A stretch of DNA of 64,000 bases from Moniliella sp. 'wahieum' (taxonomy: Eukaryota). Below the pieces are notes generated by a model. That model had not been told where the DNA came from. It did no database searches and was given only the letters and a program-made list of their open reading frames with translations. Below are positions 1 through 64,000 of this stretch, piece after piece. The translations under genes were made by a program, and so were the position numbers. Each line of letters starts with the position of its first letter. The stretch's first letter is position 1. The stretch is taken from NCBI GenBank assembly GCA_003971905.1, contig RSEE01000001.1, positions 248,001 through 312,000 on the forward strand. The letters are read 5' to 3'.

Positions 1-2240
1 CGCTCGTACATCTTGCACGCCAACCAAGTCTTGCAGGAACGGGCACATGTCCAACAACTCGGTATCATGCGGGTCGGAGAACCATGACGAGACGGGAACG
101 GCGTTGGTGGCGTGGAAAATGTACGAGGCCGGCGAGTTGTCAAGAATGATCACATCGCCTACCGGCCGGCCCAGTTGTGAGAGATCTTTGACGAGGATCC
201 CACGGTGTTGCAAGCATGATTCGCGGAATAAGCGGTGGCGAACGACGTGGTGTATGTCCAAGAGATCCAGTACAGGGTCCGCGTACTTCCCAACAGCACC
301 CAGGCCAAAGTCAGTTTCCCAGCAAACGCACACACTTGGACAAGGGGGGGAAGAGGGGGAAGCGGGGGAAGAGGGGGATGCATACCTTGCTCAACGAAGC
401 GGTAAAGACCACAATCTCAAATAATTCCCCCATCCGACGCAAAAACTCGTCCACCCCAGGCCGCTTGACCACGTACACGCTGTGCACCACCTCCTCAATC
501 TCTACCGGCACAATAAAGTCGGCATTGGGGACGAGTTTGAACGAGGAGTGGACCAAGGTCTCATCCAAGTCGAGTACGAGACACTTGCGTCCTTGGTCGA
601 CCGGAAGCAAGTCGGAAAGCAAGGGGTGCGGGTTGCCCATCTCGTCGTGAGGGATGCCTGCACCACCTTGCATGATCAACCGTTGTTCTTGCTGCTGTTC
701 CCATTGAAGCCATTGCTCATCCAGATAGGCCGCCTGGTCTTCGGACACCCCCTCCCCTTCGTCCGTCTCGTCGGCCAGGTAACTGCTGCCGCGCCGTACG
801 TCTCTCCTCCTCCTCCGACGAGACGACGGGGGCTGGAGAGGGCGTGTCTGCCATCTCCCCTGCGGGGGAGAGAGGGTGTGAGGATCCAGGCCAAGACCCT
901 GACCGACTCCTGGGTCTCCGGCTGGGACGATGCTATTGTCCTCAGGGGCTGGATCGCCGTGTGCTGCCTCTAACAATTCCACCACCGAAGAGGAGGAAGG
1001 CGTAATGGTCCGCACCGATCGATGGTCCATCTTGGGCGTTGGCGGGGCCAAGGCCGAGCCCGGCGGCATCACTGCTGCTGACAGCACATCTTCCGTTTCG
1101 TCCCTGGGCAAAACGGTGCCTCCGACGATCGCCTGGTTCCCGGCAAAGAGCGAGCTGCTACGTGAATCATGGGTCCAGCGCGAGTCAGTCGAGCGCTTGT
1201 GGCGCATCGAAGGTGCTTGGAGGTTGTAGGCCACCGAGGGCGTGGCAGGAATGGCAGGCGTGCTGGGTTCGGGGATATCGTTCAACGTTCGTGCGCGCAG
1301 AGGGATCGGCCGTGTCAACAAGGGTCGTTCTTGGTGGATGGCGCCAAGGAACTGGCGGTGGCCATGTTCTTGGACAAGGTGGATGTGCCACCTGCTGCGC
1401 TCGCTCGTCCATTTTCTTCGTCCAGCGTAGGCGTGGTCGTATCCCGTTTGCCAGGAGAAGCCGACGGCGCCGAAGTCAGGGTTTCTCCGGTCGAAAAGGT
1501 GTGCCAGAGTGGGAACCCTGGGACGTGGTGGGCCGCAGGCAGTGGAGGGCGATTGGGTAGCAGGTTGTGGGGGGGTCAGCTGCTTGCTGCCCCCTGCTGG
1601 CGGGGGCTTCTCGTGGGCGCACGATTCATTGGATGTGGGCGGGGCAGGGTCGGGAGCTGACGGATGAGCAGGTAAGGAGCAAGAACAACTTGTACCACAC
1701 CTGGCATCGGTGCCGAGAAGCGCGATGGGGGCGGGAGCGAGGGCGTGACGGGCTGAGGCAAAGGCAGAGGGAACGGTGGCCGAAGCAGGTTTTTCGCTGT
1801 CGGCGGCTAAGGACTGGTCGACGGTGGTCTGGCCTGCGACGGCCGGGGCAGAGGTATGCGTGGGCAGGGGCGATGGCCTGGGGGCCTGGGCGATGAGATG
1901 GGGAGGCGGGGGGTGGGGATCGGCGGAGGAGGTGGGGCGCAGCGGGGCATGGGGAGGAGCCTGGGGGTTGGGGGCCGAGGGGCTGAGCGGGAGCAGGAGC
2001 AGGAGAGGGGGGGGCGGTGGGGGGCAGGCCGAAGGCGTGGCGGGCGTGGCGCTGCTGCTGGAGGAAGTGTGCGCGGGCGGCGTCGGCAGCGGCGGTGACG
2101 GGGTCGGCGCCGGCGGGCACGCCGAGGGGGCGGAGGGAGCGCGCGGGTGCGGCAGCGGCAGCAGGATTAAGACGGGGCACAGCCAGCGGCAGCACCGTCT
2201 GGCCGGGCGCGACCTGCGTGATGACGTCCGCAGCGCTCAT
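1..2240 (-). CDS. PSR1: Psr1/Psr2-like CTD small phosphatase (NIF/FCP1-homology HAD domain); runs off the window's left edge
   Basis: ORF 311..1321 contains [18 protein letters not shown]...[13 protein letters not shown]...[10 protein letters not shown] (DxDxT motif). GT..AG intron at 286..385, then [10 protein letters not shown]...[10 protein letters not shown]...DNSPASY in the next exon. The low-complexity N-terminus is frameshifted and the start at 2240 is inferred. Confidence 0.85.
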
Positions 2241-3036
2241 CGGGGTGGGCGCGGGGCGATGGAGGCGAGGGGGGGGCAGAATATGCGCACGGAGTCCTCG
2301 TACGGCCACAAGCGACCGGCCGCCGACGGTGCTGGGTGGCAGTGCTAGGTGCTGCTGCTAAATGCTGCCCGCCGCTGCGCCCTGCCTGCTGCGGGCAGCA
2401 TGCACGCTGCACCATGCATCGCACGCCATGTGTCACGCATCCCACCTGGTCCCTGCGCCCCCCGCCGCTCGTGGCTGCCTCCGCTGCCTCCCCACGCGGC
2501 ACCCAGCACAGCGGCACGCTGCCGCTGTCAGGGACGGCCGGATCAGCGATGCGCCAACACTCCGCGCCGTCGGGCGCACACTCTCGCCTGTGCCCCGTGG
2601 CCGGGCGGACAGGGCACAGGCGGCGCGACACTGCGCCCTGCCGGATCGGCGCGGGCGATCGGTCGCGGGGGCCGCGTCGAGCGCACGCGGTAGTGGCGGC
2701 CAACACAACACTGCCTCCGTTTCAAATTGCAGTGCCCTCCCATCGAACCATTCATTGATGCTCACGCGCTCACGTCGATTACGTCGGCCAGGCATCATGC
2801 ATCAGCACACTCAGTGCCATCGGTACGCCGGGTGGGCTGCCCACATGTAGCCAAGGTACCGGGTACGCGCCCCCCGTCTACACGCCACGCTGTCCGCCCA
2901 CAGCGGCGCAGCCCCACGCAGGATGCAGCACATCGATCTAAGATACAAGATACACTCCTCACCCCCCGCCGTACCCCATCATCCCCTCCCTTCCTCTTTC
3001 TCGTTTTGTTTCTCTTGGTCTTCCTCTTGCACCCCT

Positions 3037-5639
3037 CTAGCCCGGCCCACCCGTCGCAGGCGACCGGGGAAAGACAAAGCGGTCAAGCTCTTGCTGCGCC
3101 GGGTTGCGCATCCGGTTCATAGGCCCCGGCACCGAGTCGCTCGAGGTAGAAGTCGCGAGCGGCGCCTGTGGGTCCTCTACTGGCACAGGTTTGCGCGCCA
3201 AGGCGGGAGATTTGGGGCGCGCGCCGCGTCGCGGTCGATAGCCCGTGTGGTGGCAGCTGTCGCTGACGCAGGTAGGCCCGTCCGGTCGGGAGATGCAGGT
3301 GCAGGCACCGGCCCAGACGGGACGGGACAGGTGCAGGAACAGGCGCAGGCACAGACACAGGCACAGCGGGCCGTTGGGCTTTGCGCGCCGCCGCCTTTTC
3401 GCGGTTGCGTTGCAAATCCAACGACCGGCCCCGGTCCACATCATCGTCCGACGAGCAAGCCCTCGGCTTCATCTTCGACCCAATCGGCCTCGGCCCAGTC
3501 TTCGGGAGTAACATGTTCCGCCTCCACCGCCGCCGGCGCCGGCGCCTGGACTGCAAACCCATCCGGCACTGCCTCCCCCCAGGCGAGAGGGGAGGCGCCG
3601 TGGCCGACACAGTCGCCATCTCGTGGCTCGAGCCACGACTGCTGGTTCGCGTAGACGAAGGCGACCGCTGCGATGCGCCGGCCAACGCCTTGCGGGAGCT
3701 TACCTGCGCACCGACGCGGCAGCCGATAAGGAGGAGCGCGACAGCCCACCACGATGACCGCCGCGTTCGGCGCGGTTGCGCTGTTCGAGCGCGGCGAGGG
3801 CGCGACGCGTCGAGGTGCTTCGTTGCATGCCAGCAGACGACGGCGGGTACGCAGCGGCGCTGTCACTGGCGGGCAAGGATGGGGGCGGGCTGGACGAACC
3901 AAAGGCGGTGCTGGGTGTAAGGGAATCGGGATGGGAGCCGCGGGGGGGCATGTGGTCCGCCTCTGTCGCCCCGCCGGCCTTTTTGCCCACTTTTTTGCTA
4001 AACAAGCTGAATCGAGCCAAGCCCGACTTGGCCTTGGCCGGAGCGACCGGTGGTGGGGAGGCAGGCGAAGAAGAAAGCTCGGCGCCCTTGGCTGCGGGGT
4101 CAGTGGGGACAGGGAGGGAGGTGCGGGTGTTGGCCTTGTTGGCCTTGGCCAGGGCCTTGGCTTGCTTGGCCCCCTGTTTTGCCTGCTTGGCATCGTGTGC
4201 TTTGACTATCTTATCGAGCGATGCCAGTTCCTTGACCAACGCCTGTTCGGCCTTGAGCCGCGCCTTGCGCTCCTTCTCCACCGCTTTTTCTCCGCTTTGG
4301 AAGGTTTGGCGTCCAACGGATCACTGGTAATCGTGCTCCCTCCCTTGGCGCTGCGCCCCGCGGCCCGGGAGCCAGGCGGGGCGGAGAGGAAATAGGAGGG
4401 ACAGGCGGACTGTCGTCGCTGCTACTCGACCCCTGGGGGCGACCGCGCGGGTGGTCGTCCAAGCTGGACCAAAAGCCGCCCTCGGCGGTGGGGGACTGAT
4501 TGGTGGCGCCGGGGGGGCGAGTGATGTGGGCAGAGGCAAAACAGGCGCATGGGGCGAGTTGGCGGCGCTCGAGGTGGGGAAGGGAGAAGCCTGGGTGGCA
4601 AGCGTGGGGACAGAAGGAAGCGGTGGCAAGCTAGGCGGCGAAGGAAGCGTGTTGGATCGGTTCTTCTTGCCCAGCAAGAGAAACCCGAGCGGAGACCGCT
4701 TGGTCTTTTTCTCTTTCCCGCCCGAATCGCCAGAGCCCCTACGATGTAAAGGGAGGGGGGGGGTGGGGGGCAGACGCCTCGGGGGCCGTCCCGTTTCCAA
4801 TAGCCGGCGACACAGATGGGATGGGGGTTGCGGAAGAAGGGTGGGATGCCGAGGGAGGGGACGGGGTGGGAGTAGATGAAATGGGGGAGGATGGGGAGGA
4901 GGCGAGGAAGGTGGAGAGCGAGCATAGGTGGCGCCACGCAAGCTCGCAGTCAGAGCCCCGTTCAAGGCCCGAATGGCTGGATCCGAGCCATCTTCGTCCA
5001 ATTGGATCAATGTCCTGCCGGAACGCACACGCGGGGGGGTGGGATTGGGAGGGGCAGAGGTGTCACTACGGGGGGGCAACGTAGAGGAGGAAAGGGGAAA
5101 GGGTGCTGGGTCGGAGGCAGTGGACGCGTCTGAGGTGGGGAGCGGGGTGGCGTCGCGCAGCGCATCGTCGACGGCGGCCTGCACAGCGTCGGGAAAGAAT
5201 ACAATGGAGCGTCGAACGGAATCATCGAGGCGAACTTCGTACGTTTTTTCTCCGCCATCGGCATCATCGGCGGTAATGACAACGTCGGGGATGGAGAAGT
5301 GGGAGCGGGCGCGCTTGTGGTTGAGGACGAGCTGGGTGGCTCCGAGCTGCTGGCGGTGGAGGGGCAAGCTCGGGTCGTCGTAATCGTAGGACTCGTCAAC
5401 AGACTCATCACAGACGCATCGAAATCGTCGTCGTTGGCGTCGTCGGCGTCGTCGGCGTCGTCGTCACCATCGTCCAGCGGCAGGGCAGACGCGACGGGGA
5501 CTGGGGGCGCGGCGCCAGGCACGTGGGCGTCGTCGGAGGGGAAGGGCTCGGGGTCGGTGTAGGCAGCGGTGTCGACGAGGCTGCCGCCAAAGCTGTCACC
5601 GAGGCTGAGGCGCAGCTGGGGGGGGCTGTGGGCGCCCAT
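3037..5639 (-). CDS. Pro/Ser-rich hypothetical protein (frameshifted in this assembly)
   Basis: Chain of overlapping minus-strand ORFs (5007..6179, 4321..5367, 3700..4281, 3083..3685, 3037..3444) with protein-like segments (MGAHSPPQLRLSLGDSFGG, IPDVVIT, coiled-coil EKERKARLKAEQALVKEL). Boundaries are approximate. Confidence 0.6.
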
Positions 5640-6425
5640 GCTGCGGCGGCGGGGAGGAGATGGGGAGAGAGGCGCAGGCTGGCGGGGCAAGTGCCTGCCA
5701 GGTGGAGCATGCGCGGGCGGTGCGCGTGCTGGGACACTGGCGCGGTGCGTGCTGCCATGCGGCTGCCTCGTCTCAGATGCTCCGCTGCTGGGCGGGGGGG
5801 CAGCCGGGGGGGGCGCAGGGCCCAGCAGTGCCCAGCACCACGCAGCACTCAACCGGGGCGGCGAGGCTGCATGCGGAGGGGTGCTGCGCAGTGCTGCGCT
5901 GTGCTGCCCGGCGCTGCGGTGATGCATGGAGCAGGGCGCTAGGGTTGCTGCAGCGCGAGGCCTGCATGGGACGCATGCGGGGCGGATGTGGGGCTGCGGC
6001 TGGTCTGCCTGGCATGCGGCTGCATCCACTGCATGCCCGGCTTCCGTGCCGGGGGACCCTCCCAGTGACCCGGTGACTAGTATGACATGTGATGTGCATG
6101 TGACCACATTCGAGGCACGGAGGCACTGAGGCACTGAGTGGCAGCGCCCCCAGTTTGGGATGGGCAAGCGCCCACGCACGAGGCCAGCCTAAGCATACAT
6201 CTTCGGATAACGATGGCTCTGGATTGGTGCGTGATGCACGCGTGATGCATACTGCATCCGTTCTATCGGCTCTGGGTACAATGCTTCTGCAGCAGTCATT
6301 CCTATCACATATCTATTCTTCAGCGCAACTCCATTGCAGTTTGAGGCCCCACCACGGCCTACAGTGGGCAACACAGCGATAGCTCTCTATGCCTGACTCC
6401 ACTTCCAGCAACCCAGTTTCATCAT

Positions 6426-6509
6426 GGGTTCGTGGTGTAGTGGTATCATGCCTCTTTAGGGTTAGTCAACTCGTAGAGGTGGTCCTCGGTTCGATCCCGG
6501 GCGGACCCC
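6426..6509 (+). tRNA. tRNA-Pro(AGG) with 12-nt intron (6462..6473)
   Basis: Cloverleaf: acceptor GGGTTCG/CGGACCC, anticodon stem CCTCT/AGAGG, loop TT-AGG-G^T, T-arm CTCGG-TTCGATC-CCGGG. A T-run (Pol III terminator) follows directly. Confidence 0.93.
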
Positions 6510-6574
6510 TTTTTGCCTTTTTCTGTCTGCACCGGTGGTTGGCTCAATTGGCACCAAGTTAATCGTCCAAAAAC

Positions 6575-6856
6575 CTATCCGAGTTGAAGTGCAACTCGCC
6601 TGGACACATATCCCACCCGCCAGCACTTGTTCAGATCATTCAGACTCTTATACGATAAACATGTAGCGCGGAACAGGCCTGTGCTGTCACTGTAGCCCAT
6701 CCCAGGCGGGACAAGAAGGACAGCATCGCCACAAGCGCCGCAATAGGAACAGAGTGTAGATGGTGAGGGGACGCAAAGAGAGGAGCCCTCCTGGGTGATC
6801 TCTGCCAAGACCAAGATGCCACATGTCAACACCGCAGCCGGCAGGACATGATGCAT
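6575..6856 (-). CDS. Possible small Cys-rich secreted protein (~93 aa)
   Basis: MHHVLPAAVLTCGILVLAE gives a hydrophobic N-terminus, followed by several Cys residues (CVP..CSYCGAC..C..C). No recognised family. Confidence 0.25.
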   Translation of the reverse strand: MHHVLPAAVLTCGILVLAEITQEGSSLCVPSPSTLCSYCGACGDAVLLVPPGMGYSDSTGLFRATCLSYKSLNDLNKCWRVGYVSRRVALQLG

Positions 6857-6987
6857 GGGGCCTGAGTCCGGAGGGCGGAAGCATGGGCAAAGGAAGATAG
6901 ACGCCTGCACGCTCTACAAGGGCGCACAACAAGGTACACCCGAACGTGTTTTACCATACGCCGATACGACCGGGTCCGCATTGAGCC

Positions 6988-7688
6988 TTACATGGCCAAC
7001 TCGGCCTGCAGGGCGCGTAGCTCGGCATCCTCGTCTTCCTCCTGAGCTTTTTGCTTACCGGGAGTGGATGTGATGGGGGTCGGGACCGAAGGGAGGGCTG
7101 GGTGGGGCACCCGTTCCGCCCCCCCAAGCGCTCGTCCAGGCCCTCCTGTTCCAGTTCATCCAGCTCTCCTTGAGCTCATCCTTGTCTGTGCGTCAGTACC
7201 TCCCTTGCGCCACTGAGGAGGGCCACCTCGTCAATGTCCTCCTGCCACTCCCGACCGGATTGGAGATGCATCGGAGATCTCGTTGGTCAAGTCCATCTGC
7301 TCCCGAATCGAGTCCATCGTAGCGTCGACCGTCAATGTTGAGCGAGCCATGGATTTGTTGAGCGCCTCGGAGCCACGCTTCATGGCCTGCATCGTCTCTA
7401 AGTTCATGTTGGCCGACTCGATCGCGTTGACCTGGGCCTCGAGCGTCATGCGCGTGCCGGCAATCCGGTCCACTCCGACTCGTATTGTTTCTTTTGACGA
7501 AGCGCCTGCGCCGCTGCCTTTTTATTCGTAGACACCAGGCCACGTGCCTTGGTTTGCTGCTCCTCAATCTTCTTGTGGAGGTGCTGCTCCTTCTTGTCGA
7601 GCATCAGTAGGTTCTCCCGCAACCCCACAATCGCATCCCGCGGCGCGGTCCGACTCCGACCTCCAAACCAAGATCCCCAGGACGACAT
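6988..7688 (-). CDS. SNF7: ESCRT-III subunit Snf7/Vps32
   Basis: MSSWGSWFGG..DAIVGLRENLLMLDKKEQHL..ALRQKKQYE; TLEAQVNAIESANMNLETMQAMK; C-terminal DAELRALQAELAM*. Contains indel frameshifts. Confidence 0.92.
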
Positions 7689-8302
7689 GATGGATGAAAC
7701 AAGCAAGTGGTGGATGGAAACGCGAACGAGGAAAAGCAAGAACAGACCAGAGGGTTCGAGGTCCAAGCCAAACAGGTCACAAGTCGTGTGCGAGTGGCGA
7801 ATGGCGGTCGGATGCCAAAGATTAGAGGCACCCCCCCCTCCCAATCAGGGCAGCGGTAACCCTAACAGGGAGCTCTATCAGTACTCGGTGTACTCAGACC
7901 CATGCCTCAGGCCCCGTGCCTCAGCCTGAGGCCTGAGATCACCGGTCACTGGTCAGCAGCACAGCCGCCTGGTACTCAGTACGAACACAAACAACACCTG
8001 CTGGAGGAATTCAGATGGTCCAGCAAAAACGAGGTTCCTACCCAGGGGGCTCGCCAGGCGTTCGGCCCCAGGCTCTTGCCCGGATCAACACACTGCTGCA
8101 GGTCTTCCACTCTGGGTGGGCCAGTAAAGAGAGCAGCGAAAGCTTAGTCTAAAAACATGTGTCACGCAGACGCCGTAAGGACAGGGGACTCAGCCCACCA
8201 CCTCGAGCAACACAGTCAGATCAGACACGTCTATACATGTGGCATGGTACGCTTGGGGGAAGCCAACCAACATAGCATTGCCCAGGGTTGACTAACAGTC
8301 GA

Positions 8303-9392
8303 TCAGGACGAATTACGCAGCCTTCTGGTCAACAGGTGCAACTTCCTCCTTGGTTTCGGATGCAAGTTCTGGCGGGGATACGGTTGGAACACCCAATCGC
8401 TCTGCCGCCAACTGGCCCAAGGCGTACCGTCCAGTGAGCAGGGCAGCCACGCCACCGCCCGCAAGCCAAGGCAGCATCTTGAACAGAGTGAAAGAAGGGC
8501 CTCCATCCAGTAGCGGAGCGCAATCAGTTCAAGGTACCCGATCACGCCCAGAAAAATCGCCTTGGGCTTCTCGCCGCCCTTGGTGATTGCAGGCCAAGGG
8601 ACGACCACTGTGAAAATAAAACATGTGAGCGTCATGTCAAAGAGCAAGAAGAGTACGAACCAGACCAACAAGCAGAGCCCAAGGCAGGCCCAGAGTCAGT
8701 GCTGCACACGCAATACTGATAATCGCAGGAGGCATAGTCTCGCTCGCCGGGATGGCAAACGTATGATGTTGGGCCGGCCATCCGTAAAAGCCATCTTCTT
8801 GAGCCCGTTTCTCTCGCGGGGTCAGAGCAGCACTTTCCTCAACAAGGATGTGGTTCGGCACAGAAATTTCGCCAAGGCTATACGCCAAGGGGGCTGACTC
8901 CCCCGCAGAACCCAGAGGAGATGGAGAGAGAGGCGCCCGCTCCCTCAAGAGAGAGGGAGGCATGCGGTCCAATCGCTACAGAGCAAGGTTGTCAGCTTCG
9001 TGGCCGCATCCAAGAGAGAAAACACGTACAACAGTGAAGCTCGCCCTGTTCCCACTCCCTTTCTTAATGGGCACTGGGGTGGAAACTTGATGCTCTGGGT
9101 GGGCCGGGTCGGCAAGAATGGCAAAGAGCTGTTCGGGTGCCTTTTGGGGTTCGTCCTCTCCAATAGAAGGATCAAACGTGCGGAATGAGATGCGCAGGAC
9201 TTCGTCGGCTTCCAGCGCAAGCGGCTGGGGCAACGACATGGTCACATCCACACCTGACTTGAACGGTTGTGTCAGGCGCGTGGCACCATCAATCGGTCGT
9301 GACCGCAAGCTTTCCGTCACGGACCTCCAGTGCGGACGCAAAGACGCTACCGCGGCAAGCACGGCCAAGGCAGTGCGGATGCGGAAGAGCAT
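8303..9392 (-). CDS. SWP1: Oligosaccharyltransferase subunit Swp1 / ribophorin II
   Basis: Signal peptide MLFRIRTALAVLAAVAS; KAPEQLFAIL; HTFAIPASETMPPAIISIACAALTLGLPWALLVGL; IFLGVIGYLELIALRYW transmembrane segments. Frameshifted. Confidence 0.75.
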
Positions 9393-9501
9393 GGCAAGGA
9401 GCGGTGGTGGTGAGCAGAGCTTGATCCAAGCGCACCCTTGCTCGGGCTTCGCCAGCGGCGTGGCAGGCTCCACGTCGCTCGCCGTGGATGACGTAATCTC
9501 G

Positions 9502-10734
9502 ATGGGCTCCTCCCTTGAATATTTCCCAGCCATAGGACCCAGACCACCACCACAGCCCCCCGCCTCGCGATGGCTACTCGAGCAGGCTCCCCCAGCGGGC
9601 GGTCGTGCCTCCGCCTCTGTTGTGGGAGAAGCATATCGCATTTGTGCGTGCCCTGGATGCCAAACGCGACGGGCTCATGTAACATGACCGAGCACTTGCG
9701 CATGAATGGCGTTACTGGGGTCTCTGTGCGCTTGCCTTGCTCGATGCTGATGACGTTTTCGCCCGAGAGGATGTCAACTTCATCCAGTCGACATATGACG
9801 ACCCAGCACGAACGGCTCCAGATTTGGCCTTGACGCAGGCGGGCGTTCCCAATCCCTTCCCCCCCTCACCTGGCGGCTTTGCCCCTTTCCCCGGCCACGA
9901 TACCCACATCCATTCAACCCTTTCGGCCATCCAGGTCCTGGCCATGAAAGATGCATGGAGGTGATTGACAAACCCTCGGTCATTCGCTGTATGTGTGCGT
10001 GCTGCTGATGCTGGTGCGTGGTGCTGACATATTCCTCTCGTACCAGACATCATGTCTCTTCGAGCAACAAGTGGGCCTTTGCGTGGCGCATTCTATGGTG
10101 ATGCGTCTCGCCGAGCACGATACACGATTCTCTACTGCGCCATCCAGGCGCTTCAGCTTCTTGGTGCCGACAAGGAATTGGAGTCGATCCGGAGGAAACC
10201 GTGTCGTATCTCCTCCAATGTCACAATTACGACGGAGGGTTTGGACCGGAAATTGGGGCAGAAGTCACAGTGCAATGGCATGGACCTGCCTTGCTGCGCT
10301 CAGCATTCTCAACGCCCTGGACCGCATTGATGCAGACCAAATCGGCGCTTGGCTCAGTGACCGGCAACTTCCCAACGGTGGCTTGAATGGCCGTCCGCAA
10401 AAATTAGAGGATGTGCTACTCCTGGTGGGTGCTCAGCTCGCTAAGCATTGTTCAGCGATTGCACTGGATTGACGGGGCCAAACTCCGTTCTTTTATCCTG
10501 TCGGCCCAGGACCCCGATCTGGGTGGCTTGGCGGACCGACCGGATAATGTGGCGGATGTGTTCCACACATTATTTGGAATTGCTGGCCTGTCCCTGTTGA
10601 CAGGACTGGACGAGGAGGTGCCTTCCACCGTGGGGAGCGTGATCGAACCGGTTGATCCGACCTATTGCTTGCCCGTCAAGCTCACTCGCCGCTTGGGCAT
10701 CGAGCGCCCCTTTCAACAATTTCGGAAACCTTAA
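9502..10734 (+). CDS. BET2: Rab geranylgeranyltransferase (GGTase II) beta subunit
   Basis: [105 protein letters not shown]. Confidence 0.92.
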
Positions 10735-11160
10735 GTTGGTCTCTACTACATACTTTTCACTCCTTTGCTGTCAAGGCAGCACCTGGAAAGTATTCGTCAA
10801 GGCTCGAATGCATCTCTTAAGTGGTGTCTGGCTTTATCGACTTTCTACTTGACTTTGGCACGTGAGGAACTGCTGTGTGGGCGTAGCTAAGGTGATGGTG
10901 GGGATGCCGCAACTAATGCAACGACCAGGAGAAGTACTGTTAGAGCCGCGGTCCAGGGCCACTCAGAGAACGGCGGGCCCCAGCAAGAGCGAAGCTTCGA
11001 GGGCATCATCAATTACTGCTGAGGTTGCCCTGTTGAATTTGTCCTGTTGAGTTTGCCCTCGCCCTGAACCGGATAAGACGAGTTTGAATCTCAAGCTTCC
11101 GTTCGTCTACCTACGCCGCCCCGACCCTCGGGGACCAGCAGGAGAGTGATTCGACTATCC

Positions 11161-12068
11161 CTATGACAACGATGGAGACCCGCGATTGTAAAGGGTTCGA
11201 GCGCCGCCATAGCTCCCTTTCAAACCCAGGCAAAACACGCGCGGGAGCATATCCATCGCTTCATCTCCCCATGTGAAGTATTTCATCAAGTAGTAGTGCA
11301 AAGTAGTGGTGCGGTGCTCGAGACCACCCCAGGTCAAGGATTGTGGGCGGGCCCGATGTCTCCATGCTCGACGCCCAAACAGAGTTGCTGGGGAGATTAT
11401 GGTGGTGGTACAGAAGCGGGAGGAAGAAACGGTATGATCGGCATCGGAGGGGGAATCTTGCGATGCCTGTTTCGAACGCTTGGCCAACATGCGCCTGAGA
11501 ATAGGTCAGCGGTCGTGCCCACAAGCAAGAGAAACAAACGTACTGGCGAGCTTGAAGAATGGCGGCCTCCTTGCGTCGACGTAATGCGTTTTCTCGCTCC
11601 TGCCGGTCCGCACTCCATCCCGACAAAACCGAAGGGATTTCACCTTGATCAACCTCCTTTCCCTTGCCCTTTTCGCCACTAGGTGAAAGACCATAGCGGG
11701 TCAATAGGTCAGGCGGGGGGTGCGCGGCTGTGTCGCGGGGGCGGTCGTAGACGTCGTCTCTCGCACCGGGGCGGGCGAAGCGGTGGGCAAGAGCCTCGGG
11801 GCAAAGGCAAGAATCCGTCACGTAAGATCCGCTCTGCGGTGGCCTGGGTGCTGCGAGAGCGGACCAAGTCGGCGCGGATGGCCGCCTCGGGGATTTGCGG
11901 GAACATGGCTTGGACCGAGGCAACCTGTTCGGCGGGCACGGCCCGGGCGCGGGCGGCAGCGGTTGCTGCGACCGAGGGAGAGCGGGAAGGGGAACCCCGC
12001 GAACAAAGACAACGAAAGAGGAGCCAGGCGACCCCGAGGGCGAGCACAGCGCCGATCGAGTCGTTCAT
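11161..12068 (-). CDS. CUE1: Cue1-like ER CUE-domain protein
   Basis: N-terminal TM (IGAVLALGVAWLLFR); CUE domain VQAMFPQIPEAAIRADLVRSRSTQATAERILRDGFLP; C-terminal WSADRQERENALRRRKEAAILQAR (Ubc7-binding-like). Probable intron ~11495..11563. The 3' end is uncertain. Confidence 0.78.
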
Positions 12069-13378
12069 CGCGGCAACCTTGGTGGGGAGAGCGCGCAAGC
12101 GCCAAGCACGGTGTTTGAGGTGGCTAGCACTGCCGAGGGAGGCCGAGGGCGCAGCTGCCCGATCGGGCGACCACGACGTCGCCCCAAATGCCACGTGTAT
12201 CCTTGCAACTTTCAACAAGCGGATTCACGTGAATATTGAATCGAATGCCCTGCGCAGCCTGGCCTATAAAGCGGCTTTGCCTGCTGGCAACTTTTTGTTA
12301 CCGGTAACCGGTTGGCCTCGATTCGGAAGTTTTGATTCCCCTCAGGAACTACTGAACGTCAACCACATGCCCCATCCCTCTGCGCTGGGTGCTGCAGATG
12401 ATACTGCGTGACGCGCATGGAGATCAATGGACTTGGGGGCCGCAAGCAAGGCAGGGGAAAAGGAAGCGGAACAGAGGGCGAAAGCGGGGCCGCCTCGCGC
12501 TCGACTTCGATAGTGACCAGTCGACCATTCCGTCTTTTGCTGCACCTGGGCCTGGGCACTTGAGCCAAGCCGACAGCCTGGCAACGTCCAACCTTCGTTC
12601 CTCCAAGCCTTGACCGCACGCCCACGCCTTAAAGGAGTCAACCACCAGTACGAGGAAACTGCGTGCGATACCAGTTATCTTTTATCGCCGCTGCATCGCA
12701 CATCACATGGGCTATCTGCAAGACCTACCTCCCACTAACGACTCCCTCTCCCCCACTGCATGATATCACGAATGGGAACTGGAAAGATCCGTGCGCATCT
12801 GTTTTGCCAACCTAGGCCGAGAAAGGAGCAACGTCGCCAACCAAGCTGATCATGCACCATGCCCTCCACTCAGGGAGCGGAAGCATGGCAGATCAGGGGT
12901 TTGATAAGGGAACGGAGATCGATAGTCGGCACCACCGCTTCGTAACAGAAGGAGAAGATGGCGACGCAGGATGGTGGCATGAAGGTGGTGATGGTGGTGG
13001 TGTCGGAGGCTTGGGCGGAATGTAGTTAGTTAGAAAACAGGAATCGAGCGGTTGGGGGATTCAATGGCTGGGGGCGGAACAGGGTGGAAACGAGCATTTG
13101 GCAGGACCGTGCGCAAGCAATGCCAGTGGGCGCGCAAGGGGTCAGTGTGGCCTCCATCGGACCGGTAGGGTTGGTGTTGGGAATGGCGTGCTATCGGACA
13201 CTGGCGCCTTGCGGCCCGAACATTCGACACTCTCCCTGTGCCGTCTGCCGGCCGCGCGGAGATGAGTCGATGGGGCCGGAAGAAAAATTGCAAAATTGAA
13301 GCCACGTGCGCGCCGCACGGCGCAAGTGTCGCGTGCAACCAGAGGCAACCCCAGTGCGGGGAGTTCACGCAGGGGGGC

Positions 13379-13385
13379 TATATAA
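13379..13385 (+). promoter_or_regulatory. Putative TATA box of MET6
   Basis: TATATAA lies ~55 bp upstream of the MET6 ATG and is followed by a pyrimidine-rich leader. Confidence 0.5.
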
Positions 13386-13435
13386 GCGGCGCGAAGAAAG
13401 ATGATTCTTCCCACCACCCTCCCGTCTCTGGCATC

Positions 13436-15811
13436 ATGGTGTATGTTCCCCCCCAGCGCGCATGACTGACTGCCGAGCCTCCTAGCTAACCCTGCTTCCT
13501 CCCAGTTCCTCCACTGTCCTCGGTTTCCCCCGCATTGGCCCTCAGCGCGAGGTCAAGAAGGCGCTCGAGGCCTACTGGGGCGGCAAGATCCCGGTTGAGG
13601 AGCTGCTCAAGGTTGCCAAGGAGCAGCGTCTGCTTACCTATGAGATCATCAAGAACCAGGGCGTGGACGTGATCCCCACCGGGACCTTCTCTCTCTACGA
13701 CCACGTCCTGGACAACTCGTTGGTCTTCAACGTGATCCCCGAGGCGTACGCCAAGTCTGGCCTCAACCCCTCGACACGTACTTTGCCCTGGCCCGCGGCC
13801 ACCAGAAGGGCGGTGTTGACCTTCCCGCCACGGAAATGCGCAAGTGGTTTGACAGCAACTACCACTACCTTGTCCCTGAGTTCACCCCTTCGACCGAGTT
13901 CAAGCTGAACGACCTCAAGCCTTTGAACGACTTCGTCGAGGCCAAGGAGGCCGGCTACAACGCTCGTCCTGTGCTCCTCGGCCCCATCACTTTCCTCTAC
14001 CTTGGCAAGGCTGGTAAGGGTGCCCCGGAAGACTTCAAGCCCTTGAGTCTGCTTCCCAAGCTCATTCCCGTGTATGCCGAGCTCCTCAAGAAGCTTGGCG
14101 CTGCTGGTGCGTCTTGGGTTCAAATTGACGAGCCTGTGCTTGTCACGGACGACGCTGCTACCCTTGCGGACGCCTTCAAGCAAGTTTACACGGAGCTTAA
14201 CAAGGCCGTTCCCGAGGTCAACCTGATGCTCACCACGTACTTCGGTCGCCTCGACTCGAACATCAGCTTTGTCAAGGACCTGCCCATTGCTGGTCTCCAC
14301 ATTGACCTTGACCGTGCTCCCCAGCAGCTCGAGTCGGTCGTTGAGGCCGTTGCCCCTACCAAGATTGGCCTCTCGCTTGGTCTCGTTTCGGGCCGCAACA
14401 TCTGGAAGACCGACCTGGCTGCAGCGCTCGAGAAGGCCAAGTACGCTGTGGAGAAGCTTGGTTCGGACCGTGTGGTTGTCGCCAGCTCATCGTCGCTCCT
14501 TCACACTCCCATCACCATTGCCAATGAGAAGAAGCTCTCGCCTGAGGTTCTTGACTGGTTCTCTTTTGCCACTGAGAAGGCTGGCGAAGTGGCTACGCTT
14601 GCCCAGGCTCTCGCCAACCCCAAGGCGGCTGAGGCCGCGTTGGCCAAGAACGCCACCTCGATCAAGGCGCGCCGCGACTACGAGAAGAACTCGGACCCTG
14701 CCGTCCGCGAGCGCCTTGCCGCTATCAAGCCCGCCGACCTGGAGCGCAAGTCGCCTTTCCCTACCCGTGCTGCTCTGCAAAAGAAGCACCTCAACCTTCC
14801 CCTCTTCCCCACCACCACCATCGGCTCTTTCCCCCAGACGAAGGAGATTCGCCAGGTGCGTGCCAAGTTCAACAAGGGTGAGGTGAGCCAGGAGCAGTAC
14901 GACCAGTTCCTGGAGAATGAGATCAAGGATGTGGTCGAACGCCAGGAGAAGCTTGGCCTCGACGTGCTCGTCCACGGCGAGCCCGAGCGCAACGACATGG
15001 TCCAGTACTTCGGTGAACTTCTTGACGGCTTTGCCTTCACCCAGAATGGCTGGGTGCAGAGCTTTGGCTCGCGTTACGTCCGCCCCCCTATCGTGGTGGG
15101 AGACGTGTCGCGCCCCAAGGCCATGACGGTGCGCTGGTCGGTCTATGCTCAAAGCCTGACTAAGAAGACGATGAAGGGCATGCTCACCGGCCCCGTTACC
15201 ATCCTTAACTGGTCTTTCCCCGTGCCGATGTGGGCAAGGACGTGCAAGCACTCCAGATTGCCCTCGCCCTCCGCGACGAGGTGGCCGACTTGCAAAAGGC
15301 GGGCATCAAGGCCATCCAGGTGGATGAGCCGGCCATCCGTGAGGGTCTTCCTCTGCGCCACGCCGACTGGCAGGCCTACCTCCGCTGGGCTGTGGACTCG
15401 TTCAAGCTGGCCACGGCGATCGCAGATGATGATGTCAACACGGCGTCGCACTTCTGCTACTCGGACTTTGCCAACCCGGCCGTGATGCAGGCGATGATTG
15501 ACCTGGACGCCGACATGCTGTCGATTGAGAATGCCAAGGCCGGTGCCAAGTACCTCAACGTCTGGAAGTCGATCCACTACCCCAACGAGATTGGCCCTGG
15601 TGTGTTTGACATCCACTCGCCTCGTGTGCCGTCGAAGGAGGAGATGCTTCAGCGGATCAAGGAGAATGCTCTGTTCCTCACCCCCGAGCAGCTCTGGGTC
15701 AACCCCGACTGTGGTCTCAAGACGCGCACCTGGCCCGAGTGCGAGGCGCAGCTGGCCAACATGGTCACCGCCGCGAAGGAGGCTCGCGCTCTGTTCGCCG
15801 ACAAGAAGTAA
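13436..15811 (+). CDS. MET6: Cobalamin-independent methionine synthase
   Basis: ATG GT^gtatgt..cccag intron 13441..13505 gives MVSSTVLGFPRIG; KWFDSNYHY; PTTTIGSFPQT; HGEPERNDMVQYFGE; HFCYSDF; WVNPDCGLKTR. Two indel frameshifts (~13770, ~15220). Confidence 0.97.
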
Positions 15812-16016
15812 GGCTCCTCTTTCTCCATCTCCCACCCTCCTCCCGATCGCGCTACTTCAACATAGTAGCCGTCCTCGGGCGTGCTCAACGCATCGCCCAA
15901 CTTGGACTCCACCAGCAACCCCATCTGGGCCCCATCTGGCTTCACGTCGTCGGAGCCTACTCTGACATGACATGATTCACTCCTTGTATTGTTCAACACC
16001 ATCTGTAAGATGATTC

Positions 16017-16233
16017 TGTAAGACCGGAGGAACCCAAGGGATTGGGTGAAGAACCTCTGGAAATGTAGAGCAATGCAATCGCGATGGTGGTGGTTAAGGT
16101 CTAAGCCTTGTGCCACACCTAGAGACAGGGGTTCAGACAAGCCTGAGTATACACGTGGAGGCTTCGGAGGACAAATCAGGGGTGAAGGGTGATGAGGCGC
16201 CTTGGCCTAAGTACGGGACCACGGGTCCCAACA
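16017..16233 (-). repeat. 3' LTR of the copia element (217 bp)
   Basis: Identical to 21360..21578 except for a 2-nt (GT) indel. On the element strand it is preceded by a G7 polypurine tract (16234..16240). Confidence 0.96.
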
Positions 16234-16298
16234 CCCCCCCGGGCCAAGGGAACGAAAGAAGCCCGTTGGCCATCAACAAAAGAAAAGTAGAAAGGGGA

Positions 16299-19200
16299 TC
16301 AGCGCGAAGAAAGAGAAGCCAAATCGAAATTGTTACGCGCAGAAATGATCTTGGGAAGAGAAAGAGGTTTGGTGAACCAGTCAGGGAGATGGTGTGCACC
16401 TGGAGTGTAGTGGACTTTAATTTCGCCTCGGTGGATGCGTTCCCGCACCTCGTGGTACGAGACGTCAATCTCCCGTATTTTGCCTAGGCTGCCGAGCTTT
16501 TCGGCCAACGCTTTGGCAGCGGTGTTGTCAACAAAGAGCTCAATCGGGTGATTAGCCTTGCAGACACCAAGTTCAAACAGTATGTTGCGAATGAATAGAG
16601 CATCTCGAAGGCCATCTCCCATGGCTAGGTATTCAGATGCTGCTGTGTTGCTCACACCTTGATTTTGGGACTTGGAGCCCCAGGATACAGGCACACCGAA
16701 AACAAAAACAACATGGCCCGAAACGGAGTGAGAGTTGCTCTTGTCTGATGCAAAGGAGGCATCGGTGTGCAGCTCGAGTAGAGGGCGAGATCGGTTGGGT
16801 GTGAGGCACAAAGAGTAGTCAGACGTACCGGCGAAGAAACGTAATAGGTCCTCCGCTGCGCGTCGGTGGGCGGCGGACGGGTCGTCCATAAACCGCGCTA
16901 AAAAGGTAGCCGCAAAGAGGGCATCAGGCCGGGACATACGAGCCGCCCACAAGCTGGATCCGACAATAGAACGGTAGGCACGGTGCTCGTCTCGAGTGGC
17001 ACGCTTTTCGTGTTCGGGTCGCTTGGGAGGCGGAAGTTGGTGGCCGATTGGAAGGTAGCGGGGCCGGGGTGAGGTGATATGTCATGCGCGGCAAGCGTCT
17101 CAGCGATGAATTTGGGTTGGCTGATGTACAGTCGTCCATCGATACGGTCGTATTGGCAGCCGAGATGGAAACGTAGGGGGCCGTTGGACTTAATTTGGAT
17201 GCTGCGCCTTAATTCCACTAAGAATTCATCATACGCTTCTTGGGACCGACACGCGACCAAAAAGTCGTCAGTGTGGACGGCGATTAGGATCAGGCCAAGA
17301 GGTTCGGTGCGACGTATGAACAGGCAAGGCTCTGATTTTAGGCTAGTGAAGTGGAGTCGGTCGCAAAGGAAAGTGCGGAGCCAATCTCCAAAGTTGGCCC
17401 CGCTCTGGTGCAGGCCATAGAGACTTTTCTTGAGTCTCCAGCAATGACCGGGCGCTTCTGGGAAGAAGGGGGGTGGTCGAACATAGACGAGCTCGTTGAT
17501 ATCGGCATAGAGGTAGGCAGCTTCCACATCGGCAGAAAATAAGTGGAGGCCATCAGCTTCGGCCAACGCAATTAGCGTGTTGACGGCAGCAGTACGAACG
17601 GCAGGAGCAAAAGATTTCGCCCATGTGCCAGGAACTTGCCGGTGCCCTCCCACAACGTAGCGGGCACGGTACTTGAGGAAGTTAGCATCCGCATCCGTCT
17701 TAGTACCTATGACCCACATGCCGGGAAGGGGTTTGATCCCTGGGGGGATGGGTACAACTTCCTTCACGTCACGCTCGTCAAAACGCCGAAGCTCGAGGCG
17801 CATTGCCTCGAGTACGCCATCAAAGGCAGGGTGACCCACCAACTTCTTGATGTTCTTGGGGGCCACCGGGACCCCATCGGTGGTCAGTATGACCTCGGTG
17901 TCACTTGCCGCGGATTCGATTGCGAGTGCAATGGGGGGCGAGCTTGGCTCCGAAGCAGGTAGCATGGATGTGTCCGGCGCTGGTCCGAAAATACTCACCA
18001 AAGCCTGCATTCCTAGGGCGGAGAGGGCGGCCGGGTTGCCAAAGATGCTAGGGGCCTTGTTGACGAGCAGGGAAAAGGTGCCATCGCGCAAATTGTCGTT
18101 GGCTGGAATGGACAGGTCGAGGGGTGGAGCGTTGATACGCGCTTGGCGAACGGGATTGCGACGCACGAGTGCGGGGACGGCTGTATCGGTCAGGGGCACG
18201 GTCACGGGGGCGAGCGTGTCGGGGGGGAGAGAGGGGAGGGGGATAGGGCGGGAGAGGAAGGGGAAGTGGAAGAGGGAGGGGAAAGCAGGACTTGGTGGCC
18301 AGTGTCAACGGCATCTTCTGTGATAGTTTCATTTTCTTCGGCTTGCTTTGCCTGGCGTTGTGCCATGCCTGCGGGGTCAGATGCAACAGGTTGGGGGGAT
18401 ACATGTGGGGGGTTGGAGTTGGTGGGAGTGGGGCCAGGCTCTGAATTCTCATTTTCGTTGGCTTGAGCCGGGCGATGTGCCTCTGTTTTTCGTTCTTTTA
18501 ATTTTCTTTTTCCATGGGGGGCATTGTCTTTCTTACCATTAGTATCGCGGGTCAGTTCATCTATCGCAAAACGCACACGCCGGGGTGGGGAGCTGTCTGA
18601 CTTCCCACCAGCACCCATTTCTCCGCCCCCCCGCACCTCTCCGCCACCAGCAGGGACAAGGGGGTCCAGATGAAAGTGCGTGGGATATTCGGTGGTGTAC
18701 GGGACATGCGTCCAGGTGGACGGCTTTTTCCAACGGAATCCAACTTGGCCGTCGTCCTGGTGGATGGCAAAGAGCCACCCCTTCGAACCGCGGCCGTGCC
18801 CGTAACCCACCAACATTGCTGGGACGGCCCGCGGACCAAGTTTGCCGCCCTCGCGTTGGTTGGGCAATAGGTGCAGGTAGGCAAGAGTGCCAAAACCGCG
18901 CATGCGAAGGGAGGGTTTGAAGCCATGGTACCGGACAAATCGGCTGTCCCCACCCAGTGCTTTCGGCGGCGACTGGTTGTGTGCATATGTGGCCGCCAAC
19001 AAGCTGTGTTCCCACCACTCGTCGGGAGTCAATCTGTTGGCGATTACCATGAGTCGAGCGCGATCCGTAATCGATCTTATGGCGCGTTCGGCGACCCCAT
19101 TGGACGCACTTTCGCCAGGATTGGTGCGCTCGCTCACTACTCCCAGCTCGCAGTAAAACTCGTCCATTGCGGTGGTGAGTTCAGGCGCATTGTCAGAGCG

Positions 19201-21253
19201 GACCGTCTGAAGGGGGCGGTCGGGATGTTGGCGATGCTCGCGCCGGATGAAGGCTTGAAGTTCGGCTGTGGCATCACCCTTGGACACCAGGGGTAGCGTC
19301 CAGGTATACCGCGTAAAGTCGTCGACAATGATAAGGGCGTAAGTATGACCCCGCCGCCTTGGCGGGATATGTCAAGGACGTCGAGGTGGAGGAGAGAGAA
19401 AGGGCGAATGGTTCGGATTGGGCGTCCAGTCGTGGCGTGGGGTGGGGCAGTGGCTCTGCTTAATGCGCATGGTGCACAGTGCCACGAGGACCGGACTAAA
19501 GCGATGTCGCCACTGTTGACCCGTTCGAATGCTGGGTCATCCGACGTGAGGGATGAAAGTTGATCTAGAGGTGCATGATTCCATCGGATGTGGGCGTTTT
19601 TCACCTTGACCAGGGTTGCATCAAGGTTGAGTAGCGAAGTGGCGCTGTTGGCTGTGGCTGTCGTATTGGGCGCCAGAGTAAGGGAATAGCTTGAGTCGGC
19701 GGCGAGACGAAAAGGTTCGCCGTGTCGTCCGAGATAGAGACCATGGCCACCTGGAGGGATCCAGCTGCCAATGCCTGCGATAGATAGATGGTAAGCGCTG
19801 AGCAGGTTGGTCGGGAAGGTGGGGCAGTACAAGCTGCCGGGTAGGTGGATGCGGATAGGGGCTCCGTTCTGGGTTTGAATGTACATAGAGATGGTGCCAA
19901 TGCCTTCAGTGTATGCGATCTGTCCGTTTGCCACTGCTATGGGCTCGCGGTGTGGACGAAGATTGATAAACGCACTTCGTTCATTGAATACGGATGGTCT
20001 CGCACCTGAATCGTGTTGCGCAGGGAGGTTGGCTGGCTTGGGTGGTGTAGTGGCTGCCATAGGGGTTACTGCATGGGCAGATGAGGTGGTCTGGGCTGTC
20101 GTAGCCGGCCGGCTAAAGTGGCCGCCACGTTGGCCACCACGGTGACTTCCTCTGTACCCGCTGCCACCTCGGCCTCGTCCGCGGCCTGTCACCGTACTGC
20201 TTGTTTGGCTGTGCGACGTGGCTTCCGAAGGGGCCGTACTGGAGGGAGCTGGGCTTGAACTGGAGGTACTGCCGTAGTTGGAGCCTTTGAGTTCGCTCAC
20301 TGCTCGGCGCAATTCGGCGTAGCTGCTGTTACGATGGAGGTGCAACCACCCCTGATCAGTAACGCCTTTCCGTAGCATCTGTGCTAGACCAATCTCGTCC
20401 AGCTTGGACTTGGACGTCATCTCGTACTGGGTTACCGCCACAGTGAACTCATTCAGGTATTGGCGGCCCGACTTGGTGCCCATTTTGAGAGTGAGAACCT
20501 TTATGAGGATATCACAGATCTCAGTGTCTGAAACGGTGCCGTACAAATCACGCAGAGCATGATAGTATGCAGACCCTAGAGCCGGCGTGCCATCGCCGGT
20601 GATCTGCTGGACGACGTCGGAGTCTATCCACGGGAGTAGAATGTTGGCCAAGTGAGCGTCCAGTTCTGCGTTATACCCGTCCAGGGCCTTGCCCTGTTCC
20701 AGATGCTCACGCGCTCCAGGGATAATCTGGATACGAGGGAGGAAGATCCGGGTCCATAACCAAAACGAGCTGTTGTTGTGGAAACGCTCGTGGTACGGCA
20801 CGTTGTGCGAGTGGCACTACGGAGGAGCTTGTCGGGAGTCAAAGCCCACGGGTTGTCGTCGACGGCCGGAGTTGACGATAAGGCACCTTCGTTCTTGCTA
20901 GCATTGGGTGGATTCTCACATGATAACATGACAATGGCTTCTGTGGTCGTCTTTTCGCTGTACCCAAGCTTGATACCAGTGTCCTGTAGCTGTTTGAGGG
21001 TGATGTGTTCGGGAAACAATTTGAACATGTTGCGAATGCGGTCGGCGAGGGTGGCGACGTCGTTCGCGGTGTTGTCGGGGCCCACGGGGGTGGGTTGAGG
21101 TGTAGGGGTAGATTCACGCGATGGTGTCAGCGGCGGGGAGGCGTGGTCAACTCCGACGGGAGTGGTGCTCTCTTCTGCTCCGGCAGTTGGTGAAGTAGGG
21201 GTTGAGGAGTTGAACCAAGACTCCTGAGTCTGAGAGCTCATGATGCTTGCCAT
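16299..21253 (-). CDS. Copia gag-pol polyprotein (split into ~6 ORF pieces by indels)
   Basis: ORFs 20624..21274, 19137..20801, 18202..19287, 16898..18205 and 16299..16952 carry the consecutive gag/PR/IN/RT/RH motifs. Confidence 0.9.
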
Positions 21254-21359
21254 TAGCTTACGCAGTTCGAGCAAGCGCTTGTGGATAGGGCCGGCAGCGG
21301 AGGACCGAAGAGTGTAAGAGTGGAAGGCTCAGGGCTGAGCGTCAAGAGGATTGTAACTC

Positions 21360-21578
21360 TGTAAGACCGGAGGAACCCAAGGGATTGGGTGAAGAACCTC
21401 TGGAAATGTAGAGCAATGCAATCGCGATGGTGGTGGTTAAGGTCTAAGCCTTGTGCCACACCTAGAGACAGGGGTTCAGACAAGCCTGAGTATACACGTG
21501 GAGGCTTCGGAGGACAAATCAGGGGTGAAGGGTGATGAGGCGCCTTGGCCTAAGTACGGGACCACGGGTGTCCCAACA
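21360..21578 (-). repeat. 5' LTR of the copia element (219 bp)
   Basis: TGTTGGGACAC...GGTCTTACA on the minus strand; direct repeat of 16017..16233. Confidence 0.96.
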
Positions 21579-21828
21579 ATAAATGCGTTCACGGAAGGTC
21601 CTGGTGATGATGCAGATGTTGCCAGGCAGATGGTGTGCACTGTAGTTGGAATTGCCTCGGCCTTTCTTTGGCTGAGCTGTCCGTGGCATTCAACCAAACT
21701 ATGAAATGCACCAAAACTTCCTTAGCCGTCGTCCGTGCACAGTGCTGGAAGGACACAAAAGGATCATCGATTCAGAATGTTATCGTATGCGTACTTAGAA
21801 TACACAGAAGAGATATGATTTGCTACTG

Positions 21829-23506
21829 TCAAAGATGAGGTGGGGCCAAGTCCTTGTCAAGGTAGGGGTACAGGTCGGAGGTGAGAAACTCGGACGGCTT
21901 GTCCTGCCGCACCTGGTCCGAGAGATACTTGCGTGCAAGCGCGACGGCCTTGCCATCCAGGCTCTTTAATTTGCTTTCTTCCTCGGCAAGCAACTGATCA
22001 ACGTACTCGGGGGTGATCTTTTGGCCCTCGGCCGTCGTCGAGACAGTGGTGCACCCAGGACCACAGACCCACACGGGAAATTTCAGCGGTAGCCGCATCC
22101 TCCATCATATAGTTGATGGGCACACACCCATTTCCCTTGATCCAGTTGGCGCAGTAGCCCAGCAGTGCCGAGACGTTGGCCCGAGCGCCGCCCTCGGTGA
22201 TTTGGCCCGGGACCGACGGGTTCAGCAGGTCCTGAGCAGTGACCGTGACCTCTTCCCGACGGACATAGTATTGGTTGGGACCAAGCATGTGCTCATTAAA
22301 GACCTCAAGAGCAATCTGTACCAGTGCTGGGTGAGCGACCCAGGTGCCGTCGTGACCAGCGGTCACTTCGCGCAACTTGTCAGCCCGAACCTTGTTCATT
22401 GCCACCTCGTTGGCCTGGGGGTTGTCCTTGATGGGGATCTGTGCGGCCATACCGCCAATGGCAGCTACGCCGCGCTTGTGACACGTCTGAATCAGCAGGT
22501 TGACATAAGCCTGCATGAATGGAACCGTCATGGTCACGTCGGCCCGGTCGGGCAAAATCTTGTCGGGCAGGAAGCGTTGACGTTTAATAAACGAAAAAAT
22601 GTAGTCCCACCGGCCACAGTTGAGACCAGAACTGTGCTCACGCAACTCGTAGATGATCTCGTCCATTTGGAAGGCAGCCGTGATGGTCTCAATCAGCACA
22701 GTGCCACGAATAGTGCCACGAGGGATGGCAAGGTAATCCTGCGCGACATTGAAAATGTCGTTCCAGAGGCGTGCCTCAAGGTGATGCTCCATCTTGGGAA
22801 GGTAAAAGTAAGGGCCAAATCCGGTGCGAACAAGCTCCTTGGCATTGTGGAAAAAGTAGAGGGCGAAGTCAAAGATGCCCCGGACACTGGCTGGCCATCA
22901 ATCACTACATGGCCCTCGTTGAGATGCCATCCACGTGGACGAACGATCAAGGTCGCCGTCTCCCCCGCCGGCTTGAGCTTGTACGCCTTGCCATTCGAAG
23001 CAGTGAAATCAATCTTGCGGAAGACGGCATCCCGCATGTTGACCTGGCCATCGAGATTGTTGGTCCAGGTCGGGGAGTTGGAGTCTTCGAAGTCGGCCAT
23101 GTAGGTGTAGGCACCCGAATTAAGTGCATTGATCACCATCTTGCGGTCCACAGGACCGGTAATCTCCACGCGCCGGTCACGGAGACCAGGAGAAGGAGGC
23201 GCAGCACGCCAGGTCGGGTTCTCACGAATGTGCTTGGTCTCGGGCAAAAAGTCGAGAGGCACGCCTGCATCGAGTTGCAACTGCCGCACCTCTCGCGCCT
23301 TGAGCAGCTTTTGGCGTGTCGGCTCAAAGGTGCGATGGAGGATGGCAAGGAACGAAAGGGCCTCTGTAGTGAGGATCTCCTTGTGCAGACCCTCAACAGG
23401 GCCTGTGCGATAGAAGAGCGAGGGTCAATCCCACACTCCCCACGGGCATACGGAACAGGGGGAGGGGGGAAAACGTACCAAGAATGCGAATGCCGTCGAG
23501 GGACAT
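21829..23506 (-). CDS. MLS1: Malate synthase A (glyoxylate cycle)
   Basis: [81 protein letters not shown]. Intron at 23403..23478. Confidence 0.96.
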
Positions 23507-24789
23507 GGTAGTGCTGGTGCTGGTGGTTCTGGACAGTGAGGGCAGAAGGTCTTTTGGTGGAGGGGGGGGAATGCAAAGAGGAATGCTGAAGAACGCTGAG
23601 GAACCCCCGCAGAGGAGGAGTGGCGGTCCTATATATACCCAAACGACCGAACGTGCGTCATGGCAGCGGCCAGCTGGGGCGGGAGTGGTGTGTTGCTGAG
23701 GAGCCAGTGTTAAGACTGGCGTGGTGGCTGCAGCGACGGAGAACATTTCAGTTTTACCCCACCGCAATGGCCATGGTTCGGAAGGCGAGGAGGGGGACTG
23801 GCGCCGGCGGCGGGTCCATCCTCGGTCCGCTACGCCCGAATCCGTTTGCTCCGCCGCCCGTTTGCTCGATGATCAATCGATGAGATGGAATGCATCCCTA
23901 TCACCATCTCGGACGCCGTCTTTGGTATCCGGTTGATGGCCCAATGTCCACATGGGCCCAGCCCCCAGCCGTCGGCTTCCCTGCCCTCGCGGCTCCCGCA
24001 CCCGAGTCTAGCCAAGCCGACGACGTAGCGCCCATACGGCAACTGGGAACGGGGTACTGGGTACTGGGTGCGAGGAGAGGCAACAGAGCATACCAGCGAG
24101 TATCCCAACATGTGTGTCCGCATTGGGTCCCTCCTCCCGATAGTCTCCTGTAGCCAGCCCTACGTCGCCTAGCCTGCTGTCACCATGCCACCACACCCGC
24201 CTGCACCCACCCTATATTTCCCGTTCTCCTGGATGTCATCCAGAGCACCTTTGCTGCAACCTACTACAACTGCTGTGCAGCTAGCTGCCTGCACTTGATG
24301 GCCGTCTGATTTGCATGTTCCAAGTAGTACCCAGTACCAGGATCCCACAATTTTTTCCATCCTCCGGCATGCACCTGCTTGATCCCGAGGTGCTGAGCTC
24401 AGCGCTCATCAGGGCAGTGGGGAACCACAGCCTGTCACAGCCTAATGACCCTTGCTTGCTGTCCCACGCCTATTGCATGACGACGGAAGTCTTACTGTCT
24501 GCTGCTCTGTCCTTCCCTATTGATAGAGGAACGAAGTCTATCCTAGTGGATTTTATAGTGCTGCAGAGCTCGCTATTTTCCACATCCATCTCCGCAGAGT
24601 TAAGGTAGGATCCTAGGGCCTAGCTATAACCTGCATGATAAAAGTCCGAGACGGAGTGGCACACAAAGCGACGTGCACTCGCGGATATTTGCCACTATGC
24701 AACGCACGGCAAAGCTGGGCAATACGAAGATAGTATAGTTGCAGTATGAAGCTGCTGGTACAGACAAGAGTACAGACGCCGCGAAAGGT

Positions 24790-25122
<333 letters not shown>

Positions 25123-25762
25123 TCAGTCGGTGTAGGGGAGGGACGGAGGAGGTAACCGGTAACGAGAGAAACGTACTTGTTGAGAGAGAGAGAAAGAACG
25201 AGAGAAACGGATGGAGGGAACAGCCCAGAAGACAACGCACCGTCCAGCCTATATATACCTCGAATCGTGTGGCGGTCCTTTGATCATCGATCACAGTAGT
25301 GGATGTCTCAGTCAACTAGCGTCCCAGCTTGTGAACGTGGACAGCAACACTAGGTTGTTGTTCCGGGGGGAACTGCCTCTGCCCTGGGAGGTTCACACGT
25401 TCACAAAATCCGCTGACGCAAGCCTGAGACACACCCCAACATTTCAAGGTTGGCCTTGCGCCCTGGGCGGATTGCGGCAGATTGCCGCTGCACAGATTGA
25501 AATGCACGCTGCATCTGAGATGATCGACCAAGCCACGCCCAGTGGTGTGTCGCGTGTCACATGAATGTCACATGCCACACATCACATGTCACCGGTCGCG
25601 TGTCACCGGTCACCGGTCACCCCCCACCATTCTAACAGTGGAGAGAGCAGATGTGAACGCGTGAACTTCTCCTTTTCTCCCTCCTGTATAAATGTAACCC
25701 CTTGAAACTCGCTTTCTTTACCCCTTCTCCCACCCTTTCGCCCCTCTCATCCGATATATACC

Positions 25763-26251
<489 letters not shown>

Positions 26252-26890
26252 GGTGGATGCCCTTGCCCCTTTTGATCCCCCTGTATAACTATGTGTCGTA
26301 ATAATGCTCATCAACACATCCGTGCCCTTTACCTCGAATCGACTCTCACCCTCTGATGTATGGCATTTCCTGCAGAGTAGCTAGTGAGTGCCGCCAGCAG
26401 ACACTGATGAGACTGAACTATCTCGCTTCAATGAGATGAACTCTCCATATAAGATTTGGCAACTGTTGTATACTTCCTCCTTCGACCATTGCACATTTAA
26501 GCATTCTTTCGGACACGTCCACCTTTGTCCTAAAGCCGAAAGTCTCATGGCTGTGGAACCATGGGATCGACCAGGTCGGAAATGCCGCTTACGAGTCGTG
26601 TGGAAAAGGCGTGAGCGAGACTCATCACCGCGATGAACGAGCGCGCACAACCATCGTTCTAACGTTTTCCGCAAAGCAGCATCATGCATTCCACATAACG
26701 CGTAACGCGTAACGCCTGGCAGGTACGCCGAATTGATCGGCTCCAAGCCTCGAATCCAATCAATGTCGCGAGACACTGATTACTGAACATGAAGAGCTGT
26801 CGGGCAATATGGAAGTGGATGGTAAAATGTAACAATTACATCGTAGTGTACATAGACAAAAGGTGTTGAGCGCTGAAAGATCGAGCTCGC

Positions 26891-27378
26891 TCAAACCTCT
26901 TGCGAGGCCTTCTTGCTCTTGCCCGACTTGGCTGGCAAAAGTTCGGGGTTAATGTGAGGCAACACACCACCCTGGGAAATGGTGACACCACCGAGGAGCT
27001 TGTTCAACTCCTCGTCGTTGCGAATGGCAAGCTGAAGGTGGCGGGGCACGATCTGAAAGTCGCAAGAGAGTGGGTCAGTAACGGTGACCACGAGTTCACC
27101 CCAAATAAGGAAAAGATACGCACACGGCTCTTCTTGTTGTCACGAGCAGCGTTGCCGGCCAACTCGAGAATTTCAGCAGTGAGGTACTCGAGCACGGCGG
27201 CGAGGTAAACGGGAGCACCCGCTCCGACACGCTGGGCGTAGTTGCCCTTGCGCAGGAGACGGTGAATGCGGCCGACGGGGAATTGCAGACCGGCCTTGGC
27301 CGAACGCGAGGTAGCCTTAGAACCCGCCGCGCCACCGGCCTTGCCACCCGACTTGCCACCAGACTTGCCACCAGACAT
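26891..27378 (-). CDS. HTA1: Histone H2A with C-terminal SQE motif (intron 27053..27123)
   Basis: [24 protein letters not shown]...[20 protein letters not shown]...KKASQEV. Confidence 0.99.
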
Positions 27379-27525
27379 GTTGAGAGTGTTGAAGTTGAGA
27401 AAGAGACGCGAAGGGTGGAGGGAGGAGAGGTTGGGGTGGGCGAGGAGCACCCACCATCGGCGGACGTATATATACGTTGCTTGCAGCACCTAACTCAAAA
27501 AAGAGCCCTAGAGTAGGCGACGCGT

Positions 27526-27623
27526 TTTTGGTGCGCACCAAAATGTCTCAGTAGCAATTAATGCCAGCCAAAGCCACGTAGGAATCCATCCAACCCTAGC
27601 TCCGACGTGGTTTTGGTGCGCAC
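27526..27623. promoter_or_regulatory. Palindromic motif pair in the H2A/H2B divergent promoter
   Basis: Perfect 18-bp palindrome TTTTGGTGCGCACCAAAA (27526..27543) and a second copy TTTTGGTGCGCAC (27611..27623). Confidence 0.5.
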
Positions 27624-27648
27624 GAATTCCTGGCGGTCATCTCTATGA

Positions 27649-28263
<615 letters not shown>

Positions 28264-28776
28264 GCTGGCCTAAGGTTCTGGCTACCTTTTGTAGACATTG
28301 TATCATTATGCCCATTCGTTTATCCTACTGTTTGGAATCTCGGCAGTTCCTTAGCTTGGCGCGCTCGTTACGCGATTGACTACGCAGAGACCGGCTCAAC
28401 ACGGTTGTGTTCTGACAGGCTGAGATGGGAGAGGAACGTAGCATCGCTTTATCAGCTTCATCCCTGCCCCTAAATGCAAGTGGATATAGTGAACTTGGCC
28501 GAAGTAATCAATTGCAGGCGGTGGGTCATGCGCGCCATGCACGTCATGCATGCATCATGAAGAATGTACATCTGAAGCGTAAAATGGAGACATGAAGAAT
28601 GGCATGAGGGGCAACTGAACAGGGTAAGAAGTGAGTTGGGCATGCGCGATGAAAAAGCAGGAAAGGATGTGAATGAGATGAGGATGATCAATGACGAGAA
28701 GTGCATCTCTCAGATCGTTAATCGTTGAAGATGGGTAAACGCTCAAATAATAGTCGTATTGGAGGAGTCGGCCTCT

Positions 28777-29707
28777 CTATGCATGGGTGGCACTTGGCTC
28801 CGTCTCCGCCGGCGCCGGGGTTGTCTCGGGAACTTCCTCCACCGTCGTGGCCTTACTGGAGGCCTTCTTAGTAAACGGGAAAGAATGGAGCACCGTGTTG
28901 AGCGCGGGAAGAGTTGTGTTGGTCACGTACGCCGTCAAGGTTGACGTGCGCGCAGCCAATGTGGCATTCTTGTCTTCGACCAAGTGCCGCACCTCTTCAT
29001 ACTTGGTCAAAAAGGACTGTTGCACGGGCTGGAGCCGAGTGCGTGCATCGGCAGGGAGCGACTGAAGATAATGATGCAGCCGCTCCAACTCGTCGTGCAC
29101 CTTGAGAATCGCCTTGTCCACCTCGGTGTTCACCGCTCCCGTCACGTTGCTCTTGGCGTTTTTGGCTTTAATGCCCGCACTGATGAGCTGAGTGTTGAGG
29201 CCGATGAGCGAGTCATAAGTGCGCTGCAATGTCACATGCTCCGCCTTAAGTTGATCAAAGTGGTCCTGGGCCTTGGTGCCGGTCTGGAGAGCAAATGTGC
29301 GCACGTGGCGTAGCGAGTTAGGGCCGCGTTATGCAAGTCGCCTTGGGTAAGGGTAAACACCGTTGGTGCCACTTGCTCGGCCTTGTCCAGGATCTTGGCC
29401 GTGAAGGAATCGGCAAGCAGGATGATGCCAACCACAAAGCTGAGGCGGATGATGATCGTGGCAGTCAGCCACTCGCTGACCAGCAGCACGCGGCGCTGGG
29501 CCTTGGCCAGATGTTTGTGTCCACCCACGTAGTCCTGAGTTGTGGAAAGAAGGGCGGCCAAGAGGGGATCTGGAGGATCTTGGGCATCGCCGCGCTTTGG
29601 GAACTGAGCTTAGTCAGTGCTGGCATGGGAGGCAAGGCAGCGGAAGTCGGGGTGGGGAGAGGAGGGGGAGGGGAGGCAACAGGTGCATTGCTGGTTTCGG
29701 TCGACAT
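28777..29707 (-). CDS. Perilipin/CAP20-like lipid-droplet protein (tentative)
   Basis: KILQIP..; ADSFTAKILDKAEQVAPTVFT resembles the PAT/CAP20 signature (D..A.KGLDKVE..P); helical C-terminus. Frameshifted. Confidence 0.5.
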
Positions 29708-30560
29708 GGTGTGGAAGGGCTGCAACAGCAGAGGCAGGCGTTCGGGAGAGGAGAGGAGCTGAGCAGGATGCGAGGGGATGGAGGTTAGTACTGAGAGCGG
29801 GTGGAGGCGGTAGGAGGGCCGGGCGGGGATGGGAGCGACGGACGACGGGGTTATATAGAGGAGGCACATCGAGTGAAAGGTGCGGGGACCGCACAAGACG
29901 GGTGGGCAGGAGAAGCAAGAGCAGGATGTGTGAAAGACGGTGGGGCGGCAGAAGCGGCAGCAATGCTGCAGGGGGCAGCCTGGGCCAGGGTCCGAGCAAA
30001 GAGAGCGGCCTCCGCCTCTGTTTTAAAAAAACCAGCCTTTGAAAGAGCGTCGGTGGGGTCGGGGGGACAGGTGGCAAGTGTAGTGTGTTGCGGTAGAGCT
30101 GCACTCTGGCCCTCTCGCCCCGCTCACCGGCATGGTCCCACATGCGGTTCTATGCGGACGCTGGCCCCGACTCCGTGGCCACCAACACACTCAAGCGAGT
30201 GTGTGGCGCATGTTGACGCACGCGCTTATGCGCTTATGGCACTGTGCCCCACCGCTACGGGAGCAGAGGTCCGGGTAGCATACATTCAGAGGACTGAGAG
30301 CACCACTGCCCTGTGCGTGCTGGGGGCTGCCACGCCTATTTCAGCCATCTGTCCTCGGCACGGCACCCACATTTGGGCCAAGTATGTATTGAACCAGGCA
30401 GTGACCATACAGCATATGGGGAGCAGAGGAAAAGTTCGAGCTGGGCTCGATGCTCTGATGCGACAAGAGTATGCTATCGCATCTCCCTTTCGCTTCCCCC
30501 CCCCTCCCCTTCGCTTCCCCCCCCCTCCCCGGCGTAGAGTCGCTATAGCACCGGGGTGTT

Positions 30561-31236
30561 TTATGTGTGGGAGTCCCTCGAGGAAAGATCGAGCATACTC
30601 GGCGAGGGCTGCCGTCGGGGGGTGACTCGCTCTTCTTCAAAATCGTAGTCGGCCCAGGGAGCTGAGAGTAAACATAGCAGCTTGCAAGGCAGACAATGTG
30701 CGCACATTGTCAGCTTTGAGCTCTTCATACGCTCCTACGCCATTACCGCGTCCTGGGGAAGGGGTCATATCCTAAATCCAAGTCGGAATCGAACGCAAGA
30801 GCCGTTGCGCACCACGCAATGTACGCCGGCCTGATCAGGGGCCATGAGTCCTTGTTGGGTGCAAAAACGCACGGCTGGAGAGCCAGGGTATACAATGGAG
30901 GGCGGAACGTTCGCCCTAGCGCGTCCCGTCAGGGCGTCAGATGGAGCAAAGGGAAGCAGGTTGGATGGATACAAGTGAAGGCACAGATCATTTAGCGTGC
31001 ACCAGCATCGCGCTGACTGCTCACCCGTCGCAGTTTTGCAAGTTCAGGACTCAATTCTCGACGTGAGATTCTCGTCGGTTGCCTTGGCGCGGAGCATGGC
31101 GAGGGATTGGCTGGTGGTGGGGGGAGGGAGGCTAAGAGGCATACTTAATGCTGCGTTGGGCCACGCTCTGGGCTGCCAATGACAGTGGTTCCTGGTGGCT
31201 GGCCACCAGATCGCGCAGGCCCATGACATAATCCAT
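30561..31236 (-). CDS. Possible short multi-exon hypothetical gene
   Basis: ATG at 31236 (MDYVMGLRDLVASHQEPLSLAAQSVAQRSI) is followed by GTATGC/GTGAGC donors and CTGAC..TAG/CAG branch-acceptor pairs. No recognised family. Confidence 0.3.
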
Positions 31237-31786
31237 GGATCGTGTGAATTGTTAATTAGCGAAGTTATTAATTACCCCAACCTTACGGCAGGAGTGTACG
31301 GCGGGTTCGGTATAGCCCCCGCTCGTCTACTCTTTCAAGCCGAGAAACCAGCATACATGAAGACAAAAAGGGAGGAGATCTCTCTTAGCATCTCCATGCA
31401 ATCTTGCCGTCCATATGTACTCACACGACTCACAGCCTGCGGCTGACCCAACATTTCGACGAGTGCAGAGAGATGTGTGCATATATAAGAAAAACAAAAA
31501 GAACAAGATTATGAAACGCTTGTTGTGGAGGCGATAAACACGAGAAAGGTACGAGATGAGAGATGCTGTAGCGCCGGGCTTGAGCGATGGTGGGGGGGAG
31601 AGGTGGCGCAATGGCATGCTGCCAGAGTAAACAAGACATGGAATGTTCGAGAATCGACCGCGATAAGACGGATGAAGGGTGTGGGTGCGAAGGGCCGTGC
31701 AGCGCGGCGATATGCCCCGGGTAAAGTGATTGCCGTTGTATAATCACGACCGATACTGGGATAGGTATGCGGGAAATGTCGGCATA

Positions 31787-32900
31787 TTACCTCCCGGCCA
31801 GAGGAAGATGGAGGTAAGGCTCTGGGTCAAAGGGTTGGGTCCGCTCGCCACCCGTCTCGACCAGATCGGACCAGAACACGGTCTCGCCCGAAAGGAGCAT
31901 ACGAGCGCCGCTTGATACTGTTCCAAGAGATATGCGTAGATGGAGCGGATCTCGTGCTGGATTATCATTTTGCGTTGCAGCGCATAGAACTCTTGCCACT
32001 GAGCGCGTTCCAGGAGAGGCGCTGAGCCATGTGCGTATCCTCCTCGTCCGAAATGAATTCATCCTTGAGGACTCCGTCTCTTCCGACGTAATCATAGCGC
32101 AGAAGATAACGCATGCGATCTTCAATTCCTTCCTTCTCCTTCATCATATCCGAGAATCGGAGGCACTTCCATGCAGCGCACCCCCGGTCTCCGGGAAGGT
32201 ATTTCCTTTCATGGGTAGAAATGTCGGAACAGTGGAAGACGATGCGATGGCTACGAGGGCAAAGATCACACATTGACGAGACCGCATGGCAAAATGTGGG
32301 GGAGTAGGGAGCGTACCCATTGTGGCCCTTGGAGTGCTTTGCGACATTGCTGCTACAGCGCGAGCAGGGTGAGACGACATTGTATCCCACCACACTCCCG
32401 CAGCCTTGGCAGCCGAGGGTTTGGGTAAGGCAGTTGCATGTCCGTTCCTTAATCGGATTGTGCTGGTTGGGCATGTCTCCCAGGAGGGCTTCGGGAGCAT
32501 AGACAGCAGCGCAGTTGGAGGCATGGCATCGGTGCTGAAGAGAGTGACATGGGGTTTGAGGAGCAAGACGGCTTTCATGCCACGATCGGTGAAGAAGGTG
32601 TCGCAATGGGTGCAGCGCACAATGTAGACCGCCTGACGCAGCGCTGTTCTCCTCGCGCGAGACGTGTCGGCGATGCACGGCGGGGGGGACAGGACCAAGC
32701 TCCTCGCCTGCGGAGGACGAGGGCGCAGGCGGGACAGGCGACAGCCGCTCTGACGCTGGGCCGGAGCGGCGCATATGGGTAGCCGACATGAGGTATTGCT
32801 GCGGTGCTTGGGGAGGCGGCGGGAAGGGGGGCTCGTCAGCGCATCCTGACCATGGGGGGTGGGGGGGCGCGTGGGAGCTGGAAGGAGAGGGGAAGAGCAT
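31787..32900 (-). CDS. FAM72-family zinc-binding protein
   Basis: VYIVRCTHCDTFFTDRGMKAVLLLKPHVTLFSTD; TCNCLTQTLGCQGCGSVVGYNVVSPCSRC; HNG^HRIVFH. Short intron and indels present. Confidence 0.85.
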
Positions 32901-34049
32901 TCGGGTGTGTGCGGGCGGGAAGACGAAGCGCAGGCGGGCAGGCGGGCTTTATACGCGGGACGGGGGGGCATCCATCGCACACCCAGCCCTTGGCGGCAGT
33001 TGGGCAAGGGGGCTTGCCACCGCGTGCGCATCGCAAAGACAGGGAGTGGAGTGAACTCAGTATGCTACCACTACTGAGTACTGACTACAGGCGCATCAGC
33101 GCTTGGGCAGGTGCGAGGGTGCCAGCAAGGGTGCCCCGTGGCCGATGGGCTTGCGCCAGTGATCGAGGTGATCTCGCAATCGGTGATCAGGGTTCAACGC
33201 CGCGTCTAACGTTTAACGTTAACGTTCAGAGGATCGAGTGATCATCGATCGTCTCCTACTCTCCGCCGAGCCAGCAGGGCTCGGCAGCTAGGGCGTGCCC
33301 AGGCGTGCCTAGCACTCGCCACTCGTCATTGTGACTACAGCCACCAGCTACCAATCACGGTGAGCCGGGTAGCCGGTAGCCGCTTGTCGGGCGTCGCTCC
33401 GAAAGGTCTTTCGGAAGAGGGGAGGAGAGCGAAATGTAACCCGGGCGCCGGATGGCCGATGAGATGGATGGGGCCGGGGTCGGGGGGACACATGGCGCAT
33501 TTGTGTGATGCGTGATGGGGCGGCGTTGGTCAAACTGGAGTCAGTACTGAACTCAGTAGTGGCGGGGAGATCGAGCCCTCCGGGGCGCCACCCGTCCAGC
33601 TGATGAAACTTGGCTGCTTCTGAGCGCCGAGCACCGACCGACAAGCTGTGCATCCTTCCCCTCAAGGTCTGCGGTCTGCGGTCTGCGTCTGCGGCCTGCC
33701 AGCCTGCCTGAGGCCTGAGGTCTGAGGATCTGAGGTCTGGAAGTGGTGTCCCTCAAGGCAGTAGCTAGCTTGTGCATGTGACATGTGACTGGTGTGCAGC
33801 GACTGCCCACGAGTCTCGTCCAGAGACTACTCGAGCAGATCCCACCAGCGTCACTGACTCTCCGTCCGCCACTTCCGCCCCGGCCACCGTATCCGGTGGC
33901 TGAGTCTGAGATATTGAAACCGCCACTCAGAGTGCCACCACTTTTCTCCTGCTGCGTCTTACGCATACCCCGCATTCGCTACAACCCCAGCACAGGACCA
34001 GTGTCAGCCACCAGGATGTGACGCAGGGCATGTTGGTGATGGCAGGGTT

Positions 34050-34450
34050 GTCAGTACATTCAGTACGTTGAGCGGTTGAGGCTGAGCGCTTGAAGCCTGA
34101 GCTTGAGATGTGATATCTGAGAGCTTGGGCGCTTGGGCGCTGGAACGCGCTGGTGCTGAAGACTGAGTTCAGTACTGAACGTACGGATCTGAGATCTCAA
34201 TATGATATCGTTGCGGCGTGACGCGTGATGCGTGACGCGTGATACGTGATAGATGGTGATGTGTGACGTGCGACGTTAGAATCTAAGACATTGAGGCTGG
34301 CGCGAGTATAAGAAGTGTGGTATGAGTACACTGAGTACAGAAGTACTTGAAACTTCATCAAGCTTGAGTACTTGTACTGTGGTACTGAGCTCACCCGCAG
34401 TACCGTAGCGCGCTGAGCCACTGAATATTGACTGCTGAATATTGAATGCA
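34050..34450. repeat. Dense cluster of period-7 (TNA + 4-bp palindrome) arrays
   Basis: TCA-GTAC-TGA-ACGT; TGA-GATC-TCA-ATAT; TGA-CGCG-TGA-TGCG-TGA-CGCG-TGA; TCA-AGCT-TGA-GTAC; TGA-ATAT-TGA (twice). Confidence 0.75.
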
Positions 34451-35166
34451 CCGCAGAATACTGATCAGAGTTGTATTTCGTCCACTTTTGTTTTCCTCGC
34501 TACTGGCTTCACTACACTGCCCACAGATTGTTTACGTTCAGCATGTATATGTACACGAAAGTGTGTGTGGTGCATGGTGAGGATAAGCTACAAGAAATGG
34601 CCTGCCTCTGGGTGCGGTCGTTGCGCTCGTCAGATTGGATGTCTCTTCGCTCGATGCAAACGATGGGAAGCGGGGCTATGTGCAGCGCTCTTTGATTTAC
34701 TATACCGACGATAATAGAAACGCTGCCAAAGCACTGCCCCATGCGGCCCACATCATCAAAATGTGGAAGCACTTTTTCATACCTCGCAACGCGCGTAACG
34801 CTTCTTCTTGATGGTGTCCTTTATTTGCGCGATTGCTCCTCATGCACTTCATGATACATAGGAAGCTGCACCCACCACTTGCTCCAAACCTCTCTTTATC
34901 GGTGCGTGTGGAGAGCGTGTAGTAACATAAGAGGCGTTGTGTCTTCAGCTTCGGCGTTATCGTTCATGAACGTGAAGAGAAGCTGAGAAGAGAATCCACG
35001 CTGGGCCCCACATGCCACACCACTTACATTATGCGCACATGTGTACTACAAACGCTGCCCCAGGAGCTTCTCCTCCGGTTGGAGTCCTCCTGTATGGAAA
35101 CCATTGAGAAGAGACCGCACCCCGATCCTTGGTCCTCCATACCCCTCCATCGTATTCACCCTTCCA

Positions 35167-35708
35167 TCATGTGACATGTGACAAGGCCTCATCGACCTCT
35201 CAGATCTCAGATCTCGCCACGTTCCACCACCAACGGTCTCTTGATGATGCATGTGACATGCGATACAGCGCGACCAAGCAAGCACCGTCGGCTATTCCCA
35301 TTTTGAGCGATCGCTTCGTAATATGGACGGATAATCGATAATCGATCATCGATCATCGCAATAATCGAGTAGTATCCACCGATAGCAACTCCCTGCTGTA
35401 CCCGGGTGCCCGCAAACGGCCGTACGCAGTCTTGTACAAGCCACACTCTGATCCATCATGCATCATGTGTCATGCATCATACATCATAATCACCGCTCCC
35501 TCCTCCTCCTCCCCGACGACTCCAATGGCCTCCCCAGAAGCTCAGCGGTCATTAAGCTTCGATGTCTGATTCCAATACTAGGGTTATGTGTGCTCTGCTG
35601 CTGCGTCGGGCCGTCCGGCCGTCTGGGTCAATCCACGATCGATGCTTGGTGCGATCTGAGACAACAAATACCAATAATCGATAATCGATAATGCATGATC
35701 GATGATCG
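35167..35708. repeat. Cluster of period-7 palindromic arrays (CATG, GATC, TCGA and TGCA cores)
   Basis: tgacatgtgaca; tctcagatctcagatctc; taatcgataatcgatcatcgatcatcg; catcatgcatcatg; taatcgataatcgataatgcatgatcgatgatcg. Confidence 0.8.
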
Positions 35709-38700
35709 GAGTCCCAAGGATTTTCCATCGTATCATTGCACAATCATCAACACCTTCGGCCTCCTTCGATTCAACCTTAGCTTATTATAGTTTATCGACA
35801 CATGATCGGTTATCGTTTGTGGTGATATTGATATCCGTTGCGAGTTGAATGTTACACCAGGTACCACAGGCTAGAGCATGGTGCATATGGTAAGGTATGG
35901 TATCGTGGCGGTGGCGCGGTCGCCACCACGTTCTTCAGCTTCTTCAGTGGGATGCTTTTGGATGTTTAAAACCGCACTGAGTATTTACTAGTTACTCCAT
36001 ACGTGTGTTCTTCGACGCCACCACATCCTAAAGCCGCATCACCACAAGCTGCTTCTCGGGGCCCTCCGCTGAAGAACAGCTTTTTATTGCATCAGATGCA
36101 CAAGCCTTCCACCAAAATAAGCTTTTATCCATTTCGCCGATCCAACACGTTTAACGTTTTTATCTGCGCTCTATCGATAATGCGTTCTCCCTCCCCGCAG
36201 CTCGAGCTTTTGTAGTCTCGTGCCACATTTTTACACTATCCTAACTGCATTACTTCGACACAATTGAATACTGGTACTGTGAGTACTGAGTCTCAATACT
36301 CACTGAGTACACTGAAGAGTACCCATTCCGTGTATACGTCTTCAGCATCTTGTGAACTGTTGCCACGTCACCCACCGGTGCCTTGCCTGATTCGTAGATG
36401 TGAAAGCTAGACCCTAGAGTTGCCGCGCGCAGGCCAGCAGGCCACGTGTACATTCCTGTCCCACTGCTTGCTCTGTCCTCTTCGCCACCACCTCTCCTTC
36501 CCCCTTCCCCTTCTTCTCGCTCACCTCGTTACTTGATTACTACTCGCTGATCGTCTGTGGTTTAGAGACTAGGTGTCTCCGGGTCAGAGCCTTCACGCGT
36601 CGCTACAGAACCACACGGGTTGATCAGGCGCAACGACCTTCATCGATCATCGCATCATTAATTCATTCATTGACGACCATCCCTGCCATCCCACTCCGAG
36701 CATGGTCCACAAGTGTGGCACATACGTGAATCACATGCATAAAATCACACCATGTCCCAGCACGGCATATGTACGCCGCATGTCGCATGGTGCATGATGT
36801 GGATGATGCATGATACACCCAAAAGTGATATGGCGTTTACCGTGGTGCTGCCGTTTTAGGTCGCCTCATCAAAAAAAGACATATGCCGCTGGCCTTTCTT
36901 GGCGGGGCAGCAATATGATGAGCTCTGGGAGCAACGTCCCCGAAGAGGTTGTCACGTCTCCCATCCGACCATTGGCGCCACCCATCACGTTGATGAAAAC
37001 GATCCCACTGCGCTTGCTTTGTCCCTGATTTTAAGGTGAAAACGAGAAAACCCTTTTTATACACCACGATGCGCATCTGGGTCAAGTACATGAATGTGAT
37101 AGAGAGCGACGCAGGATCTGGGGTTCTACCGACCCCAGCATACAGCATGCCCAACATACCCCATGCTCCCGCAATCGGTACTCACTTATAGTCACTACAC
37201 ACCAATTAATTGGACTGATCTATACAGTTTCTCTCGTGCGTCTCATCATGCATCATGTGGCCACAGAGATGCTTAGCGCGGTATAGGCTTGAGATCTGAG
37301 AGCTTGAGGCTTGAGGCCAAGCCTGAGGGTCAGGCCTCAGCGAGCGCCCAGAACCAGAGGCCTGAAGGAGGGCACTAGGAGGGCGTGAATAAGTTCCACC
37401 GTGGCCACCCAGCCATGGTGATGGATTCGTCGCTAGAATATAGAGTTTAATAGGTCCCTACATCACATTCGTCACACCAGCGTTGCCACGCATCTCACAC
37501 TTCCATGGGTCTATATTTACGCTTCTTCAACAAGGAGGGTGGTCACTAGGGTCATTATTAATGTGTGGTCCTTTGAATCTAGACGGGATGGACTCGTCAC
37601 GCTTCTCCACCACACTTGTACCGCCCAGGTGTGTGCTACAATCATGAGCTTGATCTCGATGGTGATCGAAGTTATGGAGATCCTGTCGGCTCCACACCTA
37701 TACTAATCTATACACCCGTTATGCACTATGCAGCGTGTCCCATTCACAACCATGCCGCCATGATATCCTAACGTGGTATAACGCCCTGCCTCCGGCTACA
37801 GTAGCAGGCTACAGCCCCGTCCTTTGGGGAAAGAAAAGAGAGGGAAGGGCTCGATGAGCGCTGAGCCCACGCGGGATATAGTATGTCCTGCACCCTTGTC
37901 CTCTTAGTATGAAGTCACCCCTCATGACGGCGGGTTGAGACGGGGATCGGCGCTTTTTTGTCAACGCGTGTATGCCACACGCTCCCAGCATCCTCACAGA
38001 GATTTGCCGAGGCTCCACCCACCCACCACGACCGTCTCTCATCCCATGTGGCACCCTCTGTAGTTCATATATGCTTTTGTGCCGCCGAAAACCAGAGGCT
38101 TTTCTTGTGGCGCACCCATATGTAGATACCATGCAGTGTCATATATGTGGCCTCTCACGGTATAATCACACCCGACGGATCAGCTTCTATCTCGGTCAAT
38201 GCACTGTGCTCTCGAACACTCGATGAGCCCTTCTCGCATGTGTAGTAGGGAGGTCAACGAGGATCATACTGCCCAGCGTTTTTTGAAAAGGCAAAAGAGG
38301 CGCGATAGATGATAAGCAACTTAGGCCCCGACATGAACCCATGGCCTTCTGAGATATATATCGCAGCATCACGATTCTCACCATGACTTTTCTGTATTGC
38401 CTTTCTCTCTTCCTATGCTATATAGACGGGGTGCAGATCTGTGTTGGGAACGCTGCGGCTGTTACAGTCAGGGATGAATGTAATCGACCCGCGCCACGGC
38501 GTTGTTGGGAGACAACCGCGCCTTGTAGCGGTGTCCATTCTTTCTCCATCTGGTGCAATACCTTGAGAGCTCTTTCCTTCCATGGGCGTTAGTCTTGAGT
38601 TACTTGCAAGGTTGTACCTGAGGACTGTGAGTGACTCATCATCATTGGAAGAGACCCATTCGGGGTTGCTGTTTCGATCCGTCGGCGGACAAACAAGAAG

Positions 38701-40507
38701 CTTCTCTCGTTGTGGCGCCACTGCTCCGGCGCATTAGAATCCCGCGGGGGGGGGGCATATCGGTAGGATGAACGCCCTTTCCTTCCCTTTCACAATCTTG
38801 CCTTCAGCATCGGCCTTGTGGCGCTACTGGCAAGGACCAGTTGATGCGCCTCTGTGCCTCATCACATCGAGCGCCAAGACATCAGGGGCTCGGGGCGCCT
38901 GCTTGCCTGCTTGATCACCACAGGTACTGCGCCACCTAGACCAACCAGGTGGGTACACTTGGGGCAAGACCGTGTTATTGTACACTCGCTTGGCCAGCCA
39001 CTGTGCGCACGGAGCGCTCGTCCTTGTCTCCGGCTGCGGAAGAATTACAGGCGGGAGACTCAGGGGGCACACTTCGTTCATGATGCCCTGTCGTGTACAT
39101 GTCCGTCGCCGGGCACCCAACGGCCCCGGGCCCACTCTGGAGCGATGACCAGCTCCGGGGAAAGGTAGAAATGGCGTTGCCATTAGGTCAAAACACCATT
39201 TGTGGGAGCTCCCGTGTGAATGTAGCGCGAGTACATATAATACGTGGATCAAACACTATAGACACACTCACGTGAACTGCAAAATCCTTCATCATTATTG
39301 GCTGTCCCACCCTCCCATATCCCTTCTTCCTCATCGTCGTTCCCTCCGTGTGTTCAAGGCTTGAACAGCTGCGACATGGCAGGCACTTTCATGCTCAGAA
39401 TCAAAAATGATGTTATGCATCGGTCCATCAAACATTGAACCAACACACCACACACTGCCTCTATCTCGGAGTGCTGTACAGCTCGACATCATACGACATG
39501 CTCTGTGGCGCCTATATATCTCTGGCTTTTGGTCATCGGTTTCCGGGTCCACAATGAATCTGTGGTTATAATATAGTACGCAACACGCGCTCCTGTCAGG
39601 CTGCCCCCACAAAACACGCTCTCACGGCAGTAGATACTGATCCCGATCCTGCGCGCAGGCTGGCAGGGCCCAGAATGATACAATCAAGGCAACTGTTACG
39701 CCCCTGCAGAAGCTGGCGGGCTATTGCCACAAACATTGGACTCCTCCCCCCAGCGCCCCTTCGGCAGGATGAATGTGGAAGGGAACAAGTCCACGTCGAG
39801 AGGGTCTTCCATAACGATTCCCCCTATTACTAGTAAAAGTGAATTTTGAAGCTCTAATTGGAGTCGTTGTATTATTGTATTAGTGGTGCAAACAGCTCGG
39901 GACACGACGAATAAGACACCAAGAAAAAAAAAGCAGTCGAGGGAACCACCGATCGCTTGACGAGTATTCAGTTAGTAGCAGCGCCCCACATGCTTTTCAA
40001 CCAGCTGATCCTAAGGCACAAGAATACAAGCACGCGGGGATGATGGAAGGAAGGAAAATCAAGGCAAGCCAATAACTATACCCCACGTCCGTGAACGTTC
40101 AGTGCCACCAATAGCCGCGCAAGCACCAAGAAGCAGGCCAAAGGCCACACCTGCCTGTGGCAGAGGAGAGAAGAGAATCGATAATCCTACAAGCGAAATT
40201 CAATCCTCAAGACAACAAAGGGTCTGGAGATAGGACACCACACAAATCACACAAACGATAGGGACAGGTATGCATGCGGGGCAACAAGCCCACAAAATAC
40301 ACAGATTCATCACAAAGGCAGTTGATTGGGGGAAAAGGAGAGTGGGATGGGCATGTGTGTGGGAGGGGGAGGGGCAAGGGGATGAGCAAGGTGGTAAAGG
40401 TCATGCACGAAGGGGGTTAAAAGCCTCAGAGTAGGCCGGGGATGTTTGATGGAGTAGCGGGACCGCCGGCCCAAAAGGCAAAAGGCATAGGGGAATGAGG
40501 TGGGTTT

Positions 40508-42135
40508 TTACTCCTTGAGCGCCACCTTGAAGGGGGCTCCGGTCTTGGCTTTGACCTCTTCCAGCGTTGCGCCGGGTTGGAGCTCAATCAGGGTCAGACC
40601 ACCCTCAGGCGAGGTACGGTCGACGTCAAACACAGCCAAGTTGGTGATGATGCGCGATGCGACCCGCGAGCCGGTCAGAGGCAAGTCACAGTTGGCGACA
40701 ATCTTGGGGTTGCCGTACTTGTCGCAATGGTCCGTAAGAACAATGACCCGGGTTGCCTCGGGGGAGGAGACAAGGTCCATGGCACCGCCCATGCCCTTGA
40801 CCACCTTGCCGGGGATAAAGTAGTTGGCCAGATCGCCATTGGCGCCGACTTGGAGCGCACCCAGCATGGTCACGTCCATGTGACCACCGCGGATCATGCC
40901 AAACGACTCGGACGAGTCAAAGGTAGATGCACCAGGGTTGAGCAGCACCGTCTCCTTGCCGGCATTGACAATGTCCGCATCCACAAGAGGCTCGGTAGGG
41001 TACGGACCCATACCAAGGATACCATTCTCGGATTGCAGCACAATGCTCACGCCTTCGGGCACAAAGTTGGGCGCCAAGGTGGGGAGACCGACACCCAGGT
41101 TGACATAGTCACCGTTCTTGAACTCCTTGGCAGCGCGCTTGGCAATCACCTCGCGCCGGGCCTGGTTGTCCGATACTTCGGTCTTGGCATTGGGATCCTT
41201 GGCGAGCATGATCTTTTCAATCATCTTGGGCTCCTTGGCCTTGACGATCCGGTCCACAAAGACGGACGGCACGTGAATCGAGTTGGGCTCGAGCGAGCCG
41301 GTGGGTACAATCTCCTCGGCCTCGACAATGGTCAACTTGGCGTTCTTGGCCATCGGCGCCGAGAAATTGCCGGCAGTGTAGCGGAAGATGAGGTTACCCT
41401 GCTCGTCTGCCTTCCAAGCATGGATCAGGCCGACGTCCGCCTTGATGGCCTCCTCAAGAATGTACTTCTTTCCGTTGAATTCGCGCTCCTCACGTGGCTT
41501 GGCTTCCTCAATCACCTTGGGAGGTTCCTTGGAGTTGGGGTCGAGCTTGGCAAAGCGAATGGGCAGACCACCGTGTTGAACCAAGGTGCCATAGCCCGTA
41601 GGAGTGTAAAAGGCGGGAATGCCAAACGCACCGGCGCGAATGCGTTCGGCGAGCGAGCCCTGGGGCGTGAGCTCGAGGCCGACCTCGCCATGGAGGAACT
41701 TTTTCTCGAAGTATTTGTTGTTGCCAATGTACGACGAAACACACTTGTTCACTTGTCCATTCTCAATCAGAGCACCTGGCGGATTCAACGTCAGCTGCTG
41801 TGCGTGTAGGCGGGGGGGGGGAGGGGGGACGTACCGAGACCCTCGTCGCCGAGGGCCCGAGTTGTTGGAGACGATGATGAGATCCTTCTTTTCGGGGAAC
41901 TTGGCAATCGCATCGATCAGCGTAAAGGGGGAGCCGCAGAGACCAAAGCCACCTGCGACAACGACGGAGCCAGTCTTGATGTCCTTGACAGCCTCCTCGG
42001 CATTGGCGAAGACCTTGCTGATCTTGGCGCGGACGCAGAAGTGGAGAGGAGACGGTAGGAAGGCGGCAGGGTGGCCAGGGGGGCGCGACGGGCAGCGGAG
42101 GCAGTGGCGCGGCGGGCAAGAACGGGCGCGAACAT
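40508..42135 (-). CDS. Succinyl-CoA:3-oxoacid CoA-transferase (SCOT), mitochondrial precursor
   Basis: Arg/Ala-rich presequence; GGFGLCGSP; ELTPQGSLAERIRAG; YVNLGVGLPT; LQSENGILG (catalytic Glu); GMGGAMDLV. Intron at 41776..41834. Confidence 0.95.
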
Positions 42136-44319
42136 CGCGGGCACGGGGAGGGTTAGGAGAGGGTTAGGAGACGCATAGATGGGGAGGGCAGGGGCGGTAT
42201 ATATACCGTCGGGAGCGGATGTGTTGTGAGCGTCAGGCGTCAGGGCGGCAGGGTGTGGCCTGGTGCGGGGGCGGCCGGGTGGATGGTGGCGGAGACGGCG
42301 AGAGGCGAGAGGAAGTCAGCAGTGCTGCCACACCAGCAGCCTGCCTCCCAGCGCTCGTGCCACCCTCCGTCGCACCCGCTCCAAGCGTGAGACAGAGATG
42401 ATCGGTGAGAGGCGAGATCTGAGAGTGCGGCTAACGCGGACACTGCCCCCGCGGTGCACCGTCCATGCGCTCGGGCGTCTGCATCTGCGCCGAGGCGGAC
42501 GGAGCGGAGCAGCGGCAGACGGCGGCTCAGCGACTCAGGCCCCGGGACCGCTGAGTCTCAGGCGCACCGGCCCCGCGCACCCGGCCACTCTACTGGCTCA
42601 GTCACTGGCAGCCTCCGTCTAAGCGCTGGCAGCCGGCATGCGGCATGCGGGCTGCGCCCCCCCCCCCCCAGCACCTCGCCAGTGTCCATCTGCGCTTGCC
42701 GACGCCCGCAGCAGCCCACTGCCCAGCGCTGCGGCTGGTAAGATCTAAGATGCAAGAGGTAAGCGGGCAGCCGGTAAGCACGGCTGACGCTGACGTCAAC
42801 GCATCACGGCATCACCCTCTACGCTGCCACGATCGAATCCATCCACAGTCGAGGCCCAAGCCGCAGCGAAGCTTCCGCACGGCATGGCGCTCAGCCTCAC
42901 CGCTCACCGCAGCCCGAGCACGCCTCCCATGCTGCCTCCTCAGCTTCCAAAGCACATTCATTGTGCGAGAGCGCGTGACGCGCGCCGGGCGGGAGGCCCT
43001 GAGGATTGCAGACGCAGCCGTCTTGCTCAGCCTCCTCCCTCGGGGGCACTGCATTCATCGAGTCCTCAGCCGGAGGTCTTCTACCGGTTACCCCGCATAT
43101 GCCCTTGCCGTGTGTATCTTTCTCGTCGCGTGGGTTGGGGGGCACATCTCGCGTCCTCGACGTCTCGTCGATCATCCCAGCTCACTCGTAGCCACACTGA
43201 TGTATGATGGCTGACTGGGTTTTCAGCTGCGATTACATCAGGGTGCACAACGTGTACACTTCCATCGCCCTCACTGGCAGCCTCTCTCCACGACAGCCAC
43301 TGCACACTGTGTGGCGCACTTTTCAGCCTTTGTGAGTGACTTGCTGCCAGGCTGAACGTGAACGTTCAGGCTGAACAGTCTGTTTCCTGTAAATATTAAA
43401 TGCCATGGCATATACATGAGCCTTGTGCCAAAAGCTCTGGGGATATTATGTTCTTTTGCCCGGTGCACTTGCATCACAGACGTTTTGCCCTCCATCGTCG
43501 GTGCGGCACGTACGACCAGCTCTTCTCCGCACGACACGCCCTACGCACAATAAGAAAGGAGGAGATGGTTGTACTATTCCAGGAGAGGAGCCCGTCAAGA
43601 GCAGAACATAGGGGAGAGTCGGAGAAGAACAGCCTTGAAGGTGATGCGTGATCAACTACATGCGTGATGACGCTGACATAATAAACACATTGTTTGCCTT
43701 TTTTTTGTCCCTTCCTACGTCCTACAACCTGTGAGAGGGCACAGCCCGGGGGAAATAGTGAGGAAAAGAAGAGACTCAGGATCACACAGTCTAACACAAC
43801 CTCGCCGGTGCAAGCCAAAATAAAGTTTTAAAGACCCAAGCATCACTTAGCCAGAGCTCAGCCGCTGTCCAATACTGAAACGCAGTGTTCCGACAAGGAG
43901 GCTTCCATGGTGTATGACTGGTGACCTTGCTTTTGCCACACCATGAGAAACCGCTGCCGGGGGAGTGGGCATGTGGGTTGGACATTGGATGCCGATGAAT
44001 TGCGGGGCTCCGCATCTCAGATCATCGATCATCGATGATCGATCTCATCCATCCTATACTCGTCACGCGTCACGGATCATTCAGTGTTGAATATTCGCAA
44101 GCATCTCCTGCACATCATGCATCATGCATCATCCATCAGCCGCACCTGTCAATCTATCACTTGTCAATATCACTTGTCACACATGCTACGCCACTGCTAC
44201 GCCAGTCCTACGCCTCTTCCCACAGGGGACTGAGCCACCGTATCCCCTCCCTAGATACTGACGGGACGCGGGGATTCTCCCGCGGGTGGGGTCTTACGTA
44301 TCCACACTTATTATACTTT

Positions 44320-44374
44320 TCAAGCTACAAGCTACAAGCTTCAAGCTTCAAACTTCAAGCTTCAAGCTCGAAGC
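44320..44374. repeat. (TCAAGCT)n period-7 tandem array upstream of SPT6
   Basis: tcaagctacaagctacaagcttcaagcttcaaacttcaagcttcaagctcgaagc, about 8 units. Confidence 0.85.
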
Positions 44375-44749
44375 AAGGTTGGGCAGTTTGAGCGCGTCTA
44401 TCTCTTTGGAGAGAAGATGCTCTGGCGTTGAACATGGAGATCAACCCAGAGCGCCACATTCTGTTAATCATGTCGAGTTGGAGGGAAGCAGAGAGAGGCG
44501 GTGGGATCTAACTTTTCTCACGCCGTATTATGTATCGTATGCAAAGCAAGCGTTGCGATGCAGGATGGCCGGTCTTGTTTCAAAAGTACAAGGCGGAATA
44601 GGGATTGCTACGCGGCGGCATTCGTTCCGCGTGCGGTTCATCCATCATCTTGTCTGACACGTCTCCTGGCTCCACCTTGGCCCCGCCTGGCCACCATCGC
44701 GCGTTTGGGTCTGAGGAGCCCACCTGGCGTCTCCACACCGTCTATCGAC

Positions 44750-45270
44750 ATGTCGAACAAGGAGCGCGCTGAATCTCCCAAAATTTTGCGTCAAAAATCT
44801 GCCTCCCTCTCAGACAGCGAGGGAGAAGGGAAAGAGTTAACCACAACCACCCCACCACCACTGAGGCGAGGGGGATGACTCATCCGAGGTGGACGACTCG
44901 TCCGAGGGGGATGATTCGTCCGAGGAGGATGAAGATGACGAGGATGCCGCCCGTGAGGTCGCAGAAGGATTTATTGTGGATGAAGATGAGGATGAGGAAT
45001 ACGACGAGCGTCGTCACCGTCACCGTGGACGCAAACGCAATAAGAAGCGTCGCGAGATGAGGAAGAACGCGAGGACTTAGACCTCGTCACCGAGAACACG
45101 GGCCACCCGTGCCAAGTTTGCAGTATATATTTTGTTTGAAAAAAACCACTCTCGTGTGGACCTGATCCACTTTACTAACCCTTACGACCACAGCACAAAC
45201 TCAAGCGCTTGAGCCGCGTGGCTCACGCGAGCCCTCATCCCGCCCTACTGACTTGGCTCGCATGTTTGAG

Positions 45271-45302
<32 letters not shown>

Positions 45303-47897
45303 AGAAGTGCTGAGCATTGCAGATGCAATCAACGCAGGTCCCAACACTTCTTCCCGCCGCGATAGCACTACTCGTCCCGTTGCATATGTCGACGAAGATG
45401 ACATATGGACGAAGATTTCATCGATGATGATGACGAAGACTTGGAAGGGCTAGACGAGGATGGACGGGAAACGCGCCATCAAGGGCTCAATGGAGAGAAG
45501 CGTAGACTGAAGGCTGCTGGTCGTGTTCTCGGAATGGACCCGGCTAAATTGGGCTTTGACCGCGAGTCTTGGGGGTTATGCATGACGGGTTTGGTAGCGG
45601 AGACGATTACGACTTGGCTCCGAGCCCGAGGATGAAGAGCTGTTGAAGGAGGTCCTCCCGAGAGTCTCCTTGAAGGATGTGTGTACTTTACTCTTCGCTT
45701 CCATTGCCAAGTGCAGCCCACTGACGTTTGTTTATGTACAGGTATTTGAACCAGCTCACAGATAGAGAGCAAGATGCTCACGGACCGGGACGAGACAATT
45801 CGCGAGCTTGACTATCCCGAACTCACCCAGCTTGCCCTTCCACAAGACATTGCGTCCGTACTATTGGGGGTCGCACTGGATGATGACCAGTTGGACGAGG
45901 CGGCCAAGTGGGCCAGTGTAACAGTGTGGCATCCCGGGCGAAGACAACCTTGCCGGACGGGGACTGAGAGGAAGTCAGCGCTCAGCCCTCTCGGCTCGTC
46001 GGGCAAGGAGACCGGACGTAGGCCCGAAGCGCGAGCTTCGTAGCAAAAGGGTAGTGCCCCTCTGCCTTGCCGTTCCCAAGCTGAGTCCAGGCGAGGCCAG
46101 TTGAGGCGGGCCGTAGGACAAGACGAATGGTCGCTTGCCCCAATACATTCTCGGTACGGAGCGGGTATTTATATAGGAAAAGGCAAAGGGCCCGTGAGCT
46201 ACGCAATTGGCAAGCGGCCAAAACTGTGGCCTGTCGGAGACCACATGCGTTGAATGACCCCGTTCACCGGCTAGGAGAAGCCGAGAACATGCGATAAGCA
46301 GCGGCGCCGTCAACAGAAATATTCCGGTGGCTTCTCCGCATCGCACCGTGACAGCCAGCATTCGGATCTCTTCCCGCAACCATAAGACGTTATTGAGAAA
46401 GGAACGTGGCGGTCGCTTTACGACCACTGGCTTGCCTGTAGTGGTCTGCACAAACTCAACATACCTATCCCGCTCGGAACTGATCCAACCGTATGCGGAA
46501 CGACGGGGCGCCTTCCTACTTCCCATGGCGGACCAAGCGTTCATAATGTTTACGGGCGAAACGCGGAGGACGGTTGATGCCGATTGGTGGTGCCCGTCCG
46601 GATCATTCGGATCGTGGATAAGGGCCGTGCCGCCGTGACCCGTGTGGGCAGGACAGTTGCCTTTCTCCTTTTGGTCCTTCTTGACAGTAGTGGGATCGAG
46701 AAGAGAAGATCTTTGCCCTACGCCATCCCAAATTGGAAGGAGCACTCCCGCGTTCGTCTATGCCTTCAGTGTCAACCAGACCATTGACGCGATGGCCATC
46801 CAATTCGACCCTGCCACCGCTACCGTCGAGCTGACCGCCGATTCAAGCTACTTTGCCGAGGGGGATGTGGTTCACCGCGCAATGCCCACGGATCCACTAT
46901 ACTTTGACCTGGCCCACAAACGGGGCGGGACCAAGCCGTTCGCCGTGCCTGGTAACAGGGCAGTGTCGTGCGCATATCCCAACTTTCACCATATCATCAA
47001 AGCGGGCAAGACAGAAAAGATGCTGGCCAATGAGGGGGATGGCGCAGTCATCATCCGTCCCAGTTCATGTGGAACCGACCACTTGGCTGTGGCATGGTGG
47101 TTGTACCCGGGAGTGTACCAGCACATTGACGTTAAGGAGCTGGATAAGGAGAATGAGTACGCGCTCGGGCGCCGCCTCGTGGTAGGCGGTGAGGTGTACT
47201 CGGACTTGGACGAGCTGATTGTGGGGCACATTGATCTTATGTTCCGCAAAGTACAGGAAGTGGTGCACCATGACAAGTTCAAAGGCGAGGAGGATGAGCT
47301 GAACAAGTACTTTTCAACTACTGCCAAGCCAACCCTCACAAGTAGCAGTATGATGGATGTGCGATCGATCGCAAGCACCCTGGCTATGTTAAATTGTTCT
47401 TCAAAGCGCGCTGGGAAAGAAGTGTTGTCGTGGCCAGTCAAGGTGCTTCCCAACGCTTTTTTCGTGCGCTCCTCCCAAAATCCCGACGTGCCCTCCCTTT
47501 GCAACGCCTTCAAGTCGCTTTACATGGCCGTCGGCCTCACCTACCCCGCTGGGCGCACCCCGCCGTGGGAGCAGGGCGCACCCCAGCCTATGGCGACCGC
47601 ACTCCGGCCTACGCTGGCCTTCGCAACCCGGTTCATCTGGCCGCAAGTGCTACCCCGCTCGCCCGCCCCCCCCTATATGGGGGCGGATACGGTGGGAGGG
47701 GCCTACGCGGACCCATGTCCCTCCGTACCCCCTTGGCCGGTACCCGGGTCCGGCAGCTCCCAACCCCTATGCTGGCAGTGCACCGCTCTGCCCCGCCCAC
47801 CCCCGGGTAGGGACCCGGGAACTTACTCACACGTCCTCCCATGGGGTACCAGGTGCCTCCGCCTGGCCCGCCCCCTCTTCGGCCGCAGTGGAGCTGA
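44750..47897 (+). CDS. SPT6: Transcription elongation factor Spt6; core region collapsed or garbled in this sequence
   Basis: Acidic N-terminus with EGFIVDEDE and DFIDDD; FEPAQIESKMLTDRDETIRELDYPE; FTGETRRT/VPVRIIR (S1); tandem SH2 IIRPSSCGTDHLAVAW..YQHIDVKELDKENEYALGRRLVVGGEVYSDLDELIV; GRTP repeats. Confidence 0.88.
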
Positions 47898-48747
47898 ACG
47901 AAAGAGCCAGCGAGGGGGGGGGGGCACCGGCGTTGAGGTTAACGGCCATGTCCGTGAAAAAGAAAGCTCAATATGTTATGGACATTCGAGGAAATCCAAA
48001 AGTGTCTTGCTCCCACCCCCATCCCATGAGAGCTTCTGGCCCGGCTCAATAAGTAGTTCTCGACTCCGAAGACTGGAGGGCAATTGTGCAAAGTCGCACC
48101 GCCCGGTAGCTACAAAGATGGCAGAATCATTATAGCACTTTGGAAGCCGCCTATAGCACAGTGTTGGTATGAACTTGGCCCTGGCCGAGAAGCGAGGAGA
48201 GTTGGGTGTGAGGGACACGCCCGGAGTTCGAGGTGACAGGTTGCGAATCACATTAAAAGCGGGCGACGTAGATGTAGCCTATCGGAGAATTACATGAGGG
48301 GGGGAGCGGAGTTTTACTTGGATGAAGAAGCAAAAAAGGCGAGAAGTGTCACATGTCACATGTCACTACCCACAGGTGAGCCAGTGAGGGCAAGATTGCC
48401 GGGGGGGGGGGGGACAGCGAGGTTGAACGTTCAACGTTGTTCGATGATCGATGATCCCCTGTGTTGTGGCCCCCGTTTGGCTTTGCGCGGGAGTATAAAA
48501 TAGCACCCCTTCCGTCCCAAATCCGGCACGCTTGAGGATGTGAGCGCTTGCTGAGCGACGTTCACGTCCAGTGTTGAACGTTTCACCGTTCCAAACAGAT
48601 TAATAACTCATTCTCCCCAGACTCCTACCCAGGATTCATGAATCCAACCCAGTCGTGGTGTGTGACATTGACATTGCGAATGCGACCGCATGCGACCGGT
48701 AACTACTGTGCCCAACGGCCTACTAGCTACTAAGGCGTACTACGTGC

Positions 48748-48787
48748 CACATGTCACCTGTCACATGTCACATGTCACATGTCACAC
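48748..48787. repeat. (TCACATG)n period-7 tandem array
   Basis: cacatgtcacctgtcacatgtcacatgtcacatgtcaca; a similar array lies at 48346..48366. Confidence 0.85.
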
Positions 48788-49274
48788 AGCCAGCCCACGG
48801 TGCGGCCGTAGCGGTAGCCCGGTGTGGTCTTGGGAAATGCCGGAGGCTGGATCTCCACTGTGGCCCCGTGCCCTGGCAGCCGCGCTGGATCCAGCCAGGG
48901 TCCGGCGCTGTCCCGCCGCCTGCCGCAACCCTGCTGCACCCCTGTGCACCCTCCCAGCAGGTGTGGACAGTCCGCAGGCGCCCAGGGAAGCGGCCGAGAG
49001 CCGCTGACCAATGGTCAATGGCTGCTGGCGTAGTATCAGTGACCTCTGAGATCTCGCCGCCCGCGCACAGACCCTGCGCGCGAATTGGCGACACAGGAGT
49101 GCATGTTGCGGACGCGCAGCCTGCAGCTGGGAGCGCACATGAAAAGTGCACCGCATCGTGAAACGCGGAGTTGGCACAGCTGCAGCCATCCGCCTCCGTA
49201 GCATCTCAGCCACCCTTGCCACTGTTTCCCTTGGCATCTCCGCACCACCACCTCCACTTCTCCTCTCCCTCTTG

Positions 49275-51155
49275 ATGTCTGCCAGCTCGAGCCCCTCATC
49301 CTGTGCCTGCAACAGCACGCCCGTCTACTCCCTCGCCGTCGGCCCCTCCGTGACTGCCGCCGCCAACTAGTCCACACCCCTCCGCCCCGCAGGTCACTTG
49401 CACCCTCCGCTCTTCCCCCTGTCGAGCTCATGCCCCCACCACCCCAACGTGCCCCGGCGGATAAGCCAAAAGCGTTTCGTCCCTTTGCCCCAAACGCCTG
49501 GCGGCCATGGCATACCATACTTTTGAGTGCCTTGGTGTCCCCTTTCATGTCCATCAGCGCTACTCGTTCGTTCGCCCCCTGGGCGTCGGCTCGTATGGCT
49601 GTGTTGCTCTGGCTCATGATTCTGTCCTGGATGTAACGGTTGCGTACGTTTTTCTTCATTTCTCTCTCGGCCACGCAGCGCTAACCTTGCCTTCATTCCA
49701 GCATCAAGAAAATGGGTCGTGTCTTCAACAACCGTGGCATTGCACGCCATGCATTACGCGAGGTCGCCATCCTCCGCCATCTGAGCTTCTGCGATAATTC
49801 AACTGTCCTTCTCGACTTTGATGCTACCTTTGTCGAGTGGGATGAGATCTATTTCATTATGGCCCCATCCGAGGCTACTCTGGCCCAAATCATCCGCTCC
49901 AGCCAACCGCTTAGCAACGCGCATCTTCAATATTTTGCCGTTCAGATGCTTCGTGGAGTGCGGTACATGCACGCGGCTCACATCGTCCACCGAGACCTCA
50001 AGCCAAGCAACCTGTTGGTCAACGCCGACTGTGCTCTGCGCATTTGCGATTACGGCCTAGCCCGTGCTTGGTCCGAGGTTCCTTTTGAGGGCGGCTGTGG
50101 TCTTGCTACTCCACCTCCTTCCACCCTCCCCTCGGCCCACAGTGCCGCCGACGTTTCCTTCTCCCCCAATGCCTCATGTCAAACACCCGCCTCAGTCCTG
50201 GCTTGGCAGCCAGCTCACGCCAGCCCGTCATCGCTACGGTTGCCCTGCCCGCCGCAAAGTACCCGCCTATCCTACCCTGGCGAGCCACTTTCGGGCCATG
50301 TGGCCACGCGGTGGTACCGTGCGCCCGAGGTGTTGCTCCAGTTTCAGGGGGGTATGGCCCCGAGATGGACATGTGGGCCGTGGGCTGCATCATCGCAGAA
50401 CTTTTGCTGAGGCAGCCCTTGTTCCCAGGAAAAGACGCCATGGATCAATTGTGGTGCATTACCCAGCTACTTGGCAGTCCGTCGGAGGCGACTTTGGCCA
50501 AGTCGGCCTCGGCCTCGGCCCGAACCAAGGTCGCGTCCTGGGGCCTCCATCCGGCAGCTGCCTTGACCTCGCTCTTCCCTCCGGAGTGCCATCCGTTGGC
50601 GATTGATCTCGTCGCGCGCCTGCTCACATGGGAGCCAAGCGAGCGTATGACTGCCGCCGAGGCGCTGGACCATCCATGGCTCACTGCGTACTATGAATCC
50701 TCAGCTACCTGGACGCAGCCCTCGGCATTTAGTGAGTTTGACTCGGTCGAGCTCACTACCCACCGGACCGAGATGATGCAAGTGTTCCAAGCTGAACAAG
50801 AAGCCATGCGGGCCGAATGGTGTGCGCTAGAGGGGGAGTCACCGGACGAGGTTCTGCGCTTTGACACTGCCTGGGCGAATCCAGCCCTCTGCCCAACCCC
50901 TGCGCCCACCCGGTGCCGACACCTACTTTGGCTGTGTCCCCCGATTCGAGCGAGTGTGCCACCAGCGTTGCCACGCCCTTGGACGAATCCCGTGGTCACC
51001 CCCCAGTCGAACTGGGCGGGTTGGGGCGGGAGCGAGACGTCACGGCGAAGAGAGACAAGTTGTCGGCGTCTGAACCTCACAACGCGACGATACTTTCCGA
51101 TCCCGACCGGTCCACTGGCCCTGTGGGTGTCAGTGTACCCATCTGGGGAAGATGA
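49275..51155 (+). CDS. Atypical MAP kinase (Slt2/Mpk1-like framework, no TxY)
   Basis: [11 protein letters not shown]^IKK (intron ~49645..49701); [73 protein letters not shown]. Start and stop are approximate. Confidence 0.88.
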
Positions 51156-52011
51156 CATCACCAAAATCAATAAATCATTGATCGGCTCCAACTGTGGGGC
51201 GGATCAGGGTCTCGAACTCTCCTATTCCCCGAACTCCTGGATTGGAGCGGCTCCTCGTCGGGGATAATGCACAACGCACTCATGGGGCTGCTGGATGCAT
51301 GACCGGCGCCCTCGCGCATCATGCATCATGAGAGTACCGCTGCGCTTTTTCTTGCATCCAAGTTCCCACTCTTTCTCCCCCCCTCTTCGTCGGTCTCCTC
51401 GTCTGCCCGCCGACGCACCATCTCTTATTCCGTCGTGCGCTGCTGATGGCTTTGCGCTGCAGAGACATATACCCCTGTCCTCTATCCTGCCCTATATGCG
51501 CCCCCATCTATGGCATGTTTTCATTGTCCTCCCTCCGGTCGCGTAGCACACAGGTGTGACCTTCGTCCTCACCAGTAACCGCGCTAGTTGATGTGCTTCA
51601 CATATATAGATCCATTTGTCCTTTTCTCTCCCATTCTTTCGGCCATCAACTTTCATGTATCGCAAGCTTACTTGCATGCGTATTCTGTATTAGCCCTCTA
51701 TCTCACCCGAACGATGCTGAAAGGTCCAAAAGCCCTATGGGCCTCAAGCCTGTGAGCCGCAGGCCTCACCTGCCCCACGAACCTACAATATCTTCTCGAT
51801 CGGAACGACCGATCTTGAAAATCACTGAACGAACTGTGGGCGGGTCAATTCACGTTCAATACTTTTCCGTGTTGCATGTTGGGGCTGAACCAGACATCTT
51901 GGACGTGGGCTAACCTTGGGTCCGATGTACGTGGGCTGTAATGATCTCGATGATAATACAGTCTTCAGATGAGGAAGATGGATGGGCAAAATAAGGACGC
52001 CCTTGTCGGGT

Positions 52012-52096
52012 CGAACGACGCAGGGGTCGAACCTGCAACCTCCTGATTACACTTTGAAAATCGTAGTCAGACGCGCTACCATTGCGCCAGCCGTCC
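52012..52096 (-). tRNA. tRNA-Arg(ACG) with 13-nt intron (52048..52060)
   Basis: Minus-strand cloverleaf: GGACGGC/GTCGTTC acceptor, GCGC D-stem, TCTGA-CT-ACG-A^A-TCAGG anticodon arm, GCAGG-TTCGACC-CCTGC T-arm. Confidence 0.93.
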
Positions 52097-52255
52097 TTGT
52101 TGAGCGACAAAGGCCTAGGCTGTCCACGTCGACAAACGGTTAATTACGTAACCGGTGTAGATAAGGGCCATCCACGTGGGCCGCTCAGCTGCCCATACGA
52201 CATCAACACAGATCGGTCGAGTGGATTCTGCAGAACAACCATCACACCGTCCACC

Positions 52256-52933
52256 ATGTCGACAATCCCGCTCGAGCTACGCAACAAGGTCCTCGCTGCT
52301 GCCCTCGAAGCGCGCAACACGGCGTATGCGCCCTACAGGTTCGTCTGCCCTGCCTTTGCTCTGTACGCCCCTTGGGTCGGTGGAAGGCTAACGTTCTGCC
52401 CGATGGTTGGTCCTGGGTGCAGCAAGTTCCATGTAGGTGCTGCGCTGCTCTTGCAATCGGGGGAGATTGTTCCGGGGGCGAACGTGGAAAATGCTTCGTA
52501 CGGTATGTTTTTGGATTCGCAGTGTTTTCTGCTGTATGGGAACTGGTGCTGACCTGCTTGGTACCAATACAGGTGCAGGCATCTGTGCCGAGCGCACAGC
52601 CCTCACCACCTGGGCCACCACGCCTCGGTTCTGGGAGCACGGCGCAAAGGGCGTGGGGTGCTGGATAAGATTGTTGCCATCGCTGTGTCATCCGACCGGG
52701 ACGGACCTTGTTCTCCCTGCGGCATTTGCCGCCAATTCGTTCGCGAATTTTGCGCCAACGATACGCCCATCCTCATGGTCCACTCCAGCTGGACCTCCGA
52801 CGCAGCATCACATGCGGACGCTACTGAAGCCGAGGCAAAGGTTACCATCCGTACCCTGGGCGAACTCCTTCCGCTCTCTTTCGGACCGGAAGATCTTGAC
52901 CAAGAGCGGCCGCCTCAGTTTTTTCCCGTGTAG
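52256..52933 (+). CDS. CDD1: Cytidine deaminase (homotetrameric type)
   Basis: AYAPY^SKFHVGAALL..GANVENASY^GAGICAERTA..SPCGICRQFVREF..TLGELLPLSFGP; two introns. Confidence 0.93.
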
Positions 52934-53534
52934 CGAGCGGGTTGGACTGACGGCACAGCCGGGTATCTGCGATTCCGGTCTGGCGATTGCACTTTCGGTT
53001 GATGGTTGCCTGCTAAGGGCCTAATTACGTCTCCCCTTCGTCCACGTTAGGACCGCGTATGTTACACTGCACTCTCCCCATTCAATAGTCACTGGCTTTT
53101 CGTGATGAAAGACTCGCTCTTGCCGTCTGCCCTCGGGTGCATCAGCCCCTCTGTTTTCCCACCTTCATGGGCTGGATTTTTGTCTTAGATCACGCTGACG
53201 ACAGTGCGGCCCCGATTGAGGCGTATCCGCATGGATTCTACTTAGGACAAAGAGAGAACCTACGCGAAATGCCAGATGTTGGCTGGTCCCAAGCCAAGCG
53301 AACACTGCCCAGTCCATTTACAGATGGGGGCGTAACAAGATTCGTATAATAAGGGAAACGAGACACGTAAGGTGAGAGAGAGAAACTATATAGAACGGGC
53401 GAGCAGGGGAATGCCGTACAAGGCGAACTCCATCGGCCGAGAAGCCACTTTTGGCCTGGAGAGGGACAGCGTTTGCCGCTGGCTATGGCAGGGAAGGGAA
53501 ACAGGGACGGATGGTGGTGCCGAACTTATTTACG

Positions 53535-55216
53535 TCACCGCCCCACATACCTGATCTCCAGGTAACGGAAGACAGGGTAAGCAAGGCCGGAAAAGCCCGA
53601 AGCCAGCTCAAACCCAATGTCTCCCCCAAACGTCTTGGCAATGGGGCCAGTGTACCATACCTGGCTCATTCCCACTGCCACACCTGCTGCACCAAAACAG
53701 AAGGCACCCAGAGCACCCCAGCCAATTGGCAACTTGTGCTTGTTATTCCCGATCCTTCGACGTGGTAATTGGCAAAGTCGTTGTGACGGAAGATGAAGTG
53801 CTCTTCCAACAGGACAGTTACAAAGATGGCGAGCCAGTAGCCGAGGATCGACATAAAATCCTCCAGTGTCGAGGCAAAGGAGTGGTACCCCACAATGGCA
53901 AGCGGGATGTAGATGGCAGTAACGATGATGGGCCAGATCAAACGAGGGAGAGCCGCAAGGTAGTGGGAGATGACCGAGATAGAAAGCCCCATCGAGTACA
54001 CATTCACAATGTTGTTGGCCACAACCGAGAGGACAAGGATGACCATGAAGAACTTGCCTCCACCATGCATTGGTCCCACCAACACGGCGCGCAAGAGACC
54101 CCCTAATTCTTCGTCCTCGTATCCGTGGTACCACTTGACCAGCGTAGGGCTTGCATTGGGCAAGATGTTGCCGTCGGCGTCGGCTACGCTAATCGCGGCG
54201 CTGGCGATTGCGCTGCCGAGCCACATCAGCAACACGCAGGGCGTGACCACACCCGCATAGGTGTACAAAAAGATACTCTTGCGCGAAGCATTCTCGGGCA
54301 TGTACACATTGTAATCCGACGCGAGCGATACCCATCCAATCACAAAGCCCCAGATCGTTCCGCCAAAGCTTAAGACTGAAGCCGCTTCGGCGGTGCCGGT
54401 CATCATGGGCTGCGAGACAAAGTGTTTGGCGCTCACGCCCAACATGACCAGCAGCGTCACAGCAGTGGGAAACCAGGCGATCTGCTCGTACCAGTGCACC
54501 ACACGGTACCCAACAGCCCCACCACAAGCGTCAAAATGGCAATGATCACCCCCTACCGCACCAGAAGTGAAAGCGCCCTTAAAGTCCGCCACTGCCGAGA
54601 GCGTCTGGGCACCCGCGATGGTGTTACTAATGGACCAGCCGACGCAGGCCATGCAATTGAGGAGTGCAACAAATTTTGCCCCATAATACCCCCACGAAAA
54701 CCGAGAGGACGTCATCTGGCGTAGGCCAAGCCGAGGCCCAAAGGTGGCGCAATAGGCAGGCAAGCAACCAGCAAAAAGGCAGATGAAGGCGATAGTGAGC
54801 AGACTGTCCCCGAGGTGCAGCCCAAATACAAAGGGGCCTAGCACACCAATCGATACGGTGGGCAAGGTGCAATTGGCTGCAAGCCAGACCATCAGGTTAC
54901 CGTAAAGATGAGGGTCCGTACGTTCGTTTGCCTTGACGCGCTGAATGCCACGAGCCTCGACGCCTAGCACCTTCTCGAGCTTGCGGTTGTAATGGCCGAT
55001 GGTGGCAATGAAGCGTCCAAAGGAGTTGTTGGGCAACTGGATGTCAGGCGTCGCATTCTCTGCATCCTCGTCGGCAGGATTGATGTAAGATGCGACTTCG
55101 ATCTGGTTGTGAATGACATCCTCCTTTTCGTCCGAGTATTCCTTTTTCCGGTCGATGTCGGGATGAGCCGAGTCAGCAGTGGGAGCCTTCTCAATGTCGT
55201 ATGAGTGGAGGCTCAT
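53535..55216 (-). CDS. FCY2: Purine-cytosine permease (NCS1 family, Fcy2-like)
   Basis: GVEARGIQRV; WLAANCT; FGPRLGLRQMTSSRFSWGYYG; ASDYNVYMPE; MGMSQVWYTGPIA..GDIGFEL..RYLEIRYVGR after one indel. Confidence 0.93.
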
Positions 55217-56519
55217 GGGTGACACGCAAGAGCGTTATTGGCGGTGCAGCAGGGTGGATTGGGTCAAAACAAGGAAGTGGTGGCGGAAGGAAGAGGCCAA
55301 GGAGATACCAGCTGAAACGATGGAGGGTATACGTGTACGTGGGAGGATTTAAAGCCCAGGACGCCTCTCGCGTGACCAAAACATGCAATGAAAAGAGAGG
55401 TGGGTGGTACCTGTGGCGCCGATTTAGGGTGCGTATCGGCCTGCACTGCGTGAGTGCTGGTGCATGAGTCTCTATATTAGGGGAGAGCTTTGTGCTCCCC
55501 TCTTTGGCGGCTTGTGTTCCTCCTTTTCTCTGCGGTCGGGCGTCCGTCAAGCTTCAGAGTTTCAGACGTCAATCTTCAACGTTCAACAGCAACAAGATCC
55601 GAAAAGCAAGGCTAAGCCCCTCAGTGTCCCAGAGCGTCTCGCTAACCCCGGAGAACGCGGATCGGAACCGTATCTGTATACTATACACACAGGAAAAAGA
55701 CGCCACCACGCCAAGGCGGACTGGGCGACTGTTGGGCCCTTGGGCCCTCGGTAACCCCTGGGCGAGAGCGGAGGGACAGAAGAGCCTGCGTTCAGGACGT
55801 CGGCACATTCCACTTGACCCTGTGAACGCCTGAACACCACAGCGCCCAGCTCTATATAAAAGCGCTGACAGTAGCGCTGAGTCTGGGCATTTTCAGTTTA
55901 CTTGCTCTCCTGCTCAGCGCTCAAAGACTGAGCGCACTGAGTCTCAGCGCTGATATATCATGAAAGCCAAGCGCCAGCAACGAAATTACTGCTGCCCTGG
56001 TGCTTTCTGCTGTGGAGTGGATCAGACGTGGTCGGTCACAGGTGCGCCGCTTCGCGCCCTTGCGCAACTTTGATAATCGAGATGCCGACAATCGATAATC
56101 GATAACGGGATAATTTAATCGATGATCTCGTTGATCCTCAGTGGGCGATGAGCCGGTCAGCGGATTGTGAGACCAGGTACAGACGAGAGGCACAAGTGGC
56201 CTTCGGCTGAGAGCTTTTCAGCCTCTGTATATGGTCTTCGCCATGGCGGCGGTCTCTTCCCACTGGAGGAGGCCAAGGCGGTGTATCCATGCGCGATTGC
56301 GCCCACAGCACCAAGCAGCAGCCGAGTCCGGATGTCCCCGCCGCCTCCGAGTAGGTGTGATGAGGGGGGCGCGAAAAGCTGTTTTGCGTGTGGCTCTCGA
56401 TGTGCCGGGCATATATATACTAGCAACAGTGGGTCATCGATCATCGGGGCAGAGTGGCATCGTATGAGCCAGATAAGCAGCACAATTAAGGTAATGTCAT
56501 GCCGCCTTCCTTGTCCTTT

Positions 56520-56732
56520 TGTAGACCGGAGGAACCCAAGCATTTCGATGGAGAAAAACTCTGGATGTAGTGGTAGGGTAATACAGCCGCGACGGTTGAC
56601 GGTGGGTTGAGATGTTGAGGCCCAAGCCTTTTGCCACACCAAGAGGAGATAGGGCTTCGAAAAAGCCGTAGTATACATGTGATGGCTTCGGAGGTCTCTC
56701 TATTCAAATAATAAGGGGCACCACGGGTTACA
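56520..56732 (-). mobile_element. Diverged solo LTR related to the copia LTRs (~213 bp)
   Basis: TG..CA termini. Shares colinear blocks with 16017..16233: GACCGGAGGAACCCAAG, CTCTGGA, AAGCCTT.TGCCACACC, AGTATAC, GGCTTCGGAGG, ACCACGGGT. Confidence 0.85.
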
Positions 56733-57856
56733 GGACGCTTGTTGTGGCCTCATCTGTGCGTACTATACGGGACCATGTTTCCCAGCACCTTCCCCTTATA
56801 CCCATAGAAGTCATGCAGGTCATGTGGGTGAAAAGGCGATACCGAGATGGTTACTAGCTGGCTATACAGAGGTCATATAAATACAATCTACTTCCCGCCA
56901 AGGGATCTTTCCTGGTTCCGCAGGAGAACCATAGGATGGTGTGATACCGTGGACATTGACGTTTCGTTCCGATCACACGTATGGCTCATGAAAACCCCCG
57001 CGGAAAGCCACTTCCGACGGAAGAGGTGGTGGGGGCAAATGAACAGGGCATCGAGATACACTTCGGCAGAGCAAAAGACTTCAATTTGTATAGAATGAAG
57101 GGGTATGATATTATAGCCATGTCCAACTCTCTTCCATTTGCTTTAAAACTGTCTCGCAATGTGACGAACTGCTATCGACAGTATCTCTTTCTATTTTCCC
57201 TATTATAGAGATGAGGCGCGGGCAAACTTCCTCCCACTATGGAGAGGAAACAAGACACACAGCTTTGTCACAATAAAGTGCCCATAAAATATCTCATAAT
57301 AGTGGTAGATGCATACCTCCACATCTCCTCTCGTCCTCCCCCCGCGAACGAAACAGATGTGCTTACTGCAGTGGTGCAGCCACCATGGGGCAGGTGGGAT
57401 CGACATGATCACCCTGCTGCGCCTTTTCGATCGACTCTGATACTGTAAATGGAACGGACGACCGAATTATTGGAGCATGTGGACGCATGCTTGTCCGGCC
57501 TTGTGGGCTATAATTCTGGTCCTGTTGGCCCTGGCTCTGTCTGCTGCTGCGCGGCACCGTCTCGCCGCTTGCGCCAGCGCGTCAGTACTCACACTCACTA
57601 GTCACTGAAGGCTAGAGAGCAGGGGGGCAGTACTAGCCCCCACACATTGACACAGACGCTGTCGCCCCGCCAGGGTTAGAGCAGCATCGGGGGGGGGGCG
57701 CTGGTGCAGTGCGGGCATGCCTGTGATGGGCACTGGGCCGCTGTGGTCCACTACCTCCGCGCGTAAACTGGTGGGGCGGAAGCCCGAAGATGACCGCCAT
57801 CGACATCAGCACCAGCACTAGTACCAAAACCAGCACCAGCGCCAGCATCGGTGTCC

Positions 57857-57953
57857 GCAGCATCCGCATCAGCATCAGCATCCGCGCACATCCCATCCGC
57901 ATCCGCATCGCATCCGCATCCGCATCCGCATCCGCATCCGCATCCGCATCCGC
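57857..57953 (+). repeat. (GCATCC)n hexanucleotide microsatellite
   Basis: More than 10 tandem or degenerate GCATCC units just upstream of the probable ATG at 58000. Confidence 0.9.
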
Positions 57954-57999
57954 GTCAGCGCAAGCTTCACTGCTGCCGTCGCTGTCGCCCGCCTTCGGC

Positions 58000-60900
58000 A
58001 TGGACGCGTTTTCCTCCGAGTCTGTGAATCGCGCCTCGCCGCCGCCAGAGCAGCAGCCGCAGCCACAGCTACACCCCTGTCAACCCTTCTCACCCTTCCC
58101 ACCCCCTCGACGCAGACAGAAACTCTCCGCCTCGCCCATGCTGGACACGCACTGGGGTGTGCTCGCCAACGTCTCGCAGCCTCAAACGAATTGGCGCCTG
58201 ACCCTGCTCTTACTCCTGCTCCTGCCCCTGCCCCATCCTCACCCCATCTGTATCCACACGTACAGCCGTATCCCACTACTACTGTTCCTACGACTACGTC
58301 TGCTCCTGTTCCTGCCTCTACCTCTCCACATACCCAGTTTCCTCCTTCCGGTTCTGCTTTGGCTTCCGCCCCTACTACAGTCGAGCCTGCCCCCACCGAG
58401 ATTGCTCCCCCCGATTCTGCTCCCCACACGTCTACGCCCCCCGACTCTGCTTTCCCGACTCTGCTCCCTCTGAGGCAGCCCCCACCAGCCTAGGCGCACC
58501 GCCACCCCCCACAACCCCCCCGAACGCGTCCGGCCTTAACTCCGGTAGAGACGAGCCGAGAGTAGCACTCTTCAACAAGACGATCCTCCGCAACCGCTCA
58601 GTAAGACCCAGCCTACCAATGCGGTCCTAAGCCTTACCCTACCAATGGCGGCGCCGAGTCGCCCTCGAGCTCGAGCGGAAGGAGGAAGGTATCCCAAGCG
58701 GGCACAGCGGCAGTCGCAGCAGAAGCCACAGCCGCAGCATCAGCAACGCCAGCACGATCGCTCTTGTTCGTCCGGGAAATACGAGCATGGCCAGTGTGCA
58801 TAGCAATGAGGGTGGTGCTGGCGACGCTCCCAAGCCTACGGTGGCGACCTGGGTGCCACGCGTAAGCGTACTTCCTCTCATGTGTCTGCGTCGGGACAAG
58901 ATTCAGAACAGTACACCAAGCCTAAGCGGTCTCGTCTCGATGCTTCGCAAAACGACAGTGTAAGGAGAAGAGTTCATGGGGGCGAGAGGCGGACAAGCTC
59001 GACCTATACATTTGGGACTACTGCAAACGCCGTGGGTATCATTCTGCAGCCCAAGCCTTGATCACTGATGCTGGCCTGGGTGACCCACCCAAAGTGCCGC
59101 TCAAGACGCCACAAGGCCTCTTGTTTGAGTACGTTTGGTCTCATTTCATCTCATCTAACTCACGGTGGAAAGCTGACCTCTTCTCTAGGTATTGGTACCT
59201 CTTTTGGGACCTGTTTAATGCCCGCTCGGGGAGGGGAGCCTACCAGCCCGGACTTATCATCAAAGCGTGGAGGCACGCACTTTTGCCACGTACCAAGCTG
59301 CGTTGCTCAGGTTTCGAGCCGAGTCCAAAGCCGGAATATCGAGTCGTTCTGGTGTTGGGGAAGCTCTCAACTTTCCTTCGATCGTGCGCGGCCCAGCGAA
59401 CAGCACCACCAGCTCTACCAATGGTGTGGATGGGTCAGTTCTGTTCCTACCGATCCCAACTCAGGGGCGGGAGGTACGTTTGCGGGACGCCTCTGCTGCA
59501 GCGGGGAAAGCAGAGAGGCCAGCACAGCCGCCGCGGGACCAGCGCAGCTTGCCGTGTCCCAGCCGCAGCCCGACTCGCACGCTGGTATGATAGGCCGTTT
59601 GAGCATGTCCCAGGCGAGCGCACCGGCCGAGTCTAGTCCCCATACTGTTCCCAACGCACAGAACTACGCCCACGCCGGGGCGGCCTATGCTCCAGCACCT
59701 TCCGCCTCTTCACAGCCAGCAAGCCAACGAATTGCCGGACAAGCGGGGCAATACCGCTTTCCTCCTCTGCTACCTCACGAATGGGTCCGCCTGGCCAGGG
59801 CCAAGTGCCAGGGGGGAGGGCATCACTAAGTGGACAAGCCGTGCCCGCATCTCAAGGGGCAGGCGGAGTTGTGGCGGGGTCGAATCGGCCGGTTCCACCC
59901 GCGGGCGTGACAAACCATGGGTGGGCTTCCACCTGGAGCCCAGGCAAGTATGCCGAGCGAGATGGGCAGCAGCAGTGGCGTTTATCCAACGATGACTTTA
60001 GCTCAGTTGACCCACTGGCTCAGCAGATTGAGCCACGGCCAACAATCAGCCCTCATCTCCACTGCCGCTCAGCGCAAGGCGATCAGCCTTGCAGATGTTC
60101 AGGTAGCATCGTTGCAGACCAAGGTCCAGCTCATCGCCCATTTGGGCCTCACAACATGCATCCTTGCCCAAGTCCCTCCCGGCTGATTGCAGTCCAGCAA
60201 GCTCATGCCCTAGTTCAAGCCCAAGCACAAGCACAGGCAAAACCAAGCCCAAGCCCAAGCCCAAGCCCAAGCACAGGCAAGCCCAAGCACAAGCTCAGGC
60301 ACAAGCTCAAGCACAAGCTCAAGCACAAGCACAAGCCCAGGCGCATGCCCAGGCACGCCCGAGCCCAAGCTTCCCAGGCTCAGCGCAAGCTCAGAGCAAG
60401 CTCAAACCGAGTCCCGGCTCCAGCCAACACCAAGCTCAGCTGCACCAACATCAAGCTCAGCTGCATCAAGCACATATGGCCAAATTGCAACAAGCTCAAC
60501 GCCGCAACTGTTGCAAACGGCAACAACTGCAACTGCAACAACAACTCCAGCAGCAGCAACAACAAGGGCAACAAATGCACCATGCTGAAATCACAGCCCT
60601 CCAAAGGGGGCTTCCGATGCAAAACGGGTCTGCTGGCGCCCAGCATCATCCAGGGATCTTTTCCGCAAGCGCACCCGACGAGGCCTGCCGTGCTCAGGGG
60701 GGGCAGCTAATCCAGGTTCCCAACCGGGGGATGTTCAGGGCGGCGTAGCACCAGCTGGCACGTCTGCAACCCGGATGCAGATCCTTGCACAGGTGCAGCA
60801 ACTGCATGCGGCCATCAAGGCGGGGTATTCCCGCGCTCAGGGGGCTACATCGGAGCAGGTGTCGCAGCAAGCATACGCCGAGGTGAGCGTGTATCGTGCT

Positions 60901-61756
60901 CGGCTAACTGAGCTGGAGAGGATGCTTTCCCAGATCAATGAGGGGCAGCTGCCGATCCAGGGTGTGGCCACCAAAAACCCCGAGTTTTACCCTGGCTCTG
61001 GAGAGCAACAGGCTCTCCGCAGGCTTTCTGGCCAGCCCGCAGAGGATCCCGCCTCGGTTCAAGGGGCTGTGCAATTGAGGCGAGGACAGGCTCAAGCTTC
61101 CCTGATGACACAGCCGCCATCAGCTCCAGGTCAGGGCATGATGCAGCACCAAGCGCAGTTGGGGTCGCAGCCTCAGGCCCCCTCCCCCGTTACCCCTGCT
61201 ACCCCTGGTGAGCCTGGGTCTCACGTCGGCCATGCACCCATTCCTCGCCGCTCGGACGCTTCGTCGCGTGGGAAAAGCAGACCCGCCCCCCGCGCCCGCA
61301 AGGGCTCCACCAAGTCGACAGGAACCAATCCGCAATCTGGGCGTCAAACAGACAATTCGGCCCATACAGGGACATCAAGTCCAGCTCTTTCTTCGAAAGC
61401 GCCACCTACCGCAGAGGGCCCCTCGGTCCAGGTCTCTGATGCCCCGACCTCCTCCTGGGTCAATGGAGACTCCTTCGGCTGATCCAATGATCGGTCTACC
61501 TACCTCATCGAGCGTAGGTGCCGATGCGATAGGCGCACCTGCTGCAACGGCAACTGAGCCTGCCAGTGCACCAGCGGCGGTTCCGTCCGGTGGTGGGCCT
61601 GGGCTGGCCCTAGCATCCAATTCGGGAGGCTTTTCATTTGCCAGTCTGGGCGACATGGGTGGCGATGAGCAACTGGAAAGTATGTTGGGCTTGTTTGACC
61701 TTGACGGGCCCGACTTTGGTTCATCAATGTTCGACTCGCAGGGAGTGAGTGCTTGA
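58000..61756 (+). CDS. LisH/LUFS-domain, Q/A-rich transcriptional regulator (Flo8/Som1/SSDP-like)
   Basis: ~58985..59225 encodes DKLDLYIWDYCKRRGYHSAAQALITDAG..PQGLLFE^YWYLFWDLFNARS (LUFS signature); QA and polyQ tracts; acidic/Phe C-terminus. Many indels; start uncertain. Confidence 0.75.
60211..60352 (+). repeat. (CAAGCN)n coding repeat, poly-QA tract
   Basis: caagcccaagcacaagc... encodes QAQAQA; a CAA/CAG polyQ tract follows at ~60520..60565. Confidence 0.85.
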
Positions 61757-62930
61757 TTTGGTCTTTCTTGTTGAAGGCGGTGAAGCGTAAGCTGGTTGAA
61801 GCTACGCGACGAATTCCTCTTGTTTCTATGTTTGCGTCCTTCCTCCATCTTCTCCTTCTCTGGTTTGCGGACGTTCCCTTTTTGTTATGCTCTCTCGCAA
61901 TTGCCCGCTCCTCTTTGCCGCGGTGCCACTCCTTACCAACAGTATGTCTCTTTCCGGGCCGACGAGACATCGACCAGTCATTGTGGTACACAAATCCCTT
62001 TTCCGCTACTCTTACACCCACGTTCCCATCAACACCTGCGCGTCCAACTTTTATGTGATGTGAGATGTTTCCTGTCATGACCCACCTCATTACCCCCGCA
62101 TGGCGCCCTCTTCATACACACCTCGCTCTCCTGCTTTTTACTTTTGCTCAGAGCTTACGGCTGACGGGTGGCGGGGGCAGGCCGAGACACCCCCTTCCTC
62201 CCGCGCACCTCTGTTTCTGCCTGTTCTTCCGTCTGCGTTCTACCTTGTACTTTCCCTCTGCCGTTGTTATGAACCCGTTCTTGGCTGTAACCCGACCCTA
62301 TGAGGAGTCTGCTGCTGCTGCCGACCCAGCAGTGGACTTGGTAACACTTGGAGCTGCGCATCGTAAGGGTGTGTTCCGTTGTGCAGGCTGTCGAGTGCTT
62401 GCAAGTTGTGTCTAGTAGTATGCAACGCAGGACACGAGAGGGGGGAACGAGGAGCTCGCCAGAGGAGAACATTGGCTTCGGCAGCCTCGCACTTGGCCCG
62501 CCGCCCGCGCGGACGGGATGCTGGGCGGAACGAGCGGGGAGAAGAGGGGATGCAGGATGGCGGATGGGGTGAAGCATGATGCGTGACGGCTGATCGGGGC
62601 CGCGCGCGGGGGCAGTGGCGGCAAGACGAGGAAAAGCTGCTGGGCCACGGGGGACTGGCGCAGTGGCTAGTGACTGGCGAGCGGGCATAGTGCTAATGAC
62701 TTGCGCTGGGCTGCTTGGCTGGGGCACTGCGTAGCTGTCGCCGCTGCAGCTGCCGCTAACCACGCTGAACGTTGAAGTTGAACGCGCGCCCACCTGCCTC
62801 TCTGCTCCTCCGCCGCCCCGCCATCGCCCCCACCTGCCATCCCCTCCGGCCGCCGGCCTCCCCACTGCCACCACCACCACCACCACCACCCCGTCCCCGC
62901 CCTCCTTCCGACCGGTGTTACGGCGCTGCG

Positions 62931-64000
62931 ATGGCTGCCGTCGCCTTTGCTCCATCGTCGTCGCCGACGATTCTCTCCCACCCGCTGCGCCCCCGCTCCT
63001 TCCCTCCTCCCATCTCTTCTTCCCGCACCGCCAGCGTCAGCACCATTCAGCCCCCCAGCTCTCTGACCACCGACGATACCAGTGCGGCAAGCGCAGCTGC
63101 CGCCTCGCTCCGTGCGCAGGGCATTGATCCACGCCTGGCCGCTGAGCTGGCCAACGAGGGCATCCCTATTACCAGCCCAGCCGCGTTGCAGTACTTCGGC
63201 GCCTCACCCCATCGCCCGCAGATCCTACTAGGCGACTATCTCTTGCTCCAAACCCTGGGCGAAGGGGAGTTTGGCAAGGTCAAGCTTGGGGTGCATAAGA
63301 AGTATGGAGAGGAGGTCGCTGTCAAGCTCATTCGCCGCGACCATGCACCCAAGCCCGAATCCCTCGCCGAGCACCATCGATCATAATGTCCAAAATTGAT
63401 CGTGAAATCGAAATGCTACGGGCTGTTCGGCACCCCAACATTGTCCGCCTTTACGAGGTCGCCACTACCGAGCGCTACATTGGAATTGTACTTGAATTGC
63501 ATCCGGTATGTTTTGCCTCCCCTATCTGTGGGCCCCTCGTTGACCCACTTCTACTTGTGACTAAGGTGGAGAGCTCTTTGATTATATCCTTGCCCACAGT
63601 GTTTGCGGGAGAAGGAAGCTTGCCGCTTGTTTGCACAACTCATCAGCGGCGTGCACTACCTTCACCAGAAACACATTGTGCATCGCGACCTCAAACTGGA
63701 AAACTTGCTCCTGGATCGGAATCGCAACATGATCATTACCGACTTTGGTTTCGCCAACAACTTTTCGGGCCGCGCCAACGACTTGATGTCCACTCCTGCG
63801 GTTCGCCCTGCTATGCAGCGCCGAACTCGTGGTGCAGGACGGGCAATACAACCGGCTCGGCGGTCGATTTGTGGTCGTGTGGAGTGATTCTGTACGCCAT
63901 GCTGGCGGGCTATCTTCCCTTCGACGATGACCCAGCCAATCCTGATTCCGACAACATCAACCAGCTCTACCACTACATTCTCTCTACTCCCCTCACCTTT
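62931..64000 (+). CDS. KIN4: Kin4/Ppk1/KfsA-like CAMK Ser/Thr kinase; runs off the window's right edge
   Basis: [91 protein letters not shown]. Confidence 0.88.

Follow-up and report, generated by a model that had tools for sequence, protein, structure and literature searches.

Transib transposons duplicate 5 bp of target DNA and MULEs about 9 bp. The intergenic repeat units analysed here, in a window of 64 kb from Moniliella sp. 'wahieum' (RSEE01000001.1, positions 248,001-312,000 of the forward strand), would instead imply a 7-bp target with a T-N-A centre, and one dominant product occurs several times per kb. The closest likeness is with the hairpin-derived P nucleotides of RAG, Transib and the MULE Muta1: a flank-templated, even-centred palindrome, whose 2-nt mirror corresponds to the hairpin opening site and which, in the window, would likewise be joined to a duplicated target (PMC5499845, PMC3299998). 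The Muta1 flank hairpin measures 43 + 43 nt (PMC5499845) and is therefore blunt and even-centred. In yeast, transposon flank hairpins are repaired by Pso2, which, like Artemis, cuts two nucleotides 3' of the hairpin apex (PMC3299998). Unlike the window scars, Muta1 excisions in yeast are described as more than 90% precise (PMC5499845, PMC3299998). Ac/Ds (hAT) footprints likewise carry short P-nucleotide insertions at the empty donor site; as described, they vary, with two dominant types among the 28 seen in 128 clones, and the centre of their palindromes is the complement of the element-bordering base (PMC5873905). In the window, on the contrary, one product class dominates, and its palindrome is even-centred with no base lost. 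The hAT7 group of rust fungi, a basidiomycete hAT group, is reported to make 7-bp duplications (PMC12730594), the same length as proposed here. Fungal EnSpm/CACTA elements (CNEST, CNIRT6, Plavaka) are grouped with Transib in a CMCT clade with Mirage and Chapaev (PMC12810828, PMC12730594), a grouping from which blunt flank hairpins would be plausible for them as well. The fungal EnSpm/CMC elements described there duplicate 2-3 bp rather than 7 (PMC12730594, PMC12810828), and none was found in the window.

Other systems share the geometry or the setting. Short template-switch mutations can leave direct and inverted local copies from one event, as here, while the model as presented has neither a fixed length nor a fixed motif (PMC5453318); both are rigid in the window units. 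The omega/parS region of plasmid pSM19035 consists of contiguous 7-bp units, direct and inverted, near promoters, again as here, but is described with a fixed non-palindromic consensus and 7-10 units, at least four being required for activity (PMC9499535); the window has 15 cores and mostly one or two units. A smut fungus carries tiny dispersed intergenic repeats that were interpreted as footprints and lie in the same setting, and the passages concerned give no palindromic-core rule. The host itself is a smut-related fungus, which a quick one-gene tree places only loosely.

All statistics were obtained from this one window and its hand annotation (29 kb intergenic, 29 kb gene bodies and 5.6 kb Copia), with Markov models of orders 1-3 and order 5 as controls and 100 Markov runs for the intergenic counts. 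Pairs of T-N-A half-sites separated by four bases occur 199 times, and in 85 of them the core is a palindrome, where 6.5-7.3 (orders 1-3) or 15 (order 5) are expected. The initial annotation, which had proposed this comparison, listed 19 core positions, and each proves to have a TNA-core-TNA 10-mer at the position or at most 21 nt away; its estimate of at least 14 of the 16 possible cores rises to 15, with AATT missing. Varying the core length, also suggested there, leaves the excess at four bases: palindromes make up 26 of 105 cores of length 2 (the chance level of 1/4), one of 132 of length 6 and one of 105 of length 8. The enrichment is confined to T-N-A half-sites with a 4-base core, as 85 palindromic hexamers with flanks in 7-bp phase are of the A..T type, while G..C (25), C..G (22) and T..A (7) are at chance level. 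A hexamer palindrome plus one base is also the unit in 25 of 42 perfect period-7 tandems, 24 of them of the A..T type, against about 2.2% expected.

The elementary form is a 12-mer, TNAxy-y'x'-TNAxy, rather than an array, and its flank serves as the template of its core. Perfect 12-mers are found 69 times in intergenic DNA when both strands are counted (0.15 expected); the window has 41 separate sites of them. Where both half-sites share the same N, the repeat runs on for two further bases on at least one side in 52 of 64 sites. With zero gap, the mirror is 2 nt long in 69 cases, 1 nt in six and 3 nt in one; with a gap of two, the filler is identical to the mirror in 69 of 91. The inserted bases are thus a reverse-complemented copy of the flank end, as P nucleotides would be. 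In 31 events that could be oriented, the far flank shows neither repeat continuation nor base preference beyond T-N-A; since it is random beyond that motif, the core was built from one flank and was absent before the event. At least 5 bp are duplicated in the scars, i.e., five of the postulated 7 bp are seen directly. The base following xy is not A-biased, and other odd palindromes (ANT, CNG, GNC) yield zero or one product of the 12-mer type. The period-7 intergenic unit of Ustilago maydis, TCACGAW, has no palindromic core. Descriptions of that unit and of the 12-mer rule were sought, and none was found, in the literature searched, which for the rule was that outside subscription papers and Repbase Reports. 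The main sites are as follows, with the strand given where one applies:

2760-2774: period-8 side product (7 duplicated bp and one mirror base), ambiguous because it sits in a GC dinucleotide run
2793-2804, minus strand: single 12-mer, core TGCA
6083-6092: 10-mer, core CATG, about 440 bp upstream of a minus-strand ORF
6230-6247: period-11 product, two adjacent 4-bp palindromes with both mirror pairs kept; alternatively an 11-bp tandem duplication
7925-7955: GGCC and CCGG units, upstream of a Snf7-like gene
12230-12314: ATAT 12-mer and CCGG unit, divergent CUE/MetE spacer
24397-24408, minus strand: single 12-mer, core GCGC
25151-25293, minus strand: two single 12-mers (CCGG, TCGA), H4/H3 spacer
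25391-25405: period-8 side product, the cleanest full 7-bp duplication joined via a 1-nt overlap
25566-25621: mixed-core in-phase tract, one TCA with CATG units to its left and CCGG units to its right
25816-25827, minus strand: 12-mer, core GTAC, within the H3 intron
26696-26719: TAA/CGCG tract, convergent H3/H2A spacer
30224-30238: period-8 side product; alternatively a perfect 8-bp tandem duplication
33073-37871: zone of highest density, with 20 clusters within 4.8 kb of an interval that lacks genes, and tracts at 33709-33739 (period-8 product at 33721), 34169-34251, 35332-35362, 35449-35488 and 35675-35712
39827-40101: two inverted-flank 10-mers (CTAG, ACGT)
42739-43401: GATC and ATAT 12-mers, one inverted-flank ACGT 10-mer
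44020-44138: TCGA, CGCG and TGCA tracts, upstream of an Spt6-like gene
44320-44371: longest tract, seven AGCT units, partly decayed
48347-48456: CATG tract and mixed ACGT/TCGA tract
48747-48786: CATG tract, five units
51317-51330: 14-mer, core TGCA
55547-56445: AGCT, ACGT, GCGC, TATA and TCGA units, upstream of a purine-cytosine permease gene
57582-57606: GTAC 10-mer and CTAG 12-mer
62766-62775: ACGT 10-mer, beyond the range 6067-57604 first annotated

The compartment count that had been suggested is unequal: intergenic DNA holds 80 of the 85 10-mers (Markov 4.2-4.8, maximum 10 in 100 runs), gene bodies four, one of them inside the H3 intron, and Copia one. The young Copia with identical LTRs has no perfect 12-mer, and no 12-mer-type indel was seen between a Copia LTR pair, or between LTR and solo LTR, in the window. 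The initial annotation had stated that most intergenic regions hold tandem arrays. This needs qualifying: 14 of 22 intergenic intervals carry at least one 10-mer, a single 7.6-kb interval accounting for 34 of the 85, and the array form is the exception, as among 69 in-phase tracts 23 have one unit and 33 have two, leaving 13 with three or more.

The units are eroding. Copies of the 12-mer with one mismatch number 117 (5.6 expected); the mismatches fall on all 12 positions (5-18 each), transitions are commonest, and the T and A of the half-sites are hit as often as the rest. Clusters at most 300 bp apart have a common core in none of 29 pairs (2.0 expected), so that homotypic clustering of cores is absent from the window. 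Mutations at every position and unshared neighbouring cores point to a decaying mutational scar and not to a binding code.

We consider it probable that the units are excision footprints, left where a cut-and-paste DNA transposon that duplicates a 7-bp nnTnAnn target departed and the flank hairpins, opened 2 nt past the tip, were rejoined. The element would insert at a target a-b-T-N-A-x-y and duplicate it. On excision, both flanks would be sealed as blunt hairpins, by the chemistry known for RAG, Transib and the MULE Muta1. A nuclease of the Pso2/Artemis type would then open these 2 nt 3' of the tip, which fits the observed 2-nt mirror, leaving 4-nt overhangs, x y y' x' on one side and b' a' a b on the other, each complementary to itself. 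End joining that retains one overhang and drops the other would place two TNA copies 7 bp apart around one palindromic core taken from one flank; the expected product, TNAxy-y'x'-TNAxy, is observed in either orientation. Such a scar would be a symmetric 7-bp target with matching overhangs, where repeat hits and slippage could add identical units and hits in opposite orientation would give mixed-core tracts. The mixed cores at 25566-25621 are what hits on a single target in both orientations would produce, but only one of six mixed-core junctions fits this scheme cleanly, which counts against it. Scars would be near-neutral, yet lost from coding DNA, where an extra 7 bp shifts the reading frame, and the point mutation that is observed would wear them down.

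Side products, namely a core with an extra base and two-flank products, were predicted before counting. A core plus one extra base was found at five loci (0.04 expected), four of which carry the full 7-bp duplication and a 1-nt overlap y=b'; one perfect period-11 product occurs. Over 17 loci, 18 of 41 gap bases equal the far flank (10.7 after permutation, p = 0.017), with the limits that a flank shifted by 2 still gives 14 and that two of the five fully matching loci (6230, 30224) are also ordinary tandem duplications. None of six period-9 cases matches the far flank fully. Two-flank products therefore support excision weakly. Plain 7-bp duplications with a non-palindromic core show no excess in the window (4 at TNA; ANT has 3 in total); real excision might leave such duplications.

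Alternatively, one-sided 7-bp insertions, made up of a 5-bp copy and two mirrored bases, may stem from a host process without a mobile element, namely a nuclease or domesticated transposase that targets T-N-A, or a local template switch at that motif. We regard this as rather unlikely, though it accounts for the 12-mer, the flank templating, the neutral decay and the missing plain duplications, and suits a window in which no element was found; a four-point template switch can make inverted and direct repeats together (PMC5453318). A zero-loop mirror without prior complementarity would nonetheless be hard for a polymerase, the near absence of products at ANT, CNG and GNC is left over, an enzyme that cuts and rejoins without integrating would leave its site unduplicated, and the period-8 products carry both flanks. 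A polymerase template switch yields the geometry but leaves unexplained why T-N-A and the 2-nt mirror are fixed; an enzymatic hairpin explains both. Functional heptad arrays, with a dimeric factor reading TGA/TCA at 7-bp pitch or a symmetry-reading protein marking nucleosome-poor DNA, are improbable, although later co-option of scars is also conceivable. The intergenic location would suit them, many 10-mers lie 80-900 bp upstream of genes, and readers of 7-bp arrays exist, as in omega on WATCACW heptads (PMC9499535). However, the core tracks its local flank, T and A decay like their neighbours, adjacent clusters do not share cores, 56 of 69 tracts have only one or two units, units also occur in an intron and a convergent spacer, and a core-blind protein would not maintain palindromy. 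Promoter bias of clusters in the window is not significant (two clusters in convergent spacers, 4.7 expected, P = 0.15). The binding or chromatin code first offered in the initial annotation is thus not supported, and an omega/parS-type array, with fixed consensus, protected positions and at least four contiguous units, is rejected; the dedicated fold-back process was rightly offered there as well.

Ordinary microsatellite growth, favoured for units that form hairpins, is a very poor candidate. The longer tracts have uniform units and show microsatellite-like decay, and slippage probably adds to them. The single geometry common to 24 of 42 tandems, the random far flank of a commonest form shorter than two units, and the lack of enrichment of equally self-complementary C..G, G..C and T..A units speak against it; slippage as the origin, which would take its unit from any local sequence and have two full units at birth, is largely refuted, as the initial annotation had argued. 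A sequencing or assembly artefact is scarcely credible. The assembly does look error-prone, with the conserved MetE domain shifting frame at a C run near 15220 and other genes split too, yet the units are scarce in coding DNA and in the young Copia, and read errors would not be expected to produce a graded series of decay with a transition bias. One sequencing run compared with positions 29001-49000 covered 7 of 30 bins, for the most part coding sequence, and none of the arrays, and so does not bear on an artefact or on polymorphism.

Other sources were compared with the scars as well. hAT footprints, hAT7 included, are rejected, as they would have an odd-centred palindrome with one base lost per side; EnSpm/CACTA (CMC) duplications of 2-3 bp fall short of the duplicated length. 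Footprints retaining element ends (Tc1/mariner; PIF/Harbinger or IS1031-like elements with TNA targets), likewise rejected, are filled by the element's fixed terminal bases, independent of the flank, whereas 15 of 16 cores occur here and copy the flank in 52 of 64 sites. A 4-bp duplication by topoisomerase II is discarded: it leaves no mirror bases, and the A bias after xy is missing.

If excision is the source, scars usually known from a few engineered loci would act on a genome scale (64 kb hold at least 41 perfect sites, and further decayed ones), microsatellites would gain a non-slippage route of birth, past transposition could be counted and dated after the elements vanished, and fungal hairpin opening and joining would have a natural read-out. 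The old proposal that the tiny repeats of smuts are transposon footprints would become directly testable. The very regular 7-base insertions at T-any-A in this fungus, part direct and part mirror copy of their neighbours, resemble cut-and-paste scars and may be one route to new short repeats; motif finders would call these units promoter elements. Tentatively, and with rather less confidence than in excision as such, we envisage an undescribed hairpin-forming cut-and-paste lineage with a 7-bp nnTnAnn target that has passed through this genome so many times that its scars, several per kb, are a main intergenic component, each being a better target than its predecessor. The element would thus itself write and extend palindromic microsatellites, and the scars would be a fossil record of hairpin-repair outcomes far beyond the number sequenced in any experiment.

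A parent element was sought in the window as TSD-TIR pairs with 7-, 8- or 9-bp duplications, and none was found, which speaks against excision; matches at 3, 5 and 6 bp are chance or the arrays themselves. A relaxed search of the window with CAC/CTC ends gave nothing convincing and no paired ends of the CAC..GTG type, and CTCACTG words number 8 (11.4 expected). Among the reading frames of the window, 49 long ones and 150 of the 216 short ones were compared with Pfam and showed no transposase family, Tnp2-type included, the short intergenic ones giving four weak sub-threshold matches, none to a transposase. Elsewhere, several unrelated cores at one locus occur in none of 129 loci among the matches listed (606 kb; 3 + 7 viral loci and at least 119 metagenome stretches), which were picked by one core, are mostly short and do not represent related fungi. 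Among the same matches listed, other-core 12-mers number 25 against 9 expected, nearly all of them TATA or ATAT in AT runs.

Among the 199 TNA-N4-TNA words in the window, 85 carry a 4-bp palindromic core, compared to about 7 expected under Markov models of orders 1–3 and 15 under order 5. This bears out the enrichment implied by the initial annotation, which described period-7 intergenic arrays of TNA alternating with variable 4-bp palindromes and whose 19 named examples are all present. Fifteen of the 16 possible cores occur, in line with the at least 14 proposed, and the spacing is specific, as palindromy at even spacings other than 4 stays at chance level. Hexamer palindromes stand in phase only if they are of the A..T type (85, as opposed to counts of 25, 22 and 7 when the outer bases differ), with A..T hexamer spacings peaking at 7, 14 and 21 (23, 14 and 9 pairs). 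In 64 of the 85 sites both TNA copies carry an identical N; in 14 the two Ns are complementary, and in seven they are neither. Because 52 of the 64 same-N sites extend for two further bases on at least one side (right only 17, left only 16, both 19), the unit in its primary form is the 12-mer TNAxy-y'x'-TNAxy, in which a 5-bp stretch is repeated directly around a 2-base mirror, in either orientation. Perfect 12-mers occur 69 times in intergenic DNA, both strands together, while 0.15 are expected. When TNAxy copies are separated by a gap of two, the filler is the mirror in 69 out of 91 cases. The T preceding N is required (69/80), and the ANT, CNG and GNC counterparts of the product occur zero to one time each. 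No base preference was found in the far flank (the side not copied into the core) of 31 oriented events. Nine of the 14 sites with complementary N, hereafter inverted-flank sites, do not extend to the 12-mer and may have arisen differently. The inverted-flank ACGT 10-mers at 40092, 43359 and 48424 fit a two-unit heat-shock-element consensus.

Placement was read from a hand annotation of 22 gene bodies and one Copia element, based on reading frames, Pfam and sequence, in which the labels H3, H4, Snf7, Swp1 and perilipin-like are our own reading rather than the outcome of a family scan. Features of the window include:

6426-6509 and 52012-52096: two tRNA genes, called Lys and Arg by ARAGORN; the anticodon calls are unsure, as the lengths of 84–85 nt may include introns
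16010-21578, minus strand: full-length Copia retrotransposon with LTRs identical across 212 nt; its RT, integrase and protease pieces sit in different frames
24790-28263: cluster of all four core histone genes in divergent pairs H4/H3 and H2A/H2B, of which H2A and H2B were identified by Pfam and H3 and H4 by our reading
32901-40507: 7.6-kb spacer, in which a Pfam search gave no convincing match
44750-48135: Spt6-like gene in pieces, of which the SH2 part alone is recognised by Pfam
56510-56790: solo LTR, a diverged relative of that of Copia; no 10-mer occurs from there to about 57500

Of the 85 10-mers with a palindromic core, 80 are intergenic, four lie in gene bodies and one in Copia. The proposal that most intergenic regions hold tandem arrays stands as far as occurrence is concerned (14 of the 22 spacers), but not as to array character: 34 of the 85 sit in the single 7.6-kb spacer and 56 of the 69 tracts comprise only one or two units. 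In that spacer, scars are dense at 33.0–37.9 kb and absent at 37.9–39.8 kb; the latter stretch may be under constraint or of more recent origin. Cluster density amounts to 2.1 per kb in divergent, 1.9 in tandem and 0.8 in convergent spacers, the last not being significantly below the others (P = 0.15). The Copia element, used as a young-DNA control, contains no perfect 12-mers.

Imperfect copies are also abundant, with 117 one-mismatch 12-mers versus 5.6 and 191 two-mismatch 12-mers versus 73; these counts include overlapping array edges, and the events are not independent. Single mismatches are spread over all 12 positions, each fixed T or A having 8–11, and T>C, A>G and C>T are the commonest changes. 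Core sharing between neighbouring clusters does not exceed chance at 150, 300, 600 or 1200 bp. Taken together, the profile is that of an insertion that recurs in a sequence-specific manner and later decays, not that of a code that is read. Of the two readings initially offered, a binding code is not supported, given decay at the fixed T and A positions and neighbouring clusters without excess shared cores, whereas a mutational process is supported and sharpened by the flank-copied 12-mer (69 versus 0.15) and its graded one- and two-mismatch copies. We are highly confident that the pattern is a mutational scar.

As to its origin, we lean towards excision footprints of a transposon with a 7-bp target. 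An opened DNA hairpin would leave a mirror copy without a loop and without prior complementarity. In the available text of PMC3299998, the site at which Pso2 and Artemis open a hairpin is two nucleotides 3' of its apex, and yeast repair of Ac/Ds flank hairpins requires Pso2; such opening would yield exactly the 4-nt overhang x y y' x'. Flanking-DNA hairpins are formed by hAT, Transib, RAG and the MULE Muta1, the latter losing no base (excerpt of PMC5499845), and the scars resemble the P-nucleotide footprints of flank-hairpin transposases in how they work. The duplication would require integration. If a symmetric enzyme sits centrally on T-N-A and cuts two bases past the A on each strand, its target is 7 bp long (a b T N A x y); the 12-mer, in either orientation, would then follow from insertion at this target, excision that leaves blunt hairpins, their opening at +2, and end joining that retains one of the overhangs.

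This model and its predicted side products (period 8 when y equals b', period 11 containing two palindromes, and gap bases that agree with the far flank) were fixed before the tests were run. Five loci combine a left-type core with one additional base, a class with an expected count of 0.04; in four of them this base is x and y is identical to b', which amounts to a full 7-bp duplication joined via a 1-nt overlap. The one perfect period-11 case, at 6232, retains both mirror pairs. In the tract 25566-25621, a single TCA separates CATG units from CCGG units. Across 17 loci with a gap of 1–4, 18 of the 41 gap bases match the far flank versus 10.7 when permuted (p = 0.017), and five loci match fully versus 2.0 expected (p = 0.018). 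Nonetheless, the two-sided evidence for the transposon model is suggestive only, for several reasons. Of the five fully matching loci, two are plain tandem duplications as well, a GC run holds one and an array another; shifting the flank by 2 leaves as many as 14 matches; none of the six period-9 cases is perfect, four (6631, 33160, 34840, 56811) being one transition away from the predicted two-flank product; only one of six mixed-core junctions is clean under the model; of 30 non-extendable 7-bp repeats, just four show T.A in the central register, compared to zero to two in each other register; plain 7-bp duplications show no excess in the window; and a search of these 64 kb revealed neither a parent element nor a transposase. 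That a one-sided host process makes the insertion instead seems to us unlikely, though it deserves some weight.

Known systems offer partial parallels to the proposed footprints. According to the accessible part of PMC5873905, hAT footprint palindromes are centred on one extra base; the scars do not follow this centre rule, and a hAT footprint was rejected. A Tc1 or Harbinger end-remnant footprint was likewise rejected, since the core follows the flank. Excerpts of PMC12730594 report a 7-bp target duplication for hAT7 of rusts. Duplications of fungal EnSpm/CMC elements measure 2–3 bp (PMC12730594, PMC12810828), so that a 7-bp member of this group would be new. Scattered 10-bp repeats of U. maydis have been proposed as footprints (PMC4081816, in part); the available text of PMC4824034 contains no description of them. 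Template switching, as outlined in a portion of PMC5453318, shares the geometry of the scars but lacks their specificity; a fixed consensus belongs to protein-read heptads (PMC9499535, in part). The multi-core rule is absent from all 129 viral and metagenome loci among the matches listed, which were selected for holding a three-unit array and are not a sample of related fungi. Metagenome contigs frequently carry CATG three-unit arrays (at least 119 stretches), many of them with differing middle bases and none with other cores among the matches listed; bacterial or plasmid heptad operators may account for them. Specialists would find the scar density, rigidity and apparent seeding of microsatellites surprising. 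The footprint idea lends itself to a direct test across the whole genome, and its significance would rise if a parent element and a self-reinforcing cycle were demonstrated.

The host genome is that of a basidiomycete, having genes with introns and a GC content of about 58% in the window. The CoA-transferase encoded here shares 87–88% identity with its two closest proteins and at most 53–59% with named fungi (best: Tilletiaria anomala); in a quick one-gene tree, these three proteins form a long branch beside Ustilaginomycotina (support 89). Conserved genes show frame changes, e.g., MetE (15209-15485), which shifts at a C run; such changes point to homopolymer errors in an assembly of long reads. 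Over the gene at 40510-41673, reads of one sequencing run (X1), which leave the arrays uncovered, include some pieces that match the window almost exactly and others about 85–88% alike; two related genomes seem to be present in this run at low depth.
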